From Thermodesulfovibrionales bacterium (GTDB lineage: Bacteria; Nitrospirota; Thermodesulfovibrionia; Thermodesulfovibrionales; UBA6898): 62,482 bases of DNA. The translations under genes and the position numbers were made by a program. Position 1 is the first letter of the stretch. Each line of letters begins with the position of its first letter. The stretch spans positions 1-62,482 of the forward strand of contig JBIOIY010000010.1 in assembly GCA_044450345.1 (NCBI GenBank), in the 5' to 3' direction. This document shows, one piece after another, positions 1-62,482 of the stretch. Under the pieces are notes generated by a model, which had not been told where the DNA came from, searched no databases, and worked only from the letters and a program-made list of their open reading frames with translations.

Positions 1-318
1 GGCTCCGAAAGAGATGTAGCGTTTCTCCGCCCCTACAGACAACGTTATCTATTGGGAAAATGTGGCCTTCGGTCAGGGCAGCAGTCAGGTGGGAGAACCC
101 TCGTAGCCACTATGAGGCGCCTGAATAGAGGATGACCCTCGCGGTTAGACAGAGGCAGCTCCACGACGAAGATAAGTCATGCGGTACCCAACCCGCGTAT
201 ATCAGAGTGATCTACCGTCGTTCATTACTGCTGTTCTGTCCGAAGTACACATTCTCAAAGGAGGTCATATAGGAGAAAAAAAATAACATCCCACTTGACA
301 GGTTTAATACATATCAGT
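1..318 (+). mobile_element. Probable non-coding right end of an IS110/IS1111-family insertion sequence; the transposase would lie upstream of the window
   Basis: Non-coding stretch with motifs GGGAGAACCCTCG, GCGGTACCCAACCCGCGTATATCAGAGTGATCTACCGTCG and a terminal CTTGACA...CATATCAG. I recall this pattern from IS110-family 3' ends. Not verified by search. Confidence 0.55.
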
Positions 319-719
319 CGGTGTTAACCGCACCGATCGCTGAAAATATTTTCAATTTCCTTCTGAGTCGGAAATCTGTGAAGGTTTCCTTTGGAAATTC
401 ACGCGGACGAAATTTGAGTTCTGTCCTCTCCGTAGTCTCAGGTTACGCCTGCGATACCGCTGGATCGAGCATACTACGGGGCAAACTCCGCAGTTATCGC
501 GAATTGAAACTCGCGTTTAGTCCTGTGAGCACATGACGGCAGTTGTATTCCCCTCCTTTTGCATAGTAATCGGCGCTATACGTAACAAAGTTGACCGATT
601 CTTAGGGCTACCAAGGGGCGAGTTCCGGCAACTACAATACCGGGGCCAAATCTCGCCCGCCTTCATATGAGGGTAGGAATCGCATTCTTTTCAATGGCCG
701 ATTTTCCTTGCATGATGAT

Positions 720-940
720 TGTCATTCCCGTGCAAACGAGAATTCACCGCTCTGTGTCTCCCCTTCGGAAATCATAACTCCCCTTAACCCCCTCTTATCT
801 TTTCTCCTCGGCGAATCCGCCTGAGTGCGGAAAGAGGGGGAGAGGCGCCATGCCTGCCGGCAGGCAGGAAGCCTGGGGGCGTTATCTTAAGGGGGGGAAT
901 TGAAGGGGCGGTCTGGATACCCGCCTTCGCGGGTATGACA
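720..940. repeat. Composite nested palindromic repeat (family A ends enclosing a family B element that carries two further small insertions)
   Basis: Ends are GTCATTCCCG...GAATTCA and TGGATACCCGCCTTCGCGGGTATGAC. The internal 750-911 aligns to 42128-42235 apart from a 30-bp insert (802-831) and a 21-bp insert (848-868). Confidence 0.85.
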
Positions 941-963
941 GACTTTACGTTTTAATAGAGTTT

Positions 964-980
964 TTATTCGACGCCCCTAC
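964..980 (-). repeat. GTAG-type REP half-site directly after the gspN stop
   Basis: Minus strand reads GTAGGGGCGTCGAATAA. The same GTAGGGGC...GCCCCTAC motif occurs at 38387-38408 and 50515-50541. Confidence 0.5.
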
Positions 981-1762
981 TAAAGCGGCAGTGCTCCGGT
1001 GATCGGGATCGAATAGTGTCCCGGCGAGTTTTTGTATTTTTCGAGAATGAGAAAGATGAAGTTGCTGTCTTTGAAAGATTTTTCCGGCATGAGTTCCATG
1101 ATCAGGTTCATCCCTCCTGAAGTGATTTCCCCGCTCAGCCTTGCATAAATACCTGCGCCCTCCAACGCAAAGGAAGTTATGCGGACCGAATTCCCCATAA
1201 CGGTCATGGCGCCCCGCGCGCTGGTGAACGCATCGAGCGGGATGGTGATACCCCCGAATGACCCCTGCCCGAATCGCGCATCCCTGACTTCGAACTTTAT
1301 ATCACCGCGGACATTTTCGATCTTCAGCGTTCCCGTGAGAGCACCTTTCCCGTCAATACCGAGGAGCGAAAAAAAAGGCATGTCCGCAATATCGGCACCG
1401 GCAACCGTAATATCTACGTGACTTTTCCCCCTGAATAGATCTATCGTCCCTTTTACCCTGCCGCCGCCGGTCTCGCCCCGGAAATGGGCATTCAACCGCA
1501 GAGTCAGGAGCGACAGGGGATTGATCCTGCCCGCGACGTTTTCTACCGACATCAGCGTCCTGTCGTTTTTCTTAAGCCGGATGCTGCCGCACGTAAAATC
1601 GAAAAAAATGCCTTTCCTGATATCCGACGTTTCGATGCGCATATCGCTGTCATGCATCGCCCCCTCGACCAGCCCTGCGAGCAGGGATTCGGGGATTGCT
1701 ATGACCCAGAGGCCGAATACGAAAATGACGATAACAAGGCAGACGATCAGGAAACGCTTCAC
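980..1762 (-). CDS. gspN: Type II secretion system protein N (deltaproteobacterial type)
   Basis: N-terminal TM helix, beta-rich periplasmic region and terminal IPITG motif. Last gene of the gsp operon; ATGA overlap with gspM. Confidence 0.8.
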   Translation of the reverse strand: MKRFLIVCLVIVIFVFGLWVIAIPESLLAGLVEGAMHDSDMRIETSDIRKGIFFDFTCGSIRLKKNDRTLMSVENVAGRINPLSLLTLRLNAHFRGETGGGRVKGTIDLFRGKSHVDITVAGADIADMPFFSLLGIDGKGALTGTLKIENVRGDIKFEVRDARFGQGSFGGITIPLDAFTSARGAMTVMGNSVRITSFALEGAGIYARLSGEITSGGMNLIMELMPEKSFKDSNFIFLILEKYKNSPGHYSIPITGALPL

Positions 1763-2271
1763 TTCGGGCTTAACTTCGGTTTGATAAGCCCGACCGTCAT
1801 CGTGACATTGAGGAGAGACGGGTTATCGAAAGAGGTCTTCATCGAGGTCTTTCTCACGGTGAGTATCATCGGCGCGTTCTCTATCCTGTAGAGGATGTTG
1901 ACCATCTCGTTCATCGTCACCTTCTCGACCGAGACCTCCGCCTCTTCTTCGGACGCGAATTTCTTTTCTCTTGTGCCGGTCGATTTTACTGACTTGACCT
2001 TCTGTCCCAACCCCATCGATTTAAATACCTCGTCCACCGCCTGGACTATGCCCTCCACCTTTGTAAGCGATCTCTTTCCTTCGACCGCGTCGACGGCGGT
2101 TTTCAATCCTGCGTATTCATTCGAGAGCGCAAGCATCTCCTCCTGCCGGGACCTGAGAGTGTACCGCTCCCGTTTCAGAGACAGTGAGACTTCAAACAGG
2201 ATGGCGCAGACAATGAACAGGAGGGCGATGACCGATATCGCGAGGATGTTTTTGTCTATCTTCAAGTTCAT
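1759..2271 (-). CDS. gspM: Type II secretion system protein M
   Basis: Single TM, coiled coil and ferredoxin-like C-terminal domain. Lies between gspL and gspN with 4-nt overlaps. Confidence 0.8.
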   Translation of the reverse strand: MNLKIDKNILAISVIALLFIVCAILFEVSLSLKRERYTLRSRQEEMLALSNEYAGLKTAVDAVEGKRSLTKVEGIVQAVDEVFKSMGLGQKVKSVKSTGTREKKFASEEEAEVSVEKVTMNEMVNILYRIENAPMILTVRKTSMKTSFDNPSLLNVTMTVGLIKPKLSPK

Positions 2272-3344
2272 GTCCTCCTTCCTCTAACGGTGAGGGTAAA
2301 GAGCGTCTTCCCCTGGACGGACGGTTTGGTGTCGGATATAGTTATTTCAGTAAATACCTTTTCCAGATCGGTCTTTGTCTTCTGGACATCGCTCATCGTA
2401 GGCGCCTCACCTTTCAATATGATAAGGTCCCTGTCCACTGTTATCTCGATGAATGATACGCCGGGTCTGCTTGCACCGCTCAAATCGAGAAGTGTATCGA
2501 GCGGGGATACGCCGACAAAGGAACTTTCTTTGTCCTTCAGTTCCTTCATATGGGCCTTGAGCTGGTAAAGCTCATTCGAGATCTTCCTTTCCGAGGGGAA
2601 GAGGCCCTGGTAGGTCTTTCGTATAGACTCCTTGATCGAGTCGTTTTCACGCTTTGTCGAAACGATGACCATGACGTTGTCAGCCAGGAAGATGAACAGC
2701 ACCAATACGACAAGTGCGGCGGTCATCATCAAGGACTTCTTCGTCCGCTCCGTGTCCGCGGTGTATGCGAACTCACCCCTTCTGAGGTTGACCGTCGGGT
2801 TCTTTATCTCGGCTACTGCGGCGCTGATGCGGTCCTTTTCCTCCAGGGGTTCCGGCGAGAGAAGCTTTCCTGCGATCTCCTCTGCAGAGGCTGATGAACT
2901 CACGGCATGCGCCAATTCAAGGGAAACGACCGCCTTGGGGTCGATGCCGGAGGCCTTGAGCCTGTTCAATATCGTGCGCAGGGTCTCCTTCCCGATATAG
3001 GCCACAAGGACCTGAGATTTTTCTTCACCGCGGCTGAGAATGAAGGCATCGAATGCAACGCTGCCCGAGCCGCCCAGGACGAGGTTGTCGATTTCAAAAG
3101 GGACGAGCTCTCTTACTTTCTTGATTTCGGAAAAGGGAAGTTCCAGGACCCTGAAGTCGAGGAGATTGAGAGGCAGGCTGAAGATGGACTCTCCGGCGCC
3201 GACTGGTTTATCAAAGGCAAAGGAATAATTTTCTTCAACGGGTATTGTGAAACTGCCCCCGGGTTGACCGTTTCTGCCGCCGTTATCAAAAGAATATACG
3301 GAGAGTTCCCGGCCTTTGAAGTCCAGGAAGACTGTCTTACTCAC
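2268..3344 (-). CDS. gspL: Type II secretion system protein L
   Basis: Cytoplasmic actin-like N-domain, NLRRGEF motif before the TM, PilN-like periplasmic domain, and operon position. Confidence 0.85.
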   Translation of the reverse strand: MSKTVFLDFKGRELSVYSFDNGGRNGQPGGSFTIPVEENYSFAFDKPVGAGESIFSLPLNLLDFRVLELPFSEIKKVRELVPFEIDNLVLGGSGSVAFDAFILSRGEEKSQVLVAYIGKETLRTILNRLKASGIDPKAVVSLELAHAVSSSASAEEIAGKLLSPEPLEEKDRISAAVAEIKNPTVNLRRGEFAYTADTERTKKSLMMTAALVVLVLFIFLADNVMVIVSTKRENDSIKESIRKTYQGLFPSERKISNELYQLKAHMKELKDKESSFVGVSPLDTLLDLSGASRPGVSFIEITVDRDLIILKGEAPTMSDVQKTKTDLEKVFTEITISDTKPSVQGKTLFTLTVRGRRT

Positions 3345-3392
3345 CTTGCGTCTTCCTTAAGTACAAAGACCATAAGAATGACAGATTTATTT

Positions 3393-3450
3393 GTCACTTC
3401 GGCTTGTCCAAAGTCTTTCCCCTGAAGAATTCCCGACAAGCGGGAATGAC
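3393..3450. repeat. Family A palindromic repeat between gspK and gspL
   Basis: GTCACTTCGGCTTGTCCAAAGTC...GAATTCCCGACAAGCGGGAATGAC. Same two-hairpin element as at 4364, 6009 and 6686. Confidence 0.85.
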
Positions 3451-3478
3451 TCCTTACTAATAAACCCATCTGCACCTG

Positions 3479-4498
3479 CTACATCTCCTTCCAATATAGA
3501 ACTGAGTTGCCTTGAAGCACGCTTTCAATGATGCGCTTAATGCCGCCGGACTCGGCGGTCGCAACGACATGAAATGCGGTGCCGCTATATACTGCGTGTC
3601 CTGCCCCAAAGCCCACGCTGATGTCGGGGACCGCCTGTAGTGATGTCAAAGGTCTGTAGCTTATAATCCTTTCAGCCATATCCTCCGATGTATTTTCGGC
3701 AAGCGACATCAGCACCGGCACGTCTGCAGTGTTGACATTGATGCTAAAATTATTGTCGCCACTGCCGTATATTGTAACATAGGGCAGTAACTTGTCATAA
3801 CTCTCCCTGTCGATTCCGGGTATCAGGAGAAGTTCATCAACGCTATCGAGAAGTGCGTTCTTCGGCTGTATACTTGCGGCGTTCTGCGGCCTGCGGTCAG
3901 TGGAGGCATTGATCCAATAGGTGACCTTATTGGCGATATCCGGATCGAGATTAAGATTCCTGACGCGATTGAGATTTCTGATAAGATTGACGAAAAATGC
4001 TTGCCCCTCCGGGTTCCTCAGCGAATTCAAATTGAACTTCGCATTTTCATCCTCAATCCTGAGGGTTATCGTGCCGTCGAGATCGCCGAAGGGGATCTTC
4101 TGGCTCATCTCAAAGGCAGCCCTGGTTTTATACTGTTCAAGCATATTGCTGGTGATGAGCTTGGAAGCCAGTCTTGTCGCGGATTTTGCGGTGATGGAAA
4201 GCTTCTGAGAGGTTTGCCAGTTGTGAAGGGCATTTGTGTTTACGTATACGCCATAAGCAAACTCCACGACCATAGCTGTGATCAGCGCGACGATCATCAA
4301 GACGAGGACAAGGGCCATGCCGCTGCGATCGGTGAAAGGGGAGAGACTAAGACCCGTTTGTTTGTCATTCCGGCTTGTCGGGAATCTTTCTTCCGGAAGG
4401 ATTCCCGACCTGCCTACCGGACAGGCAGGCGCGCTTCGCTTGCGGGAATGACAAATACGTTTGGTCATACTACGGTACCTGTTCACCTTTTTTCTCAT
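3479..4498 (-). CDS. gspK: T2SS minor pseudopilin GspK with a 60-aa repeat-expanded leader
   Basis: SG|MALVLVL prepilin site (no E5, typical of GspK), DENAKFNLN, ELLLIPGI and INVNTA motifs. Start placed at the ATG at 4498 overlapping the gspJ TGA, not at 4630. Confidence 0.9.
   Translation of the reverse strand: MRKKVNRYRSMTKRICHSRKRSAPACPVGRSGILPEERFPTSRNDKQTGLSLSPFTDRSGMALVLVLMIVALITAMVVEFAYGVYVNTNALHNWQTSQKLSITAKSATRLASKLITSNMLEQYKTRAAFEMSQKIPFGDLDGTITLRIEDENAKFNLNSLRNPEGQAFFVNLIRNLNRVRNLNLDPDIANKVTYWINASTDRRPQNAASIQPKNALLDSVDELLLIPGIDRESYDKLLPYVTIYGSGDNNFSINVNTADVPVLMSLAENTSEDMAERIISYRPLTSLQAVPDISVGFGAGHAVYSGTAFHVVATAESGGIKRIIESVLQGNSVLYWKEM
4364..4452. repeat. Family A palindromic repeat inside the gspK leader, with a nested 21-bp palindrome at 4409-4429
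   Basis: GTCATTCCGGCTTGTCGGGAATC...GATTCCCGA[CCTGCCTACCGGACAGGCAGG]CGCGCTTCGCTTGCGGGAATGAC. Confidence 0.9.
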
Positions 4499-5100
4499 AT
4501 CGTATTGCCTATCTTCCGCCTGACCGTATCGAAAAAGCTGACCGGCCTGTCTTTGATCTTTGCGGTGATGGTGATCCTGATTTCGAGGGGTGGCTGCTTC
4601 GTCTCGGAGGTGTCCCATGTCTTCACCCATTTACTGCCGTCATTTACTTCGACTGAAAAAGATTCGAGCCCCTCGATCAGCTCTTCGCCCTTTGTAGTAT
4701 TGTCCGGTTTATAGGCACTATCCATTTTTTTAAAAAGTGTCAAGACCCCGTCTTTATCCTCGACATAATAAGAGATCATCACGATGCCGTAAGAAAGAGG
4801 GGAAAAGGCGGTAAAGGTGAACCGCGACGCCTGTTTGCCGTAAAAGTCCTTGTCTTCCACCTTCACAAGAGAACTCATGTTGCTGGACTTGTAGAGAATA
4901 GACTCGCCTTCCCTGGTCATAACGTCAATGGCCGTCCTGCATTCCTGGAGCTTCAGAAGCGATTCATCAAGCCCCGTCATGGCCTTGTGGGAAAGAAAGA
5001 AGGAGCCGTAAATAGCAGAGAGGATGATCGAAAAAAGGACCATTGCGATCAAGAGTTCGAGGAGGGTGAAGCCTTTCTCATCTCTGCAGGTCCTTTTCAT
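4495..5100 (-). CDS. gspJ: T2SS minor pseudopilin GspJ
   Basis: KG|FTLLELL N-methylation motif with a short 10-aa leader; C-terminal WVKTWD...PLEIRITI pattern. Confidence 0.9.
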   Translation of the reverse strand: MKRTCRDEKGFTLLELLIAMVLFSIILSAIYGSFFLSHKAMTGLDESLLKLQECRTAIDVMTREGESILYKSSNMSSLVKVEDKDFYGKQASRFTFTAFSPLSYGIVMISYYVEDKDGVLTLFKKMDSAYKPDNTTKGEELIEGLESFSVEVNDGSKWVKTWDTSETKQPPLEIRITITAKIKDRPVSFFDTVRRKIGNTI

Positions 5101-5516
5101 TTTGTCTTCCCGAGAAGTTTCGGCTTCTCGATAAGTTCGCTGAACTTCACATTTTCTTTCCCATTAACGACGGTGACTGAAAATTCAATAATACCCGGAT
5201 AGACAGAGTCCTTTACCTCGGTAGTGTAATGATATCGGGTGTAAGGATCGGGGAAATCGCCACTTGCAGACGCCGGACCCTTTTCAATCTCGATAAGCTT
5301 GCTCTTGGCGAGCATCGTCGCTATTGTGACAGTTTCATGTCTTTCGGCAATGGTGAGATGATAATTGAGTGAATAGAGAAGGGTGATGAGAAGGCCTCCC
5401 ACGATGGCGAGGGCCAGCATGACCTCAAGAAGGGTAAACCCTTCCTCTGTGAGACGTGAAACGTGAGACCTGCCTGCCGGACAGGCAGGCCTGAAACGTG
5501 GAGAGTCTGTTCTCAT
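5097..5516 (-). CDS. gspI: T2SS minor pseudopilin GspI with a 26-aa repeat-containing leader
   Basis: EG|FTLLEVMLALAI motif; ATGA overlap with the gspH stop fixes the start. Confidence 0.9.
   Translation of the reverse strand: MRTDSPRFRPACPAGRSHVSRLTEEGFTLLEVMLALAIVGGLLITLLYSLNYHLTIAERHETVTIATMLAKSKLIEIEKGPASASGDFPDPYTRYHYTTEVKDSVYPGIIEFSVTVVNGKENVKFSELIEKPKLLGKTK
5449..5500. repeat. GTGA(G/A)AC heptamer array with an inserted 21-bp palindrome (5469-5489) inside the gspI leader
   Basis: GTGAGAC GTGAAAC GTGAGAC [CTGCCTGCCGGACAGGCAGGC] CTGAAAC GTG. Confidence 0.85.
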
Positions 5517-6097
5517 TCCTGCTTTCCTTCCGCGATCTTTACCCTGCCGCTCACGGAACTTAAGGAAACAGTCATGTCCTTGTCCTCATCCCTGAGATGC
5601 ACTGCCAGGTTCTCCCGGATCCCGAGAGGTCCGAAGAATACCGTAACCTCTCCCTCTCTGATGTTGCCTTTAGAGGTCAGCGTAAGCGAGGCGAGGCTCT
5701 TCAGCCTTTCGGTCTTTTCACCGTCCGGACCCTGCCATGACAAGACGCCGTCGGGAAGGCTGAACTTCAGGGAATATATGTTCTTTGTCGCAACCGCATT
5801 ATCGTTGAGATACCTCAGGAGCGAGGCTGTTTTCCTCGCCTCTGCCTTTATCTTGTTGCCTGTGCCGAAAAAAGCAGGAACGACCAGCATCGCAAGCATG
5901 GAGATGATGAAGACCACTACGGCCAGCTCAAGAAGGGTAAACCCTGCGTTCCCGGAAGCCCGCATCGTGGCTAATTTGGGTTCGGACGGACCGACATTTT
6001 CTGAGCCTGTCATTCCCGCTTGTCGGGAATCCTTCTTTCGGATCTCGGAAAGATTGCGGACAAGCCGCAATGACAGCTCTTTGAGGCCGATGTCCAT
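5513..6097 (-). CDS. gspH: T2SS minor pseudopilin GspH (start at 6097 or alternatively 5965)
   Basis: AG|FTLLELAVV motif and C-terminal SSVSGRVKI; lies between gspG and gspI. Confidence 0.85.
   Translation of the reverse strand: MDIGLKELSLRLVRNLSEIRKKDSRQAGMTGSENVGPSEPKLATMRASGNAGFTLLELAVVVFIISMLAMLVVPAFFGTGNKIKAEARKTASLLRYLNDNAVATKNIYSLKFSLPDGVLSWQGPDGEKTERLKSLASLTLTSKGNIREGEVTVFFGPLGIRENLAVHLRDEDKDMTVSLSSVSGRVKIAEGKQE
6009..6074. repeat. Family A palindromic repeat (66 bp), in-frame within the extended gspH leader
   Basis: GTCATTCCCGCTTGTCGGGAATC...GATTGCGGACAAGCCGCAATGAC. Confidence 0.9.
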
Positions 6098-6160
6098 TTT
6101 ATTTTGTACACCTGTGCAGAGGGTGAACTCTGATCGTATTTTCCAGCCTCTGCTTACATG

Positions 6161-6616
6161 TTACTGCATGTCCCAACTTTTAATGTCCGCGTCTTTGCCT
6201 TCCCCGCCCTCTTTGCCGTCTCCGCCGTAGCTAAGGATATCGAAGTCTCCATGGACTCCGGGCGATACGTACATATAAGGGTTACCCCAGGGGTCAAGGG
6301 GGATCTTCTTCTGTTCGAGATATCCGCCCTCTCTGTATTTACCCGGGACTTGTCCCGTCGCAGGTTTTTCGATCAACGATTCGAGGCCCTGTTCAGTGGT
6401 AGGATAAAAACCGTTGTCGATCTTGAAGAGCTTGAGGGCGGTCTCGAAGTTTTTTATCTGGATTTTGGCGTCCGCTATCTTTGCATCGTCAGTCCGGCCC
6501 ATGATCTTCGGCGCGACGATCGCTACGAGGAGGCTCAGGATAAAGACTACGACTATTATTTCAAGAAGGGTGAAACCGGCCCGTGTGGACATTTTACCCG
6601 TAGTAATGCGTTTCAT
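6161..6616 (-). CDS. gspG: T2SS major pseudopilin GspG
   Basis: AG|FTLLEIIVV, DNGFYPTTEQGL, DPWGNPY and DILSYGGDGKEGGEGKDADI motifs. Confidence 0.97.
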   Translation of the reverse strand: MKRITTGKMSTRAGFTLLEIIVVVFILSLLVAIVAPKIMGRTDDAKIADAKIQIKNFETALKLFKIDNGFYPTTEQGLESLIEKPATGQVPGKYREGGYLEQKKIPLDPWGNPYMYVSPGVHGDFDILSYGGDGKEGGEGKDADIKSWDMQ

Positions 6617-6685
6617 GTTTCCTCCGTATTCAGTGACTCCTGCATAACTGACGATCTACGCAATTTCCCACTAATCCGTTGATCT

Positions 6686-6743
6686 GTCACTCGCGCTTGT
6701 CGGGAGTCCCTCTGAAGAAAGATTCCGGGCAAGCCGGAATGAC
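6686..6743. repeat. Family A palindromic repeat between gspF and gspG
   Basis: GTCACTCGCGCTTGTCGGGAGTC...GATTCCGGGCAAGCCGGAATGAC. Confidence 0.85.
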
Positions 6744-6819
6744 AGAAATAGGACGTTAGTGAGACTGAATCAACAAGAACTAGTATACAATATTCTTTTC
6801 ACTTTATAGAAAGTAGAGC

Positions 6820-7995
6820 TTATTTCACGAGTTGGTTCAACTGGAACATCGGCAGCAGCACGGCAAGCACGATAAACCCGACGACAATCCCCATGAGCAG
6901 GATCATAGAGGGTTCGAGCAACGCAAGCGCCTTCTGCACCCTCCGCTCGAAATCTTCTTCGTATGAATCGGCGGTCTTGCCTAACACTTCCACGAGAGAT
7001 CCGCTTTTTTCGCCCGTGGCGATCAACTGCAGAAGCACCGGCGGAAAACCTTCGAGCGAATGGGAAAGGCGAGCGCCTTCTGCCACTCCTTTTGCCGCCT
7101 GCCTGATCCTCTCCTCGATGACGATGTTGCCGGTCGATTTTGCGGAGAGTTCAAGCGATTTGAGCATCGGAAGTCCGCCTCCGAGGAGAAAACCGAGGGT
7201 CCTTGCGAACCTCCCGAAATAGAGACTCTGAAGGACATTGCCCGGGAGTTGTAGTTTCAACGCATCGAGATAACGGCCGTGTCTTTCGCGCAATCTCTTC
7301 ATCGCTGCGACCAATGCGACCGCCAGGATTATGAGAAGCCACCAGTAATTTACGAAGAGGTTGCTTATCTTGATAAGCACGACCGTAATGAAGGGCAGGG
7401 CGCTCTTGCTGTTTTCAAATATCTTCACGATCTTGGGAACGACGAAGGTGAAGAGGAAGGACATGACGACAAAGCCCACAGAGGCCATAAAAACCGGGTA
7501 GATCATTGCGGCGCGGAGCTTAGACCGTATCGACGCCTGTTTTTCGAGGAAGTCCGCGACCCTTATCAGCACCCTGTCGAGTGTCCCGCTCTGTTCTCCG
7601 GCCGCGACCATATTGATATAAAATTCAGGGAACAACTTAGGATGCGCTTCGAGCGCCCGGGATAGACTTGCGCCCGCAGCAACGTTCTCCCTTATCCCGA
7701 CTAATACGCCCTTCCAGAAGCCTCTGTTCTCATCGGAAAGGGACCGGAGCGCGTCGATCAAGGGGACACCCGAGGAGAGGAGTGTCGAAAGCTGTCTTGT
7801 GATGTAAGGGAGAAGCGTCGCGTCGTATTTCTTCGAGAGCCATCTGTTTTCTTTGTGGTGGAATGCGCCTACGTCTTTAGGGTATATGCCCCGGGCCTTG
7901 ATGGTCGCGATAGCGTCCTGGATACCGTCGGCCTCCAGGGTCCCCGCGGCCTGGGACCCGTCGGTCTTATATCCCTTATAATAGAAGATCGGCAT
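6820..7995 (-). CDS. gspF: T2SS inner-membrane platform protein GspF
   Basis: TRQLSTLLSSGVPL, AGEQSGTLD, MIYP and LLEP motifs; two T2SSF domains. Confidence 0.97.
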   Translation of the reverse strand: MPIFYYKGYKTDGSQAAGTLEADGIQDAIATIKARGIYPKDVGAFHHKENRWLSKKYDATLLPYITRQLSTLLSSGVPLIDALRSLSDENRGFWKGVLVGIRENVAAGASLSRALEAHPKLFPEFYINMVAAGEQSGTLDRVLIRVADFLEKQASIRSKLRAAMIYPVFMASVGFVVMSFLFTFVVPKIVKIFENSKSALPFITVVLIKISNLFVNYWWLLIILAVALVAAMKRLRERHGRYLDALKLQLPGNVLQSLYFGRFARTLGFLLGGGLPMLKSLELSAKSTGNIVIEERIRQAAKGVAEGARLSHSLEGFPPVLLQLIATGEKSGSLVEVLGKTADSYEEDFERRVQKALALLEPSMILLMGIVVGFIVLAVLLPMFQLNQLVK

Positions 7996-8009
7996 TTTTC
8001 AATACTACG

Positions 8010-9539
8010 TCAGCCTTCGACGAGGTCTTTCTGCGTTACCCTCAGGACTTCTTCTACCGTAGTTATCCCCTTCAATACCTTTTCGAAGCCATCGTTTCTC
8101 AACGTCTTCATCCCGCCGGAAACGGCCGCACTCTTAATGCTCTGCGAGTCGATCTTGTCGGAAATCATCTGCCGTGTCGAATCGGTTATGATCAGCGTTT
8201 CAAAGATCGCGGTCCTTCCGAGATATCCCTTTCCCTGGCATTTATCGCAGCCCCTGCCTCGATATAAGGTAAAGGCGCCCCCACGAGGAGCATTTTCGAA
8301 ATAAGACCTCTCGATCTCTGAAGGGGTATAGGGTTCTTTACAATGAGGACAGATGACCCTCACCAACCTCTGTGCCAGGACCGCCATCAGAGACGAGGCA
8401 ACGAGGAAGGGCTCGACCCCCATGTCTATGAGCCTCACGATCGCGGAGGGCGCATCGTTCGTGTGAAGGGTGCTCAGCACGAGATGGCCGGTGAGAGACG
8501 CCTGGATAGCGATCTCGGCTGTTTCTACGTCCCTTATCTCTCCCACCATTATGACGTCGGGGTCCTGCCTGAGTATCGACCTGAGGCCAGATGCGAAGGT
8601 CAAGCCGATCTTCGGATTTACATGGATCTGCCCGACACCTTTCAACTGGTATTCGACCGGGTCCTCGACTGTGATGATGTTCTTCTCTTCGGTATGGACC
8701 CTGTTGAGTGCCGCATAAAGGGTAGTCGACTTGCCGCTTCCTGTGGGGCCTGTAACGAGTATGATGCCGTTCGTCCTCTTAAGGAGTTCTTCGAGACGCT
8801 TCTCGTCGGTTTCGTCCAGACCTACCTCCCAGAGCCCTATCAGGCCCTGTTTCCTGTCCAGGAGCCTGAGGACGGCGCGCTCCCCGAAGCTCGTGGGGAT
8901 CACCGACACCCTGATATCGATGTCCCGGCCGCCGATGAGGAGCCTTATCCTTCCGTCCTGCGGCAGCCTCTTCTCTGCAATATCGAGGTTCGACATGATC
9001 TTAACGCGGCTTATGAGTGCGTCCTGGATTATTTTTGGAGGAGTCAGCACACGGTGGAGTATCCCGTCGACCCTCATCCTCACGTCGAGTTCTTTTTCAT
9101 AGGGCTCGATATGGATATCGCTCGCCCGTTCCTTCACCGCCTGCTGGAGTATGGCGTTCAGGAGCCGGATGATCGGCGCATCCTCGGTAAGTTCCAGGAT
9201 GTCCTTCGGTTTTTCGAACTCTGTTGCAACGGACGAAAGGTCTTCGCCCGTGATATTGTCCATCACGTCCTCTGCCGATGAGCCGACCTGACCGTAGAAC
9301 CTGTTGATCGCATCTATGACCACCCCCGCCGAGGCACTGAGCGGCATCGGGGAAAGGCCGAAATGCCGCGACAATTCCCTGAGGGCGAGGACCCCTCTTT
9401 CGTCCGCGACGGCCGCTATCAGATGCCCGTTTTCCCTTCTGAGCGGCATGAGCATATTGGCCTTTGCATAAGAATGGGGGACTTCCTTGATGAGGGGATG
9501 CTCTACATCTTCGTCGTGAATGACCGTGATGGTTTCCAT
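8010..9539 (-). CDS. gspE: T2SS ATPase GspE
   Basis: ASDIHIEP, Walker A GPTGSGKS, LRQDPDVIMVGEIRD, TGHLVLSTLH and a tetracysteine motif. Confidence 0.98.
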   Translation of the reverse strand: METITVIHDEDVEHPLIKEVPHSYAKANMLMPLRRENGHLIAAVADERGVLALRELSRHFGLSPMPLSASAGVVIDAINRFYGQVGSSAEDVMDNITGEDLSSVATEFEKPKDILELTEDAPIIRLLNAILQQAVKERASDIHIEPYEKELDVRMRVDGILHRVLTPPKIIQDALISRVKIMSNLDIAEKRLPQDGRIRLLIGGRDIDIRVSVIPTSFGERAVLRLLDRKQGLIGLWEVGLDETDEKRLEELLKRTNGIILVTGPTGSGKSTTLYAALNRVHTEEKNIITVEDPVEYQLKGVGQIHVNPKIGLTFASGLRSILRQDPDVIMVGEIRDVETAEIAIQASLTGHLVLSTLHTNDAPSAIVRLIDMGVEPFLVASSLMAVLAQRLVRVICPHCKEPYTPSEIERSYFENAPRGGAFTLYRGRGCDKCQGKGYLGRTAIFETLIITDSTRQMISDKIDSQSIKSAAVSGGMKTLRNDGFEKVLKGITTVEEVLRVTQKDLVEG

Positions 9540-9545
9540 CTTCCG

Positions 9546-11762
9546 CTACTTTATCGTAACGATGTAATTGGGCTCCGCGTACTCGACCTCAGGCAGGTCC
9601 GAGAATTCCTTTACGGCGTCTTCTACGGACTGTTTCTCCTTCAACCTAAGGAGATACACCCGAATGTTATCCGTATACTTTATTACTTTTGCGCCTTTTT
9701 GGGAGATGATCGAACGGACCTTTTCCTCCGGGACGTTTTCTTTGAACTTCACCAAAAGCTCGCCTGAAACGAACCGATTGTTGGCCACGGCAAACTCCTT
9801 TTGTTTGTCCCTTGTAATTTCAGCGAGTCTGTCGGCTTCCTTGATGATATGAGGGTTTAGGAAGACGATCAGGTTTGTTTTATTCTTCGTTGTGTTTTTC
9901 GTTTTAAACAGCCAGCCCAGGAGGGGGATATCACCGAGGACCGGCATCTTTGTCGTCGTTTCCTCGTCGTTTTCCTGCATCAGCCCGCCGATGACGACGG
10001 TCTGGTTGTCCTTCACTACGACCGATGTCTTTGTGGAGCGCTTTGTGATGGTGGGGCCGACGCTGACGGTGAGCGCATCGGACTGGTTCTTCACCTGTGA
10101 AATCTCTTGATATATGTCGAGCTTGACATGATCTCCCTCGGTGATCTGAGGCGTGATCTTTAATATGACACCGACATCCTGCCTCACAATGGAATTGACA
10201 ATCCCCGAGACTGCAGTGTTGCTCGTGCTACTCGCGGCAACACCTAAGCCTGCAGTCGTCTGGCTCTGGGATATAAAGGGCACGTTCTCGCCGACCAGGA
10301 TTTCAGCCTCCTTGTTGTCCGAGGTCAGTATCTGGGGAGTTGAAAGTATATTCACTGAGTCTTTGAAATCGTTCAGACTGAATAAAACGGCGTAGCCCGG
10401 AATCTGGAGTGTCTGCTGGGTAGGCGTGCCGCTGGAGTCGACCGTCGTAATAGGCACTTTAAGGAAGTTTCCCAGCCCTCCCATGGTCGCGCCCTGAAGC
10501 CCCTGCAAGATATTCTGTAATGCCGTTTGGTCTATCGTACCGAACCCGCCTATCGCGACGGGTGAGCCGCCTTTTGTCGCCGTCGCCCTCCATTGGGTGC
10601 CGAGGTTCCTCAACTTGTCCATCGAGGCCTCGATGATCATCGCCTCGACGTAGACCTGCCTTCTCCGTTTGTCGAGTTGCCTGATTATCTGGGACAGGTT
10701 TTGATAATCGGCAGGCGATGCGACAACAACCAGGGCATTCGACGCCTTGTCGGAGGTAATCGTGATACCCCCTGCAGCCTCGAAGGGCGCCGCCGCACCT
10801 GGTGCGCCTGCAGGTTGTTTAGATCCCTGCATGCCCCTGATCATTCCCTCAAGGACTTTCCCGAGCTCGGTTGCGTCCGCGTTTTCGAGGAAGAAGACGT
10901 TTATCCTTCCCTGTGCCTCAGGGGCAGGGGTATCGATAAGTGAGATGAGGGCCTTCATGGATTCCCTTCCGCCTCTATCGCCAAAGAGGATGACTGCGTT
11001 AAGCCTCTGGTCCGGGACGGCAGATGCTATTTCTATCCCTGTCTGTTGTCCTGGAACGGCCCTTGTCTTGGCCTTCCCCATCCCGTCATTGAGGATCTTT
11101 GAGACCGTGTCGGCGCTCGAGTATTTGAGGAGGATGACCTCGGGCATTTCGGCCGCCGACGGTTTGTCGATAAGCTCCACGAGGGACAGGATCTTTTCCA
11201 CGTTCAGTCCCGAATCGATCACAAGGAGTAGGTTGCCGGGGCCGAATATCGAAATATGGCCGTCCTTGGATACAAGCGGCTGGAGAAATCGGAGCGCTTC
11301 GTCGGCCGAGACGTACCTGAAAGAAAGGAGCCTTGCGACATAGCTTTCGTTTATGGGCATGCCCTCTGTAGAGATCTGCAGACCCTGCTGTTTTGCCTCG
11401 ATTGCGGGGATTATCTTGTACACGTCGACCCCCGAGGGGACAACGGTGAACCCTTTCAGCTCCAGCACCGAAGTAAAGAGGCTGTATGCGTCGTCTATCG
11501 AGAGTTTGGAAGGGGCGATGATCGTTATCTTTCCTTTGACCTTGTCGTCGAAGATGAAATTCTTGCCTGTGATCTCACTGATGAACTTTGCGATGACCGG
11601 CAGTTCTACGTCGACAAAATTGAACGTCACGTTGTTCGATTTCTTTGTCTCCGCAGAGGACCCGGCAAGGACGGTCTGCCCGCCGACGGACAGGGTGAGC
11701 AGCAAGCAGATGATGGAAATAGACTTACGGCAGGTGGAGGCGAGATTGTCTAATCGTTTCAT
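9546..11762 (-). CDS. gspD: T2SS secretin GspD with a C-terminal subtilase-prodomain-like extension
   Basis: N0-N3 domains and a secretin core (QVYVEAMIIE, ILSTPQIL, KMPVLGDIPLLGWLF). The final ~76 aa read GELLVKFK...PEVEYAEPNY. Confidence 0.95.
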   Translation of the reverse strand: MKRLDNLASTCRKSISIICLLLTLSVGGQTVLAGSSAETKKSNNVTFNFVDVELPVIAKFISEITGKNFIFDDKVKGKITIIAPSKLSIDDAYSLFTSVLELKGFTVVPSGVDVYKIIPAIEAKQQGLQISTEGMPINESYVARLLSFRYVSADEALRFLQPLVSKDGHISIFGPGNLLLVIDSGLNVEKILSLVELIDKPSAAEMPEVILLKYSSADTVSKILNDGMGKAKTRAVPGQQTGIEIASAVPDQRLNAVILFGDRGGRESMKALISLIDTPAPEAQGRINVFFLENADATELGKVLEGMIRGMQGSKQPAGAPGAAAPFEAAGGITITSDKASNALVVVASPADYQNLSQIIRQLDKRRRQVYVEAMIIEASMDKLRNLGTQWRATATKGGSPVAIGGFGTIDQTALQNILQGLQGATMGGLGNFLKVPITTVDSSGTPTQQTLQIPGYAVLFSLNDFKDSVNILSTPQILTSDNKEAEILVGENVPFISQSQTTAGLGVAASSTSNTAVSGIVNSIVRQDVGVILKITPQITEGDHVKLDIYQEISQVKNQSDALTVSVGPTITKRSTKTSVVVKDNQTVVIGGLMQENDEETTTKMPVLGDIPLLGWLFKTKNTTKNKTNLIVFLNPHIIKEADRLAEITRDKQKEFAVANNRFVSGELLVKFKENVPEEKVRSIISQKGAKVIKYTDNIRVYLLRLKEKQSVEDAVKEFSDLPEVEYAEPNYIVTIK

Positions 11763-11768
11763 AGTCTA

Positions 11769-11800
11769 AGTATATTATTAAAAATGCCGTCTTAGGTCAA
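11769..11800 (-). promoter_or_regulatory. Putative internal sigma70 promoter for gspD (leaderless-type)
   Basis: TTGACC (11800-11795) is 17 nt from TAATAT. An overlapping TATACT lies 6 nt before the ATG, and there is no SD. Confidence 0.5.
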
Positions 11801-11818
11801 CACGACAGAGGGGAATGA

Positions 11819-12688
11819 TCATCTTATCTGGTAGGTCATCGTCATTCTCGCACCATTTCTTATAATATCGAGCTGGGCCCTGTCGATCCCCTTAAGGGCC
11901 GTGATCGCCTGGAGTGCGGTATCCGGGCTGGAAATACTATATTCGTTTATCCTGAGAAGCACGTCTCCGTTTTGGAGGCCGAGGCTCTGATAAAGGCCCC
12001 CCGGCTTCAACTCGCGGAGCACGAACCCCTGTTGTTTGCCCTCGGCCATGTTCGGTATGAACCTGGCATCGGTCATAAGCTGGTCCGGTTTTTCCAGTGC
12101 CTGCTGTATACGCTGCTGGTCGATGAGGTAGGTTGACTCGCCCGTCCTCTTCCCGAAGCTCGCAGCTGCCGGGCCGCCTGCCTTTACCTCCTTTATATCG
12201 GTCATGTCGGAGAACGGGACTTTAATGTCTCTGCCGTTTGACATTATTACGACGCTGTCTTTGTCGACTTTTCTGAGCGTTCCGAGACCGAGCACATTGT
12301 CCCCAACCTTGAAGATGTCCTGCTTTCCGGTCTTGTCCAGAAAAATGGCGTAGCTCCTGTCTTTCCTTCCCGCTATGGTGCCGATCAGGGCAAGGTCCGA
12401 CTGAGATATTGAAGTCCCTGATGAAGCTGAAAGGGGTTTGAGCTCCCCCGCCGGAAAACCGAAGGGATTGTTCTTCATCAGAGAGGCGTAGTCCTGGAAC
12501 TGCCGTTTCACCGGGCCCCGGACCTTTTTCTCCGACTTTGCCGGCGCCCCCTTCGGCGAGAGGGTCAGGGAAAGGAGGTCTCTTGTGAAAAGAAGGGTCG
12601 CAAGGAGGAGTAGTATCCCGACCATGCCATTGATAGCCTGAATGGCACCTTTGTTCTTCATGACGCGGGCCAGGCCTTTCAGTTCCAT
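11819..12688 (-). CDS. gspC: T2SS protein GspC with a PDZ domain (start 12688 or 12661)
   Basis: TM, HR domain (LIGTIAG...FKVGD) and PDZ (LGLQNGDVLLRIN). The track's start at 12706 falls inside the promoter. Confidence 0.9.
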   Translation of the reverse strand: MELKGLARVMKNKGAIQAINGMVGILLLLATLLFTRDLLSLTLSPKGAPAKSEKKVRGPVKRQFQDYASLMKNNPFGFPAGELKPLSASSGTSISQSDLALIGTIAGRKDRSYAIFLDKTGKQDIFKVGDNVLGLGTLRKVDKDSVVIMSNGRDIKVPFSDMTDIKEVKAGGPAAASFGKRTGESTYLIDQQRIQQALEKPDQLMTDARFIPNMAEGKQQGFVLRELKPGGLYQSLGLQNGDVLLRINEYSISSPDTALQAITALKGIDRAQLDIIRNGARMTMTYQIR

Positions 12689-12696
12689 CGACTTTG

Positions 12697-12725
12697 AACA
12701 TAACAAAAATAGCGGAAGTTGTCAA
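12697..12725 (-). promoter_or_regulatory. sigma70 promoter of the gsp operon
   Basis: TTGACA (12725-12720), a 17-nt spacer, then extended -10 TG-T-TATGTT (12702-12697). Confidence 0.7.
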
Positions 12726-13108
12726 AAAATGATATCTTGACACGCCCTATAGACTGTGATAGTTTTTTGTTAAAAGTCGCCGTCTGTAAAGATTTTTTCG
12801 GCAGAGAAGGGCATAACGGTCTGCGCCATATGGCGTACGGACGATTTGAGCCACTGGGTCTTTTTCATGGTGCCTATTTAAGTTAAGGGTCTCATGATCC
12901 GATCTTTGATATGAAAAGGCCGTTGCTTCGTAATTCTTATGGGCATCGGAATACTTTGTCCGGTATCTGCCATGCCGGCTAATTGGAAAGAAATATTTTG
13001 CCGAAAGGAGGGAGATGGCGTTATGAGTGTCTCTCTTAGGGAAATGACATGACCGGTAACTTGCTTATTTGCAGTTAAACATTTATTGGGATTCGAAAGG
13101 AGGGCTAA

Positions 13109-14371
13109 ATGCGGTGTATCGTGCGAAAGTTGTTTATTGCATCTGTTGTCTTTTTGTCTTTTCTTCTCGTCTCAACCGCAGTTCATGCTGACCCGTTCAA
13201 ATTCTCGTCTTCCACACAATTTTTGTGGGGTGACGATCTGCTCGGAGATCGCTCGGCTGTCATCGCACAGTACCTTAGGTTCACTTTTGCCCCCGAGGGG
13301 AAGCCGTACTCTGTTACCGGCTACGGGCGGCTCTGGAAGGACCTGGGCAGTCCCGAGGTGAGAAGCGACGACTTCGAGACAAGGGTTTATTATCTCTATC
13401 TCGATTATGCGCTCTTGCCCAATGTCTCCACAAGGATAGGGAGGCAGTTCACGAATTTCACTGCGGGCACATCTATCATGGACGGCATCAGGCTGGATGT
13501 GAATAAAATCGGACCCGTGGGTGTGACTCTCGCCGGAGGAAGGGATGTCACCTTCAGCCTCGACGGAGAATACTCAAGGAACGGAAATAATTTTTTTGGG
13601 ATCGACATTCACCTGCAGGACGTGAAATCGACCCAGCTGGGATTCAGCTATATCAGAAGATACGACGAGTCAGACCTTGCGAGGGAAGAACTCGGCATGA
13701 ATTTCAGATATTTTCTTAAGTTTGCCAGCCCCTATGCGGAAGTGAAGTATGACCTGCTTTCGAAGGTCTTCGACGATGCGACGATCGGCGTCGATGTCTT
13801 CCCGCTGAGTAACCTGAAGGTGAAGGCGGAGTTCTATCATTCCTATCCGACCTTCGATTCTACGTCTATTTACAGCGTCTTTGCGGTCGACAAGTTCCGG
13901 GAATATCTGATACTCGCAGAGTACAATCTGGCGATCCCGGTGAGCGTCTTCGCTTCCTACAAACGCCAGACGTACGAGGAGGATACGAACGCCGATGTGT
14001 ACACGATCGGTGCAAGGGCGTATCCCAATGAGAAACTCAACCTGAATGCCTCGTTCGATTACAGGAGAGGCTACAGCGGCTATGCCTTTTTCCCCGCCAC
14101 CGGGGTGACGGAAACTGACGGAAAATTGTACGGGTTCGAACTTTCCGGAGATTACAAGCTCAGGAAAGAGATCATTGTCTTTGCGGGCATCCAGTACGAT
14201 ACGTACAACAGGCCGGACATCTCCGGGAACAACTATGCGCGGCGTTACTGGGCAGGCGGCCGCTGGATTGCCACAAAAAAGCTTTCTGTCACGGCACGGC
14301 TCGAGGACGACGACAACCCGAATTTTTCTCACAGAATTTTGGGCCGGGTTGCCCTGGACTGGAATCTATAA
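13109..14371 (+). CDS. Outer-membrane beta-barrel porin of a porin-cytochrome complex (OmbB/OmbC-like)
   Basis: Signal peptide (AVHA-D), alternating aromatic beta strands, RIGRQF motif and terminal LDWNL. Directly precedes multiheme cytochromes. Confidence 0.85.
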   Translation: MRCIVRKLFIASVVFLSFLLVSTAVHADPFKFSSSTQFLWGDDLLGDRSAVIAQYLRFTFAPEGKPYSVTGYGRLWKDLGSPEVRSDDFETRVYYLYLDYALLPNVSTRIGRQFTNFTAGTSIMDGIRLDVNKIGPVGVTLAGGRDVTFSLDGEYSRNGNNFFGIDIHLQDVKSTQLGFSYIRRYDESDLAREELGMNFRYFLKFASPYAEVKYDLLSKVFDDATIGVDVFPLSNLKVKAEFYHSYPTFDSTSIYSVFAVDKFREYLILAEYNLAIPVSVFASYKRQTYEEDTNADVYTIGARAYPNEKLNLNASFDYRRGYSGYAFFPATGVTETDGKLYGFELSGDYKLRKEIIVFAGIQYDTYNRPDISGNNYARRYWAGGRWIATKKLSVTARLEDDDNPNFSHRILGRVALDWNL

Positions 14372-14386
14372 AGGAAAGGAGGGAAA

Positions 14387-15163
14387 ATGCTAAAAAAATT
14401 AATCATAATTATGACGATACTTTTTATATGCGGTTTTGCTATTACGGCGTGGTCTCTCACCTCGCATAAGGACTATTCCTCGATGGAGATCTCGGCATGC
14501 AACAGCTGCCATCAGTCGAACGGCGTGGCCCTGAATCACGGCCCCATGTGGGATAAAGAGCACAGACTCTATGCCAACAAGAAGCCTAATAATTGTCAGG
14601 ACTGCCATCAGCAGTCGTTCTGTCTCGATTGTCACCAAGGAGGCGGAATCGACGCCAACCTGCATTCATCGCAATCGGGACCCGATTACATGCCCAAGTC
14701 GCACCGGACCGATTTCAGGGAAATACACCCCATAAAGGCTAAGGAAAATCCGACTAGCTGCTATCGTTGCCATGACGCAAAGAGGTTCTGCCTGGAATGC
14801 CACAACAGGTTCAGCCCCAGCCAGCTTGCGATGGCTTCTCACAGGAGACAGTTCAGCGACATTAACCTCAAGTCGGTTGGTCCGAACCACACAATATTTA
14901 GCACTGAACAGTGTCCGACGTGCCATCCGAACAGCCTCGTCCCGACTCATCAGTGGTCTGCCGACCACGCGAGGGAGGCCAGGCGGAACCTGTCCACATG
15001 CCAGACATGCCATCCCGAGGGTGACGTATGCATGAAATGCCACAGCGCAGCCACGGGTTTGAAGGTGAACCCTCATCCGAGGAATTGGAGCGGCATTAAA
15101 GGCCGTCTCGGGAGTGCGAGCAACAACAGGTCGTGCTTAAAGTGCCATATCACGGTGCCGTAA
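14387..15163 (+). CDS. Periplasmic nonaheme c-type cytochrome (OmaB/OmaC-like)
   Basis: Signal peptide and nine CxxCH motifs (CNSCH, CQDCH, CLDCH, CYRCH, CLECH, CPTCH, CQTCH, CMKCH, CLKCH) in 258 aa. Confidence 0.92.
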   Translation: MLKKLIIIMTILFICGFAITAWSLTSHKDYSSMEISACNSCHQSNGVALNHGPMWDKEHRLYANKKPNNCQDCHQQSFCLDCHQGGGIDANLHSSQSGPDYMPKSHRTDFREIHPIKAKENPTSCYRCHDAKRFCLECHNRFSPSQLAMASHRRQFSDINLKSVGPNHTIFSTEQCPTCHPNSLVPTHQWSADHAREARRNLSTCQTCHPEGDVCMKCHSAATGLKVNPHPRNWSGIKGRLGSASNNRSCLKCHITVP

Positions 15164-15196
15164 GTGATTGCGAAAACTAAAGGAGGTAGAGATAAA

Positions 15197-17461
15197 ATGC
15201 CACGAACATCCAAAAAGGAGGGCAAAATGATTAAGTCGTCTCGAATCGTTACCGGCTCACTATTTCTTCTTATGGCATTATTTGCGTTGAACGGTTGCGG
15301 AAGCGGGCACCATGAAGGAGTGGAGAGCCCCCTCGGGTCTGCGACAAAGGTAGGGTCTGAAAGCTGTACTAACACGTGTCACGCCGACACAAAAGACATC
15401 ACGGGCAATAAGATTGCCGCGGTTTGGGCTGCTACCACCCATACCACGTCAGGCGGCGTGCAGTGCGAGGATTGTCATGGACCGGCCAGCCTGCACTGGG
15501 GCGTCGGCCCGATACTGTTTCCGGACCCTCAGGCTGCGCAGTGTAACGTTTGCCACGGCAAGACAGGCTTTGACGCTACAGCCCATGCGAACGCGCATAT
15601 CCCCGGCGGCTTCTTCGGCCCCGACAGTTTCTTCTTCCAGGGGGACGCCGGCACGGGTCCTGCCGATATCAGAGGCGTTCCTGAATTCCTGCCTGACGGC
15701 ATCACCCCTGTGACAAAGGCTCAGCATATCCAGGAATGCTCCGCATGCCACAATCCGAACGAAAGGTTCACTTTTAATATCGACGGGACTCTTACGAAGC
15801 CCGATCCGAACAACATGCCGAACCCTGTCGTCTCATGCGCTTCCTGTCACGATGCACACCAGCCTGAGCAAAGGGTTGCTATAGCACAGCGCGCCTCTGT
15901 GCAGGTTCCGATCTTCCGGAAGTTCTTTGTCAATGCCACCGGAGAGCAAAGCTTCGTTGCAGACCCATCAACAGGGAAAGAAAGTGCGACGGCCACCTCT
16001 TCACAACTTGCGGCCTCGCTATTTCAGCCTAACGGCGCGGTCCAGCTGAACGGCAGCGTGGACATGACTAAGGTCATCGGGACGAATAACGAACTGAACA
16101 TCCAGCGCCTCTGTGCCTCATGTCACACTGTGGGGAAATACTTATACAGTCAGACTGCGACACATCAGAACGACACCTATACGCAGTGGGCAAACTCAGC
16201 CCACGGCACGATGAGCGATCCCGCCTTTGCCGAGTTTTCGGCAAACCCACCTGCCTATATCAATCCCTTTACCGGGACCCCGTATGCTGCGGGTGGCCAC
16301 CAGAGTCTATGGCCCTATGATATGGCTTTTAGTGGAGGCGCCTCGTTCAACGGGCCGGGCAAGGTTGGCGCAACCGCAAGCACATCCCAGAATGCAGGGT
16401 TTGGAGGAACCAATGACAATTTTGCCTGCTACAGATGCCATAACGGGGTCGCTTCTATAGCATTCCAGCTGAATATCCAGGGGACGCCTGCCGCCCCCGT
16501 GATCTTCGGTGATGAAGCCGTGGTGTGTATCACCTGCCATGACCCTCACCAGAACTACCCCGGACAGACCTTGAACGTCCGGCAGCCGGTGATGATGACC
16601 AATTATTCGTCAACTTCCATTACTATCCAGGGTAATGTCTTCCTTGACAATACCCCTGTCCCGTTGGATAAGACAGGAAACGGCACGATCTGCATTTTCT
16701 GTCATCAGGGTCGGGAGAGTGGTCTTACCCTTTATGCCACGAAACTTGCCGCCGGCAAGAAGATCACTGGAAATTTCTTCAATCCTCATTATCTCGGCAC
16801 TGCAGCAATGATCTGGGGCGTCAATGCCTATGAATACGCGGGTCAATTATACAGCGCCAATGTGGCCCATCAGGGTGCAAACTGCCCGACCTGTCATATG
16901 AACAATCCGACAGCGGACAATCTTAATGGTGGCCATACCTGGACCCCGAATGTAGCGTCCTGCAATGTCTCATCCTGTCATGGAAGTTTTGGTGCGGTGA
17001 GCGCAAAAGCCGCCTCCCAGAGTCCCGACGTCGCGACGTACAGGGCCAGTTTCGACACGAACAACTATACGGGCGATGCCAACGGGGCTTCCCTGTCTAT
17101 AGCCAATTCGATACGGGTGCTCCAGCAGAAGGTGATCGCGGTGCTAAATACAAAGGGGATATTCTACAACGACCTGGTGTATCCTTACTTCTTTAGCGAT
17201 GCGGCATCAACGACAGCCTTTACTGCCTGGACACCTGCAACTTACAAGGCGGCCTTCAATATCTCCTTTGCTGTGAAGGGGCTCCCTTCCGCGGCAACCT
17301 CACAGGCCAACGTGCCGAATAATTCTGCAGCGGTGCACGACTATAAGTACATCATTCAGGTTCTGCAGGACGGATATGCTGACCTGACAGGCGCTCCTCT
17401 TGCGGGCGCTTTCAGACCTGCAGGGACACGGCCCGCGACTGTCTACGGCCCGGGTCAGTAA
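15197..17461 (+). CDS. Outer-membrane lipoprotein multiheme cytochrome, OmcB/OmcC-like, copy 1 (start 15197 or 15227)
   Basis: Lipobox LNGC; 9 CxxCH plus CTNTCH and CNVSSCH. The N-terminal pattern VG...C..CH...CEDCHG...H.GVGPI resembles Geobacter OmcB as I recall it. Confidence 0.88.
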   Translation: MPRTSKKEGKMIKSSRIVTGSLFLLMALFALNGCGSGHHEGVESPLGSATKVGSESCTNTCHADTKDITGNKIAAVWAATTHTTSGGVQCEDCHGPASLHWGVGPILFPDPQAAQCNVCHGKTGFDATAHANAHIPGGFFGPDSFFFQGDAGTGPADIRGVPEFLPDGITPVTKAQHIQECSACHNPNERFTFNIDGTLTKPDPNNMPNPVVSCASCHDAHQPEQRVAIAQRASVQVPIFRKFFVNATGEQSFVADPSTGKESATATSSQLAASLFQPNGAVQLNGSVDMTKVIGTNNELNIQRLCASCHTVGKYLYSQTATHQNDTYTQWANSAHGTMSDPAFAEFSANPPAYINPFTGTPYAAGGHQSLWPYDMAFSGGASFNGPGKVGATASTSQNAGFGGTNDNFACYRCHNGVASIAFQLNIQGTPAAPVIFGDEAVVCITCHDPHQNYPGQTLNVRQPVMMTNYSSTSITIQGNVFLDNTPVPLDKTGNGTICIFCHQGRESGLTLYATKLAAGKKITGNFFNPHYLGTAAMIWGVNAYEYAGQLYSANVAHQGANCPTCHMNNPTADNLNGGHTWTPNVASCNVSSCHGSFGAVSAKAASQSPDVATYRASFDTNNYTGDANGASLSIANSIRVLQQKVIAVLNTKGIFYNDLVYPYFFSDAASTTAFTAWTPATYKAAFNISFAVKGLPSAATSQANVPNNSAAVHDYKYIIQVLQDGYADLTGAPLAGAFRPAGTRPATVYGPGQ

Positions 17462-17486
17462 TAACGTAGTAGTGTAATTTCGTAAC

Positions 17487-17519
17487 GGGGCCCCGGAGTA
17501 ATCCGGGGCCCTCTTTTTT
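17487..17519 (+). terminator. Intrinsic terminator after cytochrome 1
   Basis: GGGGCCCCGGA-GTAA-TCCGGGGCCCT followed by a T run. Confidence 0.85.
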
Positions 17520-17521
17520 CG

Positions 17522-17548
17522 GTGCGCCCGGCATGGGCGCATGCTTGG
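17522..17548 (+). mobile_element. 5' stub of a group IIC intron
   Basis: GTGCGCCCGGCATGGGCGCA matches the class C group II intron 5' end. It lies right after an intrinsic terminator, the known IIC target. No RT ORF or domain V was seen. Confidence 0.65.
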
Positions 17549-17723
17549 TCTGAGTCGTGTCTTAATGCACCGGCGCCGGACCCGGACCCAAAAAACCCAG
17601 CTTAATTTTTTTCTACCCCTTTTTTGCAGAATATTTATAATATATGCCTGGACTTGTTTTGGATTATGAAAGGTAGATTCTGAAGAGGTCACATAATGGA
17701 TAACTTTTTTATGAGGAGGGAAT

Positions 17724-19946
17724 ATGCGTAAACTGTATCGTTTACTCGGATTAGGGCTATTGGTCGGCTTATCTCTTCTGACCGGCTGCGGCGGAGGAGG
17801 AGGGGGCCAGCCTTCGACTGCGACGAGGGTCGGCTCTGCCACGTGCACAAATACATGCCATGCGTTCACCAAGGATATCACCGGCACGCAGATAGCTGTC
17901 GCCTGGGCCAATACTACTCATACCACCGACGGCAAGGTCCAGTGTGAGGACTGTCACGGCGCGGGAAGCCTGCACAGGGGAGTGGGAACTATCCCTTATC
18001 CAAACCCGCATGCTGCCCAGTGCGAAGTTTGTCATACGGATAAAAAAGGGTTTGACAGCACGTTCCATGCGAACTCGAATCCTTATAACGGTACAAACCC
18101 CAGTTCTTTTACAGGACCTGACAAGTTCTTCTTCCAGGGAGATGCCTTGAACAGCGGTACCGCCGAGATAATGAGTAAACCTGAATTCCTTCCCGACGGC
18201 ATTACTCCGGTAACGCATGCGCAGCATATCGAGGAATGTTCCCGCTGCCACAACCCGAACCAGCGTTTTGAATACAGCTATGCTGATGGGAGCGGGCCTC
18301 TGATTATGCCTGACCCTAATAACATGCCGGACCCGCCGAATATCACCTGTGCGGGCTGTCATGACGCTCATCAGCCTGAAACCAAGGTACCTATCGCTCA
18401 AAGAAACGACCCGGTGGCTTATCCAGTCTACCGGAAATTTTTTGTCAACCCCACCGGCGAGCAAAACGATAACGTCCCTGGGACGCAGCTTGCCGCCTCG
18501 ATCTACCAGCCCAACGGCGCTGTCCAGCAGGACGGATCGGTGGACATATCGAAGGTCGTCGGAACGAATAACGAGCTTAATATAGAGCTTCTCTGTGCCG
18601 CGTGCCATACGAAAGGGAAATATAAATACAGTCAGCTATCGACACATCAGAACGATGTTTATACAGAATGGAAGAACTCCGGACATGGGAATCGGAATGC
18701 CCCGGCGTTTGCCGAGTTTTCAGCCAACCCGCCCGCTTACACCAATCCTAATACCGGGATCCCGTACGCTGCGGGCGGTCACCAGAGTCTATGGCCCTAT
18801 GATATGGCTTTTAGTGGAGGCGCCTCGTTCAACGGGCCGGGCAAGGTAGGTGCAACCGCAAATACATCCCGGAATGCGGGGTTTGGCGGAACTAATGACA
18901 ATTATCCCTGCTACAGATGTCATAACGGGGTTGGATCTATCGCATTCCAGATGAATATCCAGGGGACGCCTTCCGCGCCGGTGGTTTTTGGCGATGAGCC
19001 TGTGGTATGTATTACCTGCCATGACCCGCACCAGGACTACCCCGGACAATCCAAGAACGTCCGGCAGCCGGTGATGATGACCAATTATTCGACAAGTTCC
19101 ATCACGATCCAGGGAAATGTCTTCCTCGACAAAACTCCCGTGCCGCTCGCCCAGACCGGCAACGGCACTATCTGCATCTTCTGTCATCAGGGCAGGGAGA
19201 GTGGCCTGACACTTTATGCCACGAAACTTGCCGCAGGCAAGACGATTACTGGAAATTTCTTCAATCCTCACTATCTCGGCACTGCAGCAATGCTCTGGGG
19301 AGTCAATGCCTATGAGTACTCGGGTCAGTTTTATAGCGCCAATGCGGCCCATCAGGGTGCAAACTGCCCGACCTGTCATATGAGCAATCCGACAGCAGAC
19401 AACCAAAACGGCGGCCATACGTGGAAACCGAATGTAGCGACCTGCAATGTCTCATCCTGTCACGGAGGAAGTTTAGGAAAGGTGGGCGTTCAAGCAGGTT
19501 CCGCGAGCCCGGATGTGGCAAGCTACAGGGCAAGCTCCGACACGAATAACTATACCGGCGATGCCAACGGGGCTTCGCTGTCTATAGCCGATTCAATCCG
19601 GGTGCTCCAGCAGAAGGTCATCGCAGTACTCCAGACCAAGGGGATCTTCTACAACGACCTGGTGTATCCTTATTTCTTTAGCGATGCGGCATCAACGACG
19701 ACCTTTACTGCCTGGACACCTTCTACGTACAAGGCAGCATTCAACCTCTCTTTTGCAGTGAAGGGACTCCCCTCCGCTGCAACCTCACAGGCCAACGTGC
19801 CGAATAATTCTGCCGCCGTTCATGACTATAAATACATTATCCAGCTCCTGCAGGACGGCCTTGCAGACTTGGGGGTACCTCTTCCCTCGAGTGCCGTCAG
19901 GCCTCTGGGGATACGGCCTGCGACTGTTTACGGCCCGGGTCAGTAA
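17724..19946 (+). CDS. Outer-membrane lipoprotein multiheme cytochrome, OmcB/OmcC-like, copy 2
   Basis: SD GAGGAGGG, lipobox LTGC, 9 CxxCH plus CTNTCH and CNVSSCH. Collinear paralog of copy 1, also ending in RPATVYGPGQ. Confidence 0.9.
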   Translation: MRKLYRLLGLGLLVGLSLLTGCGGGGGGQPSTATRVGSATCTNTCHAFTKDITGTQIAVAWANTTHTTDGKVQCEDCHGAGSLHRGVGTIPYPNPHAAQCEVCHTDKKGFDSTFHANSNPYNGTNPSSFTGPDKFFFQGDALNSGTAEIMSKPEFLPDGITPVTHAQHIEECSRCHNPNQRFEYSYADGSGPLIMPDPNNMPDPPNITCAGCHDAHQPETKVPIAQRNDPVAYPVYRKFFVNPTGEQNDNVPGTQLAASIYQPNGAVQQDGSVDISKVVGTNNELNIELLCAACHTKGKYKYSQLSTHQNDVYTEWKNSGHGNRNAPAFAEFSANPPAYTNPNTGIPYAAGGHQSLWPYDMAFSGGASFNGPGKVGATANTSRNAGFGGTNDNYPCYRCHNGVGSIAFQMNIQGTPSAPVVFGDEPVVCITCHDPHQDYPGQSKNVRQPVMMTNYSTSSITIQGNVFLDKTPVPLAQTGNGTICIFCHQGRESGLTLYATKLAAGKTITGNFFNPHYLGTAAMLWGVNAYEYSGQFYSANAAHQGANCPTCHMSNPTADNQNGGHTWKPNVATCNVSSCHGGSLGKVGVQAGSASPDVASYRASSDTNNYTGDANGASLSIADSIRVLQQKVIAVLQTKGIFYNDLVYPYFFSDAASTTTFTAWTPSTYKAAFNLSFAVKGLPSAATSQANVPNNSAAVHDYKYIIQLLQDGLADLGVPLPSSAVRPLGIRPATVYGPGQ

Positions 19947-19976
19947 CTAATATAAAAGTGTAATTTCGCATTCGCG

Positions 19977-20003
19977 CCCCGGAGTAATCCGGGGTTTTTT
20001 TTT
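19977..20003 (+). terminator. Intrinsic terminator after cytochrome 2
   Basis: CCCCGGA-GTAA-TCCGGGG plus T9; same core as the terminator after copy 1. Confidence 0.85.
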
Positions 20004-20042
20004 GGACACTAATTTTGGGATAGTCATTCTATAATAGATGGT

Positions 20043-21296
20043 ATGAAAGACATGCTTGGAAGAGTAAACGTGGTCTCTGCTGAGGCGGCGCTCAGGCTTT
20101 TGCTTGAGGGACTGCCTGTAAGGGTGCCGAATGTAATGCGGTTGCCTATAGAGGACACGCTGGGCATGATATGCGCGGAGGACGTGAAATCGATTGAAGA
20201 TCTGCCCCACTTTGCAAGGTCTACCGTCGACGGGTATGCGGTGACGGCGGAAGACACCTTCGGCGCCTCAGACGCGATGCCAGCGTATGTGACCCTCTCG
20301 AAGGAGATCTTCATGGGCGAGAGTCCCGGGGTCGTGGTATCCAGAGGGATTGCCTGCAAGATACCGACGGGAGGCATGCTGCCTCAAGGTGCGAATGCCG
20401 TGGTAATGTTCGAACATGTTCAGAGAGTGGACGAAACCATGATCGAGGTGCTCAGGCCTGTGGTGCCGGGTGAAAACGTGGTACAGCGCGGCGAGGACGT
20501 AAAAAAGGGAGAAATGGTCCTCCGGAGGGGCAGGAGGATAAGGCCCCAGGACATCGGCGCCTGTGCCGGTATCGGTGCGACTGGGCTAAAAGTGTATGAA
20601 AGACTCAAGGCGTCTATTATATCGTCAGGGGATGAGATCGTCCCCGCAGAAACGCCACCGGCCCCGGGACAGGTGAGGGACATAAACTCATATGTCCTCT
20701 CTGCGATGCTTTCTGCCGAGGGCGCAGTTCCGCTCAGGAAGGGAATATTCAGGGATGATTACAGGACGCTGCGGGCTGTTGTAGAAAATTCTTTGGATGA
20801 CTCGGACGTTATCATACTTTCCGGAGGCACCTCGGTAGGCACAAAAGACATGATAGCGAGGATAGTGGACGACATCGGGAATCCCGGTATCGTGTTCCAC
20901 GGCGTCTCTCTAAAACCCGGCAAACCTATGATAGGCGGACTGATCGGGAAGGTGCCTGTATTCGGTCTTCCGGGGCACCCGGCTGCCGTCAGTGTCTGCT
21001 TCGATGTATTTATCAGGCCGGTTCTGGAACGTATGTCGGGGATATCAGAGAAGTCCTTTGGGCATGGCAGGAACATGATAAGGGCGAGACTTTCAAAAAA
21101 CCTTTCATCCTCACAGGGAAGGGAGGAACATATACGGGTGATGATCGACGAAAGAGAAGACGGACTTTGGGCGGTGCCGGTACTCGGCAAATCAGGACTG
21201 ATTACGACGCTCGTGAAGGCTGACGGGACGATTGTGATACCGCTGAATATAAACGGGATGGAAGCGGGCGAGGTCGTCGACGTAATACTTTTCTAA
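20043..21296 (+). CDS. moeA: Molybdopterin molybdotransferase MoeA
   Basis: RSTVDGYAV, IPTGGMLPQGANAVVMFE, SSGDE, SGGTSVG, KPGKP and GLPGHP motifs. Confidence 0.95.
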   Translation: MKDMLGRVNVVSAEAALRLLLEGLPVRVPNVMRLPIEDTLGMICAEDVKSIEDLPHFARSTVDGYAVTAEDTFGASDAMPAYVTLSKEIFMGESPGVVVSRGIACKIPTGGMLPQGANAVVMFEHVQRVDETMIEVLRPVVPGENVVQRGEDVKKGEMVLRRGRRIRPQDIGACAGIGATGLKVYERLKASIISSGDEIVPAETPPAPGQVRDINSYVLSAMLSAEGAVPLRKGIFRDDYRTLRAVVENSLDDSDVIILSGGTSVGTKDMIARIVDDIGNPGIVFHGVSLKPGKPMIGGLIGKVPVFGLPGHPAAVSVCFDVFIRPVLERMSGISEKSFGHGRNMIRARLSKNLSSSQGREEHIRVMIDEREDGLWAVPVLGKSGLITTLVKADGTIVIPLNINGMEAGEVVDVILF

Positions 21297-21302
21297 GGCT
21301 TC

Positions 21303-22187
21303 ATGAAAATTGTCATATTTACAAGGACAGGCTTCCACCATACCAGTTTCATAAACAGGCTCCAGGAGAAGTTCGAAGTCGCATGCGTCGTGAGAGAGGC
21401 TTATCCGGAGATCTGCCGGGAAAGCAGGTTCCATGTAATGATGAAAAATGCCCTGAAACGGAACGGGCGGCAGAAGATAATGGACAGCCTCTACCTTAGG
21501 GAGTTTCACGAAAAATTCTCGGCAGGTTTCAGATATCATAGAAGACTGAAGGACTTTCTAAAGTCCCCCTTTGACCTTGTCATCGAGAGACCCGGTACGA
21601 AATATGTCAACGTGAAATGCGGGGAGATTAACATCGACGGTTTTGTCTCCTTCCTGGAAGGGCTCGGACCCGACCTCATCGCAGTGCTTGGAAGCAGCGT
21701 CATTACTCCCCGGGTAATTTCCATCCCCTTGCACGGTATGATCAACCTCCATTCAGGGCTTTCGCCGTATTACAGAGGTACATGGAGTTACGGGTGGCCG
21801 ATAGTGAACGGCGAGCCGGAGTATATCGGGGTGACCGTGCACCATGTGGACCCGGGCATCGATACAGGGGACATTATTTATCAGACGAGGCCGGTCCTGG
21901 ACGGACACGATGACCTGAACGCTATCTTCCTGAAAGTCATTGCAGAGGGAATAGAGCTTGTGACAGAGGCGATAGAAAAGATGCTAAATAAGGGGACGGT
22001 GGTGTCCTATAAGCAGGAAAAAGAGAACGGCAGGCTCTACCGCTCACGAGATCTTGATGCAGGTTTTGCGCGCCGCTGTCTGGCCAATCTCGAAGAGGGA
22101 GTTATCAGGAGATATAATGCCGGCAAGCTGGAGGCAGACGCAAAGGTGCCTCTCCTCGGATATGTTCCTCCGAAATTCTTCGCATGA
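21303..22187 (+). CDS. Formyltransferase-family protein
   Basis: INLHSGLSPYYRG and GVTVHHVDPGIDTGDI formyl-THF motifs. Confidence 0.85.
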   Translation: MKIVIFTRTGFHHTSFINRLQEKFEVACVVREAYPEICRESRFHVMMKNALKRNGRQKIMDSLYLREFHEKFSAGFRYHRRLKDFLKSPFDLVIERPGTKYVNVKCGEINIDGFVSFLEGLGPDLIAVLGSSVITPRVISIPLHGMINLHSGLSPYYRGTWSYGWPIVNGEPEYIGVTVHHVDPGIDTGDIIYQTRPVLDGHDDLNAIFLKVIAEGIELVTEAIEKMLNKGTVVSYKQEKENGRLYRSRDLDAGFARRCLANLEEGVIRRYNAGKLEADAKVPLLGYVPPKFFA

Positions 22188-23167
22188 ATGACGGCCCCTC
22201 ATACACTGTCCTTCTTTTTCATTCGATAGATGACCGCGTAAGATTGTCCCTGAAAAACCTGGGCAATATCCGTCCCGAGCCCTTTGAAAAGGTATGTACC
22301 GCTCTTAAGCAGGAGTTCGACGTGGTAGGAATCCGGGAACTCGTCGGACTTATTTCCGCTAGTGCGGAAAAACGGGGACGCTTTCTTGCAGTCACTTTCG
22401 ATGACGGCCCGAAATCATACGCCTTGAATGCGGTCCCGATATTGGAGTCGCTGAGAATAGCTTCGATCTGTTTTCTTATCACCGACTGCATAGGAGACAA
22501 GGCCATATACTGGAGACATCTCTATAACTACTGCATCAATGCCGGCTTCGGCAAGGACCTGGCGGCCCTGGTGAACGCCGAATACGGCGTCTCGATAAAA
22601 GAAGAAGATATCGTCAGCTTCACCCGGAGCAATTACAACAGAGAGAAAAACAGGCTGGTAATGGAGGGGATATCAAAACATATCATCGCAGAGAAGGAAT
22701 ACCTCGAAAAGGAAAATGAACTCTTTCTGGCGTATGAAGATATCAGGAGACTTAAGGAGAGTCCGCTCGTAGAATTCGGGATCCATACGCGCACCCACCC
22801 TGTCATGAAAGGGCTGGGCGATGAAGAGATACGCGACGAGATATCCGCGAGCGCTGCTCTTTATCGCGACAGGATCGGGGACGGCCGCCCGATGTTCAGT
22901 GTGCCCTTCGGCAGACTGTACAAGGATTACGACGAAAGGACAATCAAGGCCGCACTTGATCTTTCGATTGGTGTGATCTTTTCGGCGTACGGCGGAAGGA
23001 ATGGAAGGGGACAATCCCTTTACAACATCCGCAGGATACCTGTCCATGAAGGGCTGCTGGAATCCGGAGTCGGAAAATTTGTACGTTCCCTCTTTGATGC
23101 GGAGGCCGGACCGGAATACCGGGAGGCGGAAAAGAGATTGCGTGAATCAGTGGAACAGACGCCCTAA
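22184..23167 (+). CDS. Polysaccharide deacetylase (NodB/CE4)
   Basis: LFHS, VTFDDG, GIHTRTH and SVPFG motifs; ATGA overlap with the formyltransferase. Confidence 0.88.
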   Translation: MNDGPSYTVLLFHSIDDRVRLSLKNLGNIRPEPFEKVCTALKQEFDVVGIRELVGLISASAEKRGRFLAVTFDDGPKSYALNAVPILESLRIASICFLITDCIGDKAIYWRHLYNYCINAGFGKDLAALVNAEYGVSIKEEDIVSFTRSNYNREKNRLVMEGISKHIIAEKEYLEKENELFLAYEDIRRLKESPLVEFGIHTRTHPVMKGLGDEEIRDEISASAALYRDRIGDGRPMFSVPFGRLYKDYDERTIKAALDLSIGVIFSAYGGRNGRGQSLYNIRRIPVHEGLLESGVGKFVRSLFDAEAGPEYREAEKRLRESVEQTP

Positions 23168-23916
23168 GCTGTCTTCATCCGGTGCCTGAGTTTCCCCAGG
23201 TATTTGTTGATCGGATTGCTGCGGTCAAGAAAAGGTATTACCGGATTTTTTCGCCAACCGAGTTTAGCTGTATGGGACTGCAATTCCTTGTGTTTTGAAT
23301 CATGCTTTAATCCCTCGCGAAAAGCGTCAAGGGCGGCCTTTCTTTGATTGCTTGCCAGGTATGCCTTGCCGAGGTTCAGATAGAGGATAGGATAGAAAAA
23401 CTCTTTGTCTTCAGACGGCGTCTTGGACATGACCCTTATCGACTCCTCACAAATAGTGCATCCCTCTCTTTTCTTCTTTTCTACTACCGCTATAAGATAG
23501 CCCGAATGCGAGAGGAAAAAAGGATCTTCAGGGAAGAGTTGCAGCGCCTCTCTGGCCATCTCCAGGGCGCCTTTGCGGTTGCCTTTGCCGAGGCACATCT
23601 TCATCTCGTCCCCCAGCAGGGCCTTCGATTTTTTTGGTCTCTGAGTCTTTTGCGAACACCACTCCAGGGCGTCCTTGTGCTGCCTGTCCATTAACGCCTT
23701 GATCTTATCTTTCAGACCCGAGCCGGCGGCGAGATGTGCGTAGTCTGTCGTTCTGGTATCGACGATAGCGCCTTTATGATACGTCTTTGTGATGATTTTG
23801 CCGCTCTTTGCCCCCAAGTCTTCCGTCTGTATGAGGAAAGTGTTGCCGCCGACATCGATCTTATGGACGTAGGCGTCGGGTCGACTGCTCTTAATCTTCA
23901 GTTGTGAATTAACCAA
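23164..23916 (-). CDS. TPR-repeat protein
   Basis: C-terminal TPRs (LYLNLGKAYL...ALDAFREGLK) and a PVIPFLDRSNPINKYLG tail; AGGAGG before the TTG. Confidence 0.8.
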   Translation of the reverse strand: MVNSQLKIKSSRPDAYVHKIDVGGNTFLIQTEDLGAKSGKIITKTYHKGAIVDTRTTDYAHLAAGSGLKDKIKALMDRQHKDALEWCSQKTQRPKKSKALLGDEMKMCLGKGNRKGALEMAREALQLFPEDPFFLSHSGYLIAVVEKKKREGCTICEESIRVMSKTPSEDKEFFYPILYLNLGKAYLASNQRKAALDAFREGLKHDSKHKELQSHTAKLGWRKNPVIPFLDRSNPINKYLGKLRHRMKTA

Positions 23917-24013
23917 AACTTCCTCCTGATTGACTGAGTTCGGGGGGGAACGAAACGAAATACGCTCCTCTTTATTAATTTTTTTTATTATCAGAGAATA
24001 CTCGGCAGAATAC

Positions 24014-24029
24014 TGTGCTTGAGATCACA
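24014..24029. promoter_or_regulatory. Crp/Fnr-family-like site
   Basis: TGTGC-N6-TCACA in a divergent intergenic region, one mismatch from TGTGA-N6-TCACA. Confidence 0.35.
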
Positions 24030-24145
24030 AAAAACACTCTGCCGTTAATGCGTCATCCCACCTCGATGATAACATACGCATCCTGTCTCAAGAAGGAACA
24101 ATAAGAAAAAATCTCGCCGTCTGAGTTAAAATAAATCAGAGAGAG

Positions 24146-24233
24146 ATATCCCGAAAAGCCGAACCCCTCGAAAGAGGAGGGCGGAAAGCGGCGGGTCTTC
24201 TCAATATGAAGATGGCCGAGCTGCCGAAGGATT
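24146..24233 (+). ncRNA. c-di-GMP-I (GEMM-I) riboswitch aptamer
   Basis: GCCGAACC-CCTC-GAAA-GAGG-AGGGCGGAAAGC (P2 with GAAA tetraloop), then P3 GGGTCTTC...GAAGATGGCC and 3' GCTGCCGA, matching the GEMM consensus. Confidence 0.85.
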
Positions 24234-24262
24234 CAAATGTATCTTCGGCTTGCTCGGTTTTT
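24216..24262 (+). terminator. Riboswitch expression-platform terminator overlapping the aptamer 3' end
   Basis: CCGAGC-TGCCGAAGGAT...ATCTTCGGC-TTGCTCGG followed by TTTTT. Confidence 0.75.
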
Positions 24263-24302
24263 CGGTTATTACGAGGGGCGGTCGAAGGAAAGGAGGCGAC
24301 CC

Positions 24303-24602
24303 ATGGCAACTGCAACTATAAAAGAGGATATAGATGTCCGTAAGTACTGTGAAAGCGTATACAGGGAACTGAGCGAAATGAAGAAAAAGGCCTTCGGCCT
24401 TGTCTGTAGTGTTGAGACGACAACTGCCGCAGAAGAAGCGCGCCGACAGGAATATTTTGAATTGTTCGACCTGGTGGACTATATCGAGAAAAAGCTCGAG
24501 TCGCTCACGAAGGCGTGTCCTGCGGACTGGGGGAGCACAAAAGAAGAGATCGAAGGCAGCAAAAAGAAACTCGACAACGCTCTGGAGTGGTGGTACGGTT
24601 AA
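24303..24602 (+). CDS. Small helical hypothetical protein (99 aa), riboswitch-controlled
   Basis: AAGGAGG SD before the ATG at 24303; CPADW motif. The track's 24237 start lies in the riboswitch. Confidence 0.75.
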   Translation: MATATIKEDIDVRKYCESVYRELSEMKKKAFGLVCSVETTTAAEEARRQEYFELFDLVDYIEKKLESLTKACPADWGSTKEEIEGSKKKLDNALEWWYG

Positions 24603-24902
24603 TTTGCATAAACGGAGCGAGGAGTCGGGGCGGATTGATTAAAGCGGGGGGTTTTTTTGTTATTAAAAAGACTTTTTTTATGGTATTTTATTCCATTGGA
24701 AACTTTCAGCGCTGAGACCGGCTCCGGTACCGCAAGAGAGATTGTTCTGTGCCAGGGAGAGGCCGCTAAGAGGTCCCATCAAAACCTCTTCTCCCTCGAC
24801 GACTCTTGCTATTGTCTGAGCGGAGAGAGCATTGTAGCGTCCATCCTTTCAATCAATCTGGAGAATATCTCAAAGCTCCACATTTCAACGGGTTGGGAGG
24901 CA

Positions 24903-25187
24903 ATGCTTGAGATGGCGTTATGGACGACGGCGAGGCCGCTGGTCCATGATGTCATCGTTCTTCTCAAAAGGGCCGGCATAGGCGACGACGAAATCGGCCC
25001 CTTTAAAAAGTCCGAAGTGAACGACATCTTCCCCTGGCTTTATTACGGAAAGAGGTTTGATGTCCTGAGAAGGATCTGCAATACGGCAAAGACGAGGATA
25101 GATTTGAAACTCGAAAGAAAGAAACTTCTTGTCTACTGTCATCTCAGCATGGATGAGATGGGGAGGATTGTTGCCAGCAATCTCTGA
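24903..25187 (+). CDS. Hypothetical protein (94 aa)
   Basis: GGGAGG SD before the ATG at 24903; protein-like composition. Confidence 0.55.
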   Translation: MLEMALWTTARPLVHDVIVLLKRAGIGDDEIGPFKKSEVNDIFPWLYYGKRFDVLRRICNTAKTRIDLKLERKKLLVYCHLSMDEMGRIVASNL

Positions 25188-25699
25188 AAGTGCTGATCCG
25201 GCCCGGTCGGGGCTAAAAAAATCGAGACGACTAATCCTAAACCCCTTTAACGGGGATCTGTTCCTATGCATAAGAGGGGACTATCTTTTCGCTCATTCTC
25301 GTCCCGATAAATCGGGACTCCGAGGCTTTTGCCTCTTTATCTAAGAAAAACATAATTAGGTATATCGGCAAAAGAAACCGCTCAAAGACAGTCCCCTCTT
25401 GCATTTCTATCTTGAGAAAGAAAAGTTTTTGTCTGTTTATTCTCAATGGCAGTCTTATCTAACAAATTTGCTCTTGATTTCTGAACATTCCGCGTTGGAC
25501 TGTGTTTGAGCGGCTTCAATTTCTCGTATTTGCCGGCCGCAGGCAGGCGAGAAATTGCCTCGGAGCGTAGCGAGAATGAGCGAAAATACAGTCCAACGCG
25601 GGTGAATGAATAATCAGGATTAGCCTTCTCTGCCGTTGATTTAAAGGGAATAATCATTGATAATAGGGGAATGTTTCTATCTATAAAAAGGGAAATTAT

Positions 25700-27634
25700 A
25701 TGAGAAAAGGGATATACCTCGAAAACACCCCACTGGCCGAGGCATTGAAACTGTGGGAAGATAAAATAGCATCAGAGGGGATCGGGCCGCTTGACGGCGA
25801 GCCGGTCCCAGTCCGGGATTCTCTCGGCAGAATAACCTCAGAGGTTGTTTTCGCAAGGCTCTCTTCGCCTTTCTACCACTCGTCGGCCATGGACGGATAT
25901 GCGGTGAGGTTCCCCGAGACATTCGACGCCTCGGAGTCCGCTCCAAAGAGGCTGAAGTTAGGTCAGGAGGCCGTGTATGTGGATACCGGAGATCCGCTTC
26001 CAGACGGCTTTAACGCGGTGATCATGATAGAAGAGGTGAACGTCTGGAAAGGTCCTGAAGGACAGGGTCATATCGAGATAATAAAGCCCGCTGCCCCGTG
26101 GCAGCACGTGAGGGTCATCGGCGAAGACATCGTGTCTACCGAGCTGATTGTGCCTGAAAACCACAGGATGAGACCTGTAGATATCGGCGCAGTCATTTCA
26201 GGGGGACATATCGAGATCAACGTCCGCAGAAGGCCGAAGGTGGTGATAATCCCCACGGGATCCGAGATCGTTGAGCCGGGGACTGACCTGAAAAAGGGCG
26301 ACATCATCGAATATAATTCGAGGATATTGTCTGCGCTGGTCACTGAATGGGGAGGGGTGCCGCTGAGGTTTAAACCGGTGGCCGACGACGTCGATAAGAT
26401 AAAGGATACGGTTATTAAGGGGTGCGAGCAGGGGGACCTCGTCGTCATCAACGCAGGTTCCTCTGCCGGGTCAGAGGACTTTACCGCAAAGGTCGTCTCA
26501 GAGATCGGAGAGGTGCTCCTGCACGGCATAAACATCAAACCGGGGAAACCGGTCATCCTGGGCTGGGCGAAGGGGAGGCCTTTACTCGGTATTCCGGGTT
26601 ATCCGGTTTCTACCTATATAACCTTCAATCTCTTTGCAAAAGGCCTTGTCTACAAGTGGCAAGGCCTCGAGGCCCCTGACCCAGAGTTCATGAAGGCGCG
26701 GCTTTCACGGCAGGTTGCCTCGTCCCTCGGGCAGGAGGAATTTCTTAGGGTGAAGCTCGGGAGGGTCGGCGAAAAACTCATTGCCACGCCTGTAAGCAGG
26801 GGGGCAGGCGTGCTCATGTCGCTGGTGCGCGCCGACGGCATCGTAAGGATACCCGCCATGTCCGAAGGGTTCGGCACAGGGACTGAGGTGGATGTCGAGA
26901 TACTGAGGGGGAAAAAAGAGATAGAAAATACCGTCGTCTGTATAGGAAGCCATGACAACGCACTCGACATTCTTGCAAACATCCTCAAGAAGACCAACCC
27001 CCTGTATTCACTGTCCTCTGCACATGTGGGGTCGATGGGGGGGCTGATCGCGCTGAAAAAGGGAGAGGCCCACATGGCAGGCACCCACCTACTGGACGAG
27101 GAGACGGGAGAATATAACGTGGCTTACATACGGAAGATTCTCGGAGAGAGGAAGATCGTTCTGATGAACCTCGTTTACCGGCAGCAGGGGCTGATGGTAC
27201 CGAAAGGGAACCCCAGGAACATACGCGGGTTCGCGGATCTTACCAGGGACGATGTCGTCTTCATCAACAGGCAGTCCGGCGCGGGCACGCGACTTCTCAC
27301 CGACAAATACCTTAAGGAGTTGGGGATTTCGCCGAAAAACGTGAGGGGGTACGAACGCGAGGAATATACCCATATGGGGGTCGCGTCAGCGGTTCTCACC
27401 GGTATCGCCGACACGGGAATGGGCATCCTCGCCTCTGCAGAGGCACTAGGCCTCGATTTTATCCCGCTTGCAAAGGAACGATATGACCTTGCTATCCCTG
27501 CGGATTTTATCGGGATGCCTCCCCTGTCGGCCCTCTTAGGCATAATCAGAGGGAGCAGGGAGTTCAGGACCTCGGTGGAGACGCTCGGAGGGTATGACGT
27601 ATCGGACATGGGGAAGATCATGTATGAGTCTTGA
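25700..27634 (+). CDS. moeA: MoeA fused to a C-terminal periplasmic-binding-protein-like domain
   Basis: SAMDGYAV, PTGSE and KPGKP, followed by GSHD, GSMGGL, AGTHLLD, NRQSGAGTR and ERYDL of the PBP domain. Confidence 0.92.
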   Translation: MRKGIYLENTPLAEALKLWEDKIASEGIGPLDGEPVPVRDSLGRITSEVVFARLSSPFYHSSAMDGYAVRFPETFDASESAPKRLKLGQEAVYVDTGDPLPDGFNAVIMIEEVNVWKGPEGQGHIEIIKPAAPWQHVRVIGEDIVSTELIVPENHRMRPVDIGAVISGGHIEINVRRRPKVVIIPTGSEIVEPGTDLKKGDIIEYNSRILSALVTEWGGVPLRFKPVADDVDKIKDTVIKGCEQGDLVVINAGSSAGSEDFTAKVVSEIGEVLLHGINIKPGKPVILGWAKGRPLLGIPGYPVSTYITFNLFAKGLVYKWQGLEAPDPEFMKARLSRQVASSLGQEEFLRVKLGRVGEKLIATPVSRGAGVLMSLVRADGIVRIPAMSEGFGTGTEVDVEILRGKKEIENTVVCIGSHDNALDILANILKKTNPLYSLSSAHVGSMGGLIALKKGEAHMAGTHLLDEETGEYNVAYIRKILGERKIVLMNLVYRQQGLMVPKGNPRNIRGFADLTRDDVVFINRQSGAGTRLLTDKYLKELGISPKNVRGYEREEYTHMGVASAVLTGIADTGMGILASAEALGLDFIPLAKERYDLAIPADFIGMPPLSALLGIIRGSREFRTSVETLGGYDVSDMGKIMYES

Positions 27635-29120
27635 CCCGCTTGTCTTCCCGATCGACGTCACCGTTGAAGCCCCTTCGTCTTCCGATAAGGCGGCGGATAC
27701 GGACAGATTCTTGGAAGGACTGAAAAGGCAAGGGCTGTATAATGTACAAATCCCGCTTCACATAATGAGAAGGTTGCCTGCGGAGCTGCGAAAGAAAGAC
27801 TTTCAGGTGAAACTCGCCGTCAGTCTTTCAGAAGAAGGATATAGACTGATCGACATAGGAAGGGACCGTATATACGGCGTTGCCCTGGACATCGGCTCGA
27901 CCAATATAGAATGCTCGCTATTCGTTCTTTCTTCGGGGGAAAGGATCGGGACAGGGGAGGCGGAGAACCCGCAGATACGCTTTGGAAACGATGTGCTGAC
28001 CAGGGTGCAGCGGTCGATGATGGGGGAATATTCGACCCTGCAGGAGGCGCTTGCAATGGGGATAACCCAGGTCATCGAAGATGTCTGCAAAAGGCATGGC
28101 GTCTCGGGTGAGGATGTCCTCGCGGTGACTGTGGCCGGCAATACGATCATGTCGCACTTTTTTCTCGGTCTCGACGTAAGAAATATTCCAGTCAGCCCCT
28201 ATGTCCCTGCCGTAAACAGGGCCGTCTTTGCATCTGCAAAAGAGACGGGGCTTCCGGTAAATGAGAACGCGGTGGTGTATGTCTTCCCGAATTCAGGGAG
28301 TTATGTGGGAGGGGACATCATAAGCGGGATGCTCTTTACCGGTGTCCACCGCGGGGACGAACCTGCGCTTTTCATTGATGTAGGAACGAATGTCGAGATC
28401 ACGCTCGGCTGCAAGGACTGGATCATGGTGGGCGCGGGCGCGGCCGGTCCTGCTCTTGAGGGCGGGGTGGCGAGCATCGGGAAAAAGGCCGAGACAGGCA
28501 CGATATCGGAGGTGACGATCGACAGCCTCAGCAAGAAGATAGATATGAGGGTCATCGGGGGCGCAGAGCCGCGGGGTATCTGCGGTTCGGGTCTGATCTC
28601 CCTTGTCTCGGAGATGTATTCAGCGGGGATCATCGACCAGGCGGGAAGGTTCACGGGCGCTGGAAACGGCATAGTCGAAAAGGACGGCGTGAAGGCATAC
28701 CTTCTCCATCGGTCAGGCAGCGCCGAACTTTACCTGACCGAAAACGAGATAAAGAATTTCCTCCTTTCGAAGGCCGCAATGTTCTCATTCCTTTACGTCT
28801 TTGTGAGGTCGGTAGGGCTTACCTTCAGAGACATAAAAAAGGTCTATGTTGCAGGTGCCCTCGGATGCGGGATCGATCCCGAAAAGGCGATCACCATCGG
28901 GATGCTCCCGGACATCCCCAGAGAGAGGTTCATACCTGTCGGGAATTCCTCGCTCGGCGGAGCGGAAATGCTTCTGCTGCACAGGGAACTTTTGCAGGAG
29001 GTGAATGACATCGCTACACGGATCACCTACCGGGAGATGAACGAGGATGCGGACCTGATGCAAGTGCTGCAGGGAGCGATGTTCATACCCCACACTCAAC
29101 CCGAGATATTAAAAGGGTGA
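27624..29120 (+). CDS. ASKHA-domain protein, RACo/DUF4445-like (no N-terminal 2Fe-2S domain)
   Basis: GVALDIGST, NPQIRFGNDV, AGNTIMSH, YVGGDI, IDVGTN, AGPALEG, GICGSG and GNSSLGGA motifs. The ATG at 27624 overlaps the moeA end. Confidence 0.85.
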   Translation: MSLDPLVFPIDVTVEAPSSSDKAADTDRFLEGLKRQGLYNVQIPLHIMRRLPAELRKKDFQVKLAVSLSEEGYRLIDIGRDRIYGVALDIGSTNIECSLFVLSSGERIGTGEAENPQIRFGNDVLTRVQRSMMGEYSTLQEALAMGITQVIEDVCKRHGVSGEDVLAVTVAGNTIMSHFFLGLDVRNIPVSPYVPAVNRAVFASAKETGLPVNENAVVYVFPNSGSYVGGDIISGMLFTGVHRGDEPALFIDVGTNVEITLGCKDWIMVGAGAAGPALEGGVASIGKKAETGTISEVTIDSLSKKIDMRVIGGAEPRGICGSGLISLVSEMYSAGIIDQAGRFTGAGNGIVEKDGVKAYLLHRSGSAELYLTENEIKNFLLSKAAMFSFLYVFVRSVGLTFRDIKKVYVAGALGCGIDPEKAITIGMLPDIPRERFIPVGNSSLGGAEMLLLHRELLQEVNDIATRITYREMNEDADLMQVLQGAMFIPHTQPEILKG

Positions 29121-30166
29121 ATGTCATGACAACGAACGGCGGCGAGATCGGTATACTGCTCCTGAACCTCGGCGGGCCGGACTCCCTTGGGGCGGTTAGG
29201 CCCTTCCTCTTCAACCTCTTTTCGGACAGGGAGATAATCAGGCTCGGTCCTTCGTTCATGCAGAAACCACTGGCATATCTCATCTCCACAATGCGGCATA
29301 AAAAGACAGAGGGCTACTACAGGCTTATCGGCGGCAAGTCGCCGATCTTCGAAATCACGAACAAGCAGGCAAGGGCGCTCGAAAAAGCTCTGAACGAGCA
29401 ATCAGTGATCAGCAGTCAGCTTGATCAACCTTCAACCTTCAGCCTACAGCCTTCTTCTTTTAAGGTCTTTATCGGCATGCGATACTGGCATCCCTCTATC
29501 GAGGCGACGGTCCCGGAGATCTTTCATCAAGGTATCAAGAGAGTGATCGCACTGGGCCTCTATCCGCATTATTCGATCGCGACTGCCGGTTCATCATTTT
29601 CCAAAATGAATGAGGTTGTTTCCCGGTTTCCGGTGGAGGTGTTCACCATTTCCTCGTGGCATGATCATCCCCTCTATATCGAGTCGCTTGTGGAGAAGAT
29701 ACAGAGAGGGATGGATTTCTTCCATTCCCGGGAGGGAGTGAGGGAGGACAATGTCCATGTCCTCTTCAGCGCCCATAGCCTGCCGAAGAAGTTCATCGAA
29801 GAAGGCGACCCCTATGTAGAACAAATAAAGGGAACGATCGATGAGATCACGAAAAGGGCGAAGATAGAGTGGGACCTTTCATACCAGTCAAAGAGCGGCC
29901 CCGTGGAGTGGCTTGAACCGTCGACCGACGAAATGATAAAGGAACTTGCGGGGCGGGGCGTGAAAAATCTCCTGGTCGTGCCGATAAGTTTTGTTTCCGA
30001 CCATATCGAAACCCTCTATGAAATTGATATATTATATAAAGATATGGCAAAGTCGCTTGGCATGAGACTAGAGCGGGCGGAATCTCTCAATACCTCCCCG
30101 CTTTTTATTTCTGCACTCGCGGAAATTGTGAAGAAGGGCATGAAGGAGGCCGGATGGGTAGAATAG
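29117..30166 (+). CDS. hemH: Ferrochelatase
   Basis: LLNLGGP, GMRYWHP, LYPHYS, FSAHSLP, GDPY, YQSKSGP-WLEP and FVSDHIETLYEID motifs. Confidence 0.97.
   Translation: MNVMTTNGGEIGILLLNLGGPDSLGAVRPFLFNLFSDREIIRLGPSFMQKPLAYLISTMRHKKTEGYYRLIGGKSPIFEITNKQARALEKALNEQSVISSQLDQPSTFSLQPSSFKVFIGMRYWHPSIEATVPEIFHQGIKRVIALGLYPHYSIATAGSSFSKMNEVVSRFPVEVFTISSWHDHPLYIESLVEKIQRGMDFFHSREGVREDNVHVLFSAHSLPKKFIEEGDPYVEQIKGTIDEITKRAKIEWDLSYQSKSGPVEWLEPSTDEMIKELAGRGVKNLLVVPISFVSDHIETLYEIDILYKDMAKSLGMRLERAESLNTSPLFISALAEIVKKGMKEAGWVE
29397..29454. repeat. Two heptamer tandem arrays in-frame in hemH
   Basis: AGCAATC AGTGATC AGCAGTC AGC, then TCAACCT TCAACCT TCAGCCT ACAGCCT; encodes QSVISSQLDQPSTFSLQPS. Confidence 0.8.
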
Positions 30167-31524
30167 CGATAATCGGCGGCGGGATTTCAGGGCTTTCATT
30201 GGCGTATTTCCTAATTGAAAAAGACCCTTCAGCGGACGTACTCGTCTTCGAATCCGAAAAAAGGGCCGGCGGAAAGATCTGGACTGAGAAGACGGAAGGG
30301 TTCCTCTGCGAGGGCGGCGTGAACGGTTTTCTCGACAACAGACCGAAGACGCTCGACCTTGCGCTGAAGGTGAAGCTCACCCCGCTGCGCAGCAACGATG
30401 CATCGAGAAAGAGGTTCATCTATTCCGAAGGCCGGCTCCACAGGCTCCCGGAGTCCCCTCCGACGTTTTTGACGTCAAATCTCCTTAGTCTGCCCGGAAG
30501 GCTGAGAGTTATCGCGGAAATGTTCATCCCGGGAGGGGCAAAGGAGGAAGAAAGTCTTGCGGACTTTGCAAGGAGGAGGCTCGGCCGGGAGGCGTACGAA
30601 AAATTGATCGACCCGATGGCCTCCGGTATATATGCGGGCAACCCGGAAACGCTGAGTTTGCGGGCCTGTTTCTCAAAGGTGTATGACCTGGAGGTGAAGT
30701 ACGGGGGGCTGATAATGGGAATGCTGAAGCTCCAGCGCGCCAGGAAGAAAGAAGGCTCAAAAGAAAAGGTGGGCGCGGGGCCGGGAGGTACACTCACTTC
30801 ATTTTATCAAGGAATGGGTGAACTTTCAGACACGCTCAAGAACGTCCTCGGAGACCGGATGAGGACAGGGTATAAGGCAGTCTCATTGGAGAAAAAGGGG
30901 AAGGGATATTCGGTCTTATTTTCAGACGGCTCCGCCCTCGAAACGGATGTCGCAGTCATCGCCGCCCCTGCCTATTCCGCCTCTGAGATCCTCAAGGCCG
31001 TCGATACCCGGCTGGCAAGTTTGATTGCAGGGATCCCCTATCCTTCGCTCTCTGTGGTATGTTTCGGGTATAAAAAGACGAAGATAGAGTCCTCGCTCGA
31101 CGGGTTCGGTTACCTGATACCGTCCAGGGAGAAAAGGAGGATACTCGGGACCCTCTGGGACTCCAGTATCTTCCCGAACCGGGCGCCTGAAGGGTATGTG
31201 CTCCTGAGGAGCATGGTCGGGGGCGCGAGGGCCTCTGCACTTGCGATGGAAGAGGACGGAAAGATCATCGATTCAGTAAGAGGAGAAATAGCCGACATCA
31301 TGGGAATCAGGACAGCCCCGGATTTTATCAGGATATTCAGACATGAAATGGCTATCCCCCAGTATACTATCGGCCATTCCGGAAGGTTGAAGGACGTCGA
31401 CTCCTTCCTCTTAAAGCACAGGAACCTGTATCTTGCGGGGAATGCGTATAGGGGGATAAGCGTGAACGACTGCATAGGGAACTCTTCTGTACTCGCAGAC
31501 AGGATTGCAGAGGAGTCGGTGTGA
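30154..31524 (+). CDS. hemY: Protoporphyrinogen/coproporphyrinogen oxidase (HemY family)
   Basis: GGGISGL FAD motif, GIYAG, GFGYL, AIPQYTIGH and GISVNDCI. Confidence 0.93.
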   Translation: MGRIAIIGGGISGLSLAYFLIEKDPSADVLVFESEKRAGGKIWTEKTEGFLCEGGVNGFLDNRPKTLDLALKVKLTPLRSNDASRKRFIYSEGRLHRLPESPPTFLTSNLLSLPGRLRVIAEMFIPGGAKEEESLADFARRRLGREAYEKLIDPMASGIYAGNPETLSLRACFSKVYDLEVKYGGLIMGMLKLQRARKKEGSKEKVGAGPGGTLTSFYQGMGELSDTLKNVLGDRMRTGYKAVSLEKKGKGYSVLFSDGSALETDVAVIAAPAYSASEILKAVDTRLASLIAGIPYPSLSVVCFGYKKTKIESSLDGFGYLIPSREKRRILGTLWDSSIFPNRAPEGYVLLRSMVGGARASALAMEEDGKIIDSVRGEIADIMGIRTAPDFIRIFRHEMAIPQYTIGHSGRLKDVDSFLLKHRNLYLAGNAYRGISVNDCIGNSSVLADRIAEESV

Positions 31525-31527
31525 CCG

Positions 31528-31581
31528 GTAACGCCCCCCAACCCCCTCTTAAGATAAGAGGGGGCGAGGAGGAGTTATGAA
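31528..31581 (-). repeat. Family B palindromic repeat, short form
   Basis: Reverse complement reads CATAACTCC...CCCCCTCTTATCTTAAGAGGGGG...GGGGGCGTTA, the same core as 42150-42212 and 773-885. Confidence 0.8.
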
Positions 31582-31612
31582 ATATTTTGAGACAACAGGA
31601 GGAGAAAACAGT

Positions 31613-32209
31613 ATGAAGATTTTGAAGTTTTTTGTAGTAATGGCAGTGGCGTGTATGCTTGCGCAGAGCGTTTCGGCCGAGATGAAATCAAAAAAATTCA
31701 CGAACGAGGAGATCAAGAAGATGTCTGAGACTACCGCGGTAATAGAGACGAAATTCGGAAACATCGAACTGAAGTTCTTCCCGGATGTCGCACCCAACCA
31801 TGTCAATAGTTTCATCGGACTCGCCAAGAAGGGTTTTTACGACGGTACGACATTCCACAGGGTGATACCGGGTTTCATGATCCAGGGCGGCGACCCAAAT
31901 TCCAAGAACGCCGATAAGGCCACTCATGGCACCGGCGGGCCAGGATATACGGTAAAGGCCGAGTTCAGCGATAAGCCCCACAAACGCGGGATTCTCTCGA
32001 TGGCAAGGGCTGCAGACCCTAACAGCGCAGGCTCCCAGTTCTTCATCTGCGTTGCCGATGCACCGTTTCTCAACAAGCAGTACACGGTATTCGGAGAGGT
32101 CGTATCGGGCATGGACGTGGTCGACAAGATCGTCAGCCAGCCGAGGGACCCGAGGGACAACCCCACCGAACGGGTCGAGATGAAAGTCAAGGTGGTCGAA
32201 AAAAAGTAA
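31613..32209 (+). CDS. Cyclophilin-type peptidyl-prolyl isomerase with signal peptide
   Basis: FHRVIPGFMIQGGDP, SMARA, SAGSQFFI and YTVFGEV motifs; AGGAGG SD before 31613. Confidence 0.93.
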   Translation: MKILKFFVVMAVACMLAQSVSAEMKSKKFTNEEIKKMSETTAVIETKFGNIELKFFPDVAPNHVNSFIGLAKKGFYDGTTFHRVIPGFMIQGGDPNSKNADKATHGTGGPGYTVKAEFSDKPHKRGILSMARAADPNSAGSQFFICVADAPFLNKQYTVFGEVVSGMDVVDKIVSQPRDPRDNPTERVEMKVKVVEKK

Positions 32210-32484
32210 CCCTTCCGTTTTAGCAGGAGCTGTGTGTTTTTTGGGGGGCTCCATGGGTCGATGCGGGGCTCCCCGCCTGATTTTGGATTTGATAATTTTA
32301 TCGAAAAGGTATATTCTATAGGGAAGATAAAGGCATGCAGAGAAAGACGATAACGTTCTCAGGAATACTTTCACCCCTTTCCTCACACAAGAGTCCTTTT
32401 TTTCCCAAACCTCTCGAGTCAATACAGTTTTCAGGGCGGCCGACGCCCACGGTTCTAATAAATTTTTTTTAGGGAGGAGAACAA

Positions 32485-32715
32485 TTGAAAGAGCAGGAGA
32501 TCATCGAACGCCTGAAAAAAGAGAGCGAAGAGTTCAGGAAGGTTTTGGAGGAACACCATGGTCTCGACGCGACGCTTGCCGAGATCGATAAAAAGGTCTA
32601 TCTGACCCCTGAAGAAGAGATCGAGAGGAAGAAACTCCAGAAACAAAAGCTGGCGAAGAAAGACAAGATGGCTGAGTTTATCAGGGACTTTAAAAAGGCC
32701 AACACGGTAGGCTGA
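32485..32715 (+). CDS. DUF465/YdcH-family small coiled-coil protein
   Basis: EEHHGLD...LTPEEEIERKKLQKQKLAKKD; GGGAGGA before the TTG; upstream of ilvD. Confidence 0.8.
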   Translation: MKEQEIIERLKKESEEFRKVLEEHHGLDATLAEIDKKVYLTPEEEIERKKLQKQKLAKKDKMAEFIRDFKKANTVG

Positions 32716-32855
32716 GGGGAAAAGGGCCGCAGCAACAGCAGGACCCATCGAAGTGATAAAAGGGGGCGATCCTGGTATCGCCCCCTGTGTATTCATACCC
32801 CGGACAAGAATAACGTTTCACTATCACACTAACTGGGATAGAGGAGAGGAATGGT

Positions 32856-34508
32856 ATGAGAAGCAATATAATAAAAAAAGGCCTTGAACGCATGCCCCAT
32901 CGGGCATTGCTCTATGCAACGGGGCTTCCCAAAAGCGAAATCGGAAAGCCTTTTATCGGGGTAGCCACTAGTTTTACCGACCTGATACCGGGTCATAGCG
33001 GCATGCGCGACCTGGAGCGCTTTATCGAAAAGGGAGTGCATACGGGCGGCGGGTACCCCTTCTTCTTCGGTATCCCCGGCATCTGCGACGGCATAGCGAT
33101 GGGGCACGGTGGTATGCATTATTCGCTTGCGTCGAGGGAACTGATCGCGGACATGGTCGAGACGGTCGCTGAGGCGCATAAGCTCGACGGGCTTGTGCTT
33201 CTTACCAACTGCGACAAGATCACGCCCGGCATGCTCATGGCAGCGGGGAGGGTGAATATCCCTTCGATCGTTGTGACCGCGGGCCCGATGTTTTCGGGCC
33301 ATTACAAAGGCAGGAGACTCAATCTCACGAGCGATACCTTCGAGGCTGTCGGCAAGTTCAAAAGGGGGCTTATCAAGAGTGAGGAACTCGAGGCGCTCGA
33401 GATGTGCGCCTGTCCGGGCGCGGGTTCATGCCAGGGCATGTATACCGCAAACACGATGGCCTGCGTCACAGAGGCCCTTGGTATGAGCTTGGAAGGATGC
33501 GCCACCGCACTGGCGGTATCTTCGAAGAAGAGGAGGATAGCTTTTGAGAGCGGTCGTTTGATTACACAGCTCGTCAGGAAAAACGTGACACCGAGGAAGA
33601 TCATGAACAGGAAGGCGTTCGAAAACGCGATAATCGTCGACCTTGCACTGGGCGGGTCGACAAACACCGCGCTCCATATCCCTGCGATCGCCCATGATGC
33701 GGGCATAGACCTTCCGCTCGACCTTTTCGACAGCATGGGGAAGAAGACTCCGCATATCGCCGATATGCTGCCGGGCGGCAAGAACTATCTCGAAGACCTC
33801 GACTATGCCGGGGGCATACCCGGCGTCCTGAAGAGACTGAAAGAGAGGCTCAACGACAATATCACCGTAAGCGGGAAGGGCATTTATGAGATAGCTGATA
33901 CTGCAGAGATCTTTGATGAGGACGTGATAAGACCTCTCGACAAGGCCCATCACAAACAGGGCGGAATTGCCGTTATGAAGGGCAATCTTGCGCCGGGGGG
34001 CGCGGTCGTGAAGCAGACGGCGGTCAGCAAGAATATGATGAAGTTCAAGGGCACCGCCATAGTCTTCGATTCCGAAGAGGCGGCGATGAAGTCGATACTC
34101 GCAGGGAAGGTAAAATCCGGGCACGTCGTGGTTATTCGATACGAAGGCCCCAAGGGAGGCCCCGGAATGAGGGAGATGCTCTCCCCCACCTCCGCGATCG
34201 CAGGCATGGGCCTGAGCGAATCGGTCGCCCTGATCACCGACGGCAGGTTCTCGGGCGGCACACGGGGACCCTGCATAGGGCATATCTCACCGGAGGCGAT
34301 GGAAGGGGGCCCGCTCGCCATAGTCAGGGACGGTGACGAGATTCGGATCGACATACCCCGGAGGACCCTCGAAGTCCTCTTGACAGAAGATGAAATCAAC
34401 AAGAGACTGAAAATATGGAAGAAGCCGGCGCCGAAGATCACCAAGGGCTATCTTGCCCGATATGCGCGCTTCGTCAGCTCGGCGAATGAAGGAGCTATCA
34501 TGAAGTAA
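32856..34508 (+). CDS. ilvD: Dihydroxy-acid dehydratase
   Basis: [54 protein letters not shown] and TDGRFSG. Confidence 0.98.
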
Positions 34509-34523
34509 GGCCGCCCGTAACTT

Positions 34524-34561
34524 TACCCCGTTAGAAGACCTTCGACCTTCTCACGGGGTTT
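34524..34561. repeat. Palindromic ACCCCGTTAGAA...TTCTCACGGGGT element
   Basis: Inverted repeat between ilvD and rpsO. Resembles an interspersed mini-repeat; single copy in the window. Confidence 0.5.
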
Positions 34562-34627
34562 ACAGAACTGCGCGGCCTGTGGTAATCTTAACGACACGAA
34601 AATTCATAATTGAAAGGTGGTGATTCG

Positions 34628-34894
34628 ATGGGAATCGAAAAAAACAAGCAGAAGATCATCAGTGATTTCAAAATTCACGACAAAGATACCGGTTCACCGG
34701 AGGTGCAGATCGCGATACTGAGTGAAAGGATAGGATATCTCACCGAGCACTTCAGGATTCATACAAAGGATCACCACTCGCGGCGGGGGCTGCTTAAGCT
34801 TGTCGGCCAGAGGAGAAAGTTGCTTGACTATCTGAAAACTTCAAACAGAGAGCGATACGATAATATTATCAGTCGGCTTGGAATCAGGAAATAG
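34628..34894 (+). CDS. rpsO: 30S ribosomal protein S15
   Basis: [38 protein letters not shown] at 34628. Confidence 0.98.
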
Positions 34895-34900
34895 GAAAAA

Positions 34901-36997
34901 ATGGTAAATAGAGTTGAGATTGAAATACGTGGAAAAGGGCTGAGTTTTGAGACCGGCAAGATGGCGAGGCAGGCGGACGGGTCCGTGGTCGCCCAGTACG
35001 GCGATACGGTCATACTTGCGACTGCGGTCAGCAGTAAGACCCCGAGAGTAGGGATCGATTTTTTCCCTCTCACGATAGATTATCAGGAAAAGACATATTC
35101 AGCCGGGAAGATCCCGGGCGGTTTTTTTAAGAGAGAGGGAAGGCCCACCGAAAAGGAGGTCCTTACCTCAAGGCTTATCGACAGACCGGTCAGGCCGCTT
35201 TTCCCGAAAGGGTTTGCCTGCGAAACACAGGGCATAGTAAGCGTCCTTTCCTACGGGGACGAAAACATAGCCGACCTCCTCGGGATCACCGCGATGTCCG
35301 CTGCCCTTCATATATCAGACATACCCTTTGACGGTCCCGTGGGCGCAGTAAGGATCGGAAGGATCTCGGGTTCTTTCGTGATCAACCCGGACCTGAGAGA
35401 AGCTGAAGAATGCGATATCAATCTGGTCGTCGCCGGGACCGAAGACGCCGTGGCGATGGTCGAGGGCAGCGCCCAGGAGATGAGTGAGGCAGACCTCCTC
35501 GAAGCGATAGATATCGCCCACAGAGAGATCAAGCGGCTCTGCCAGGTCCAGAATGAATTCCGGGCTAAGGCCGGAAAACCGAAGAGGGCCGTGGTCGCAC
35601 CTGTCACCGACGAGACGCTCGAAAAGACCGTCAGGGATATGGCCCTTGCGAAGATAAAAGAGGCCATTGTGATCCCCGACAAGATGTTGAGGCAGGCGGC
35701 TCTCGACGAGATCAGGAAGGGGATAATCGAACAGCTCAATACCGAAGAAAAAAATGTCTCGGCGGAGGTCTCCGCCGTGTTTCACGATATCGAGAAACAG
35801 CTTGTAAGGAACATGATCCTGAATGATAATATCAGGGCCGATGGGAGGTCACCGGAACAGATCAGGCAGATCACCGCCGAAGTCGGTATACTTCCGAGGA
35901 CTCACGGCTCTGCTTTATTTATAAGGGGTGAGACGCAGTGCCTTGCTGTGGTTACACTCGGCACTTCGGAAGACGAACAGAGGATAGATTCGCTCGAGGG
36001 CGAGACGTCCAAGACCTTCATGCTCCATTATAATTTTCCGCCTTTCAGCGTCGGTGAGGTGAAGCCCTTAAGGTCGCCGGGCAGAAGGGAGATCGGACAC
36101 GGGATACTGGCCGAGAGGTCATTGAAGGCGGTCATGCCCCAGAAGACGGAGTTCCCTTATACGGTGCGTATCGTCTCGGACATACTGGAGTCGAACGGCT
36201 CTTCTTCAATGGCTACGGTCTGCGGCGGTACACTCGCCCTGATGGATGCGGGTGTGCCGGTCAAGTCTCCTGTGGCGGGCATTGCGATGGGACTTATCAA
36301 GGAAGGGGAAAGGTTCGTCGTACTGACCGACATCCTCGGGCTTGAGGACCACCTCGGCGATATGGACTTCAAAGTAACGGGTACTGCAAACGGCATCTGC
36401 GCGTTCCAGATGGACACGAAGATAGGCGGGATACCGAGGGGAGTGATGGAAAAGGCCCTCGAACAGGCGAGACAGGGAAGGCTTTTCATCCTGGGTAAGA
36501 TGAAGGAGACCCTCGAAGGGCCGAGGTCCGACCTCTCGATGCATGCGCCGAGGATCTACACCATGCATATCAAACAGGAGAAGATACGCGACGTCATCGG
36601 GTCCGGAGGAAAGGTGATCCGGGGCATCATCGAGCAGACGGGCGTCAAGATAGATATCGACGACAGCGGCCTTATCAATATCGCTGCTGCCGACGGTGAA
36701 GCCGCCCAGAAAGCGATAGACATCATCAACAATATTACCGCCGAGGCGGAGATCGGGAAGATTTACCAGGGCAAGGTCAAGAGGATCATGGATTTCGGGG
36801 CCTTTGTAGAGATCATTCCCGGGACGGAGGGGCTCGTCCATATTTCTCAGCTCGACGACAAGAGGGTGGCGCAGGTCACCGACGTGGTCAAAGAAGGAGA
36901 CGAGATCCTCGTGAAGGTAATAGAGATAGACAAGATGGGCAGGATACGCCTCAGCAGGAAAGAGGCGATGAAGGAGAAAGGTTCCGAAACTGCATAG
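34901..36997 (+). CDS. pnp: Polyribonucleotide nucleotidyltransferase
   Basis: GKIPGGFFKREG, RREIGHG, ESNGSSSMA and DMDFKV motifs, plus KH and S1 domains. Confidence 0.99.
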   Translation: MVNRVEIEIRGKGLSFETGKMARQADGSVVAQYGDTVILATAVSSKTPRVGIDFFPLTIDYQEKTYSAGKIPGGFFKREGRPTEKEVLTSRLIDRPVRPLFPKGFACETQGIVSVLSYGDENIADLLGITAMSAALHISDIPFDGPVGAVRIGRISGSFVINPDLREAEECDINLVVAGTEDAVAMVEGSAQEMSEADLLEAIDIAHREIKRLCQVQNEFRAKAGKPKRAVVAPVTDETLEKTVRDMALAKIKEAIVIPDKMLRQAALDEIRKGIIEQLNTEEKNVSAEVSAVFHDIEKQLVRNMILNDNIRADGRSPEQIRQITAEVGILPRTHGSALFIRGETQCLAVVTLGTSEDEQRIDSLEGETSKTFMLHYNFPPFSVGEVKPLRSPGRREIGHGILAERSLKAVMPQKTEFPYTVRIVSDILESNGSSSMATVCGGTLALMDAGVPVKSPVAGIAMGLIKEGERFVVLTDILGLEDHLGDMDFKVTGTANGICAFQMDTKIGGIPRGVMEKALEQARQGRLFILGKMKETLEGPRSDLSMHAPRIYTMHIKQEKIRDVIGSGGKVIRGIIEQTGVKIDIDDSGLINIAAADGEAAQKAIDIINNITAEAEIGKIYQGKVKRIMDFGAFVEIIPGTEGLVHISQLDDKRVAQVTDVVKEGDEILVKVIEIDKMGRIRLSRKEAMKEKGSETA

Positions 36998-37023
36998 CTG
37001 CACTTTCACTTGCTCGATGGATG

Positions 37024-37049
37024 AAGGGGATAATTCATATCCCCTTTTT
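37024..37049 (+). terminator. Intrinsic terminator after pnp
   Basis: AAGGGGATA-ATTCA-TATCCCCTT plus Ts. Confidence 0.75.
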
Positions 37050-37138
37050 AGTTTAGATATCTGGGGGTCTTAATTCTCCTTTTTTTAAAAGCCTATTTTC
37101 TGTGGTATCATTTTAGCTGAGGGCGGAAAGGAATCCGA

Positions 37139-38386
37139 ATGTTTAAGAAGGAACATCTTGAAAACGGGATACCGGTGGTCATGGAGCCGATCAGCGGCGT
37201 GCGTTCCGTGGCGGTCGGCGTCTGGGTAAAGGTCGGCTCGAGATACGAGACGCAAGAGGAAAGCGGCATATCCCACTTCCTCGAACATATGTTTTTCAAG
37301 GGGACGAAAAAGAGGACGACAAAGGACATCTCCGTTGACATCGATTCACTGGGCGGAGACCTGAACGCCTTTACCTCGAGGGAAAATACCGCCTTTTACA
37401 TTAAGGTCCTCGATGAACACGTCAATAAAGGCGTTGACCTCCTTTCCGACATCTTTGTCAACTCCGTCTTCCCTGAAGACGAACTCGAGAAAGAAAAGAA
37501 GATCATCAAGGAAGAGATAAAAATGGTCGAGGACACGCCCGACGATTACATCCATGACCTCTTCAGCCTCACTGTGTGGGGACAGGAAGGGATCGGGCAG
37601 CCGATCCTAGGACGGAGGGAGACGGTCGCGTCCTTCACGAGAGACCATGTGATGTCGCATATCAGGAAATATTACGGGACAAAGGACATCGTCATTTCCT
37701 GTGCCGGGAACTTTAATCGGGAAGAGATGATCGCCTTACTGAACAGGCGTTTCGGCGGGCTCAGGCAGGGCTCGACGCCGAAGAAGGGTATTGAGCCGGT
37801 GTTCCAGCGGAGCATCAAGGTCTATTCGAAGGAGATGTCCGAGGCGCATATCTGCATAGGGGTGCCCGGCGTCTCCCAGGTGAGCGAAGAACGGTACGCG
37901 TTCTTCGTCCTTAACACAATCCTCGGCGCGGGTGTGAGCTCCCGTCTCTTCCAGGAGATCAGAGAGAGGAGGGGGCTTGCGTATTCGGTGTATTCCTTCA
38001 CGTCCTCATATCAGGATGCCGGATTGTGGGGCGTTTATGCCGGCGTGTCCAAAAAGAGGATAAGGGAAGTGGCCGAACTCATTATCGCCGAGATGCGGGA
38101 CTTCAGCCATACCCTTACCGATGTCGAACTCCAGAGGGCGAAGAACCACCTGAAGGGGAACCTGATACTGGGTCTCGAATCGACGAACAGCAGGATGAAC
38201 AACCTGGCGAGGCAGGAGATCTATTTCGGCAGGTACATCTCCCCCGAGGAGGTCCTCAAGTCGGTCGATCTGGTCAACATGAAGCAGATCAGAGAGCTCT
38301 CCGAGAGGCTCATCAGCAACGACATGTTTGCCGTGACCGCATTGGGGCCGCTCCAGAAGAACATCCTCGACGGCATAGTCGGTTAA
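37139..38386 (+). CDS. M16 (pitrilysin-family) zinc peptidase
   Basis: GISHFLEHMFFKGT (HxxEH), NAFTSRE and SSRLFQEIRERRGLAYSV; usual position after pnp. Confidence 0.95.
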   Translation: MFKKEHLENGIPVVMEPISGVRSVAVGVWVKVGSRYETQEESGISHFLEHMFFKGTKKRTTKDISVDIDSLGGDLNAFTSRENTAFYIKVLDEHVNKGVDLLSDIFVNSVFPEDELEKEKKIIKEEIKMVEDTPDDYIHDLFSLTVWGQEGIGQPILGRRETVASFTRDHVMSHIRKYYGTKDIVISCAGNFNREEMIALLNRRFGGLRQGSTPKKGIEPVFQRSIKVYSKEMSEAHICIGVPGVSQVSEERYAFFVLNTILGAGVSSRLFQEIRERRGLAYSVYSFTSSYQDAGLWGVYAGVSKKRIREVAELIIAEMRDFSHTLTDVELQRAKNHLKGNLILGLESTNSRMNNLARQEIYFGRYISPEEVLKSVDLVNMKQIRELSERLISNDMFAVTALGPLQKNILDGIVG

Positions 38387-38408
38387 TAGGGGCACATTGC
38401 GCCCCTAC
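38387..38408. repeat. GTAG-type REP palindrome between convergent genes
   Basis: TAGGGGC-ACATTGC-GCCCCTAC; overlaps the stop codon of the minus-strand gene. Confidence 0.55.
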
Positions 38409-39217
38409 GGCTGTTTATTTTCCGCCTTCACGTGTTCGTGGGCCTTCAAGTGCTCCATGCAGTATTCATAGTCGCCTTCGCAGGTGGAGCAATATCTGAA
38501 ATCCATCCCCGGGTCGTCCTTTTCGGTCTTATTGCAGACCGTGCAACGGTGTATGGTGGCGGGCCTTTGCTGGGCCAGTGCCCTGAAGGGTTTCCTTCTT
38601 TGAAATGCAGAGCCTCTTTGGTGAATGGTCGAGAAGATGTCGCTTCCGAAAAAAAGGAAATAATTTCCGACTGAAACAAGTGCCGCTACCTTGCCCGAAA
38701 GCGGCGCGGTCAGTACGGTAAATGCGATAAAGGCCCAGTTGAGCCAGGCCAGATACTTCACCTTCACGGGGAGGATGAAGAACAGCAGTATTTGATAGTC
38801 CGGGTATACATATGCAAACGCCAGGAATAATGAAAGGTTGAGGTAGAGCGCGGTTGCGCCTTGTCCTGTGATGAATGCAGCAAGGCCGGTCGCGAGCATC
38901 CCGGTAAAATAATACATATTGAACCTGAAGCTCCCCCATTCGTGTTCGAGGCCAATACCTACGATGTAGTAGAAATAGAGGATGAAAAAAATCCAGAGGA
39001 TCGAGGTCGCCGGTGGTATGAAGACGAAGGTAACCAGTCTCCAGATTTCACCCTGCATGATGAGATAGGGATCGAGGACCAGTTTGCCTATCGCCCCGCT
39101 CTGCGGATAGGCATAGCGGAGGAAATAGATCAGTGCATTCAGGCCGACGATATACACTATCAATTCCCTTATCGCATATCGCCCGAACCTTCTTTCCATC
39201 CTGTCCAGCAAATTCAC
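38405..39217 (-). CDS. Rhomboid/Der1-like membrane protein with a C-terminal Cys/His zinc finger
   Basis: GEIWRLVTFVF, several TMs, and HRCTVC...FRYCSTC...YCMEH; AGGAGG before the GTG at 39217. Confidence 0.75.
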   Translation of the reverse strand: MNLLDRMERRFGRYAIRELIVYIVGLNALIYFLRYAYPQSGAIGKLVLDPYLIMQGEIWRLVTFVFIPPATSILWIFFILYFYYIVGIGLEHEWGSFRFNMYYFTGMLATGLAAFITGQGATALYLNLSLFLAFAYVYPDYQILLFFILPVKVKYLAWLNWAFIAFTVLTAPLSGKVAALVSVGNYFLFFGSDIFSTIHQRGSAFQRRKPFRALAQQRPATIHRCTVCNKTEKDDPGMDFRYCSTCEGDYEYCMEHLKAHEHVKAENKQP

Positions 39218-39353
39218 AACGATGCTCCTCCTATAAACGATTCCATTCTTCAACGGTGACTAATATTACCAGACCCTGGGCTTCAAAAACATAAGAACCA
39301 GCGATATGAACGGAAGAACTGTGTTTACCGACTTGTTCCACCCGTAGATCATT

Positions 39354-39680
39354 TCATAGTCCTTCAATCAGCTTGTAATACTCCCTGATTGTACGAATGG
39401 ATTCCATCGTGGCCTTGAACAAGAACCAGCTGAGAACAAGGATTCCTATGGTAAGTCCGATCTTCCATGCCCGGGTCGTTTTAGGACGCCACCAAATCAG
39501 GGGCAACGCAAGAGGCCCCACAGTGCAGACTGCGATGATAATGAAGGCTTTTCGGAAATACCATGGAAGCTTTTCTTCTGCAGAGCGTGGGGGGGCGGAG
39601 GCGTCCAGAAACTCACCGCAGTGTTTACACTTTATAGCGGCGTCTTGAATATCTTCAGCGCAGAAGGGACACTTTTTCAT
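39354..39680 (-). CDS. Zinc-ribbon membrane protein
   Basis: MKKCPFCAEDIQDAAIKCKHCGE plus two TMs; starts just after the attC R' site. Confidence 0.8.
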   Translation of the reverse strand: MKKCPFCAEDIQDAAIKCKHCGEFLDASAPPRSAEEKLPWYFRKAFIIIAVCTVGPLALPLIWWRPKTTRAWKIGLTIGILVLSWFLFKATMESIRTIREYYKLIEGL

Positions 39681-39689
39681 TATCGCCTG

Positions 39690-39753
39690 TCTTAACGACT
39701 AAACTAACCGGCGCGCAGTTTTCTTGCGCGTCCGGTTGAGTGCTTTGTTAGAC
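39690..39753 (-). mobile_element. Integron attC recombination site
   Basis: Minus strand: R'' GTCTAAC, L'' ACTCAACC, GGACGCGCA-loop-TGCGCGCC, L' GGTTAGT, R' GTTAAGA. The arms pair with two extrahelical bases. Confidence 0.8.
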
Positions 39754-40051
39754 CGCCTGCCTTTATAGCCTCATTGATCAATCGCAGCTCAAGTCGATAA
39801 CCGAGGGCATGAGCATATTTCTGTAATGTGGCCAATGATGGCGAATGTTTCCCTTTTCCGGATTCTAGGCGTGCCACAGCGGACTGCGTTGTCCCGATAC
39901 GTTCGGCGACCTCCGCCTGAGTGACACCGGCTGCGGTGCGTGCCTTCAAAAACTCGTCAAAGAGGGCAAACTCCTCATCGAGCCGATCATATTCGGCCTT
40001 AACATTCGTACGAGCTAGAGCACGAGACTTAAGTTCTTTGTGTGTGAGCAT
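39704..40051 (-). CDS. XRE-family HTH antitoxin (HigA-like)
   Basis: GVTQAEVAERIGTTQSAVARLESG...SPSLATLQKYAHALG. Overlaps the toxin; the C-terminal tail is translated attC. Confidence 0.88.
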   Translation of the reverse strand: MLTHKELKSRALARTNVKAEYDRLDEEFALFDEFLKARTAAGVTQAEVAERIGTTQSAVARLESGKGKHSPSLATLQKYAHALGYRLELRLINEAIKAGGLTKHSTGRARKLRAG

Positions 40052-40370
40052 TTTTTACCTCCTTCATACGCCGCCGAGCTGTTGCAATCTCTCTGGGCGG
40101 CGTCTTGTCTGTTTTTTTGATGAACTGGTGAAGCACCATGATCTTTTTTCCGATCATCGTGCAGTAAAAGACACGTGAAATTCCTTCTGCGGCGTTTAGC
40201 CGCAACTCAAAAAGGCCGTCACCCAATGCGCGAGTGTGCGGCATACCCAAGTCTGGACCAAATACCTCCATCCTGTCGGAATATCGAAGATAGCGGGCAA
40301 GCAAGCCTGCCGGCATGGCGAGGATTTCTTGTTGCACTGATTCACTGTAATAGGTGAGTGTCCAGTTCAC
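40029..40370 (-). CDS. RelE/ParE-superfamily toxin (HigB/Gp49-like)
   Basis: LGMPHTRALGDGLFELR...RVFYC...LHQFIKKTDKTP; toxin-first order. Confidence 0.9.
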   Translation of the reverse strand: MNWTLTYYSESVQQEILAMPAGLLARYLRYSDRMEVFGPDLGMPHTRALGDGLFELRLNAAEGISRVFYCTMIGKKIMVLHQFIKKTDKTPPREIATARRRMKEVKNAHTQRT

Positions 40371-40376
40371 GATATT

Positions 40377-40395
40377 ATTATAGCGGATTTGCTAT
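40377..40395 (-). promoter_or_regulatory. TA -10 box with overlapping operator palindrome
   Basis: TATAAT (40382-40377) lies 6 nt before the GTG; inverted repeat ATAGC-N6-GCTAT at 40380-40395. Confidence 0.6.
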
Positions 40396-40421
40396 ATTGA
40401 AGCAAAATAGAAATTGTACTT

Positions 40422-40670
40422 TCATTTGCTGGCGGAATGCCAGTCGTCATTTGATAGACTGCGAAGATATTGGTCTACAACATTGAGAATCCCTTTTTCT
40501 GCAGCATATTCAATATGTTGTCTGAGTCTTAACATTTTCTCTATCCCTGATGTATTGTCCCAGGCTGCGAGAATTAGCGGTAAGGGCGGCTGCCATCCGT
40601 TACCAACGCGTTTTTTGTCGGGGAGCATTTCCCACAATTCATGCCACTTTCCGGGCTCCGGACAGATTCG
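40422..40670 (-). pseudogene. 5'-truncated conserved hypothetical gene
   Basis: The frame reads RICPEPGKWHELWEMLPDKKRVGNGWQPPLPLILAAW..., but an upstream in-frame TAA and no start or SD precede the RICP motif. Confidence 0.5.
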
Positions 40671-40710
40671 ACCTTCGCGTATCGCGATTCGCTCTTACTT
40701 AAGGCGGGCG

Positions 40711-41940
40711 CTATTTTTTCTTCGAAAGGTTCTTGAGGTCGATGAAGATATCTTCCAGACTCTGGTACCTGTCTTCCTTTACCTTCCGTGTGCATTTGAT
40801 CACGATCTCGTCAAGCCAATCGGGGACGTCGGTAATATCGCTGGCCCGAGTGGAGCCGAGACCTTTGAGGTCCCCTGTGAGCATTTCGTAAAGCATGACT
40901 CCGGAGGAGTATATGTCCGCCCTTACATCCGGCTGCTCCCCCTTTGAGACCTCCGGGGCACGATAGCCCGAAGAGACAAAGCCGCTGAGAAAGGAGACGT
41001 TGTTCTGCGGGTCTATTGCAACAGTATCCGGACTTAGGAGGCCGAAGCCGCGGCCGCTTCTATGCGCCTCCTGCAACTTTCTGAGCATCTGGACCCAGAG
41101 CTTCAGACTGTATTTAGGCTCTATCCTGCCGCTTCTGATGAGACTCCTGAGCCTTGTCGTTCCCTCCGGGGCCTCTTCCTTCCGGGCGGAAGCCGAAAGA
41201 AGATGGATTTTTTCTCTTACGTCTTTGTAGGACGGATCGGCCTTGTCTATTTCCTTCAGCACTCCTAGCGCCTTTTCTGTTTCGCCTATGACTTCGAGCT
41301 TATGGGCATAGGTGTAATGATCTTCAATGTTCGAGGCCTCCACTGCTTTGCCGGCGAGGGAAAGTCCGAACATCTCGACGGCCTCTTTGTCCATGCCTTC
41401 CTTCTCAAGGAGGACCGACGCCCTTCTGTACTCTCCTGCCTCCCTGTAGGCCCTCATTGCGGCAAGGTTCCTCCCCGCCCTTTCAAACATCATGGCGGCG
41501 TCGATTTTTTTTCCGGCCTTGTCATAGAGCTTTGCAGCTCCTTCATAATCCCCTTCCCTGACAGAGACCTCGGCCGAGCCTTCCAAGTCACCCTGTTTTT
41601 CGTACATCTCTTTTGCCTTTTGAGACATTCCAAGGGATTCGTAAAGGACTGCAGCCTCGCGGTGCGCGCCGCCTTTTTCGTAAAGTGCCGCGGCCTTCCC
41701 GCGGTCCTTCAGCCTGGTTTCATAGACATCCGCGGCGGACACGAATTTGCCTTTCTTTTCGTAATCCTCTGCCTCTTTTTTGTAGTCTTCCAGTAGCGTG
41801 GTCTGCATCTTTTTTCCGATGGTGTTTTTATAAACGAATCTGAGGAGTAAGAAAAGGAGAATGATTACAGGGACAGCGATGATGAAAAATAACCACATTA
41901 ACCCTGTTCTTGCATCGCCCCCCGGGGAAGGGATATTCAT
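40711..41940 (-). CDS. Membrane-anchored TPR-like repeat protein with a degenerate Ser/Thr kinase C-lobe (start uncertain, 41940-42054)
   Basis: TM, AAxLYEKxG helical repeats, then YRAPE, DVRADIYSSGVMLYEMLTG and DRYQS. Lacks the Gly loop, VAIK, HRD and DFG. Confidence 0.8.
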   Translation of the reverse strand: MNIPSPGGDARTGLMWLFFIIAVPVIILLFLLLRFVYKNTIGKKMQTTLLEDYKKEAEDYEKKGKFVSAADVYETRLKDRGKAAALYEKGGAHREAAVLYESLGMSQKAKEMYEKQGDLEGSAEVSVREGDYEGAAKLYDKAGKKIDAAMMFERAGRNLAAMRAYREAGEYRRASVLLEKEGMDKEAVEMFGLSLAGKAVEASNIEDHYTYAHKLEVIGETEKALGVLKEIDKADPSYKDVREKIHLLSASARKEEAPEGTTRLRSLIRSGRIEPKYSLKLWVQMLRKLQEAHRSGRGFGLLSPDTVAIDPQNNVSFLSGFVSSGYRAPEVSKGEQPDVRADIYSSGVMLYEMLTGDLKGLGSTRASDITDVPDWLDEIVIKCTRKVKEDRYQSLEDIFIDLKNLSKKK

Positions 41941-42053
41941 CCCCGGCTCTCCGGCAAGGGGAAGGCTGAAACGAGGTATCAGGTCCGGCACGTTCATTTG
42001 ATATCGCAAGACTCCATCGTTGATAGTGTCGGTCATCGAACCTGCCTGTGTCA

Positions 42054-42236
42054 AGGGGGGTGTTACTTTTTTCCCCTCTCCCTAGGGGAAGAGGGGAGGG
42101 GCTTTCGGGATCGAGCGAGAACCATCCCTCTGTGTCCCCCCTTCGGGAATCATAACTCCCCTTAACCCCCTCTTATCTTAAGAGGGGGAGAGGCGGAGCC
42201 TGGGGGCGTTATCTTAAAGAGGGGATTAAAGGTGGT
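42054..42236. repeat. Cluster of palindromic repeats including the family B long form (42128-42235)
   Basis: CCCCTC-TCCCTAGGGGAA-GAGGGG hairpin, plus CTCTGTGTCCCCCCTT...CCCCCTCTTATCTTAAGAGGGGG...GGGGGCGTTATCTTAA matching 750-900. Confidence 0.85.
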
Positions 42237-42244
42237 GGCGGGTG

Positions 42245-43546
42245 TCAGGACATATTGTGGCTCTTCACTTTGAGTTTGAGTTTGTCTACTTCATGAGGGT
42301 CATAGCCTGAGAAGAGATATGAAAAGACGGTGTTGTTGGTAAGAAGCGGGTCCATGCCTTCTTTTACAACGCCCTTATGCTGAAGGTCCTTCCAGCACTC
42401 TGTCCCCGGTATAGGCGAAAACTCGGAGAGGTGGACATTTACGTCGAGTGACGTCAGGAAAGCCACTCCTTCCTTTACTTCGTCGAATGACTGACCGGGC
42501 AGACCGTACATGAGATAGACCCCGATCTCGTTTTTCGCGAAGCCGTGCCTCTTCAGATGCCCCACAGCCGAAGCGAGGTCTTCGCACGTGACCTTGTCCC
42601 CTGTCTCTTTCTGCCTTTCCCTGTCAACCGTCTCCAGGCCCAGTCTGATCGTGCTGAACCCGGAACCCCTCATGAGACGGGCGAGTTCGTCGTCGATGAA
42701 CCTTGCGTGAAGTCCGTTGGGGCAGTGGAACCTTGCATTCAGATCGAGCGTCTTGATTTCGCTAAGGATGGGCTTGATATGTCTATCGGCGTCGACCAGG
42801 AGGGCGTCGTCGTAAAAGGCGAAGTCCCGGACCCCTTTCTCACTGAGCTCTTTTATTTCATGTACGACTTCACCGGGCGTTCTCCTGGAGAAGTCCTTCT
42901 GGAGGATGCGTGAGGCGCAGTATGCGCATGCAAAGGGACATCCCGTTCCCGTCAGGATGGGTGCGAACGGGTCGTCAGGATATAGACCGAGCATGTGGTA
43001 AGGGGATGCGGCTTCCGTTTTCTTTTTCAGCCTGAACCCGAAGGTATTGAAGACTACCCTTATATCTTCTCCGACGGGACCCTTATAAATGAAATCGGCC
43101 CCTGATCTGCCGGACGCGTGGCTATGCCAGAGCGTCGCGTATATGCCCCCGAGGACAATAGGGACATCCTTGTACTCTTCTTTCATAATCTCTATGACTT
43201 TGTGGACCCCAGGGTACCACCATGACATGATAGAGGTGACGAAAACAAGATCGCAAGGCGCTGCCCTCGACAGTCCCAGTCTGAAATCATCGGTAGTTAT
43301 GCCGTATCTTCCGAAAGTCCTCGGCACCTGCTTCAGGCATTCAGGTTTTTGGACCGGTTCTTTCGGATATTTGCCTCTCGACGATCCCGCTTTGAGGAAG
43401 ACATCAGTGCAGTCGATGAGCGAGAGTCCAACATCGTAGCAGCTCAGACATTCGGCAACCTTGAGGAGTCCGAGCGGCCTGGACCAGAGGTTGGCGGCGG
43501 CGAAGTCGTATATCCAGGGGTTTATGAGTAAGATGCGGAGCTTCAC
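42245..43546 (-). CDS. B12-binding-domain radical SAM protein
   Basis: ILLINPWIYDFAA, PLGLL, LGGIYATL, GCPFACAYC (CX3CX2C), FYDDALL and LGLET; GTG start. Confidence 0.92.
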   Translation of the reverse strand: MKLRILLINPWIYDFAAANLWSRPLGLLKVAECLSCYDVGLSLIDCTDVFLKAGSSRGKYPKEPVQKPECLKQVPRTFGRYGITTDDFRLGLSRAAPCDLVFVTSIMSWWYPGVHKVIEIMKEEYKDVPIVLGGIYATLWHSHASGRSGADFIYKGPVGEDIRVVFNTFGFRLKKKTEAASPYHMLGLYPDDPFAPILTGTGCPFACAYCASRILQKDFSRRTPGEVVHEIKELSEKGVRDFAFYDDALLVDADRHIKPILSEIKTLDLNARFHCPNGLHARFIDDELARLMRGSGFSTIRLGLETVDRERQKETGDKVTCEDLASAVGHLKRHGFAKNEIGVYLMYGLPGQSFDEVKEGVAFLTSLDVNVHLSEFSPIPGTECWKDLQHKGVVKEGMDPLLTNNTVFSYLFSGYDPHEVDKLKLKVKSHNMS

Positions 43547-44883
43547 ATCTGCCAGCCGGCCTTGTCTTCTCTTGCCCCCTCCACTTCGGCCTTTTTCGAA
43601 TCAAACCCTCTTTTACCCATCATGCCGTAGGTGTAGTTCTTGCCTTCTTCGACGCCCGGTTGGTTGAAGGGGTTGATCCCGAGCAGAAGACCTGTGAAGG
43701 CCGTAGCGATCTCGAAGAACATGAAGAGCTGCCCAAGGTTGTATGCGTCTATGGCCGGAATAGTGATAGTCATATTCGGGTGTCCTCTTTTTGCGAGCGC
43801 GAGTTCCGAGGATTCCTCCTCGGCCTTTATCAGTTCAGAAAGGGTGCGGCCTGAAAGATAACTTGTTCCCTCGATTTCATCGAATACCCGGGGTATCCCA
43901 AAGTCGACACCGTAATCATCGACCTTTATGAAGGTGACGACCTTGTCTGCAGGCCCCTCCATCCAGAGCTGGAGCTGGGAGTGCTGGTCTGTTGTGCCGA
44001 CGGAGGGGTAGGGCGTCATCCCTCTGCCCTGCTTGCCGAGGCTCTCGGCCCAGAGCTGGCAGAACCATTCGGAGAGGAACTTGAGACTGTCCGCATAAGG
44101 GATCAGCACGTTTATATTTCTTCTCGAGGTTACATTCATGAGATAGAGCATCGCGCCGAACATGTATGCCGGGTTTTGCCATATCTCATCCGAGGAGCAC
44201 CTCTCACGCAGATCGGCCGCGCCCTTGAGCAATTCCCGCGAGTCGACTCCGACGACCTCGGCAAGAAGCAGCCCGACCGGGCTCAGTACCGAATACCTTC
44301 CGCCTATCCCTTTTTCTATCGGCAGTGTCCTCATCCCGTTATCGGATGCTATCTTCCTCATGTTTCCGGAGGAAGGGTCGGTCGTTGCGATGAACCTCTT
44401 TGCGGCGCCGTTGCCGACCGCCTTTCTCATTTCGTCCCAGAGTATCATAAAGGAGGCGGCTGTCTCGGCAGTGCTGCCCGATTTCGAGATGACGTTGATC
44501 GTTGTCCTCTTTAGGTCGACAAGAGAGAGGATGCCCTTGAGTGTGCGAGGGTCCACGTTGTCGTAAATAAAGACCCCCGGCTTTTCCGTGAGGTTATGAA
44601 ACGGTCGGAGACCTTCGAGTATTGCCCTCGGCCCGAGCGCGGAGCCCCCGATACCCAGGACGAGGAATGTGTCTGATTCCTGTCTCACTTCGCTGCCGAT
44701 CCTTTTGATCTCCGAGGTGTCCCTGTCGGGAAGGTCCATAAATTCAAGTTCCTTCCATTTCCTGTCTGCGATCTCTTTATGCTCTTCGCGCACCCTGCCT
44801 TTGAGTTCGTCGAAGACCTTTTCGTCCAAGCCGTTGACGCCTATAACTTTCCTCATCATGTTCGCAAAATTGAGTACGATCAT
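43543..44883 (-). CDS. pgi: Glucose-6-phosphate isomerase
   Basis: GIGGSALG, ISKSGST, GGRYSVL, QLWAESLGK, DQHSQLQ and PFNQPGVEEGK. Confidence 0.97.
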   Translation of the reverse strand: MIVLNFANMMRKVIGVNGLDEKVFDELKGRVREEHKEIADRKWKELEFMDLPDRDTSEIKRIGSEVRQESDTFLVLGIGGSALGPRAILEGLRPFHNLTEKPGVFIYDNVDPRTLKGILSLVDLKRTTINVISKSGSTAETAASFMILWDEMRKAVGNGAAKRFIATTDPSSGNMRKIASDNGMRTLPIEKGIGGRYSVLSPVGLLLAEVVGVDSRELLKGAADLRERCSSDEIWQNPAYMFGAMLYLMNVTSRRNINVLIPYADSLKFLSEWFCQLWAESLGKQGRGMTPYPSVGTTDQHSQLQLWMEGPADKVVTFIKVDDYGVDFGIPRVFDEIEGTSYLSGRTLSELIKAEEESSELALAKRGHPNMTITIPAIDAYNLGQLFMFFEIATAFTGLLLGINPFNQPGVEEGKNYTYGMMGKRGFDSKKAEVEGAREDKAGWQM

Positions 44884-45031
44884 AATTCCTCCGGTAGATG
44901 CGGTCGAAATAAATATATATAAATCTTACACCGCCCTATGGAAGCTGGCAACATTTTTTCCAATGCAATGAAGGGGCGTTGCCGCGAACTCTATTGCGGG
45001 AAGGGCCAGGGCTGACGGGAGACTTGTGCCC

Positions 45032-45289
45032 TCAGTTCTTTCCGGAGAGGCTGCCGGGGATTGTGAATCGGGCATATAAGATCCTTCGGAATCTCGGGGT
45101 GTACACCAGGTCGTAGACGAATTCCTTGTCCGGAAAAAGGCCGAGCGCCGCTTTTTTTGTATTTTCGATTAGTCCCATAGATTCCTGAAGGGAGAGATCG
45201 GACTGCATCAGAACCGCCTCGGCCAAATCTACGATGAACCTAAGCCGCCTCATCTTTTTTTCCTCTTCTTTTAGAAGTTCCTCGCCCAT
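45032..45289 (-). CDS. Conserved hypothetical protein (85 aa)
   Basis: RRLRFIVD...LFPDKEFVYDLVYTPRFRRI; TATAAT 5 nt before the ATG. Confidence 0.7.
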   Translation of the reverse strand: MGEELLKEEEKKMRRLRFIVDLAEAVLMQSDLSLQESMGLIENTKKAALGLFPDKEFVYDLVYTPRFRRILYARFTIPGSLSGKN

Positions 45290-45536
45290 TTTTTATTATA
45301 CATCAAGGACAGCGATAGGGGCTCAGTACAGTCCGGAACGAATCGACAAAGGCGGTCAAAGGTGCTGAAATAAAATGAGAAAGTATGTGAATGAAGCAAA
45401 AGGGACTGACTTCGGGCGACACGGTCCCGGGACCGGCTCCTGAGCACATCATCGCGGAGGACAGGAAGTTCGCCTCATGTCTAAGGCAGCGGAAGCAGAT
45501 CCCCCTGTTTGTGACTATGATCTTTAATGTCGTCAG

Positions 45537-46109
45537 CTAAAATCTGTAGCCGAAGGTGGCTGTTGCGGTAAAGCCGTTTAGGCTGGTTCTCAATGTCCCG
45601 AAATCCGCCTTTTCCGTGAAGATGTATTTACCCTCCACCCCGGCGAACAGCGATTGTGTGAAATTATAATATGAACCGATAACGACATGGCCTCCGGGAA
45701 TTGTTCTGCTTACATCGTTGACGGTCCCTTTGACCTTTCCGTGGAATTTCGTGAAATAGACGCCGATCCCCGCCCCGACAAAAGGCTCGAAGTCTTTGAT
45801 CGGGTACACCCCCTTTGCCGTCAGCGTCACCGGTATCCCCTTCACATCATTCCCATATCCTTTGTTCACGCCGTCGTGGAAATAGCCTGTTGCGCCCTCA
45901 AGGACAAGATTGGGCAGAATGTATCGACCGTAAGCCAACTCTCCATCGAACCCGGTAGCCAGATTTGCGTCTTTGAGAGAGTCCATAAAGGTGTAAGTCC
46001 CGCCCTTAAGGAGAAGGTAGTTATTCTTCTCTGCACCCCACGATGAAAGGGGATGGAGGAAGATCAAAAAAAACACCATCGCGCACGCACGCCTCTGAAT
46101 GTCCCGCAT
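45537..46109 (-). CDS. Small outer-membrane beta-barrel protein (OmpA/OmpW-like)
   Basis: Signal peptide, IPVTLT, PFVGAGIGVY and terminal FGYRF; TATAAT 6 nt before the ATG at 46109. Confidence 0.82.
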   Translation of the reverse strand: MRDIQRRACAMVFFLIFLHPLSSWGAEKNNYLLLKGGTYTFMDSLKDANLATGFDGELAYGRYILPNLVLEGATGYFHDGVNKGYGNDVKGIPVTLTAKGVYPIKDFEPFVGAGIGVYFTKFHGKVKGTVNDVSRTIPGGHVVIGSYYNFTQSLFAGVEGKYIFTEKADFGTLRTSLNGFTATATFGYRF

Positions 46110-46162
46110 GTTTCCATTATAGCGGATATTCCGCTGTCTATTGCGGGAAAAAGGAAAGGGGA

Positions 46163-47134
46163 TCATTTGTTGAGGACTTTTGCAGCTTCTTTTGCGAAGT
46201 AGGTGAGTATCAGGTCTGCGCCGGCCCGTTTTATCGATGTCAGCACTTCCATCATGGCCCGCTTTTCATCGATCCAACCTAGCTTCGCCGCCGCCTTGAT
46301 GACGGAATACTCACCGCTCACATTATATGCCGCCACCGGCAGGTCGAAACTCTCCCTGACGTCAGAGATAATATCGAGATAGGTCATCGCAGGCTTTACC
46401 ATAACAATATCGGCGCCCTCCTCGACATCAAGTGCTACCTCTTTGAGCGCCTCACGCCTGTTTGACGGGTCCATCTGGTAGGAACGCCTGTCTCCGAACT
46501 GAGGTGTGGATTCGGCCGCCTCGCGGAATGGCCCGTAAAAGGCCGAAGCGTATTTCGCTGCATAGCTCATGATGGGAGTCTCTGCAAACCCCTCTCTATC
46601 GAGGGCCGCCCTTATCGCCCCGACCCTGCCGTCCATCATGTCCGAGGGAGCTACCATGTCCGCACCGGCTTCTGTATGAGACACGGCCTCCATCGCGAGA
46701 AGTTCGAGCGTAGGATCATTTCTTACCTCGCCGTTTTCAATAACGCCGCAGTGGCCGTGGCTTGTGTACTCGCACATGCAGACATCTGTGATGACATAGA
46801 GTCCGGGGACTTTATTCTTGATCACGATAATGGCTTTCTGTACGACCCCTTTCGGGTCGTAAGCTCCCGATCCGATTTCGTCCTTGTGCTCGGGGATGCC
46901 GAAGAGGAGGATTGCGGGTATGCCGAGGGAATGGACCTCTTTTGCATGCCTGACTATCATATCGACCGACTCCTGGAAACATCCGGGCATCGATTTGATC
47001 TCTTTGCGGACGTTTTTCCCGAAGGTAACGAACAGGGGATAGATTAAATCATCAGGGGACAGCGAGGTCTCCCTCACCATCCTCCTGATTATCTCGTTTT
47101 TTCTCAGTCTCCTCGGTCTAAGATAGGGAAACAT
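46163..47134 (-). CDS. hemB: Porphobilinogen synthase
   Basis: [43 protein letters not shown] and YNVSGEY. Confidence 0.98.
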
Positions 47135-47146
47135 TGCAGGCCGCGT

Positions 47147-47470
47147 CTATCCGCAGGAACTGCAGCCGGAACCGCATGACGGCGGCGGCTCATTGCCGCT
47201 TATGACGAACCCCTCGCCCTGTTCCGTTTTGACATAATCGATTTCCTTCTCGTTGAGACTGGCAAGGGCCTCTTTGTCGACAAAGACCTTCAGCCCGTTT
47301 TTTTCGACCGTCTCGTCGCCTTCAGATGCTTTTTCATCTATGTCCATGCCGTAGCTCGGACCGCAGCAGCCGGCGCCGTGAACAAAAATCCTCAGCCCCC
47401 AGCCTTCCTTGCCCTCAACCTTTAAAATCTCTTTCGCTTTCTCAGCGGCTGTATCGGATACCTTTAACAC
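47147..47470 (-). CDS. HesB/IscA-family Fe-S assembly protein
   Basis: LRIFVHGAGCCGPSYGM, GLKVFVD, IDY and a C-terminal CGSGCSSC. Confidence 0.85.
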   Translation of the reverse strand: MLKVSDTAAEKAKEILKVEGKEGWGLRIFVHGAGCCGPSYGMDIDEKASEGDETVEKNGLKVFVDKEALASLNEKEIDYVKTEQGEGFVISGNEPPPSCGSGCSSCG

Positions 47471-47609
47471 GATAGAACCTCCATTTTAGTTGATATTTTT
47501 AGGATAAGTGAAAAACCGGCCAAAAAGCAAGCAGACATTGGACAAGACGGAACTCATCGATGGCATCAGGGAGTGGGTGCCCGGCTTTCTTTTTCGGAGT
47601 AGCTGTCGA

Positions 47610-47639
47610 TTGACATCCGCGGCTGATAAATTTTATTAT
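47610..47639 (+). promoter_or_regulatory. sigma70 promoter of the glutamate synthase operon
   Basis: TTGACA (47610-47615), 18 nt, then TATTAT (47634-47639). Confidence 0.55.
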
Positions 47640-47677
47640 AGTACTGGCCGATTGACGTATATTTAGAAACGCTGACG

Positions 47678-47716
47678 ACGCCTAAAACAGCTGCCCTGGC
47701 TGCTAGGCGTTTTTTT
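47678..47716 (+). terminator. Leader (attenuator-type) terminator upstream of glutamate synthase
   Basis: ACGCCTA...CAGC-loop-GCTG...TAGGCGT plus a T run, located between promoter and start codon. Confidence 0.6.
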
Positions 47717-47765
47717 AGCGCTGAAATACGCAACGGAAAATATTAATGATAATGATGAGGTCAGG

Positions 47766-48875
47766 ATGTGCCGGTTAGCTGCAATAACGTCTGCTGAATA
47801 CGTTTCCCCGATGGAGCCGGTTCTCGCCCTCGAGACGATGAAAGAGGGACATGACGGTTCCGGACTGGGTATTATGATGAAGGACCTGGGCGGAGAGTTC
47901 GAGAGGCTGAAGGGGTACCCTGTTCTCTCGGCGATATGTTCAGACGCCGGGCTCGCCGTACTCGATGAATATATGGAAAAACAGGGGTTCGAGGTGAAGC
48001 ATTCCTGGACGCCCGACATAAGAGAGATGAAGGGGATCCAGAGAAGGGACCACTACTTCGCACGCGCCTACGAATACCCTGCTCCGTATCAGGACAAGTC
48101 TGTCCGTGAGAAAGAAGACCTCCTTCTCAGGACGCGACTTACCCTCCGTAAGATGGGGCAGGCGGATGAATCGATCATCGTCTTTGCCTTCTACCCCGAC
48201 ATCATGGTCCTCAAGGAGGTCGGCGATCCCCTTGAGGTGAGCGAATTTTTCGGGCTGGACAACTCTTCGGTCAAGGCCAGGATAATTATGGCCCAGGGAC
48301 GGCAAAATACCAATTATGCAATTAACCTCTATGCCTGTCATCCCTTCTTCATCCAGGGTTTTTCGACGATGACAAACGGAGAGAACACGGCTTTTGTCCC
48401 TATCCGTGAATACCTTATGTCCAGGGGATTCCCGGGATATACCGGTTATAACAGCGACAGCGAGGTGTTTACGCATATCCTTCATTATTCAATGAGGCAG
48501 CTCAGCTATCCCCTGACCTACTATAAACATGTGATCACACCGCTCAAGACGTCTGAGATCGCTGAGCGGCCCGACCGGGAGGTCCTCGACCTGCTCCGGA
48601 AGTCCCTCAGGATGCTCTGCATCGACGGCCCGAACTGTGTCATCGGCTTCACCCCCGACGGTACCTGCTTCATGGTCCAGGACTCGAAGAAATTGCGTCC
48701 CGGCATGGTAGGAGGCCTGAAAGGGAAATACGCCCTCATGTCCGAAGAATGCGGAGTCGACAAGGCCGTCCCCCGGCGAGACCGGTCTAAGGACATCTTC
48801 CCGATGAAGTACGACACGGTTATCATTTCACCGGGCGCACAGGAGGTAACGGTATGGAACCAGCTTCACAGTTAG
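47766..48875 (+). CDS. Glutamate synthase amidotransferase subunit (class II GATase, GltB1-like)
   Basis: N-terminal MCR (catalytic Cys), GHDGSG, GRQNTN, HPFF, NGE, DSEV and LRP. Confidence 0.9.
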   Translation: MCRLAAITSAEYVSPMEPVLALETMKEGHDGSGLGIMMKDLGGEFERLKGYPVLSAICSDAGLAVLDEYMEKQGFEVKHSWTPDIREMKGIQRRDHYFARAYEYPAPYQDKSVREKEDLLLRTRLTLRKMGQADESIIVFAFYPDIMVLKEVGDPLEVSEFFGLDNSSVKARIIMAQGRQNTNYAINLYACHPFFIQGFSTMTNGENTAFVPIREYLMSRGFPGYTGYNSDSEVFTHILHYSMRQLSYPLTYYKHVITPLKTSEIAERPDREVLDLLRKSLRMLCIDGPNCVIGFTPDGTCFMVQDSKKLRPGMVGGLKGKYALMSEECGVDKAVPRRDRSKDIFPMKYDTVIISPGAQEVTVWNQLHS

Positions 48876-50512
48876 ACCATAACCACCAGCTCTCCCTCAG
48901 AGAGTTTCCCTATATAATCAGATGGCGGGACGACAGGTGCAAGCGCTGCGGCAGATGCACGGCCGTATGCCCGGTCAAGGCCATCGAGCCTGCCGTAAAG
49001 ATCCTCAGGTCTGTTGTATCCGAAGGACCGGTGCCCGAGCCGTCTGCCGCAAAAAAGGTGACCTACATGGTCGAGCAGGTGAAGGACATAAACCGCTACT
49101 GCACGGGGTGCGGGAGTTGCACGCTTGTATGCCCCAACGAGGCCATCGAGCCCGAACTTAACCCCCAGAACAAGCTCCTCCACTTCAAGAACAAGGGCGG
49201 TGACGCCTATAAAAGGGGCGGCAGGAGAAACGACCCGTCCATCTCGACTCTCGACAAGCTTAAGTTCACCAGGATATCGATGCTTACGGACCCTGCGCTC
49301 GACGCGGGAAGGCACGAGTTCCGGATCAGGACGTTCCTGGGAAGGAACCTCCCGCCTGAACAGCTGCCGTTCAAGAACGTCGGCGGGAAACTCGTTATCG
49401 ACCGGGACGGGACATTCATCCCGCCTGTCAGGGAGATATATCCGATCATGATCGGCAGCATGTCTGTGGGCGCGCTTTCGCCCCCGATGTGGGAGGGACT
49501 TGCGATGGGCGTCACGTACCTCAACGAGGTCGAAGGCATGCCCGTGGTGATGTGCTCGGGAGAAGGCGGGTTGCCGCCGAGACTCCTCAAGTCGAAGTTC
49601 CTCAAGTATTTCATACTACAGATCGCTTCGGGTTATTTCGGATGGGACGAGATCATCCACTCCCTTCCCGATATGGTGGAAGACCCCTGTGCCATCGAGA
49701 TCAAATACGGACAGGGCGCAAAGCCCGGCGACGGCGGTCTCCTGATGGCCTATAAGGTACTCAAGCTGATCGCCCAGATCAGGGGTGTGCCGATGATGGT
49801 CGACCTCGCGTCGCCGCCCACGCACCAGACGAAATACTCTATCGAAGAGGCGGTCGCCAAGATGATACAGTCGATGTCGATGGCCTGGGGATTCAGGGTG
49901 CCCGTGTATCCGAAGATCTCCGGGACGAAGACGGCAAGGGCGGTCCTCAACAACCTTGCGAGAAACCCTTTAGCAGCTGCTCTCAGCATAGACGGAGAAG
50001 ATGGCGGCACCGGCGCTGCGTACAATGTATCGATGGACAAGATGGGGCATCCGATAGCCTCCAATATCAGGGACTGCTATCTCGACCTCGTCAAGCAGGG
50101 CAAACAGAACGAACTGCCCCTCATCGCCGCCGGCGGTGTGGGCAAGAAAGGGAACCTCGCCGCGAATGCCGCAGCACTAATCATGCTTGGGGCGTCTGCT
50201 GTTTCGATCGGCAAATATATCATGCAGGCGGCTGCCCAATGTTTCGGCGATGAATACAACAGGTGCAACCTCTGCAATACCGGCAGGTGTCCGCGCGGGA
50301 TAACGACTCAGGACCCCAAACTCTATCGGAGGCTGGACGCCGACAAGGTCGCAGAACGCGTAGTGGACGTCTTTAAGACCGCTGATACCGAACTGAAGAA
50401 GGTATTCGCGCCGATGGGCCGCAGCACAGAGCTGCCTATCGGCATGTCGGACGGTCTCAGCATAAACGATAAGGCGATGGCAGAGAGGTTGCAGATAGAC
50501 TATGCATGCTAA
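48854..50512 (+). CDS. Glutamate synthase FMN subunit with N-terminal 2x[4Fe-4S] (GltB2-like)
   Basis: CKRCGRCTAVCP, CTGCGSCTLVCP, MSVGALS, SGEGG, QIASG, EIKYGQGAKPGDGG, DGEDGGTGAA and CNTGRCPRGITTQ. Confidence 0.93.
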   Translation: MEPASQLDHNHQLSLREFPYIIRWRDDRCKRCGRCTAVCPVKAIEPAVKILRSVVSEGPVPEPSAAKKVTYMVEQVKDINRYCTGCGSCTLVCPNEAIEPELNPQNKLLHFKNKGGDAYKRGGRRNDPSISTLDKLKFTRISMLTDPALDAGRHEFRIRTFLGRNLPPEQLPFKNVGGKLVIDRDGTFIPPVREIYPIMIGSMSVGALSPPMWEGLAMGVTYLNEVEGMPVVMCSGEGGLPPRLLKSKFLKYFILQIASGYFGWDEIIHSLPDMVEDPCAIEIKYGQGAKPGDGGLLMAYKVLKLIAQIRGVPMMVDLASPPTHQTKYSIEEAVAKMIQSMSMAWGFRVPVYPKISGTKTARAVLNNLARNPLAAALSIDGEDGGTGAAYNVSMDKMGHPIASNIRDCYLDLVKQGKQNELPLIAAGGVGKKGNLAANAAALIMLGASAVSIGKYIMQAAAQCFGDEYNRCNLCNTGRCPRGITTQDPKLYRRLDADKVAERVVDVFKTADTELKKVFAPMGRSTELPIGMSDGLSINDKAMAERLQIDYAC

Positions 50513-50514
50513 GG

Positions 50515-50541
50515 GTAGGGGCGGGGTCACCCCGCCCCTAC
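50515..50541. repeat. GTAG-type REP
   Basis: GTAGGGGCGGGG-TCA-CCCCGCCCCTAC, a perfect 12-bp inverted repeat inside an operon. Confidence 0.75.
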
Positions 50542-50563
50542 AGTTCATCCAGAGGTTTCAATT

Positions 50564-52891
50564 ATGGCAAAGGTGATTATACACGGTAACGTCGACGGAA
50601 AACGTGTCCCTTCGAGGATCCTCGAGGAGCAGATCCAGGAGGCCGTCAAAGACGGCGTCCGTGAAGTACATGTGGTGGCCGAAGGCCAGCACGGCATCGG
50701 CGGACGCATCTGGCCGAGGGGCGAAACAATAAAAATAACCGTTGAGGGTCCTGTGGGCCAGCGTCTCGGCAGCATGGGCATGTTCGGCACGGACATCATC
50801 GTAAAGGGCAGCGCATCCGACGACACCGGGTGGATCAACTGCGGAGCGAAGATCACTGTTTTGGGCGACGTGACGAACGGGGCCCATAATGCTGCTGCAC
50901 AGGGCGTCCTCTATGTGCAGGGCAGCGGCGGCGCACGGTGCGACACGATGACGAAAAGGAACCCGCGTTTCGATCCACCCCAATCATGGTACTTCCGGAA
51001 TGTGGGAGATTCCTTTGCGGAATTCAAGGCAGGCGGCATCGCCGTAGTCTGCGGCGTTGACCCGAGAGACCCTGAAAACGTCCTTGGATACCGGCCCTGC
51101 GTCGGCATGGTCGGCGGGGCGATCTACTTCCGCGGAAAGATAGGCGGCTACAGCGACCGGGACGTGCAACTTCTCGATTTGAGCGCCCAGGACTGGGAAT
51201 GGCTCACCGCGGGAATGAAGGAGTTCCTGAAGGCCATAGACCGCGAACCTTATTACGGCGAACTCACGCGCGATATGTCCGAATGGAAAAAATTTGTAGC
51301 CTATACCCCTGCGGAGAAGGCGGCCCGCGCGAAGACGAAACTTTCGACGGCCGACTTCCGGAAAAATTCCTGGGAAAAGGGAGTGGGAGAGGGCGGCATT
51401 TTCGCCGAATTCATTAATCATGAAATGACGATATTGCCATACATCACTACCGGCGCGGACCGCAGGAACAGACCTGTCTGGAGCAATGAAAAATACCTGC
51501 CGCCATGCGCATATAGCTGTCCGTCACGGATCCCTTCCCATAAGCGTGCGACGCTCATACGCCAGGGGAAGATGAAGGAGGCGATTGACCTCGTCCTCAA
51601 ATATAGCCCGCTTCCGGCCACGGTCTGCGGGCAGATATGTCCGAACCTCTGTATGCAGAGCTGTAGCCGGGGGAGGGTCGACAGGCCGCTCAATATCAAG
51701 GAGATGGGAAGCCTCGCATTAAAGCAACCTGCTCCGAAACCCGCAAGGAAGACCGGGCACAAGATCGCTGTGATCGGCGGCGGACCCGCCGGACTTTCAG
51801 CAGCCTGGCAGTTAGGTCTCAAAGGCCATACGGTCGACCTTTACGAGTCGGCGGACAAGTTGGGCGGCAAGATAGAACTCTGCATACCGAGGGAGAGGCT
51901 GCCCCATAAGGTCCTCCTTAAGGAACTTTCGAGGTTTGGAGAGATCGGCGTTACCCCTCATCTGGGCAAGGCGGTCAACCGCAAGGAGTTCGACAGGATA
52001 TACAAAAACCACGATGTTGTCGTAGTTGCCTGCGGCGCACACAGACCGAGGGAGATCAAATTCCCGGGGTCCGAGGATGTGATGGCCGCGATCGAGTTCC
52101 TCAAAGGGGTCAATTTCGGGAAGAACATCGCATTGAAGAACAAAAAAGTGGTCGTGATCGGAGCAGGAAATGTCGGGATGGACGTGGCGTCACAGGCATT
52201 CAACTGCGGCGCTATATCGGTCACTGCCGTCGATATCCAGAAACCGGCTGCCTTCGGCAAGGAGATGGATATGGCCAAAGAGAAGGGGACGGAGGTCCTT
52301 TGGCCGAAGGCGACCGAAAGATACGACAAGAAGGAAAAGAAGATATATTTCAAAGACGGCACTTCCCTATTCGCGGACCTTGTGGTCATGTCGGTAGGCG
52401 AGGTGCCGATACTCGATTTCCTCCCGCCCGATATCATCACCGAGAGGGGATGGCTTAAGGTGAACGAGCTCGGCCAGACCTCCGACGTGAAGGTCTTTGC
52501 TATCGGCGATGCGACGAAACCCGGACTCGTTACCCACGCAATCGGTCAGGGCCGTATCGCGGCAGATGTGATCCATTCTCAGCTGATGCACTACGATTAC
52601 ATGCCCGAGGTGAAACAGGTCGTCGCCTATGAAAAGATCAAGACCGAATACTACGACGTCTGCCGGTTCGAAGGCTTCGATGCCAAAAAAGAGGCGAGTG
52701 TCTGTATGTCCTGCGCGACCTGCAGGGACTGCCATATGTGCGAGGTGACCTGCTACTGGGGAGCGATAAGCAGGACCGAACACAAAGACGGGTCGTACGA
52801 ATATGTCGTTGACGACGACAAGTGCATCGGCTGCGGCTTCTGCGCCGGCGTATGCCCCTGCGGCGTATGGGAGATGGTCGAAAACGTATAG
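50564..52891 (+). CDS. Glutamate synthase GXGXG domain fused to GltD-like oxidoreductase and ferredoxin
   Basis: GXGXG beta-helix (GQRLGSMG, VGDSFAEF), CAYSCP and CGQICPNLC, GGGPAGL, GAGNVG and C-terminal CIGCGFCAGVCP. Confidence 0.92.
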   Translation: MAKVIIHGNVDGKRVPSRILEEQIQEAVKDGVREVHVVAEGQHGIGGRIWPRGETIKITVEGPVGQRLGSMGMFGTDIIVKGSASDDTGWINCGAKITVLGDVTNGAHNAAAQGVLYVQGSGGARCDTMTKRNPRFDPPQSWYFRNVGDSFAEFKAGGIAVVCGVDPRDPENVLGYRPCVGMVGGAIYFRGKIGGYSDRDVQLLDLSAQDWEWLTAGMKEFLKAIDREPYYGELTRDMSEWKKFVAYTPAEKAARAKTKLSTADFRKNSWEKGVGEGGIFAEFINHEMTILPYITTGADRRNRPVWSNEKYLPPCAYSCPSRIPSHKRATLIRQGKMKEAIDLVLKYSPLPATVCGQICPNLCMQSCSRGRVDRPLNIKEMGSLALKQPAPKPARKTGHKIAVIGGGPAGLSAAWQLGLKGHTVDLYESADKLGGKIELCIPRERLPHKVLLKELSRFGEIGVTPHLGKAVNRKEFDRIYKNHDVVVVACGAHRPREIKFPGSEDVMAAIEFLKGVNFGKNIALKNKKVVVIGAGNVGMDVASQAFNCGAISVTAVDIQKPAAFGKEMDMAKEKGTEVLWPKATERYDKKEKKIYFKDGTSLFADLVVMSVGEVPILDFLPPDIITERGWLKVNELGQTSDVKVFAIGDATKPGLVTHAIGQGRIAADVIHSQLMHYDYMPEVKQVVAYEKIKTEYYDVCRFEGFDAKKEASVCMSCATCRDCHMCEVTCYWGAISRTEHKDGSYEYVVDDDKCIGCGFCAGVCPCGVWEMVENV

Positions 52892-52918
52892 GGGATCATT
52901 TCCAAAATATAAAAACTG

Positions 52919-52946
52919 AAGGGCGATCGATGAGACCGCCCTTTTT
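52919..52946 (+). terminator. Intrinsic terminator
   Basis: AAGGGCG...CGCCCTT plus TTT. Confidence 0.7.
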
Positions 52947-53028
52947 GTTTTAAGTGTCTTCCGACTTAGATGAGGCAGGAACCCGCATTAAGAAAATTTC
53001 AGCGAAGCGCGAAAAAGCAGATTGACCT

Positions 53029-53044
53029 TATGATATGCGTCATA
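53029..53044 (+). promoter_or_regulatory. Crp/Fnr-family site at a class II position upstream of the DUF2249 gene
   Basis: TATGA-TATGCG-TCATA palindrome centred about 41.5 nt before the TSS implied by TAGAAT at 53066-53071. Confidence 0.5.
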
Positions 53045-53114
53045 GCGCGAAGTTCCTGGAAACCTTAGAATGATAATAGCTAAGCAGAAATTCTAAGGAG
53101 TAAAAGGAGCCGCC

Positions 53115-53336
53115 ATGAAAGAACTGAAAGTTTCAAACATTGTCCCCAAGGAAAGACATCCGCTTATATTCAGGACCTTCGATGACCTAAAAGAAGGCGA
53201 TTCGTTCGTCCTCATCAACGATCACGACCCTAAACCCCTTTACTACCAGTTCCTTCACGAACGGACAGGCCATTTTGCATGGGAGTACGTCCAGGAAGGG
53301 CCGGACGAATGGAAGGTGAAGATCACGAAGAACTGA
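53115..53336 (+). CDS. DUF2249 protein
   Basis: ERHPLIFRTFDDL.EG...LINDHDPKPLYYQF...WEYVQEGPDEWKVKI. Confidence 0.9.
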   Translation: MKELKVSNIVPKERHPLIFRTFDDLKEGDSFVLINDHDPKPLYYQFLHERTGHFAWEYVQEGPDEWKVKITKN

Positions 53337-53545
53337 ATATTTTAGATCGGAAGTTCGGGTTTTTTTTACGGAAAGGGCCGGGCTTTAATCGTTGGCGTGT
53401 GAGGGTCATGCGTTGCATTGTTGTATTGCCCTCTCAATAGCGGCATCTAATACAAATATGGAAACTCCCACACGATTGACCGAATTTTGGGGACCGCCTC
53501 TCCATTCCCGGTCGGGCGGGATGTTTTTGCTGGCCTTTTTGCGTA

Positions 53546-53827
53546 TTACTTAGCTTTGGATTTGTGTTTTATAGGTCGTGGAGCAGGAATACCATAAAGC
53601 ATACCTTCTGCGCTAATATCTTCATCAATGTCCAGCCAATGCACACCGTCCCCGTCTCCTATTATTCTGTAATTTGCGCGCTGTTTAGGCGTCGCATCGG
53701 ACAACCGCCATGACCATGCAAGCGGAACACTGATTACACGTCCGTCAACAAGGTGAGCCGTAATTGTGTCCTCAGTGACTTTTATATCTTTAATTCTTAC
53801 TTCTTGAAGTTTCACCGCAGTGCTCAT
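53546..53827 (-). CDS. DUF2442 protein (putative antitoxin)
   Basis: LVDGRVISVPLAWSWRLSDATP.QR...IGDGDGVHW.DIDEDIS..GML. Confidence 0.88.
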   Translation of the reverse strand: MSTAVKLQEVRIKDIKVTEDTITAHLVDGRVISVPLAWSWRLSDATPKQRANYRIIGDGDGVHWLDIDEDISAEGMLYGIPAPRPIKHKSKAK

Positions 53828-53913
53828 GCCATGCCTCCGTTATTTTGCTCGTTACAGTCAAAGCTGTAAAAGAAAAACCGATACAGTCCCGAGATATTTT
53901 TAATCGTCGGCAT
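53824..53913 (-). pseudogene. Internally deleted DUF4160 gene (partner of DUF2442)
   Basis: MPTIKNISGLYRFFFYSFDCNE joins, out of frame, directly to KITEAWHEHCG. The central P-H-x-H region is missing. Confidence 0.8.
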
Positions 53914-54214
53914 AACAAATTATATACGACCAAATAACAAATTGTCTTTTTTTATTTTTGTAGCGAACATTGTCCAGGCCGGGCAATGACTCCTGCGAAT
54001 CATCCGCAGTAACCGAAACTCTTCAGCGCGACGCTGGCACTTTCGACTTTAGGAAGAACTGATGCCTCGCCACCGCTGTGTGCGGGCATCATACACGGAC
54101 CATCTCAAAGGTCACATGCCATTTTCTCCCACGGCAGTTATGAATCTTCGCTCTTAACCTGGACTGGGGCTATCCTGATTACCGAAATGTTGAATCGATA
54201 CCTTCGGTAGAACG

Positions 54215-54258
54215 AAATAAGAAGGCAGAGTCATCTCTAACTCTGCCTTCTTATTTTT
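54215..54258. terminator. Bidirectional intrinsic terminator
   Basis: AAATAAGAAGGCAGAG...CTCTGCCTTCTTATTT long perfect stem. Confidence 0.8.
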
Positions 54259-54320
54259 GATTAAGGGCTTTACGAAATCCGAGTTACGTGCTTGCCAGTA
54301 CTTTCCAATATATTACTTTG

Positions 54321-54650
54321 CTAATGCCTGCCTCCCAGAGAGTAGACTACATTAGGGGCAATGGACTGGACGTCCTTTAACTGGATGCCTGCACTTGAAA
54401 GATCCGCTAAGGCTTGAGCACATTCTTCACCTACGGTTAGAGTCACAGTCGTAGGAAGATTTGCGCTACTGCTGAAAGCAATAACAGCAAACGTGGGAGG
54501 AGTTGCAGTGGAAAGTGAGCATATTAAGTTCACCACCACTGCTTGATTGTGACCTTCCTCGGGGTGGGCGAAGGCGGTATTACCACCTACGGATATCGAA
54601 ATAAACACCAAAAGTAAAAAGGACAGCAAAAACACTACAATTCTTTTCAT
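54321..54650 (-). CDS. Secreted hypothetical protein (two Cys)
   Basis: AAGGAGG SD, hydrophobic signal peptide ending AFA, and a downstream terminator. Confidence 0.7.
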   Translation of the reverse strand: MKRIVVFLLSFLLLVFISISVGGNTAFAHPEEGHNQAVVVNLICSLSTATPPTFAVIAFSSSANLPTTVTLTVGEECAQALADLSSAGIQLKDVQSIAPNVVYSLGGRH

Positions 54651-54745
54651 TCGCTAACCTCCTTTTCTTAAAGTACTGCAAGAACGACTAAAACTCGGTG
54701 TATGTCCCTTGTAAGTAAGTGTAAGATCAAATCTCTGTGGAAGGG

Positions 54746-54761
54746 TGTGATGAGTATCACA
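54746..54761. promoter_or_regulatory. Perfect CRP-type consensus site
   Basis: TGTGA-TGAGTA-TCACA in a divergent intergenic region. Confidence 0.5.
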
Positions 54762-55057
54762 ATTAAGGATTAAATTTTCTTAATCAATAAACTTCATTAG
54801 GGCAGGCGTATTTCTCGACGGGAAGAACAATTAACAATTTCGGTTGAACTACGTAGGGATACACCAAGGATATATCTTGAAAACCTATCGACAAAACTAT
54901 GTTGACAAGGCGAAACGAAGGGTTACTCATCATTTTCCCTCTAAAATAGGACGTATTTCTCTTTGAAATAGGACATAGTACCAATTGTCAGGGATGCCTA
55001 TAAGTTAATAAGATAATCTTATAATTCAATACGGGGCTCAGGCCTGGAAAGGAGATT

Positions 55058-55396
55058 ATGGATATGGGTAAGGAAGGAAGTAAAGACGAGAAGGCGGCAA
55101 ATGCATGGAAGCACTGGAGAGGCGCAATAGTTCCGGCGCTTGCCCTCATCGCTATCGGTGTATTACCGGGCATGTTGAAAGGTCTTTATGAGTCGTATAC
55201 CGATAAGCTTATGCTGGCCTATGTTACTTTCGGCATGCTGTTTACCGTTGCTGTCTTTGGCGGACTTGCGATTATGGTTTTCCGCGATATGTCGACAAGA
55301 CGTCAGAAGGTATTCAGATTAGCTCCGGACGAGCAACCTGTCCGCGAGGCAGATGGTTTAGTGCGGGTGGAAGAAGATCATTCCGAGAACCGGTAG
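55058..55396 (+). CDS. Two-TM hypothetical protein
   Basis: AAGGAG SD and two hydrophobic segments. Confidence 0.65.
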   Translation: MDMGKEGSKDEKAANAWKHWRGAIVPALALIAIGVLPGMLKGLYESYTDKLMLAYVTFGMLFTVAVFGGLAIMVFRDMSTRRQKVFRLAPDEQPVREADGLVRVEEDHSENR

Positions 55397-55448
55397 ACAA
55401 GGGCGGGCGGTTATCGCAAACGCTGAAACCGCGACGCTGTAATGATTC

Positions 55449-55478
55449 AGGGGCCGGGTAATATTCCCGGCCCCTTTT
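55449..55478 (+). terminator. Intrinsic terminator
   Basis: GGGGCCGGG-TAATATT-CCCGGCCCC followed by TTTT. Confidence 0.7.
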
Positions 55479-55539
55479 CGATGCGGCGACTACCTCGCAT
55501 TTTACCAATGAGTTTGAGTTACGGAAGAAGGATACGGCA

Positions 55540-56490
55540 ATGAAATTGTTACTACCGACAGATGGATCCGACTACTCTGAGGGTGCAGCGCGGTTTCTGG
55601 CGCAGCTCGCACTCACCCGGAACGACGAAGTCACAGTCCTTCATGTAATCAGCGGGGTGCCTTTCGCAGATGACGTGGAATCACATTACGCCAGTCTCAA
55701 CCAGACAAAACAAGATATCGCCCCGAAGATCCTCGACTCAACGGTAAATATACTAAAACCCCTGCCTGCAAAAGTCAGCATGGAATCTATGGAGGGATAT
55801 CCTGACAAATCTATCATCGAAGTTGCTGAAACCTCGGGTGTTGACCTGATTGTTATGGGAGCACGGGGATTAAAGGGGATCAAACAGCTTATCGTGGGGA
55901 GTGTGACAAGGTCAGTCGCCATCAACTCTCCCAAAGCGGTCCTAGTGATAAAACCGCCTCAATTTGCGGCTTCGGCTAAGTTGAAAATCCTTTTCGCGAC
56001 CGATGGGTCCGACTGTGCAAAAGCCGCCGGAGCGTTTTTGACATCGATGCCGTTTCACGGGGATTCGGAAATAACCGTCCTGAATGTTGTATGGTCAGCG
56101 GTGTCCGATATACCGGAAAGGCTTTCCCTCGAACTGGGAGAACAAATCAAGGAAAATGTCGCCAGGGCAAGATCGATCGAATATGAAACATCGGAGAAGG
56201 TCCTTGGACCTGCCGTGAAGTATCTTCAGGAAAGGTTCCCGAATGTAAATGGACTGACACGGGTAGGAGACCCTGCGGCAGAGATTCTCTCACTCGCAGA
56301 AGAATCAAAAATGGACATTATTGTGGTGGGATGCAGAGGCCTAAAGGGCGTTAAGGGAATGCTGGGGAGTGTGTCCAGGAACATTCTTATGCATTCCAAG
56401 TGTTCACTTTTGATCGGAAAGAAATGCCCATGCAGAGTAAAGACAGAAAGGCTTTCATTCAATCTGGAAACCTGTCTGTCATTCTCGTAA
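55540..56490 (+). CDS. Tandem universal stress protein
   Basis: Two USP domains (LPTDGS...DLIVMGARG...GSVT and FATDGS...VVGCRG...GSVS). Confidence 0.93.
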   Translation: MKLLLPTDGSDYSEGAARFLAQLALTRNDEVTVLHVISGVPFADDVESHYASLNQTKQDIAPKILDSTVNILKPLPAKVSMESMEGYPDKSIIEVAETSGVDLIVMGARGLKGIKQLIVGSVTRSVAINSPKAVLVIKPPQFAASAKLKILFATDGSDCAKAAGAFLTSMPFHGDSEITVLNVVWSAVSDIPERLSLELGEQIKENVARARSIEYETSEKVLGPAVKYLQERFPNVNGLTRVGDPAAEILSLAEESKMDIIVVGCRGLKGVKGMLGSVSRNILMHSKCSLLIGKKCPCRVKTERLSFNLETCLSFS

Positions 56491-56633
56491 AGTGGCACTC
56501 CCTTCATAAAAATAATGATTAGACCAGGAAGCGAACATTCTATACTGGCAAATGCACAAGCCCCAGATCACTCCTCTCGTGCCGTCTTCAGGCATCTCCC
56601 GGTCGGGACCTTTTCGTAGCCTGTTTCACTTTT

Positions 56634-57212
56634 TCAGCAGAAGTTTTCGGTTACGTAGACCCTCCTGTCATCAGAGAAAGCAACTCCGATCCCTTGTCGT
56701 TTGAAATGGGGAGCCAGGATATTCGCCCTGTGCGCATTGCTGCTCATCCACCGCTTTACTACTGACTCGGCAATCTGGTCTTCCGTTTTCCAGTTGAAAA
56801 ATCTTTCGCCATCTTTATAAATATAAGAGCTGTAGAGATTGTCCTGTGCAATATTTTCTGCACCCAGACAGATAGTGTCACCTGACCTGATACTGCACTC
56901 GAACCCCTCAGCCTTATGCCTGTCATAAAAAGATCCGCCATCAGGGTCATTGTGTGAGAAGAAGTTCCGCTCAGCCATAGCCGTACTGTATTTCCAGGCT
57001 GCCTTGTGCAGTTTTTCGTTCCACGATAGGGCTGACAGCCCCCTTTTCGCTCTTTCTTTATTGACCAGGGCATGTATCTTCTTTTCGATCCGGGTGATAT
57101 CGATATCCGATCCGCCGGAAGATCTGCGAGACAATGCATTCCTCTCCTTGCTTTGCGCTTCGCCCGTGATACAGAGGACACATAAAATGGAAACAACTAT
57201 GATCTTCAACAA
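56634..57212 (-). CDS. CAP (SCP-like) domain secreted protein
   Basis: LVNKERAKRGL..L, NFFSH, AENIA, WMSSNAHRANIL and GIGV. Confidence 0.9.
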   Translation of the reverse strand: MLKIIVVSILCVLCITGEAQSKERNALSRRSSGGSDIDITRIEKKIHALVNKERAKRGLSALSWNEKLHKAAWKYSTAMAERNFFSHNDPDGGSFYDRHKAEGFECSIRSGDTICLGAENIAQDNLYSSYIYKDGERFFNWKTEDQIAESVVKRWMSSNAHRANILAPHFKRQGIGVAFSDDRRVYVTENFC

Positions 57213-57423
57213 GGCTTTTTATTCATGTTCGTATTACAGGACTTATCTCAAGTCGAGCATTCATTGCTCGGTGAATCTGCAGTTTTGAAAAGTATACCAC
57301 AGGAGATGATTTCGAGGGGCACTCAGAAGACTGTAGCGCAACGCCGGCGCTCTCGGCTGCTGGAAAGAGTTCAGCCTCTTTGCCTGCGCTCTGAGGAAAT
57401 GACCGGCCCAGTATCCTCATTGT

Positions 57424-57708
57424 CTAAAATTGCTTTTGCTTCAGTACCAGCCTGATTGCGACATAGGGAAAAAGAAAGAAGATGATGTTGCACATTTTTA
57501 CAAAAGCTATTCCGCAATAGTTGATCAACGCAAATTCATGTCTGGTGATATCGAAAATCTTTGAATGAAGCTCATAGCCCCACTGACTGCTGCCGATCAG
57601 AAAGAAAAAAAACCAAAACAGAACCAAGGCAAAATTCAGGATGAAGCACCTAATGAGAATCTTTGCCGTAACCTCCAGACGATTTTTCAGATCCGTTGAT
57701 TCATTCAT
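57424..57708 (-). CDS. Small membrane protein (DUF6868-like)
   Basis: LIRCFILN...LFWF...HSKIF...NYCGIAFVK..IIFFLFPYVAI. Confidence 0.7.
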   Translation of the reverse strand: MNESTDLKNRLEVTAKILIRCFILNFALVLFWFFFFLIGSSQWGYELHSKIFDITRHEFALINYCGIAFVKMCNIIFFLFPYVAIRLVLKQKQF

Positions 57709-57721
57709 TTCGTGGCCCCCC

Positions 57722-57806
57722 AGTTTGCCTCAGCAACTCAGTGATTAAAATGGTGTCGACTTTTAGCAGGCGCAAGGCTATCGCCGCTCGTTCCAATTTT
57801 CCCAAT
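57722..57806. repeat. ~85-bp direct repeat, copy 1
   Basis: Near-identical to 61477-61560 (shared core CTCAGTGATT.AAATGGTGTCGACTTTTAGCA.GCGCAAGGCTATCGCCGCTCGTTCCAATT). Confidence 0.9.
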
Positions 57807-57823
57807 CGCTACACTGCCAATTC

Positions 57824-58384
57824 TCAGCTGACGCGCTGCAGGACGGCACTCCCGTTTCCGTAATCGATAAATAACTTGTCGCCCTCGATCTTGAATTTGG
57901 CGTTCTCCACGTAGTTCGGAGTACTCAGGATGAGCGTTGATCCAACGATACGATACCGCTCCGTGGTTATTTCAACCTTCCCGTCCATATTCGTCTTTGT
58001 CGTCACAGCGGTCCCGTTATGAGTGAAATATGAAACAACGGACTTGCGGGACTTCTGGGGCTTAGGCACGATGCTGATCACCTGCCAGGTCGTTCCGGCA
58101 AGAGGCCATAACTCCTCTTCGGTTGCATGTTCGCGTTTTTCTGCAGCCTTCTTGTCCTCTTCATTGCCGATGAGATACCCAATCCCGGCGCCAATACCTG
58201 CCCCGAGCAAGGCTGTCGCTCCCCACGACCCGTGCATATTGGCAAGCCCTCCGATGAGAGCGCCCGTTCCTGCTCCCACTGCTGCTCCTCTCTGGCCTTC
58301 CGTAGCACACCCGGCGCCCAGTAATGCGGTAACAACCATTCCGAAGATGCAAATGATACTCACTAACCTTTTGCCTCTCTTCAT
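57824..58384 (-). CDS. Glycine-zipper lipoprotein with a C-terminal beta domain
   Basis: AAAGGAG SD, lipobox GAGC, GAAVGAGTGALIGG...GAGIGAGIGY and LAGTTW. Confidence 0.8.
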   Translation of the reverse strand: MKRGKRLVSIICIFGMVVTALLGAGCATEGQRGAAVGAGTGALIGGLANMHGSWGATALLGAGIGAGIGYLIGNEEDKKAAEKREHATEEELWPLAGTTWQVISIVPKPQKSRKSVVSYFTHNGTAVTTKTNMDGKVEITTERYRIVGSTLILSTPNYVENAKFKIEGDKLFIDYGNGSAVLQRVS

Positions 58385-58774
58385 CTCTGTCTCCTTTCGC
58401 ATAGTCAGCGCATACCTTATTCAAATACAAAATCAATAGAAAACCTGCGGCCTCGCTTACCAAATCTTCTCACGTTATTCCGGAGCCGTCAAGGACACGC
58501 TTCATGAAGGTCTCGTGGACAGATTTACAGCTTCCGGTTACAGAATCATTATTATGGAAAAGCTCGTCCACGCGGGGACTTCAGGAGAAAGAAGTTTGCG
58601 AAGCCCGCCCAGCAGCTCATAATCTGTGAAGTTCTCCCTAAAAAACTTGACATCGTTTTTTTTTATTCTAAAATTAAAATAAATGATACAAGTGGATGAT
58701 ATGAAATATTATTATCAGAACCGTGAAATAAAACCCGGATCTAATGACGACGACGTTCTAGTAAAGAGCAGAAC

Positions 58775-59770
58775 ATGGAGACCACGATGAATCCGCAACA
58801 CAGCACAAAGCTGATTGACTTACAAAAACCAAATCAAATCAGTCCGCAAAGGATGCGGCCTTATCGAGTCAAGCATTTTCTGAGGCAAGGTTCGCTCGCC
58901 ATACTTCTGGCCGTTGCTTGTGCCGTACCGGTCATAGCCGCACCGATCCAGCTGCCGGCGATTGTTGAGCCCGCCAGCCAAGAGCATCATGTCGGCAAAG
59001 TTATATTTGTTGAGTTGGTGACGCCGGACCTCGCCGCCGCCAAAAAGTTCTACGCGGGACTGTTTGGCTGGACATTTCGCGACATTCAGGCCGGTGGGAC
59101 AGCATACGCCGAGGCATTTCTCGACGGTCGTCCGGTCGCGGGACTGATTCACAAGAATGTACCGGCGAGCGAACATCGACGGCCGGCGTGGCTGAGCTTT
59201 TTCGCCGTGGGCAATGTCGACGCAGCAAAAAAGGTTGCTTTGCAAAATGCCGCAAAGGTGCTGTTCGAGCCGCATAGCATCCCTGACCGCGGCCGGGAAG
59301 CAGTATTTGCGGATCCGCAGGGAGCCGTTTTTGCGGTCCTCGCCTCCAGTAGCGGTGATCCGCCCGATGTTCTGGCCTCACCCGGAGAATGGATTTGGAG
59401 CTCGTTAATCACGAGCGATCCGGACACCGATGCGGCTTTCTACCAGAAGCTATTCGATTACGAAGTCTTCGAGTTGCCTGCGCGCGAGGGTAACCAACAT
59501 CTTTTGCTTGCGTCCGACAACTATGCTCGTGCGAGCGTGAATACGCTGCAGCCGAATAGGCCCAATGCCCATCCGCACTGGCTCAATTACGTACGCGTCG
59601 AAGATACGGTCAAGATGGCTGCAAAGGTCGTGGCGCTCGGTGGCCGCGTGCTGGTCGAGCCGTGGATTGATCGCCACGGCGGGAAGGTCGCGGTGGTCGC
59701 CGACCCTTTGGGGGCACCCTTCGGATTGCTTGAATGGCCGGACACTGAGAGTAAAGAGGTGCCCAAGTGA
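58775..59770 (+). CDS. Exported two-domain VOC/glyoxalase protein (start uncertain)
   Basis: ELVTPDLAAAKKFYAGLFGW, WLSFFAV, DPQGAVF and DPLGAPFG. Confidence 0.88.
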   Translation: METTMNPQHSTKLIDLQKPNQISPQRMRPYRVKHFLRQGSLAILLAVACAVPVIAAPIQLPAIVEPASQEHHVGKVIFVELVTPDLAAAKKFYAGLFGWTFRDIQAGGTAYAEAFLDGRPVAGLIHKNVPASEHRRPAWLSFFAVGNVDAAKKVALQNAAKVLFEPHSIPDRGREAVFADPQGAVFAVLASSSGDPPDVLASPGEWIWSSLITSDPDTDAAFYQKLFDYEVFELPAREGNQHLLLASDNYARASVNTLQPNRPNAHPHWLNYVRVEDTVKMAAKVVALGGRVLVEPWIDRHGGKVAVVADPLGAPFGLLEWPDTESKEVPK

Positions 59771-60099
59771 ATATCTCACTCTTACGCCGGTTAGCGCTTG
59801 CCTTCGTGATCTGGACGTTGACGGTCCTGTTGTCCGGCTGCGTCTTAACTGGTGGCGGATACTACGACAGCGGGGACTTTGGGGCGGGTTACTATGAACC
59901 CTCCGGTGTGGAATACGGTGGCTGGGGACCTGGCTACCACGTGGCGCCGTTTCGCGGCGGTGACCATCGCCATGACGGTGACCATCGTCCAACCAGTGGA
60001 AGTGGCCACGCTGCGCGAGCTTACAGACCCGCGCCTGCTTCCCACTCGATGCCGTCTATTCCGTCGAAGCCGCGTTCTGATCGCTCGCGATCACGTTGA
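59767..60099 (+). CDS. Small low-complexity lipoprotein
   Basis: GTGA overlap with the VOC gene, lipobox LSGC, then a Gly/Tyr-rich and Pro/Arg-rich tail. Confidence 0.6.
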   Translation: MNISLLRRLALAFVIWTLTVLLSGCVLTGGGYYDSGDFGAGYYEPSGVEYGGWGPGYHVAPFRGGDHRHDGDHRPTSGSGHAARAYRPAPASHSMPSIPSKPRSDRSRSR

Positions 60100-60507
60100 A
60101 GTGCGGCCGGACAAAGATCTTGGGCAGGAATGAAGGTTGTGATAACACATCCTCATCCTCCTTGTTGGTCTTTTCCCCATGCCCGTGAAGGCCCAACAAC
60201 TAAAAACCCTTTAATTTTCAGGCGGGAAGACACTCTATATGGGCATCAACGGAAAAAAGCCAAATAGGTCGTCGTAACATACTGTTATTATTCATTTTGT
60301 GAGGTGCCTGTTTTTTGGGCAAAAGGTCATTTTTCGCACTGTGTAATATTCCTGTAAAGAACTTATTGGCCTTGCTAACAGTTTATTAACAGCTTTTGTT
60401 TAATTGCAGTGATCTACTGAACTCCCATTTTTTGTTGGTGTTGGCCAGGGCTGGACGATAGGAGCCGCCGGGGACGGTACACTCCTATAAGTAAAATCTA
60501 ATAGTGC

Positions 60508-61215
60508 CTACGCCCTGCTTAAAAACATTCTGGCAAACTCCTTAAGCTCCTCGGGGCCGACTTCGCCCGATGCTGCAAGCTTCCGATATGTGCCAGCCGG
60601 GTCGTCATGGACAACAATGGCGACTCTCTTAACCGCATTTGCAAAGCGGCCTATCCTCTCATCCACTTTTTTGGGAAAGAGAAAAGTCATTAACCTTGTC
60701 AAAAGTCCAACGAAGGCATTGTTGACCTTGATATAGCTAGTGGTCGTTGAGTCTACTGATGCTCCCGCCCCACCGAGACGCTCGGAATACGATGTCATCA
60801 GGACTACATGACCGTTGAACCTCATCTTTAGAATGTCGAAATGGCCCGAAATAAAATAGACCCGCCTGCCCGGGATAGAATTAACGAGTTCCACGTCCCC
60901 CGCCAACCCTGCGGGGTCGTCAACATGGATTAAGCCGTCGGGCCTCACCTCTATTTTGTATAAGTCCAAAGACTGATCGTAGATGTGCGCGAGAACCATG
61001 GAAAGCCGTGGGTGATCCATCAGAAACTCATACTGCCTCAAACTGACCGGCAGACGAGGCAGTTCCGACACGCGGGAAATGGTTGGCTTGGTTATTACCT
61101 CTTTCGCCCTTGGGCCCTTTTTTTCTAGAAGGCTTGATATGTCCGAGGCGTCAATTATCGAGGCCGGTACAAATACAAAAGCAAGCATCAGGCATGTAAT
61201 CCTGAAATAATTCAT
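60508..61215 (-). CDS. Exported hypothetical protein
   Basis: 235-aa ORF with a signal peptide; no motif recognised. Confidence 0.65.
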   Translation of the reverse strand: MNYFRITCLMLAFVFVPASIIDASDISSLLEKKGPRAKEVITKPTISRVSELPRLPVSLRQYEFLMDHPRLSMVLAHIYDQSLDLYKIEVRPDGLIHVDDPAGLAGDVELVNSIPGRRVYFISGHFDILKMRFNGHVVLMTSYSERLGGAGASVDSTTTSYIKVNNAFVGLLTRLMTFLFPKKVDERIGRFANAVKRVAIVVHDDPAGTYRKLAASGEVGPEELKEFARMFLSRA

Positions 61216-61445
61216 GGCATCCGGATAGTGCGTCCGACGACGTCGTATAGGTGGGGCCCGGTACTCTCGACTTCTATAATCAGTATAGTTTTATGCATTC
61301 CCAGTTGAAACATGCACTATTATACTATGCGCTGGAGGTCTCACTTCCAGAAAGGGACCGAAGGATACTGTTTTGACAGACCTTAATCTGGCGCTGCTGA
61401 TGGGTTCAGCGCGATTTCCCACAAAGTAAGGCAAATCTTCTCAAC

Positions 61446-61685
61446 TCATACTACAATGTTATTTATCTCTGCCTTAAGTTTGCTCAGCGACTCAGTGATT
61501 GAAATGGTGTCGACTTTTAGCATGCGCAAGGCTATCGCCGCTCGTTCCAATTGTTCCAATGCCTCTTTAAACTCACCTATATTCTTTTTTACATCCTTGT
61601 CTCTGCACGCCACGCATATCCACGTGCTGCCTATTTCCGCCTAATCTGTTACCTACCCGCAATCACATAACCTCTCGTTTTCCAC
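61446..61685 (-). pseudogene. 79-codon zinc-ribbon/coiled-coil ORF with two in-frame TAG codons
   Basis: GAGGAGGT SD before GTG; reads MENERLCDCG*VTD*AEIGSTWICVACRDKD...LERAAIALRMLKVDTISITESLSKLKAEINNIVV. Confidence 0.65.
61477..61560. repeat. ~85-bp direct repeat, copy 2
   Basis: Near-identical to 57722-57806. Confidence 0.9.
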
Positions 61686-61815
61686 TTGCCTACCTCCTCG
61701 TTCGATATGTGAGGTTTTGTATTGTTGTATTTCCCTCTCGCACTTACCACATCAAATACAAATATGCAAAGCCCGACATTGCCGCTCGACTTCAGGAAGG
61801 CTTTAGGAGAGTCGA

Positions 61816-62025
61816 TTAAAGCTCTTTTTTACCTTTGTAATGGACACTCTTAAAGAACGCGCATTTGGTGCAGTCTTTCAGCTTGATCGCATTTATGCCC
61901 AGGATGCGATCCTTATCTATACAGAATGTCCCCACAACCTCAGCGCATATTTCTCCGTTGTCAGGCCATGCAGGACATCCCCCTTCTTGCCCGCGTCCGC
62001 ATTGCGTAAATTCCCAGCATTTCAT
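61816..62025 (-). CDS. Small Cys-rich two-CW-domain protein
   Basis: AAAGGAG SD; MKCWEFTQCGR...CPAW...C..V.GTFC...C..C.FF. Confidence 0.75.
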   Translation of the reverse strand: MKCWEFTQCGRGQEGGCPAWPDNGEICAEVVGTFCIDKDRILGINAIKLKDCTKCAFFKSVHYKGKKEL

Positions 62026-62482
62026 ATCGAATCTCCTTTTCACGAGGTTTTTACTGGTGCCATCCCTTGCATAGGTTTGAAAAAAAGTTCCTCGCACTCC
62101 TATAACTAAAATCTAATGGATTTAGTTATAGAATGCAAGGGTTACTGACTTTTAGAAGAAATATATTATTGCCTCAGATCTCAGATTGCATGGCTTCAGG
62201 AAGGAAGGTTGCACATAGCTCTATCTATTTTCACGTTGCGTCTTTCGCCCAGAACTATTTACCGCCTTTTTGTTTGATCCACCGACACCCATTTAGAGGA
62301 CAAACACTTATCAGAAATTGAAACAAATGCGGATTTACAAGAGTAGAACGAAACCGCTTCGCGGTAGAGCCTTCCCTCCGGGCTTTATGACAATAACCAT
62401 TTCGTCTTTCTTGGCTTGAGCCTGACACCCTGCCTTTTTTAGTTAGCATAATCTTTTTACAATTTCCTTTTGATGTACCACC

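Follow-up and report, generated by a model that had tools for sequence, protein, structure and literature searches.

Among porin-cytochrome (Pcc) conduits, that encoded by ombB-omaB-omcB in Geobacter forms a heterotrimer with 20 hemes, which after purification carried electrons across liposomes (PMC4282303). In G. metallireducens, the clusters Gmet0908-0910 and Gmet0911-0913 are described as comprising a barrel, a periplasmic 9-heme c-type cytochrome (Gmet0909 in the former) and an outer-membrane c-type cytochrome, with 20 predicted strands in the barrel of Gmet0908-0910 (PMC11389400). Deletion of Geobacter pcc clusters impairs Fe(III) reduction (PMC4282303, PMC11389400). Shewanella MtrCAB has the same parts, namely a porin, a periplasmic multiheme cytochrome and a surface lipoprotein multiheme cytochrome, and Shewanella is, from what is described in PMC1974784, the only system in which delivery of such cytochromes to the cell surface is known to go through a Gsp type II secretion system (T2SS), MtrC and OmcA requiring GspD/GspE.

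The locus described here lies in a 62,482-nucleotide stretch (the window; contig JBIOIY010000010.1) of a Thermodesulfovibrionales genome. The initial annotation had gspC-N and a porin/9-heme/2x11-heme cluster diverging from one spacer, and both blocks were confirmed by open reading frames, profiles and motifs (Table 1); its guess of a Nitrospirota lineage fits the named relatives. Twelve co-directional minus-strand genes, in the order gspN-M-L-K-J-I-H-G-F-E-D-C (980-12706; ORFs, Pfam, NCBIfam), were called with NCBIfam curated cut-offs and Pfam profiles, scored in bits. The block is of the canonical Gsp type, with GspD, E, G, K, L and N exceeding equivalog cut-offs. The gspJ, gspI and gspH products each carry a prepilin N-methylation motif and a sub-threshold GspJ/I/H match, and the gspM call rests mainly on position between gspL and gspN, its product being 70% identical to the counterpart in one relative (L024). 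The longest gspK frame shares 136 nt with gspJ, which makes a more internal start probable; the first ATG of gspC is at 12688. A prepilin peptidase gene lies outside the block (G000:C1:80442-80792; PF01478, 80.1 bits), and the same genome has a second T2SS-like cluster on contig C5.

Table 1. Features of the locus and heme-biosynthesis genes, by position in the window.
Feature	Position	Strand	Details
gspN (Leptospira-type)	980..1762	-	TIGR04411 126.7 bits, cut-off 50
gspM candidate	1759..2271	-	NF041618 22.7 bits, below cut-off; weak matches only
gspL	2268..3344	-	TIGR01709 70.8 bits, cut-off 65; Pfam GspL_C
gspK	3479..4630	-	NF037980 149.3 bits, cut-off 130; match from residue 103
gspJ-like minor pseudopilin	4495..5100	-	N_methyl 38.3 bits; T2SSJ 26.2 bits, cut-off 28
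gspI-like minor pseudopilin	5097..5516	-	TIGR01707 39 bits, cut-off 44.35
gspH-like minor pseudopilin	5513..6097	-	prepilin motif; TIGR01708 32.9 bits, below cut-off
gspG major pseudopilin	6161..6616	-	TIGR01710 171.3 bits, cut-off 88.85
gspF platform protein	6820..7995	-	Pfam T2SSF 219.2 bits; TIGR02120 394.5 bits, below cut-off 424
gspE ATPase	8010..9539	-	TIGR02533 704.2 bits, cut-off 630.25
gspD secretin	9546..11762	-	TIGR02517 531.3 bits, cut-off 351.35
gspD extra C-terminal domain	9567-9806 (residues 653-732)	-	PF22148 71.2 bits
gspC (HR domain + PDZ)	11819..12706	-	PF11356 (T2SSC) 52.5 bits, cut-off 27; NF041515 149.6, cut-off 150
TTGACA-like hexamer	12720-12725	-	back-to-back with the next, 11 bp apart
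TTGACA-like hexamer	12737-12742	+	back-to-back with the previous
TGTGATAGT	12755-12763		within divergent spacer
Pcc porin-like outer-membrane barrel (OmbB-like)	13109..14371	+	signal peptide; no heme motif; 420 aa
cytA, periplasmic 9-heme cytochrome (OmaB/Gmet0909-like)	14387..15163	+	258 aa, 9 CXXCH
cytB, 11-motif lipoprotein outer cytochrome	15164..17461, probable start 15227	+	lipobox LNGC
terminator-like hairpin 3' of cytB	17487..17512	+	11-pair stem then T run
cytC, 11-motif lipoprotein outer cytochrome	17724..19946	+	lipobox LTGC
terminator-like hairpin 3' of cytC	19976..19995	+	near-identical to cytB hairpin
hemH	29117-30166		in window
hemY-like oxidase	30154-31524		in window
hemB	46163-47134		in window

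The plus-strand block (13109-19946) encodes the barrel, the 9-heme cytochrome and two 11-motif lipoprotein cytochromes, in intact frames with ribosome-binding sites and terminators. The barrel protein has a single Pfam match, to the generic Porin_4 (28.6 bits); its Atlas model has a pTM of 0.78 and beta-barrels as structural neighbours. Eight heme motifs of CytA are invariant in 50/50 homologues, and the ninth lies within an insert of ~25 residues. CytB and CytC, 78% identical, each have nine CX2CH motifs, one CX3CH (CTNTCH) and one CX4CH (CNVSSCH). Of 16 close homologues, at least 15 retain each of the 11 motifs of CytC, and all of 20 outer cytochromes (CytC homologues) have the lipobox cysteine.

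Judged by its sequence, the cluster is a true homologue of the Geobacter Pcc of the OmbB/OmaB/OmcB kind, beyond mere likeness of layout. The barrel is 33-40% identical over its full length to barrels heading Geobacteraceae porin/8-heme/12-heme clusters (Geobacter sp. OR-1, Geotalea sp. SG265, Geomonas, Pelotalea; often in tandem), whose 8-heme proteins (~230 aa) have ~42% identity to CytA and whose 12-heme proteins have ~700-820 aa. The order in those loci is the ombB-omaB-omcB layout of Liu et al. (PMC4282303), and the comparison with that system drew on them rather than on G. sulfurreducens sequences. CytA shares 57% identity over 256 residues with a 259-aa 9-CXXCH cytochrome of G. metallireducens GS-15, which by heme count and length fits Gmet0909. 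With 51% identity, CytC matches a Geotalea daltonii protein named 'cytochrome c, 11 heme-binding sites'; its Atlas look-alikes are that '11 heme-binding sites' family, at 0.97, and, at 0.96, the 'OmcB family'. The three-part design and gene order of ombB-omaB-omcB are thus shared, as is the order of the G. metallireducens clusters, and the tandem duplication of the outer cytochrome resembles OmcB/OmcC. In contrast to ombB-omaB-omcB, the periplasmic cytochrome has nine hemes instead of eight, owing to the insert, the outer protein is of a different subfamily and an OrfR/OrfS regulator gene is absent; from the G. metallireducens clusters the locus differs in its duplicated 11-motif outer cytochrome and in the modest barrel identity to the Geobacteraceae compared. 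The Pcc homology of the conduit proposed initially is supported, but the outer cytochromes were rejected as OmcB orthologues: they have 11 motifs instead of 12, and the 12-heme proteins found at other loci share only 21-31% of their residues. No T2SS adjoined the Pcc in the Geobacteraceae loci examined.

To our knowledge, the gsp and mtr genes of Shewanella have not been reported as neighbours. In Geobacter, the atypical Pul/Oxp T2SS was reportedly implicated in reduction of insoluble acceptors by Mehta et al. in 2006. There, as here, a machine of the T2SS kind adjoins multiheme cytochrome genes; the present system differs in being canonical Gsp and in lying beside a Pcc rather than OmcE-like cytochromes, and the Pul/Oxp-like candidate in this host would be the C5 cluster rather than the gspC-N block. 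Sequence relation to MtrCAB is absent: against solved chains, the barrel and CytC had no match at E <= 1-10 and CytA had chance-level matches only. The barrel is also far smaller than MtrB, for which 28 strands are predicted (PMC4282303).

The spacer between the blocks measures 402 bp by longest frames (12707-13108), or ~420 bp if gspC starts at 12688, and holds an AGGAGG ribosome-binding site upstream of the barrel gene. All 8 aligned spacers carry the block GTCAAAAAA unchanged, and 6 of them have CTTGACA. A promoter-consensus scan of the spacer found no enrichment (8 sites against 6.8 +/- 2.5 in shuffles). The hexamers may act as promoters, and the conserved back-to-back boxes could allow joint control of both blocks. 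A monoheme cytochrome gene occupies the spacer in two relatives, and gspC is separated from the barrel gene by an 11-heme gene in two more, so the spacer architecture is variable.

Synteny across relatives, named beforehand as the check on the initial proposal, is kept among near kin: gspC adjoins Pcc in 11 of 13 Pcc-bearing relatives from at least five genus-level groups, so that adjacency cannot there be called unconserved, and barrel identity falls to 57% among those keeping it, which indicates a stable arrangement. In a wide scan, 12 of 78 barrel loci were T2SS-adjacent, all 12 within one 25-row barrel clade (SH-aLRT 97), whereas none of the 52 assessable loci elsewhere was (Geobacteraceae, Nitrospinales, other Nitrospirota). 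Among these loci, adjacency is confined to one Thermodesulfovibrionales sub-clade. Downstream, moeA-fmt-pda follows Pcc wherever both sides are readable (L056, L057, L058, L063, L064, L074, L083); this flank is as syntenic as gsp, so the gsp side is not singled out. The Pcc-moeA link is retained with the T2SS elsewhere in L066, L067, L069 and L075, and L037 presents an empty site, moeA ending at 8174 and gspC starting at 8198 with no Pcc between. Wider relatives whose sequence extends past gspC have neither Pcc nor moeA as the neighbour there.

Of 41 related genomes, 32 encode a close relative of this GspD (46-89% identity), and 18 of the 32 have no Pcc barrel. With Pcc the count is 14/14 and without it 18/27 (Fisher one-sided p = 0.013); a GspD-family secretin was present in 38/38 other Pcc genomes, above cut-off, and, in a phylum sample, in 20/20 barrel-positive against 104/281 other genomes (p = 7e-9), tests which ignore relatedness, are confounded by phylogeny and use three overlapping genome sets. 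Within one large family (f22) the pattern has p = 0.08. None of the three sets contained a genome with Pcc and no GspD-family secretin.

Taken together, it is probable that a Geobacter-type Pcc conduit lies beside the general-purpose T2SS of its lineage, the neighbourhood reflecting inherited gene order and the T2SS not being the conduit's. The 420-aa barrel would be the outer-membrane part, with the 9-heme cytochrome entering it from the periplasm and one of the two paralogous 11-heme lipoproteins capping it outside, while the minus-strand genes would be the canonical Gsp system of general use. The order gsp, pcc, moeA-formyltransferase-deacetylase would have been fixed once in the sub-clade and then inherited, which would be why the blocks are neighbours. 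It is unlikely, by comparison, that Gsp and Pcc form one functional unit in this clade, divergently transcribed from a shared control region, with the T2SS as the required surface route for the 11-heme lipoproteins and selection keeping the genes together. The adjacency in near kin and in the wide scan, the conserved spacer block with its -35-like hexamers, the secretin in every Pcc genome examined, the invariant lipobox cysteine and the Shewanella precedent (PMC1974784) would all accord with such a unit, but the T2SS is equally conserved in the Pcc-less relatives, the empty site exists, the moeA flank is equally syntenic, a second origin of the adjacency is absent from the assessable loci, the spacer varies and the C5 cluster could do the same job. 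Nor is there support for the T2SS as the module's 'own' means of export, given the close GspD of Pcc-less relatives, the L037 site, Pcc-moeA persisting with the T2SS elsewhere, an adjacency that arose within one porin clade and the C5 cluster. Beyond the observed gene content, homology, motif conservation and distribution of synteny, assembly of the complex, electron transfer by it, exposure at the surface and any T2SS use would follow by analogy with Geobacter and Shewanella work, and the T2SS may well be the surface route for the lipoprotein cytochromes, as in Shewanella.

The conduit itself is assigned by homology, and it is very improbable that the locus has no part in extracellular electron transfer, the barrel being an ordinary diffusion porin and the cytochromes serving periplasmic or outer-membrane redox reactions on soluble substrates, or the cluster being silent. 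Nitrospirota Pcc are known from genes alone and Porin_4 is a generic match, while RNA runs containing the locus are absent from the listing, which counts for neither side; against this, a cytA homologue lies directly 3' of the barrel gene in 75 of 78 barrel-found loci from several phyla (the other three reach a contig edge), heme motifs and lipobox are conserved, the frames are intact with their expression signals, and the homology is direct to Geobacter clusters that, as described, are needed for full Fe(III) reduction.

The host is a Ca. Sulfobium-like, sulfate-reducing Nitrospirota soil bacterium bearing dsrA (540.6 bits). Its genome has 32 ORFs with at least three CXXCH motifs, System II cytochrome maturation and a Cyc2-like fused cytochrome-barrel gene (contig C12); electrons could be supplied to the conduit by three multiheme and cytochrome b561 pairs, by a NapC-like 10-heme protein and by an NrfD/FeS/tetraheme set. 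The hemH, hemY-like and hemB genes noted initially are indeed in the window, but are not linked to the cluster: they lie 9-26 kb away with unrelated genes between. The direction of flow is independent of the linkage question. A role other than that of a classical Fe(III)-respiration outlet is possible though doubtful: the Pcc would draw electrons inward for sulfate reduction, with Fe(II), Fe(0), reduced humics or a syntrophic partner as their source, or it would serve the oxidation of sulfide with Fe(III) as acceptor. The dsrA and Cyc2-like genes are consistent with such a role, Cyc2 being reported to oxidise Fe(II) in Thermodesulfovibrionia (preprint 10.64898/2026.03.26.714105). Gmet0908-0910, the nearest cluster to have been studied, has been linked to electron transfer between species as well as to ferrihydrite reduction (PMC11389400), and in Desulfurivibrionaceae the gene set proposed to underlie Fe(III) respiration driven by sulfide is DsrAB with Pcc (PMC12545173). 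However, nothing in the sequence sets direction, and the characterised Pcc complexes, as covered in PMC4282303 and PMC11389400, have all been studied as outward conduits.

The initial interpretation is thus partly supported. The neighbourhood of conduit and T2SS is no proof that both act as one unit, and a T2SS surface route, if true, would be a property of the cell of which adjacency is no demonstration. The cluster adds a further case to an already described type of conduit, and its link to secretion, as yet unproven, is testable.

Past gspC and a 402-bp spacer, four proteins are encoded on the plus strand: a barrel protein, a periplasmic-type cytochrome (cytA) and two lipoprotein cytochromes (cytB and cytC). 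Their order, barrel followed by a periplasmic and then an outer-membrane multiheme c-type cytochrome, is that of porin-cytochrome (Pcc) clusters and, because this order is joined by shared heme motifs and by the homologies of cytA and cytC, the cluster is, as judged from sequence, a member of the Pcc kind. The cluster is real and intact and encodes a putative conduit whose kind is known, in a lineage of sulfate reducers that has been little studied; its three kinds of protein would form a complex passing electrons across the membrane.

Features of the window, the source genome and related loci (plain numbers are window positions; C, contigs of the source genome G000; L, fetched loci of genomes)
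Feature	Position	Strand	Match or property
Contig end to gspN	1-979		~980 bp; no ORF of at least 80 aa, no Rfam match
gsp operon	980-12706	-	12 co-directional ORFs
GspD		-	531.3 bits (NCBIfam equivalog cut-off 351)
GspE		-	704.2 bits (NCBIfam equivalog cut-off 630)
GspG		-	171.3 bits (NCBIfam equivalog cut-off 89)
GspK		-	149.3 bits (NCBIfam equivalog cut-off 130)
GspL		-	70.8 bits (NCBIfam equivalog cut-off 65)
GspN		-	126.7 bits (NCBIfam equivalog cut-off 50)
GspC		-	0.4 bits below NCBIfam cut-off; Pfam T2SSC and PDZ domain
GspF		-	30 bits below NCBIfam cut-off; Pfam T2SSF 219 bits
GspH, GspI, GspJ		-	prepilin motif each; matches sub-threshold
GspM		-	sub-threshold; assigned chiefly by position
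GspD C-terminal extra domain	9567-9806	-	PF22148 (fervidolysin N-terminal prodomain family), 71 bits
gspC-barrel spacer	12707-13108		402 bp
Barrel protein		+	420 aa; signal peptide; heme motifs absent; Porin_4 28.6 bits
cytA		+	258 aa; 9 CXXCH
cytB	15227-17461	+	lipobox LNGC; 765 aa (744 aa from likelier start)
cytC	17724-19946	+	lipobox LTGC; 740 aa
Second MoeA and RACo-type activator	25700-29120		MoeA fused to periplasmic-binding-protein-like domain (644 aa), then activator (508 aa)
Gp49/HigB-like gene overlapping HTH gene	39704-40370	-	likely toxin-antitoxin pair
Prepilin peptidase (GspO/PilD)	C1:80442-80792		PF01478, 80.1 bits
Multiheme and cytochrome b561-type pair	C16:2370-4759		13 CXXCH
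Multiheme and cytochrome b561-type pair	C2:48347-50506		13 CXXCH
Multiheme and cytochrome b561-type pair	C6:69515-72041		7 CXXCH; plus 9-heme protein of c7-type units
Cyc2-like fused cytochrome-porin	C12:18214-19794 (L134:3215-4795)		527 aa; N-terminal monoheme cytochrome c domain
Second T2SS-like cluster	C5:62985-71111 (L144:8986-17112)		GspE-like 681 bits (over cut-off); GspF-like 401 bits
C5 secretin	C5:83788-86004 (L145:9789-12005)		385 bits (over GspD cut-off)
Insertion between gspC and gspD, G022	L032:9683-15285		~5.6 kb
Spacer monoheme cytochrome gene, two relatives	L062:9394-10000; L074:9411-10000		class-I cytochrome c, 114-119 aa
Closest relative's locus	L021 (G004:C10:1124000-1143999)		barrel 92% identical

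A wide scan, in which an alignment of the barrel protein was compared with one genome per species, yielded 78 loci. A cytA homologue lies directly 3' of the barrel gene in 75 of these, the remaining three stopping at a contig edge, and a large multiheme gene comes next in every locus whose sequence continues. The nearest named records of the barrel are metagenome-assembled genomes (MAGs) titled Nitrospirae/Nitrospiraceae, Thermodesulfovibrionales or 'Candidatus Sulfobium', at 92% to ~57% identity. Three-gene loci, often present twice in tandem, were found in Geobacter, Geotalea, Geomonas, Pelotalea and Desulfuromonadaceae, encoding a barrel of 33-40% identity, an 8-heme protein (~230 aa, ~42% identity) and a 12-heme protein (700-820 aa). 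Identity to the Pcc barrels of Geobacter, Geotalea, Geomonas and Pelotalea extends over the full length (33-40%, E 1e-70 to 1e-90), the comparison being with Geobacteraceae barrels that head 8-heme/12-heme clusters. In the periplasmic cytochrome, the eight shared heme motifs, the number expected of OmaB, are invariant in all 50 aligned sequences, and the 9-heme forms carry their extra motif within an insert of ~25 residues. Over 256 residues, cytA is 57% identical to a G. metallireducens GS-15 cytochrome of 259 aa with 9 CXXCH, which we infer, from its fit to the published description, to be Gmet0909 of the pcc cluster Gmet0908-0910. In the consulted part of one report, deletion of that cluster lowers ferrihydrite reduction and the cluster is induced in methanogen co-culture (PMC11389400). 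The periplasmic part of the window's conduit is thus of the same type as OmaB and Gmet0909.

The outer cytochromes, unlike OmcB, belong to an 11-heme subfamily. There are 195 homologues of cytC at E <= 1e-20; the nearest named family is that of '11 heme-binding sites', with 51% identity to the Geotalea daltonii 'cytochrome c, 11 heme-binding sites' and 55% to a protein of Geotalea sp. SG265. Orthology to the 12-heme OmcB was ruled out by the 11 motifs and by the 21-31% identity of cytB and cytC to the 12-heme proteins of other loci. Since Pcc cytochromes carry 1-16 heme motifs according to the part of Liu et al. that was consulted (PMC4282303), an 11-motif outer cytochrome fails membership of OmcB, not of Pcc. 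The initial annotation of an OmbB/OmaB/OmcB-type conduit stands for the gene order, the barrel and the OmaB-type protein, but not for its OmcB component. A further difference from the G. sulfurreducens pcc clusters is the regulator gene of OrfR/OrfS type at their head, which this cluster does not have; no such ORF was found in the 402-bp spacer, and the gene upstream is gspC. The cluster is also unrelated in sequence to MtrCAB. A PDB sequence search returned no match for the barrel protein or cytC, only chance-level matches for cytA (E 0.08-1) and no Mtr chain; generic heme-domain Pfam matches of 35-40 bits were the only ones bearing on MtrA/MtrB/MtrC homology, and the DmsE/MtrA model TIGR03508 reached 16.8-36 bits against a cut-off of 192.

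Each of cytB and cytC carries nine CX2CH motifs, one CX3CH and one CX4CH, so that the count of 11 previously given per outer cytochrome was right but the motif types were not. Among 16 close homologues of cytC, at least 15 retain any given one of its 11 motifs, and the lipobox cysteine of the outer cytochromes is invariant in 20/20 sequences. The two proteins are 78% identical, ~65% over the first 350 residues and ~87% beyond, and near-identical terminator hairpins follow both genes, which points to tandem duplication with the terminator copied along; the mosaic identity suggests that the N-terminal heme domains afterwards diverged (or were exchanged). For the barrel, a crude, uncalibrated alternation scan of the alignment gave ~19 strand segments, 18-22 predicted trans-membrane strands being expected of Pcc barrels, and its Atlas model (pTM 0.78) has beta-barrel neighbours. 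No Rfam match was found over window positions 1-24000, nor any known RNA element in the ~350-nt leader. At the locus of the closest relative, four fragments make up the cytB orthologue and two make up gspD, which may be pseudogenes or assembly frameshifts; cytC and the remaining genes are intact.

On the minus strand, in a window that spans C10:1-62482 and so begins at the contig end, Pfam and NCBIfam matches identify GspN, (M), L, K, J, I, H, G, F, E, D and C, bearing out the earlier description of a twelve-gene gsp operon divergent from a Pcc-type cluster. The core set GspC-GspM (with GspN) of a canonical Gsp type II secretion system (T2SS) is thus present in one operon, and the prepilin peptidase is encoded on another contig. 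GspD of the relatives is ~735-770 aa long, comparable to that of the window, and ~640-700 aa in the Geobacteraceae compared; in two relatives the PF22148-type domain is also encoded as a separate ORF of ~80-93 aa. We know of no secretion signal for T2SS substrates, for which cytB and cytC would be the candidates here.

The spread of GspD, the gene orders, the barrel tree and a second cluster on contig C5 lead us to say, on comparative grounds, that a canonical T2SS is probably a general feature of the lineage, and that Pcc probably occupies a slot between gspC and moeA in an arrangement inherited within one sub-clade. Among the source genome and its 40 nearest relatives, the Pcc barrel is present in 14/41 and the 11-heme cytochrome, at 56% identity or more, in 7/41, while a protein closely related to GspD (46-89% identity across most of the length) occurs in 32/41 by a reading of the match rows, comprising all 14 Pcc genomes and 18 of the 27 without Pcc. 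The adjacency proposed initially is kept in near kin, gspC being the divergent neighbour of Pcc in 11 of 13 Pcc-bearing relatives (G001-G007, G013, G016, G017, G022); gspC and the barrel gene are separated by an 11-heme gene in G002 and G005, and G024 and G028 have the T2SS on a contig other than that of Pcc. In G022 an insertion splits the gsp operon, and gspC still adjoins Pcc. On the far side, moeA, a formyltransferase-like gene and a deacetylase lie 3' of Pcc wherever both sides are readable, the window included, and Pcc remains linked to moeA in four loci that have their T2SS elsewhere. A contig of G019 (L037) has moeA and gspC divergent and 24 nt apart, with no Pcc between them, and a search of that genome, which has 6% contamination and two gsp operons, found no Pcc barrel. 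In wider relatives with sequence beyond gspC, neither moeA nor Pcc is found there.

In the wide scan the T2SS adjoins Pcc in 12/78 loci, all of them Nitrospirota/Thermodesulfovibrionales. In a tree of the 78 barrel proteins, a single clade of 25 rows (support 97) takes in all 12 adjacent rows, including the window, as well as 11 non-adjacent rows and two unassessable ones; at least four changes of adjacency state are required, and one of the rows scored 'non-adjacent' is simply the second member of a tandem Pcc pair. None of 52 assessable rows from other lineages, outside or inside that clade, has T2SS adjacency; gspE/F-like genes ~7 kb downstream of the Pcc locus in a Desulfuromonadaceae genome (L108) are treated as coincidence. 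The view that the window holds the genome's only T2SS, the other secretin being just 31% identical, was overturned by the C5 cluster, which also encodes GspI-like and other pseudopilins and GspK-like, PilM-like and weak GspC-like proteins, and by a secretin 20 kb off, among glycosyltransferase/TPR genes. The C5 cluster may be the counterpart of the atypical Pul/Oxp system of Geobacter. Given GspD in Pcc-less genomes, this second T2SS-like cluster and adjacency confined to one clade, the suggestion that the operon is the conduit's own, dedicated export machine is possible but unsupported.

A link between the conduit and type II secretion does have observations in its favour. The arrangement is stable across several genus-level groups, and no Pcc-bearing genome without a GspD-family secretin was found among those examined: further Pcc genomes have one over the family cut-off in 38/38 cases, and in an even sample of the phylum (301 genomes, of which 124 have GspD at E <= 1e-90, 121 over the cut-off) the 20 barrel-positive genomes all have GspD, four of the 20 barrel matches being weak (E 1e-21 to 1e-28). 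The relatives, the further Pcc genomes and the phylum sample share genomes. Raw Fisher tests of the association gave p = 0.013 (relatives) and p = 7e-9 (phylum sample) from kin that are not independent, and the pattern within the one large family, f22, gave p = 0.08. In Shewanella, gspD and gspE mutants lose surface MtrC/OmcA, according to the consulted part of one report (PMC1974784). The co-occurrence is compatible with a similar requirement here; it does not show one, nor which of the systems would serve.

The spacer adds a possible regulatory element. Its gspC-proximal end is conserved, GTCAAAAAA being invariant in 8/8 aligned spacers and CTTGACA...TGTGATA present in six of the eight, and the remainder is variable among relatives. 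Two TTGACA-like hexamers lie back to back, 11 bp apart, one per direction, and the minus-strand site scores 10/12 with a TG extension; a consensus scan of the spacer was not enriched (8 sites against 6.8 +/- 2.5 in shuffles). In two relatives the spacer contains a monoheme cytochrome gene, of which no remnant was found in the window or the genome. In its strongest form, the proposal would be that Pcc conduits occur only in Gsp-secretin cells, the T2SS being obligatory for bringing lipoprotein cytochromes to the surface, and that this dependence was fixed in one locus of the Ca. Sulfobium clade with divergent promoters 11 bp apart. We consider this unlikely; if it holds, a canonical T2SS and a Geobacter-type conduit would for the first time be found genetically coupled in nature. 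The conserved, putative divergent control region and the co-occurrence make the link worth one experiment, for which the locus is a concrete and cheap test case. If the link fails, what is left is an ordinary Pcc whose host is new.

The source genome (3.19 Mb in 86 contigs, 91% complete, 1.9% contaminated) has dsrA over the cut-off, System II cytochrome maturation with two further CcsA-like genes, and 32 ORFs with at least three CXXCH motifs. Three pairs of a multiheme protein and a cytochrome b561-type membrane protein are candidate quinol-to-periplasm modules, and further candidate feeders of the conduit on other contigs are a NapC-like 10-heme protein, an NrfD/FeS/tetraheme set and the 9-heme protein of c7-type units. 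A Cyc2-like gene on C12, in which the long C-terminal part of the protein weakly matches the Pcc barrel (25% identity), shows, at the level of gene content, more than one outer-membrane redox device in the organism; it is followed by genes for a 5-CXXCH protein and a cupredoxin/CHRD protein. The heme-biosynthesis genes of the window (hemH, hemY, hemB), once drawn into the module, were dismissed as part of it for their distance from the cluster and the unrelated genes between. There are two moeA genes in the window; close downstream of the fused MoeA and the RACo-type activator come hemH and the hemY-like gene. A search of the genome for Slam (PF04575) gave no match, but control genomes had none either.

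Previous work touches on these genes separately. In the parts consulted, Shi et al. (2014) describe pcc clusters from Geobacter and from six further phyla, a term search for Nitrospirae and type II secretion giving no match (PMC4245776), He et al. (2017) report having found no OmbB-type Pcc in Fe(II) oxidisers (PMC5566968), and Danczak et al. (2019) describe, in general terms, iron-reducer-like multiheme profiles in Nitrospirae MAGs (PMC6730927). The consulted part of the Ca. Sulfobium naming paper (PMC5812927) has no term match for multiheme, porin, c-type or secretion. No paper on Pcc-T2SS adjacency, or on Pcc in Ca. Sulfobium, was found among open-licence papers and preprints.

By default, from Geobacter, the conduit would pass electrons outward, with Fe(III), Mn(IV) or humics as acceptors. 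No sequence feature that sets the direction of electron flow was found, and the conduit may instead serve transfer between species, the uptake of electrons that drive sulfate reduction, or the oxidation of sulfide with reduction of Fe(III); DsrAB and Pcc have been proposed for the last of these in Desulfurivibrionaceae, in the part of that study consulted (PMC12545173). Among the sequencing runs listed as bearing the locus there is no RNA run, only soil and peat DNA at shares of 0.34 or less. Nitrospirota resembling Ca. Sulfobium live by sulfate reduction in paddy soils, peat and groundwater, and a complete Geobacter-type conduit would permit them electron exchange with iron minerals, humics or partner cells, and such exchange would connect the cryptic sulfur cycle with iron and carbon turnover.

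Follow-up and report, generated by a model that had tools for sequence, protein, structure and literature searches.

Mini-repeats in the putative leader peptides of minor pseudopilins in Thermodesulfovibrionia

Small repeats lie within the segments predicted to encode the leader peptides of two minor pseudopilins, GspK and GspI, in a type II secretion system (T2SS) operon of an uncultured Nitrospirota/Thermodesulfovibrionia bacterium. Judging from gene layout and comparison with relatives, these repeats are probably translated in the leaders, cut off together with them, and gained and lost repeatedly. Ribosomes from coupled starts would read through the repeats, making them part of a 60-aa and a 26-aa leader. 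Prepilin peptidase removes all residues before Gly(−1) from class III signal peptides, so the mature pseudopilins would be unchanged. The hairpins are placed directly behind coupled start codons, so they would probably limit independent initiation and tighten translational coupling. In gspH, the repeat may closely precede the true start and supply its ATG.

In-frame mini-repeats within genes and hairpin repeats between genes are already known; the meeting of both in a cleaved prepilin leader appears to be new, and no earlier report of such leader repeats was found in the freely accessible full-text literature. The cleaved leader would then be a place that absorbs repeat DNA again and again across a whole bacterial class. 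Should leaders of 48–86 aa really be produced and cleaved off, prepilin peptidases would tolerate substrates much longer than the described ones.

Repeats at the pseudopilin gene boundaries

The window, the whole stretch of 62,482 nucleotides analysed, holds the operon on its minus strand (Table 1), with ATGA overlaps at the H/I, I/J and J/K gene borders. Its pseudopilins show the class III signal: Gly(−1), a hydrophobic N-terminal helix and Glu at +5 in G, H, I and J. With the cleavage site marked by a slash, the sequence reads G/FTLLE in these four and G/MALVLVLMIV in K; GspK typically lacks Glu at +5. The Pfam N_methyl profile passes its cut-off in G, H and J but narrowly misses it in I (20.6 vs 21.2 bits). 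The scanned window ORFs include no Peptidase_A24 gene (GspO/PilD-type prepilin peptidase).

Table 1. Genes, leader segments and repeats of the T2SS operon, in window positions
Feature	Positions	Strand	Basis or remark
gspC–N T2SS operon	980-12706	minus	Pfam; includes gspM and gspN
gspC	11819-12706	minus	Pfam
gspD	9546-11762	minus	Pfam
gspE	8010-9539	minus	Pfam
gspF	6820-7995	minus	Pfam
Family A copy, gspF–gspG spacer, non-coding	6683..6746	minus	fold −34.8 kcal/mol, z −5.05
gspG, major pseudopilin, 14-aa leader	6161..6616	minus	Pfam T2SSG 1e-41; strong GGAGG upstream
gspH, longest ORF, 194 aa	5513..6097	minus	Pfam; Gly(−1) codon 5942-5944
Family A copy, 70 bp, upstream of or inside gspH leader	6007..6076	minus	GGAATGACA end supplies ATG 6013
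gspI, 139 aa	5097..5516	minus	Pfam; homologues named GspI
gspI leader-coding segment, 26 codons	5439..5516	minus	RNA fold −28.2 kcal/mol, z −2.16
21-nt palindrome, read PACPAGR	5469..5489	minus	inside gspI leader
Heptamer array, unit GTCTCAC/CACGTYT, 3.0 copies	5449..5469	minus	TRF; codes SHVSRLT
gspJ, 10-aa leader without repeats	4495..5100	minus	Pfam N_methyl 7.9e-10, T2SSJ
gspK, minor pseudopilin, 339 aa	3479..4498	minus	Pfam T2SSK_1st 1.2e-12, T2SSK 2.6e-08; homologues named GspK
gspK leader-coding segment, 60 codons	4319..4498	minus	ends in Gly(−1) (codon 4319-4321), then MALVLV
Family A hairpin doublet, 95 bp, two inverted NTS/SRM-like half-sites	4361..4455	minus	gspK leader codons 15-46
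21-nt GC-rich palindrome CCTGCCTGTCCGGTAGGCAGG, read PACPVGR	4409..4429	minus	nested in left sub-hairpin of family A
Family A copy, gspK–gspL spacer, non-coding	3392..3450	minus	repeat mapping
gspL	2268-3344	minus	Pfam

Three kinds of mini-repeat occupy the pseudopilin gene boundaries: hairpin doublets (family A), a 21-nt GC-rich palindrome and 7-nt tandem arrays. Family A consists of two inverted half-sites of the type GTCATTCCsGC...GGGAATC and has a palindromic core of 59–70 bp, which the nested 21-mer extends to 95 bp. All four of its copies in the 62-kb window fall inside one 3.4-kb stretch. The half-site was found six times against 0.00 expected by chance and the 21-mer three times against 0.01 (100 shuffles each). 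No repeat copy lies in the mature pilin regions, as an earlier note on this sequence had maintained. A search of Rfam (window 1-13000, E ≤1) gave no match at the repeats; its two sub-threshold matches, sR17 (21.1 bits) and Xist_exon1 (16.8 bits), are attributed to chance. Heptamer arrays were found by pattern search in the gspI leader only, where one extra unit lies upstream at about 5494-5500, and TRF listed one unrelated period-7 array at 29425-29454. The 9-nt flanks of the gspI 21-mer, CACGTTTCA, were considered as a target-site duplication and rejected, being units of the heptamer array.

The leaders of gspK and gspI stand as the earlier note described them: 60 aa with family A and a nested 21-mer, and 26 aa with a heptamer array and the same 21-mer, both ATGA-coupled. 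The gspK start at ATG 4498 overlaps the gspJ stop, and every in-frame ATG, GTG or TTG of gspK (leader lengths 50, 56 and 60) lies upstream of the repeat. Direct reading of the sequence from the repeat to the cleavage site found no ATG, GTG or TTG and no CTG, ATT, ATC or ATA. In gspI, the sole in-frame start candidate is 5516, at the overlap with gspH, and the segment between repeat and Gly(−1) likewise holds no ATG, GTG, TTG or near-cognate start. Because neither gene has a start codon between repeat and cleavage site, the leaders would have to read through the repeats, which must be translated provided that the proteins carry any leader at all. The database call of the window's own gspK is 10 codons too short, and gene callers that trim or extend such starts would leave pseudopilins mis-annotated. 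The gspK leader RNA folds at −69 kcal/mol (z −5.07).

For gspH, the family A copy noted earlier was found again, at 70 rather than 66 bp, but the 52-aa leader assigned to it did not hold as the only reading. ATG 6097 (52 aa), ATG 6013 (24 aa) and ATG 5965 (8 aa) are each possible starts, and translation may begin at the ATG within the repeat's own GGAATGACA end, giving 24 aa. Relatives without family A have 18–22-aa leaders that align with this 24-aa reading, and the 8-aa start is absent from the closest relatives P0241 and P0242. In the window, the interval of −8..+20 nt around the gspG stop contains no in-frame start, and a −4 overlap with the preceding stop occurs in 0/53 gspH loci. The possibility that true starts lie downstream of the repeats is plausible for gspH and improbable for gspK and gspI, where no start codon is found between repeat and cleavage site. 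The gspG and gspJ leaders are short and clean in this genome, as had been claimed, but not in relatives: a coupled 66-aa ORF at gspJ of L001 contains a family-A-like palindrome, and the gspG leaders of L002–L004 terminate in a family A terminus.

Frame, length and turnover of leaders among relatives

Since family A is open in 4/6 frames generally and the 21-mer in 5–6 of 6, openness within the window is weak evidence of translation; it was dropped as proof in favour of a comparative frame control. The gspK copy itself is open in 3/6 frames, and on the gene strand only in the one used, CHSRKRSAPACPVGRSGILPEERFPTSRNDK. For the comparison, 80 loci were chosen around gspK with 10 kb on each side; 18 of the 80, truncated or distant, have no located gspK cleavage site. 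A search pattern requiring Gly(−1) placed the site in 45 loci and the window, and a looser one added 17, of which the 15 with printed peptides also have Gly(−1). An in-frame gspK start overlaps the gspJ stop by 4 nt in 43/63 loci and lies within −8..+20 nt of it in 57/63.

The frame control asked, for junctions of at least 140 nt, whether the reading frame is open back to the previous stop in the gene's own frame and in the +1 and +2 frames. For K (63 loci) the counts are 10/12 against 1/12 and 1/12, with long loci partly non-independent (L052/L053 and L028/L030 have inserts in common). They are 5/6 against 0/6 and 0/6 for J, 2/5 against 0/5 and 0/5 for I, and 5/10 against 1/10 and 1/10 for H. 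Long gspI junctions in relatives are thus mostly closed, with a separate downstream start, and gspK of L035 and L043 has a non-coding spacer followed by a short leader of its own. At the long end, the predicted leaders reach 48–86 aa. Starts of database proteins are gene-caller choices, and no leader was called in 16 of the 120 homologues listed.

Orthologs free of repeats do not have equally long leaders, the outcome that the earlier note had named as refuting. In L001 and L002, the closest relatives, family A is missing from each of the four positions it occupies in the window; their insert-free gspK leaders are 21 aa long, open with the same 6 codons as the window's (MRKKVN) and also share its last few codons. 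In gspI, the 132-aa relatives P0123–P0127 lack the 21-mer and have 19-aa leaders, and P0121 and P0122, at 26 aa, differ from them by RFT[PACPVGR]SHV, an indel of exactly the 7 codons that make up a 21-mer. Among GspK relatives, P0016 and P0024 have family A without the 21-mer and P0005 differs from P0002 by exactly 7 aa; the gspK inserts may thus have been built up stepwise. A mature-GspK tree of 39 rows, from which P0016 and P0023 were excluded (truncated, or no site found), sets the family A bearers P0001 and P0024 in separate major clades and contains sister pairs with and without inserts: P0005/P0002 (100/99), P0010/P0011 (100/98) and P0024/P0031 (96/84). By these comparisons, inserts are kept only when frame-preserving and stop-free, with quick gain and loss between close lineages. 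A family A copy is also present in L079, which has no mapped junctions and does not enter the counts.

Junction enrichment and competing explanations

The suggestion that cleaved leaders are safe harbours for repeats is borne out as regards tolerance, by frames kept open and by shorter leaders where repeats are missing; a purely passive harbour does not by itself account for the enrichment at junctions. The H/I/J/K junctions, 16.9 kb of 1.0 Mb, hold 60 of 123 period-7 arrays, and a further 21 are found no more than 200 nt upstream of a prepilin motif. Array density is ~20 times lower in other non-coding DNA, a background that reaches only 10 kb to each side because the loci are centred on gspK. 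A difference of this size points to targeting or function in addition to tolerance, which is likely, and tuning of translation by the hairpins is plausible. The enrichment offers a handle on whether the repeats are targeted, tolerated or used, and the junctions a system for studying translational coupling in operons with matched-amount products.

The repeats could themselves be selected RNA-structure modules rather than mere passengers, the long leaders housing the downstream arm of a hairpin. Hairpins would then block independent initiation and leave H, I, J and K to be translated solely by ribosomes coming from the preceding gene, and coupling would set low, matched amounts for the tip complex. 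This is possible, though doubtful. Besides the array enrichment, it draws on the 21-mer with exact arms and a TCCGG loop, whose 5/5 copies, plus one variant, lie in pseudopilin junctions of 5 genomes, and on the pairing of an AAGGATG array with its own complement inside leaders of L015, L020 and L044. That array, as read in this analysis, contains stop codons in all frames and shows Shine-Dalgarno/ATG spacing. Against mature-coding controls of equal length, junction RNAs also show more structure (paired Wilcoxon p = 0.017, 3e-7, 3e-4 and 0.029), the fraction with z < −2 being 0.24–0.38 against 0–0.10, but this means that only 24–38% of junctions fold clearly better than shuffles. Sequence, position and presence are all unconserved, as the absence of family A from the window's four positions in L001 and L002 shows, and elsewhere than in the T2SS operon these families behave as ordinary intergenic repeats, with 0 family A copies inside ORFs of at least 120 aa. 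It is improbable, on the other hand, that the repeats are untranslated spacer, with true starts downstream and long ORFs arising by accidental read-through of stop-poor repeats. The openness of family A in most frames, the clearly intergenic position of two of its four copies, the viable spacer-plus-short-leader arrangement of L035 and L043, and gspH, with its downstream ATGs and no start near the gspG stop, all fit that explanation. The missing start codons of gspK and gspI and the frame bias of K speak against it, as does the lack of the 8-aa gspH start in P0241 and P0242; a gspK start at the methionine after the site would moreover lose the Gly(−1) and the polar −2 to −4 residues conserved in relatives.

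Neisseria opa genes are switched on and off by short repeats in their signal-peptide region, and heptamer arrays might similarly serve as contingency switches: one or two units more or fewer would shift the leader frame, toggling a minor pseudopilin and the T2SS along with it. Seven nucleotides are not a whole number of codons, arrays of 3–10 units occur across many genomes in or beside the leaders of H, I, J and K alike, and their length varies between relatives (a 34-aa leader in P0126 against 19 aa in P0130). Yet such switching is quite improbable: no out-of-frame allele was seen, closed frames come with a separate start, most arrays have just 3–5 units, and the window has a single array, of 3 units, in gspI. 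Consensus assemblies are blind to minority variants. A broader proposal, advanced tentatively, would make the T2SS leader junctions of Thermodesulfovibrionia a dedicated repeat niche, targeted or selected, whose leaders are translated and double as regulatory RNA. Its occupants would be heptamer arrays, 21–23-nt GC palindromes and NTS-like hairpin doublets; RNA hairpins or slippage in unit number would govern how the tip proteins are coupled, how much of them is made or whether they are on or off, and the class III signal peptides, at up to 86 aa, would far exceed any described.

Relation to known repeats and leaders

In mode of action the repeats are akin to Rickettsia palindromic elements (RPEs) and other intragenic MITEs (ERIC, BOX, QMITE1), which PMC10969869 describes as small palindromic mobile repeats inserted in frame in protein-coding genes and translated. 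RPEs, however, lie in mature parts of many unrelated proteins and are retained in the product, whereas here a cut-off leader of one gene set is concerned. The sequence families are presumably unrelated, and RPE families measure about 100–150 bp, against 59–70 bp for the family A core and 95 bp with the 21-mer. Given the Nitrospirota host, the smaller size and the absence of mature-region copies, the likeness is one of mode of action and not of membership. Family A has the inverted doublet architecture of REPINs; REP/REPIN doublets and BIMEs (PMC3733652) likewise pair short palindromes in inverted orientation in the spacers of a single operon, and parts in mRNA stability and termination have been proposed for them. 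Family A differs in its 5' tag, GTCAT against GTAG or CGTC in REP, and in having two copies within ORFs, and a scan of 47 + 13 window ORFs detected no RAYT (Y1_Tnp) transposase.

Heptamer direct repeats adjoining start codons are reported from Beggiatoaceae (TAACTGA; PMC4679880) and Geobacter metallireducens (GGGACCG and MTYCTGA; PMC2700814). There, as here, they are genome-specific tandem arrays of 2–6 or more units near starts with a suspected role in translation. The units differ from those described here, which frequently lie in the leader ORF, frequently form inverted pairs and cluster at pseudopilin genes. PMC3927602 gives prepilin leaders as <10 aa for type IVa and about 15–30 aa for type IVb, the latter a class III signal peptide extending beyond the usual 5–10 residues and removed by the peptidase. 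By these ranges the 26-aa GspI leader falls within IVb, and the GspK leader (60 aa; to 86 in relatives) lies outside both; leaders predicted at up to 48–86 aa would also differ from type IVb in that the extra length is repeat DNA rather than conserved sequence.

Neisseria NTS/dRS3 and Ssn-related motif (SRM) repeats are linked to GIY-YIG ssDNA nucleases, flank the ssn gene and are marked by high copy number across the genome; PMC11893778 gives the consensus of NTS as CGTCATTCCCGCGMAVGCGGGAATCYRG, that of dRS3 as ATTCCC-N8-GGGAAT and that of SRM as a degenerate pattern. Family A half-sites have GTCATTCCCGC...CGGGAATC in common with this NTS consensus, both form a hairpin, and both NTS/SRM and the window repeats cluster round particular genes. 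Unlike NTS/SRM, the half-sites are inverted doublets, and the family A loop is one base shorter than that of dRS3 (ATTCCC-N7-GGGAAT, at 3429-3447 and 6012-6030), the N8 pattern having 0 matches. With 0 strict matches to the SRM pattern, and 2/8 half-sites within one substitution of it, membership of family A in NTS/SRM was rejected. A different repeat at 913-940 gives the one strict SRM match in the window and is also within 3 substitutions of NTS.

No GIY-YIG (ssn) gene is present among the 47 + 13 window ORFs. A motif scan and phmmer, run on 10,487 six-frame ORFs from the window and the 80 loci, found GIY-YIG in L072 only, which connects a GIY-YIG element and NTS-like repeats with one particular operon spacer outside the Proteobacteria. 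The gene (Pfam 1.8e-14) lies exactly in the gspF–gspG spacer and is flanked by inverted GTCATTTCGA...GAAATC repeats, which belong to a different half-site subfamily.

Repeats in the pseudopilin leaders

The T2SS operon has named homologues in metagenome-assembled genomes of Nitrospirae, Nitrospiraceae or Thermodesulfovibrionales, and its genes overlap by ATGA at gspH/I, I/J and J/K. In gspK, the ATG at 4498 and the Gly(−1) codon at 4319-4321, which precedes the prepilin peptidase cleavage site, delimit a 60-aa leader, MRKKVNRYRSMTKRICHSRKRSAPACPVGRSGILPEERFPTSRNDKQTGLSLSPFTDRSG, cleaved before MALV. The 26-aa gspI leader, MRTDSPRFRPACPAGRSHVSRLTEEG, cleaved before F, has one possible start, at 5516. 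Both contain repeats (see table): in gspK a family A element, a hairpin doublet of two inverted half-sites, with a 21-nt GC-rich palindrome (21-mer, read PACPVGR or PACPAGR) nested in it, and in gspI the 21-mer. Between repeat and cleavage site neither gene has an ATG, GTG or TTG nor, when the sequence is read directly, a CTG, ATT, ATC or ATA. With coupled ATGA starts and no alternative start past the repeats, the proposal that these leaders carry repeats in frame is borne out.

Features of the T2SS operon and its repeats in the window
Feature	Position	Strand	Description
T2SS operon gspC-D-E-F-G-H-I-J-K-L-M-N, complete	980-12706	minus	ORFs and Pfam T2SSC, T2SSF, T2SSG, T2SSJ, T2SSK, GspL_C, N_methyl
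Family A, K-L spacer	3392-3450
Family A, gspK leader	4361-4455	minus	95-bp imperfect palindrome, codons 15-46
21-nt palindrome nested in gspK family A	4409-4429	minus
21-mer, gspI leader, as in gspK	5469-5489	minus	set within a 7-nt array
Family A, before gspH	6007-6076
Family A, F-G spacer	6683-6746

The four family A copies are all that the 62-kb window holds, and they are confined to 3.4 kb. Six half-site matches were found against 0.00 expected from shuffles, and three 21-mer matches against 0.01. As the earlier note had it, the gspG and gspJ leaders of the window are short and clean (14 and 10 aa, both without repeats), and no copy of family A or the 21-mer lies inside any mature pilin region. 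For RNA of the gspK leader the folding energy is −69 kcal/mol (z −5.07).

The gspH leader had been read as 52 aa and as holding family A, a start at 5965 being named as the case that would speak against it. All 73 codons between the gspG stop and the gspH cleavage site are open in this frame, the copy is present, and ATGs allow leaders of 52, 24 or 8 aa. The 8-aa leader has its ATG at 5965, but P0241 and P0242, database homologues that are the closest gspH relatives (82% and 80% identical), have no Met at −8; in both, the 52-codon ORF persists together with family A. Where relatives lack family A, the leader is 18-22 aa long and aligns with the 24-aa reading. The ATG of the 24-aa start sits in family A's own GGAATGACA end, an end that likewise holds an ATG in gspJ of L001 and in gspG of L002-L004, loci of related genomes around gspK. 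Read from the sequence, a good Shine-Dalgarno is missing at all three starts. The 52-aa claim thus holds for the open frame and the copy, and translation may begin at either the 52-aa or the 24-aa start. gspG and gspH share one reading frame, parted by the lone TAA stop of gspG (6097-6163).

Long leaders in related genomes

The comparison set comprised 80 related loci exclusive of the source genome, the top match, L001, being 70% identical. The gspK cleavage site was placed in the window and in 62 of these loci, the other 18 being truncated or too distant. In 43 of the 63, gspK has an in-frame start with a 4-nt overlap on the gspJ stop; in 57, such a start lies within −8 to +20 nt of that stop, giving leaders of 6 to 86 aa. 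Because an NTGA start arises easily by chance and four of six frames are open through family A, the other two frames were taken as an internal control. Junctions (boundaries between adjoining pseudopilin genes, leader included) of at least 140 nt were scored for frames open back to the previous stop. The own frame was open in 10 of 12 K junctions (+1 and +2, one of 12 each), 5 of 6 J (none of 6 in either), 2 of 5 I (none of 5 in either) and 5 of 10 H junctions (one of 10 each), the long loci being partly non-independent through inserts common to L052/L053 and to L028/L030. L035 and L043, the K junctions in which the own frame is closed, combine a non-coding spacer with a separate short leader; gspK thus occurs in both arrangements. 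We infer that the long leaders are translated and cleaved.

Alignment of gspK and gspI orthologues shows that leader indels coincide with repeat boundaries and that repeat-less orthologues have shorter leaders, both as anticipated. The gspK leaders of L001 (LRKKVNQFFTFHVSLFTNRSG) and L002 (MRKRLDDLFTFHFSLFTNRSG) are 21 aa long; that of L001 matches the window's in its first six codons (RKKVN), the final few codons are common to all three, and the middle of the two shorter leaders is a four-unit TTTTCAC array. The homologues P0016 and P0024 have family A at the same gspK site without the 21-mer, and P0005 differs from P0002 by exactly seven residues, PACPVGR. The gspI proteins P0121 (99% identical) and P0122 (86%) are 139 aa long and read RFT[PACPVGR]SHV, while P0123-P0125 and P0127 (82-87%) are seven residues shorter, at 132 aa, and lack exactly PACPVGR. 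When 39 mature GspK sequences were placed on a maximum-likelihood tree (P0016 and P0023, truncated or with no site found, were left out), the two family A bearers fell in different major clades, and three well-supported sister pairs were split by presence or absence of an insert.

The relatives' long leaders are likewise made of hairpin repeats. The long gspK leader of L023 contains the window's 21-mer, the long leader of L057 a GTCATTCC...GGAATCC doublet, and gspJ of L001 a family-A-like palindrome in a coupled ORF of 66 aa; the gspG leaders of L002-L004 end in GGAATGACAGG. As called in the database, median leaders are 21 (K), 19 (I) and 20 aa (H), and leaders of at least 40 aa occur in 12 of 104, 7 of 118 and 6 of 74 proteins, respectively. 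For prepilins, leaders below 10 aa (IVa) or of about 15-30 aa (IVb) are described (PMC3927602). The presence of repeats in leaders is confirmed; a search of full-text literature, subscription journals lying outside it, found neither repeats in prepilin leaders nor leaders of such length described. Related phenomena are described as known: in-frame intragenic MITEs, foremost RPEs (PMC10969869), REP doublets in operon spacers (PMC3733652), and heptamer arrays close to start codons (PMC4679880; PMC2700814).

Identity of the repeats

Two inverted copies of a ~29-nt half-site, TGTCATTCCsGCTTGTCGGGAATCyTTC, itself a small hairpin, make up the family A doublet. The half-site resembles the Neisseria NTS, one of the Ssn-related hairpin repeats (NTS/SRM), with which it has GTCATTCCCGC...CGGGAATC in common; it differs in a loop one base shorter, and only two of eight half-sites lie within one substitution of the SRM pattern. 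Strict NTS/SRM patterns failed on family A. They are satisfied by a distinct hairpin at 913-940, in the spacer downstream of gspN. That spacer (720-950) is crowded with other repeats, including a 20-nt variant of the GC palindrome (849-868) and copies of a CCCCTTAACCCCCTCTTATC...AAGAGGGGG family that recurs at 31529-31574, at 42123-42238 and within the L023 gspK leader.

The Neisseria NTS is described as bound and cut by the GIY-YIG ssDNA nuclease SsnA and as clustering around certain genes (PMC11893778). Among the window ORFs scanned there is no GIY-YIG or Y1 transposase gene. In the delta-proteobacterial T2SS operon of L072, inverted GTCATTTCGA...GAAATC hairpin repeats stand on either side of a GIY-YIG gene of 97 aa (Pfam 1.8e-14); this element (7596-8062) lies exactly in the gspF-gspG spacer, the site of a family A copy in the window. 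It resembles a mobile repeat-nuclease-repeat unit, from which family A may derive as a gene-less form.

Distinct from family A is the 21-mer, seven codons long and open in five to six of six frames; the L002 gspH leader reads it in a different frame (ACLSGRQ). The backbone of ordinary leaders is heptamer arrays, (TTTCACC)n coding FTFHLSPFT.

Enrichment at pseudopilin junctions

In 1.30 Mb searched, 9 of 18 matches to the 21-mer pattern lie in H/I/J/K junctions, among them an L031 variant and all five with exact arms and a TCCGG loop (window twice, L002, L023, L062); the remaining nine are mostly two-substitution matches with unrelated loops. At a half-site cut-off of E < 1e-3, 14 family A elements were counted, five in H/I/J/K junctions, three in other T2SS spacers and six elsewhere, none of these six within an ORF of at least 120 aa. 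The 63 loci contain 123 period-7 arrays (at least three copies, score at least 35). Junctions, which cover 16.9 kb of 1.0 Mb, hold 60 of them; a further 21 are no more than 200 nt upstream of a prepilin motif, and other uncovered DNA (83.7 kb) accounts for 15. The densities, ~3.5 per kb in junctions against 0.18 per kb in other uncovered DNA, give a rough factor, as genes were mapped by a crude greedy-ORF proxy and loci were picked around gspK; even on the most cautious reading the enrichment is several-fold. Junction RNAs also fold better than mature-coding controls of the same length.

The earlier note's view that cleaved leaders are safe harbours tolerating selfish repeats is therefore partly supported: tolerance stands, and junction enrichment and RNA structure show that a passive harbour is not the whole explanation. 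Either the elements are targeted to pseudopilin junctions or their hairpins are retained there because they would tighten translational coupling or lower the dose of tip pseudopilins. Targeting is favoured by the recurrence of nested insertions, both into hairpin loops and into heptamer arrays; an L043 family A copy outside the pseudopilin genes (2593-2693), with a different small GC-rich repeat in its central loop, is another such nesting. A fixed function for the hairpins is opposed by the lack of conservation in sequence, position and presence, the closest relatives being without family A at all four window sites.

In L015, L020 and L044, an AAGGATG array is paired with its complement CTTCATC farther on within the leader at each pseudopilin junction (in L020, 7146-7176 with 7498-7530, 7949-7979 with 8046-8078, and 8410-8440 with 8474-8504). 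The array has TGA in all frames and an ATG at Shine-Dalgarno distance from the preceding unit's AGGA; judged by its sequence, the pair looks like a stop-and-restart cassette whose start could be hidden in a hairpin. Long TTCATCC-type arrays (up to 10-11.6 units) occupy the same relative position in L043, L044, L052, L053 and L057, ~7.2-7.8 kb upstream of gspK, probably another T2SS operon junction.

Adjoining the T2SS operon on the plus strand are a porin-like gene (13109-14371), an MtrC/MtrF-like multihaem cytochrome gene (14387-15163) and two large multihaem cytochrome genes (15164-17461 and 17724-19946), the large pair being a 2.48-kb tandem duplication (direct repeats, 73-83% identity). 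Their make-up suggests a porin-cytochrome set that serves extracellular electron transfer and that the T2SS may export. Elsewhere in the window, overlapping Gp49-like (DUF891) and helix-turn-helix genes (39704-40370, minus strand) have the layout of a HigB/HigA-type toxin-antitoxin pair, and a 78-nt direct repeat of 94% identity occurs at 57729-57806 and 61483-61560, 3.75 kb apart.

Follow-up and report, generated by a model that had tools for sequence, protein, structure and literature searches.

How a T2SS secretin comes to end in a domain that is at home in proteases, and what that domain may do there, is the question raised by the gspD gene of a Thermodesulfovibrionales bacterium (Nitrospirota), which lies in a stretch of 62,482 nucleotides that was analysed as a whole (contig JBIOIY010000010.1; the window). 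In subtilisin-type proteases a small prodomain normally keeps the enzyme folded and switched off. Secretins are generally described as ending in a short S-domain, for which pilotins are the only partners known, and a literature search found no description of a secretin-prodomain fusion. A preliminary description of this DNA had recognised a subtilase-prodomain-like domain after the secretin core and proposed that it could serve as a built-in pilotin substitute, as a ring stabiliser, or as a docking or inhibitor module for a secreted subtilase.

Both its domains and its neighbours identify the protein as a T2SS secretin. The NCBIfam GspD equivalog TIGR02517 covers residues 47-650 with 531 bits against a cut-off of 351, and Pfam assigns N0, three Secretin_N domains (N1-N3), the C-terminal Secretin domain and PF22148, while the gene is surrounded by gspC, gspE, gspF, gspG and the genes of the minor pseudopilins (Table 1). 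A complete S-domain with the C-terminal pilotin-binding helix is absent. The alignment to the solved GspDs 6i1x and 5wq7 spans the counterpart of the first S-domain helix and ends after it, and in the full-length AF2 model the prodomain fold starts three residues past this helix, behind a short linker. As a whole the full-length monomer model is poor (mean pLDDT 65.2) and uninformative on docking of the tail to the barrel. The ORF translation gives the last 76 residues just as they had been quoted.

Table 1. Positions of the T2SS genes, of the parts of GspD and of the neighbouring cytochrome genes in the window
Feature	Position	Strand	Basis or remark
T2SS operon gspC-D-E-F-G-H-I-J-K-L-M-N, complete	980..12706	(-)	Pfam per ORF; M and N assignments weak
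gspD, T2SS secretin, 738 aa	9546..11762	(-)	ORF, TIGR02517 and Pfam; coordinates include the stop codon
Secretin core domain, residues 468-641	9840..10361	(-)	PF00263, E 1.6e-48
Helix 643-660, counterpart of the first S-domain helix	9783..9836	(-)	Full-length AF2 model; alignment to solved GspDs
Subtilase-prodomain-like fold, residues 664-733, ending in EVEYAEPNY	9564..9773	(-)	PF22148, AF2, Foldseek
IVTIK, last five residues, product-like C-terminal strand	9549..9563	(-)	HMMER alignments to 1scj_B and 1spb_P
Porin and three multihaem cytochromes, divergent; candidate T2SS cargo (context only)	13109..19946	(+)	Pfam Porin_4, MtrC/MtrF-like

The tail is genuinely homologous to the propeptides of subtilases. 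PF22148 (Fervidolysin_NPro-like) matches GspD at residues 653-732 with an E-value of 9.3e-20 and 71.2 bits (cut-off 21), and the 84-residue tail searched alone gives 8.7e-21, a match far beyond chance. An AF2 model of the tail, built on a 68-row alignment, reaches a pLDDT of 91.0 and a pTM of 0.79 and shows the order strand-helix-strand-strand-helix-strand (beta-alpha-beta-beta-alpha-beta). Its best Foldseek match in the PDB is the propeptide of subtilisin E (1scj_B, E 4e-4, TM 0.66/0.76), the BPN' prosegment (1spb_P, TM 0.67/0.77) is next among the closest, and the prodomains of furin/PC1/3, PCSK9 and fervidolysin are found further down. Profile score above the curated cut-off and superposable fold thus both place the tail in the subtilase propeptide family, as the preliminary description had proposed. 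With the N-terminal propeptides of subtilases it shares family, fold, EPN motif and the chain end of a cleaved propeptide; in contrast to them, it stands at the C-terminus of a secretin with no catalytic domain behind it, and Pfam detects neither PF00082 nor any other protease domain in GspD. None of the Pfam inhibitor families matches GspD, the tail being filed under PF22148.

The GspD chain also stops where a processed propeptide ends. In the HMMER alignments residue 80 of the tail pairs with residue 67/71 of 1scj_B and with residue 74/78 of 1spb_P, and therefore all of these chains end together. From EPNY to the end, 53 of the 92 fusions have five residues, 11 have six and 16 have eight, and 76 of the 83 fusions with short ends have K, Q or R in last place. 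In S8 precursors the mature enzyme starts with PND[PT] 7-8 residues past EPNY in 44 of 46 cases. The conserved last strand, the EPN motif and the short strand leading to the processing site are accordingly all present in the tail. Across 104 non-redundant GspD tails, conservation is 0.99 for E730, 1.00 for P731 and 0.97 for N732, and 13 positions including Y728 to Y733 are at least 88% conserved, a set that is partly biased by the scan for EVEYAEPN. These 13 positions are conserved in the N-terminal prodomains of S8 proteases and in free-standing copies of the domain as well, and only three positions, all hydrophobic, are specific to GspD tails.

Fusions of secretin and prodomain occur in 92 protein clusters and in at least 31 genome loci. 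These loci, each of them titled Nitrospirota, were found by the pattern EVEYAEPN alone, which misses variants such as EVQYAEPN. Among the 120 GspDs whose cores are most similar to this one, 112 carry the tail intact and without truncations, at core identities as low as about 70%. A one-off frameshift or an assembly artefact, which the preliminary description had named as a possible refutation of the fusion, is excluded by these numbers. Eight of the 120 do without the tail, and the six of these that were inspected end cleanly past the helix. The Dissulfurispiraceae forms P0280, P0283 and P0284 are examples of tail-less relatives. The organisms that bear the fusion are uncultured environmental Nitrospirota. 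Four fusions are odd (P0104, P0107, P0120 and P0123): P0104 and P0107 carry a second prodomain copy in tandem, and the extension of P0123 has a weak, sub-threshold match to SPOR, a cell-wall-binding domain, with an E-value of 3.4e-5 and no qualifying stretch.

In part of the genomes, S8 genes lie in the vicinity of the fusion. An S8 gene is the first large same-strand gene upstream of gspC in 10 of the 23 informative fusion loci listed and is present anywhere in the locus in 12 of the 31 listed. The 10 loci come from related genomes and may represent one ancestral arrangement. Furthermore, the adjacency of S8 gene and gspC may be partly synteny, since one genome separates the two: its S8 cassette follows pilMNOPQ with no T2SS behind it (L048), while the fused gspD lies on another contig without an S8 gene (L071). 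The preliminary description had suggested a search for co-occurring S8 proteases that lack prodomains. For the neighbours this idea was rejected, as each of the 23 S8 proteins scanned that lie adjacent on the same strand has a PF22148 prodomain of its own and the sole protein scanned that shows none is convergently oriented (L028). Some S8 proteases have a second copy of the prodomain at their C-terminus (P0127, P0148, P0163 and P0187), and in these the protein ends 5-9 residues past the domain.

The same truncated prodomain is also carried by small free-standing proteins, and many of these have a lipobox. Of the 26 loci listed for such proteins, 20 encode an S8 catalytic domain on the same strand no more than 3 kb further downstream, and nine contain T2SS genes; among the 24 listed with at least 1 kb of downstream DNA, 20 have S8 directly downstream. 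We take these proteins to be probably the same device as the GspD tail, in unfused form. With the GspD-tail HMM the free-standing copies score a median of 73.8 bits and the S8 N-terminal prodomains 56.7, a comparison that is biased because both sets consist of the best hits to the tail. A tree of the domain copies, built to see whether the GspD tails fall together with the free-standing ones and based on 72 columns, has strong support on only 8 of its 132 branches and requires seven label changes for the GspD tails, partly owing to mislabelled fragments.

For one genome (L019) the complex of S8 residues 131-470 with residues 677-760 of the GspD tail was predicted. It scored 0.49 (runs 0.50, 0.23 and 0.49) against 0.00 for the best control, a weak pass, with at least 94% contact agreement between runs and a partner pLDDT of at least 78. 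Of 157 solved complexes, 116 reach the mark, whereas 2 of 215 mismatched pairs do; at scores of 0.60 or below only 18 of the 157 solved complexes reach it, as do both mismatches. The result must be taken with caution, since propeptide-subtilisin complexes have already been solved and the weak pass may stem from model memory.

The chain ends like a processing product, the protease-contact motif is retained, S8 genes neighbour fusions and free-standing copies, and the in-silico complex passes weakly. Together these points suggest a module, carried by the secretin, that binds a subtilase to inhibit or to dock it; we put this reading forward tentatively, as plausible though short of probable. The propeptide homologue has moved to the secretin C-terminus, where it takes the place of the S-domain past the first helix. 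Judging from solved secretins, this position would put one tail per subunit on the outside of the barrel wall, within the periplasm. The tail could bind the S8 catalytic domain in the manner of a cleaved propeptide: its sheet would face the protease, and its C-terminal strand, being free, would lie in the substrate cleft. The enzyme would so be kept inactive, or docked, at the secretin, perhaps as a periplasmic safety catch or to let it wait there for export. Several observations speak against this. No S8 gene (PF00082) is found among the 57 ORFs of the window scanned with Pfam, and as the adjacent S8 proteins elsewhere already carry their own prodomain, a second one is not obviously needed. 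Moreover, the eight tail-less relatives manage without the domain, and the position suggested by the solved secretins would place it outside the channel. A wider picture is more doubtful: fifteen propeptide mimics would ring the pore, hold a subtilase handled by the system and couple protease restraint to export, the tail being the fused form of a widespread bacterial class of free-standing propeptide-like proteins, many with a lipobox, that stand upstream of S8 genes and, in Nitrospira, inside the T2SS cluster.

An assembly role is another explanation. The tail begins directly behind the counterpart of the first S-domain helix and could have taken the place of the pilotin-binding end of the S-domain. 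As a built-in pilotin substitute, or as an outer ring formed by 15 domains, it might help to target the secretin, to multimerise it or to keep it stable. Compared with the S-domain/pilotin systems PulS/OutS and AspS/GspS-beta/EpsS, the tail occupies the same site, past the last barrel strand and the first S-domain helix, and the helix that follows there is the pilotin site in solved GspDs (PMC6532946). It differs in being a folded domain of 70 residues instead of a short pilotin-binding helix, and its fold is unrelated to that of pilotins. In line with an assembly role, every subclade retains the tail, whether an S8 gene is adjacent or not, and no pilotin gene is visible in the operon, as had been noted before: a loose regular expression found no small lipobox ORF in positions 1..13200 of the window. 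Many T2SS, however, have no pilotin. The tail is moreover internal to GspD, has neither signal peptide nor lipobox and thus no lipid anchor, so that the lipoprotein sorting used by pilotins is unavailable to it. The 49 Foldseek matches listed include no pilotin and no secretin domain, eight of the nearest GspDs dispense with the tail, and its conserved positions are those of protease prodomains rather than a surface specific to GspD. ExeD, furthermore, is described as pilotin-independent (PMC6532946). An assembly role therefore appears rather unlikely, and of the ideas first proposed, the docking or inhibitor module is the one that gained most from the analysis; for the pilotin substitute the position past the helix stood up, while lipid anchor and pilotin-like fold are missing and tail-less relatives exist.

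The prodomain fold might also serve to bind a new partner that is no protease; candidates are GspC, the cell wall and lipoprotein cargo, for instance the cytochromes encoded nearby. In the subclade of the window (L001, L002 and L008) the porin and cytochrome genes share the same arrangement and occupy the place where the other subclade has the S8 gene, so that the neighbours here are lipoprotein multihaem cytochromes and not S8, and the tandem copies of P0104 and P0107 as well as the weak SPOR match of P0123 would fit a periplasmic adaptor. A new partner is nevertheless improbable: the protease-contact motif and the product-like end are retained, no new conserved patch has appeared, and it is S8 genes rather than cytochromes that accompany the free-standing copies. 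That the tail is a relic, passively retained without present function, would agree with the existence of tail-less relatives and with its lower conservation (median identity 0.59 against 0.73 for the core, the tail being the more conserved part in only 3 of 81 comparisons). Its intact retention in the great majority of the nearest GspDs down to core identities of about 70%, its 13 conserved positions and the high confidence of its model make this very improbable.

Counterparts of the inhibitor or dock proposed here can be found in other systems. MEROPS family I9 comprises propeptide-like free-standing subtilase inhibitors known from fungi and plants, i.e. propeptide homologues apart from their protease, which the bacterial free-standing copies resemble; unlike those, the bacterial copies often have a lipobox, the copy in the window is fused to a secretin, and the tail belongs to PF22148. 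A literature search found no example of a bacterial free-standing propeptide-like subtilase inhibitor. In serralysin systems, AprI/Inh inhibit a secreted protease in the periplasm and are encoded together with its export genes, and Lif is the lipase foldase of T2SS substrates. The proposed logic would be the same, a periplasmic protein tied to a secretion system that restrains or folds one secreted hydrolase, although families, folds and secretion systems are unrelated and neither AprI/Inh nor Lif is known to be fused to the outer-membrane channel.

A conserved, folded propeptide homologue at the end of a secretin would mean that an outer-membrane channel can be given a cargo-specific or safety function in a way not described before. 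In addition, small bacterial proteins that resemble a ready-cleaved subtilase propeptide, often have a lipobox and are paired with protease genes emerge as a family so far unrecognised. As the T2SS of the window lies beside a porin-cytochrome cluster, the finding bears on how these cells equip their surface; the three multihaem cytochromes of the cluster contain nine CXXCH motifs each, and two of them have a lipobox.

The secretin gene of the window lies in a complete T2SS operon (see table), and its product matches TIGR02517, the NCBIfam GspD equivalog, over residues 47-650 (531 bits, cut-off 351), together with a C-terminal Pfam match to PF22148 that reaches an E-value of 8.7e-21 if the final 84 residues are searched alone. 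From the reading frame, the TIGR02517 and Pfam matches and the T2SS operon it follows that the preliminary description, which had a secretin GspD ending in a subtilase-prodomain-like domain (the tail), was correct.

Features of the window and of its GspD protein
Feature	Position	Strand	Remarks
T2SS operon gspC-D-E-F-G-H-I-J-K-L-M-N, complete	window 980-12706	minus	M and N assignments weak
gspD, 738 aa	window 9546..11762	minus	ORF call
N0 domain of GspD	residues 47-117	minus	Pfam
Three Secretin_N domains of GspD			Pfam
Secretin domain of GspD	residues 468-641		Pfam
PF22148 'Fervidolysin N-terminal prodomain' of GspD	residues 653-732		Pfam; E 9.3e-20, 71 bits, cut-off 21
Porin-cytochrome cluster	window 13109-19946	plus	divergent from gspC
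Cluster member: 420-aa porin		plus	
Cluster member: 258-aa cytochrome		plus	9 CXXCH
Cluster members: two lipobox cytochromes, 765 and 740 aa			9 CXXCH each; MtrC/MtrF-like domains
MoeA-type molybdopterin gene	window 20043-21296	plus	
MoeA-type molybdopterin gene	window 25700-27634	plus	
RACo-type activator gene	window 27594-29120		
Gp49-like (PF05973) ORF and HTH_3 ORF	window 39704-40370	minus	overlap of a few bases

Profile and structure searches with the last residues of GspD likewise bear out the proposed kinship, matching the subtilase prodomain family (PF22148) and subtilisin propeptides. The AlphaFold2 model of the tail, with an input alignment of 68 short relatives (mean pLDDT 91.0, pTM 0.79), consists of a strand (10-19), a helix (25-34), two strands (38-43 and 48-52), a helix (59-67) and a last strand (72-79), and its best Foldseek matches in the PDB are the subtilisin E propeptide 1scj_B (E 4.2e-4, TM 0.66/0.76) and the BPN' prosegment 1spb_P (E 6.6e-4, TM 0.67/0.77). 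Lower down follow pro-subtilisin E, the furin-bound PC1/3 prodomain, fervidolysin 1r6v, the PCSK9 prodomain and Tk-subtilisin propeptides, interspersed with RRM domains of similar overall topology; no pilotin or secretin domain is among the 49 PDB matches listed.

As a monomer, full-length GspD is modelled poorly (mean pLDDT 65.2); in that model a helix spans 643-660, and three linker residues lead from it into the prodomain fold, which occupies 664-733 (block pLDDT 82-86). In a sequence search against solved structures, the last 179 residues align to the GspD chains 6i1x, 5wq7, 6i1y and others up to the end of that helix and no further. For the S-domain, Howard et al. (2019; PMC6532946) describe two helices, alpha-11 and alpha-12, of which the C-terminal one is bound by pilotins. 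Since the alignment ends after one helix of this two-helix domain, the window GspD has retained an equivalent of the first S-domain helix, and the prodomain fold takes the place of the pilotin-binding part.

A search scored on GspD residues 645-738 only returned 102 proteins, namely 92 secretins with PF22148 (P0001 and P0003-P0093 among the database proteins), all organism-named ones from Nitrospirota groups, and 10 S8 subtilases with PF22148. In a ranking by the secretin core (residues 400-645), PF22148 is present in 112 of the 120 best proteins and absent from eight; a tail-bearing match of this ranking, P0262, is labelled Acidobacteriota. A genome scan with the pattern EVEYAEPN only, using one genome per species, yielded at least 31 fusion loci among the best 80 of at least 551 confirmed matches, 31/31 of them titled Nitrospirota. 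The fusion thus recurs among GspD homologs, as those three counts attest, and on the same counts its dismissal as an artefact is rejected.

The close relatives lacking the tail (P0280, P0283, P0284, P0286, P0287, P0288, P0291 and P0300; core identity about 73-75%), one labelled Dissulfurispiraceae, form a natural presence/absence series. Six were inspected; they are 643-688 aa long and end a few residues past a conserved, S-domain-like KQKEF helix. Two tail-less proteins sit on contigs of 87 and 235 kb and hence are not cut by contig ends. In two of the 31 fusion loci, both from MAGs, the fused gspD is fragmented by frame disruptions (L020:8011-10252 and L037:6745-10252, the latter also in gspC), which could be pseudogenisation or assembly error. 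Some secretin fusions are odd (P0104, P0107, P0120, P0123; L025:8264-10810), having two tandem prodomain-like copies (P0104, P0107) or a further extension of 190-240 residues, which in P0123 resembles SPOR weakly and below threshold (E 3.4e-5, 24.5 bits, no stretch passing alone).

In HMMER alignments, tail residue 80 lies opposite residue 67 of 1scj_B (71 residues) and residue 74 of 1spb_P (78 residues), and because four residues are left on both sides, the end of GspD corresponds to the last propeptide residue; the E-values of these alignments are weak (0.046 and 0.24), the family assignment resting on Pfam and Foldseek. The 92 fusions end exactly five residues after EPNY in 53 cases, six in 11 and eight in 16, the five-residue class reading x-[I/L/V]-[K/T]-[I/M/L]-[K/Q/R]. 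Among 86 distinct S8 precursors inspected with this prodomain, 46 show the pattern PND[PT], the opening of the mature enzyme, and in 44 of these it begins 7-8 residues past EPNY; the S8 protein of L019 has EPNY and five residues before its VKPND start. In crystal complexes, the final residues of a cleaved prosegment sit in the substrate cleft much as a bound product would; a cleaved subtilase prosegment is a tight inhibitor.

The domain also has other homes. With the tail as query, an exhaustive phmmer run yielded 1050 proteins at E <=1e-3; sorting the best 150 by pattern assigned 11 to secretin fusions and 33 to S8 proteases and left 106, a few of which are secretin or S8 fragments. Most of the 106 are 100-140 aa long; their N-terminus is hydrophobic, the domain comes next, and the chain stops 3-10 residues beyond it. 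A loose regular expression, not a proper predictor, assigns a lipobox to about 40 of the 106. In four S8 proteases (P0127, P0148, P0163, P0187) an N-terminal prodomain is joined by a second copy at the extreme C-terminus, which is the best match to the tail, ends the chain 5-9 residues past the domain and may be a C-terminal autoinhibitor. Pfam, run on 74 of the 150, also revealed giant multi-protease proteins and small proteins with tandem double copies.

ORFs in the best 80 loci were labelled by phmmer with the window Gsp proteins, an S8 catalytic HMM and, for 29 chosen proteins, Pfam. Free-standing copies occur in 26 of these loci (19 Nitrospirota by title, the others scattered), and in 20 of them the same strand carries an S8 catalytic domain no more than 3 kb downstream; since two of the remaining six have <400 bp of DNA on that side, this amounts to 20/24 informative loci. 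T2SS genes are also present in 9/26; L024, L034 and L065 are examples from Nitrospira, with free-standing copy and S8 gene placed between gspE and gspC but read from the opposite strand. Around 9800-12500 in L024, L034, L065 and L067, the lipobox free-standing copy overlaps the S8 gene start, and in the last three a 167-aa ORF, Rce1-like by Pfam in L034, comes next after it; no secretin gene was detected within these four loci.

Of the fusion loci, 23 have gspC and at least 2 kb of DNA upstream of it; in 10 of these (L010, L015-L020, L023, L030, L042) the nearest upstream gene of >=150 aa is an S8 gene on the gspC strand. An S8 gene occurs anywhere in 12/31. The usual order is a pilQ-like secretin (AMIN), two lipobox proteins (one Big_1), an S8 protein, usually with lipobox, PF22148, S8 and fn3, then gspC and gspD. 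The cassette between pilQ and the T2SS operon (L019:200-6819; same region of L015, L016, L023, L042 and L048) comprises a ~220-aa lipobox protein without Pfam match, the Big_1 lipobox protein and the S8-fn3 protease, mostly with lipobox. All such counts overstate independent events because the loci come from related genomes; at least three separate arrangements were counted, in Thermodesulfovibrionales, in two Nitrospira paralogue families and in Thermodesulfobacteriota (L026, L045).

In a Nitrospirota clade, GspD thus ends in a fused, conserved module that is homologous to subtilase propeptides and retains the fold, the hallmark motif and the chain end of a processed propeptide. Tentatively, the tail may bind a subtilase as a cleaved propeptide does; it would then restrain or dock the protease at the outer rim of the secretin, on the periplasmic side, and the free-standing copies beside S8 genes would represent this device without the fusion. 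The closest functional parallels are the propeptide-like I9 inhibitors of fungi and plants, the periplasmic inhibitors AprI/Inh encoded with protease export genes, and Lif, the foldase of a T2SS lipase. A predicted complex of the L019 S8 catalytic part (131-470, 35-row alignment) with the GspD tail (677-760, 53-row), both from a 3.6-Mb chromosome record, lends weak support: it scored 0.49 (runs 0.50, 0.23, 0.49) against 0.00 for the best of three controls, with >=94% contact agreement between runs and partner pLDDT >=78. The mark it passed is reached by 116/157 solved complexes and 2/215 mismatched pairs, scores <=0.60 by only 18/157 solved complexes and both passing mismatches, and since propeptide-subtilisin complexes are already solved, the pass may reflect likeness only. 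Against a simple S8 partner speak the related genomes, the separation of an S8 cassette after pilMNOPQ with no T2SS following (L048) from a fused gspD without adjoining S8 in the same genome (L071), and the neighbouring proteases themselves. Co-occurring S8 proteases lacking prodomains, as envisaged at the outset, did not materialise: each of the 23 S8 proteins scanned that adjoin on the same strand retains an N-terminal PF22148 of its own, the convergent one of L028 being the only one scanned for which none was shown.

The position of the fold would suit a role in assembly or as a pilotin substitute, a reading that is unlikely. It is also unlikely that the tail binds a new, non-protease partner, although the cytochrome genes beside the T2SS operon in the subclade of the window sustain this: the loci with the closest tails (L001, L002, L008) have, in place of S8, divergent porin-cytochrome genes as in the window, where the cluster belongs to the type that serves extracellular electron transfer. 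Shewanella surface lipoprotein cytochromes require the T2SS. In a single-HMM alignment of 104 non-redundant tails, 105 free-standing copies and 84 S8 N-terminal prodomains, partly biased towards EVEYAEPN by the genome scan, the positions conserved in tails (G667, E668, V671, K672, F673, V713, V726, Y728, A729, E730, P731, N732, Y733) carry the same conserved residue in both other groups; only L669, I686 and A691, all hydrophobic, are conserved in tails alone, and no new conserved surface marking a changed partner was seen among the 104 tails. That the tail is a relic is very improbable. In sequence the tail is conserved, though less than the pore, with a median identity to the window of 0.59 against 0.73 for the core in 81 full-length fusions, and exceeds core identity in only three of them.

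Neither a prodomain tail on a secretin nor free-standing copies from bacteria are described in any paper that full-text literature searches found. Both domains were already known, but their pairing and its position were not found described. Elsewhere in the window, the Gp49-like/HTH_3 pair looks like a HigB/HigA-type toxin-antitoxin module, and the second MoeA is fused to a PBP-like domain and adjoins the RACo-type activator gene.
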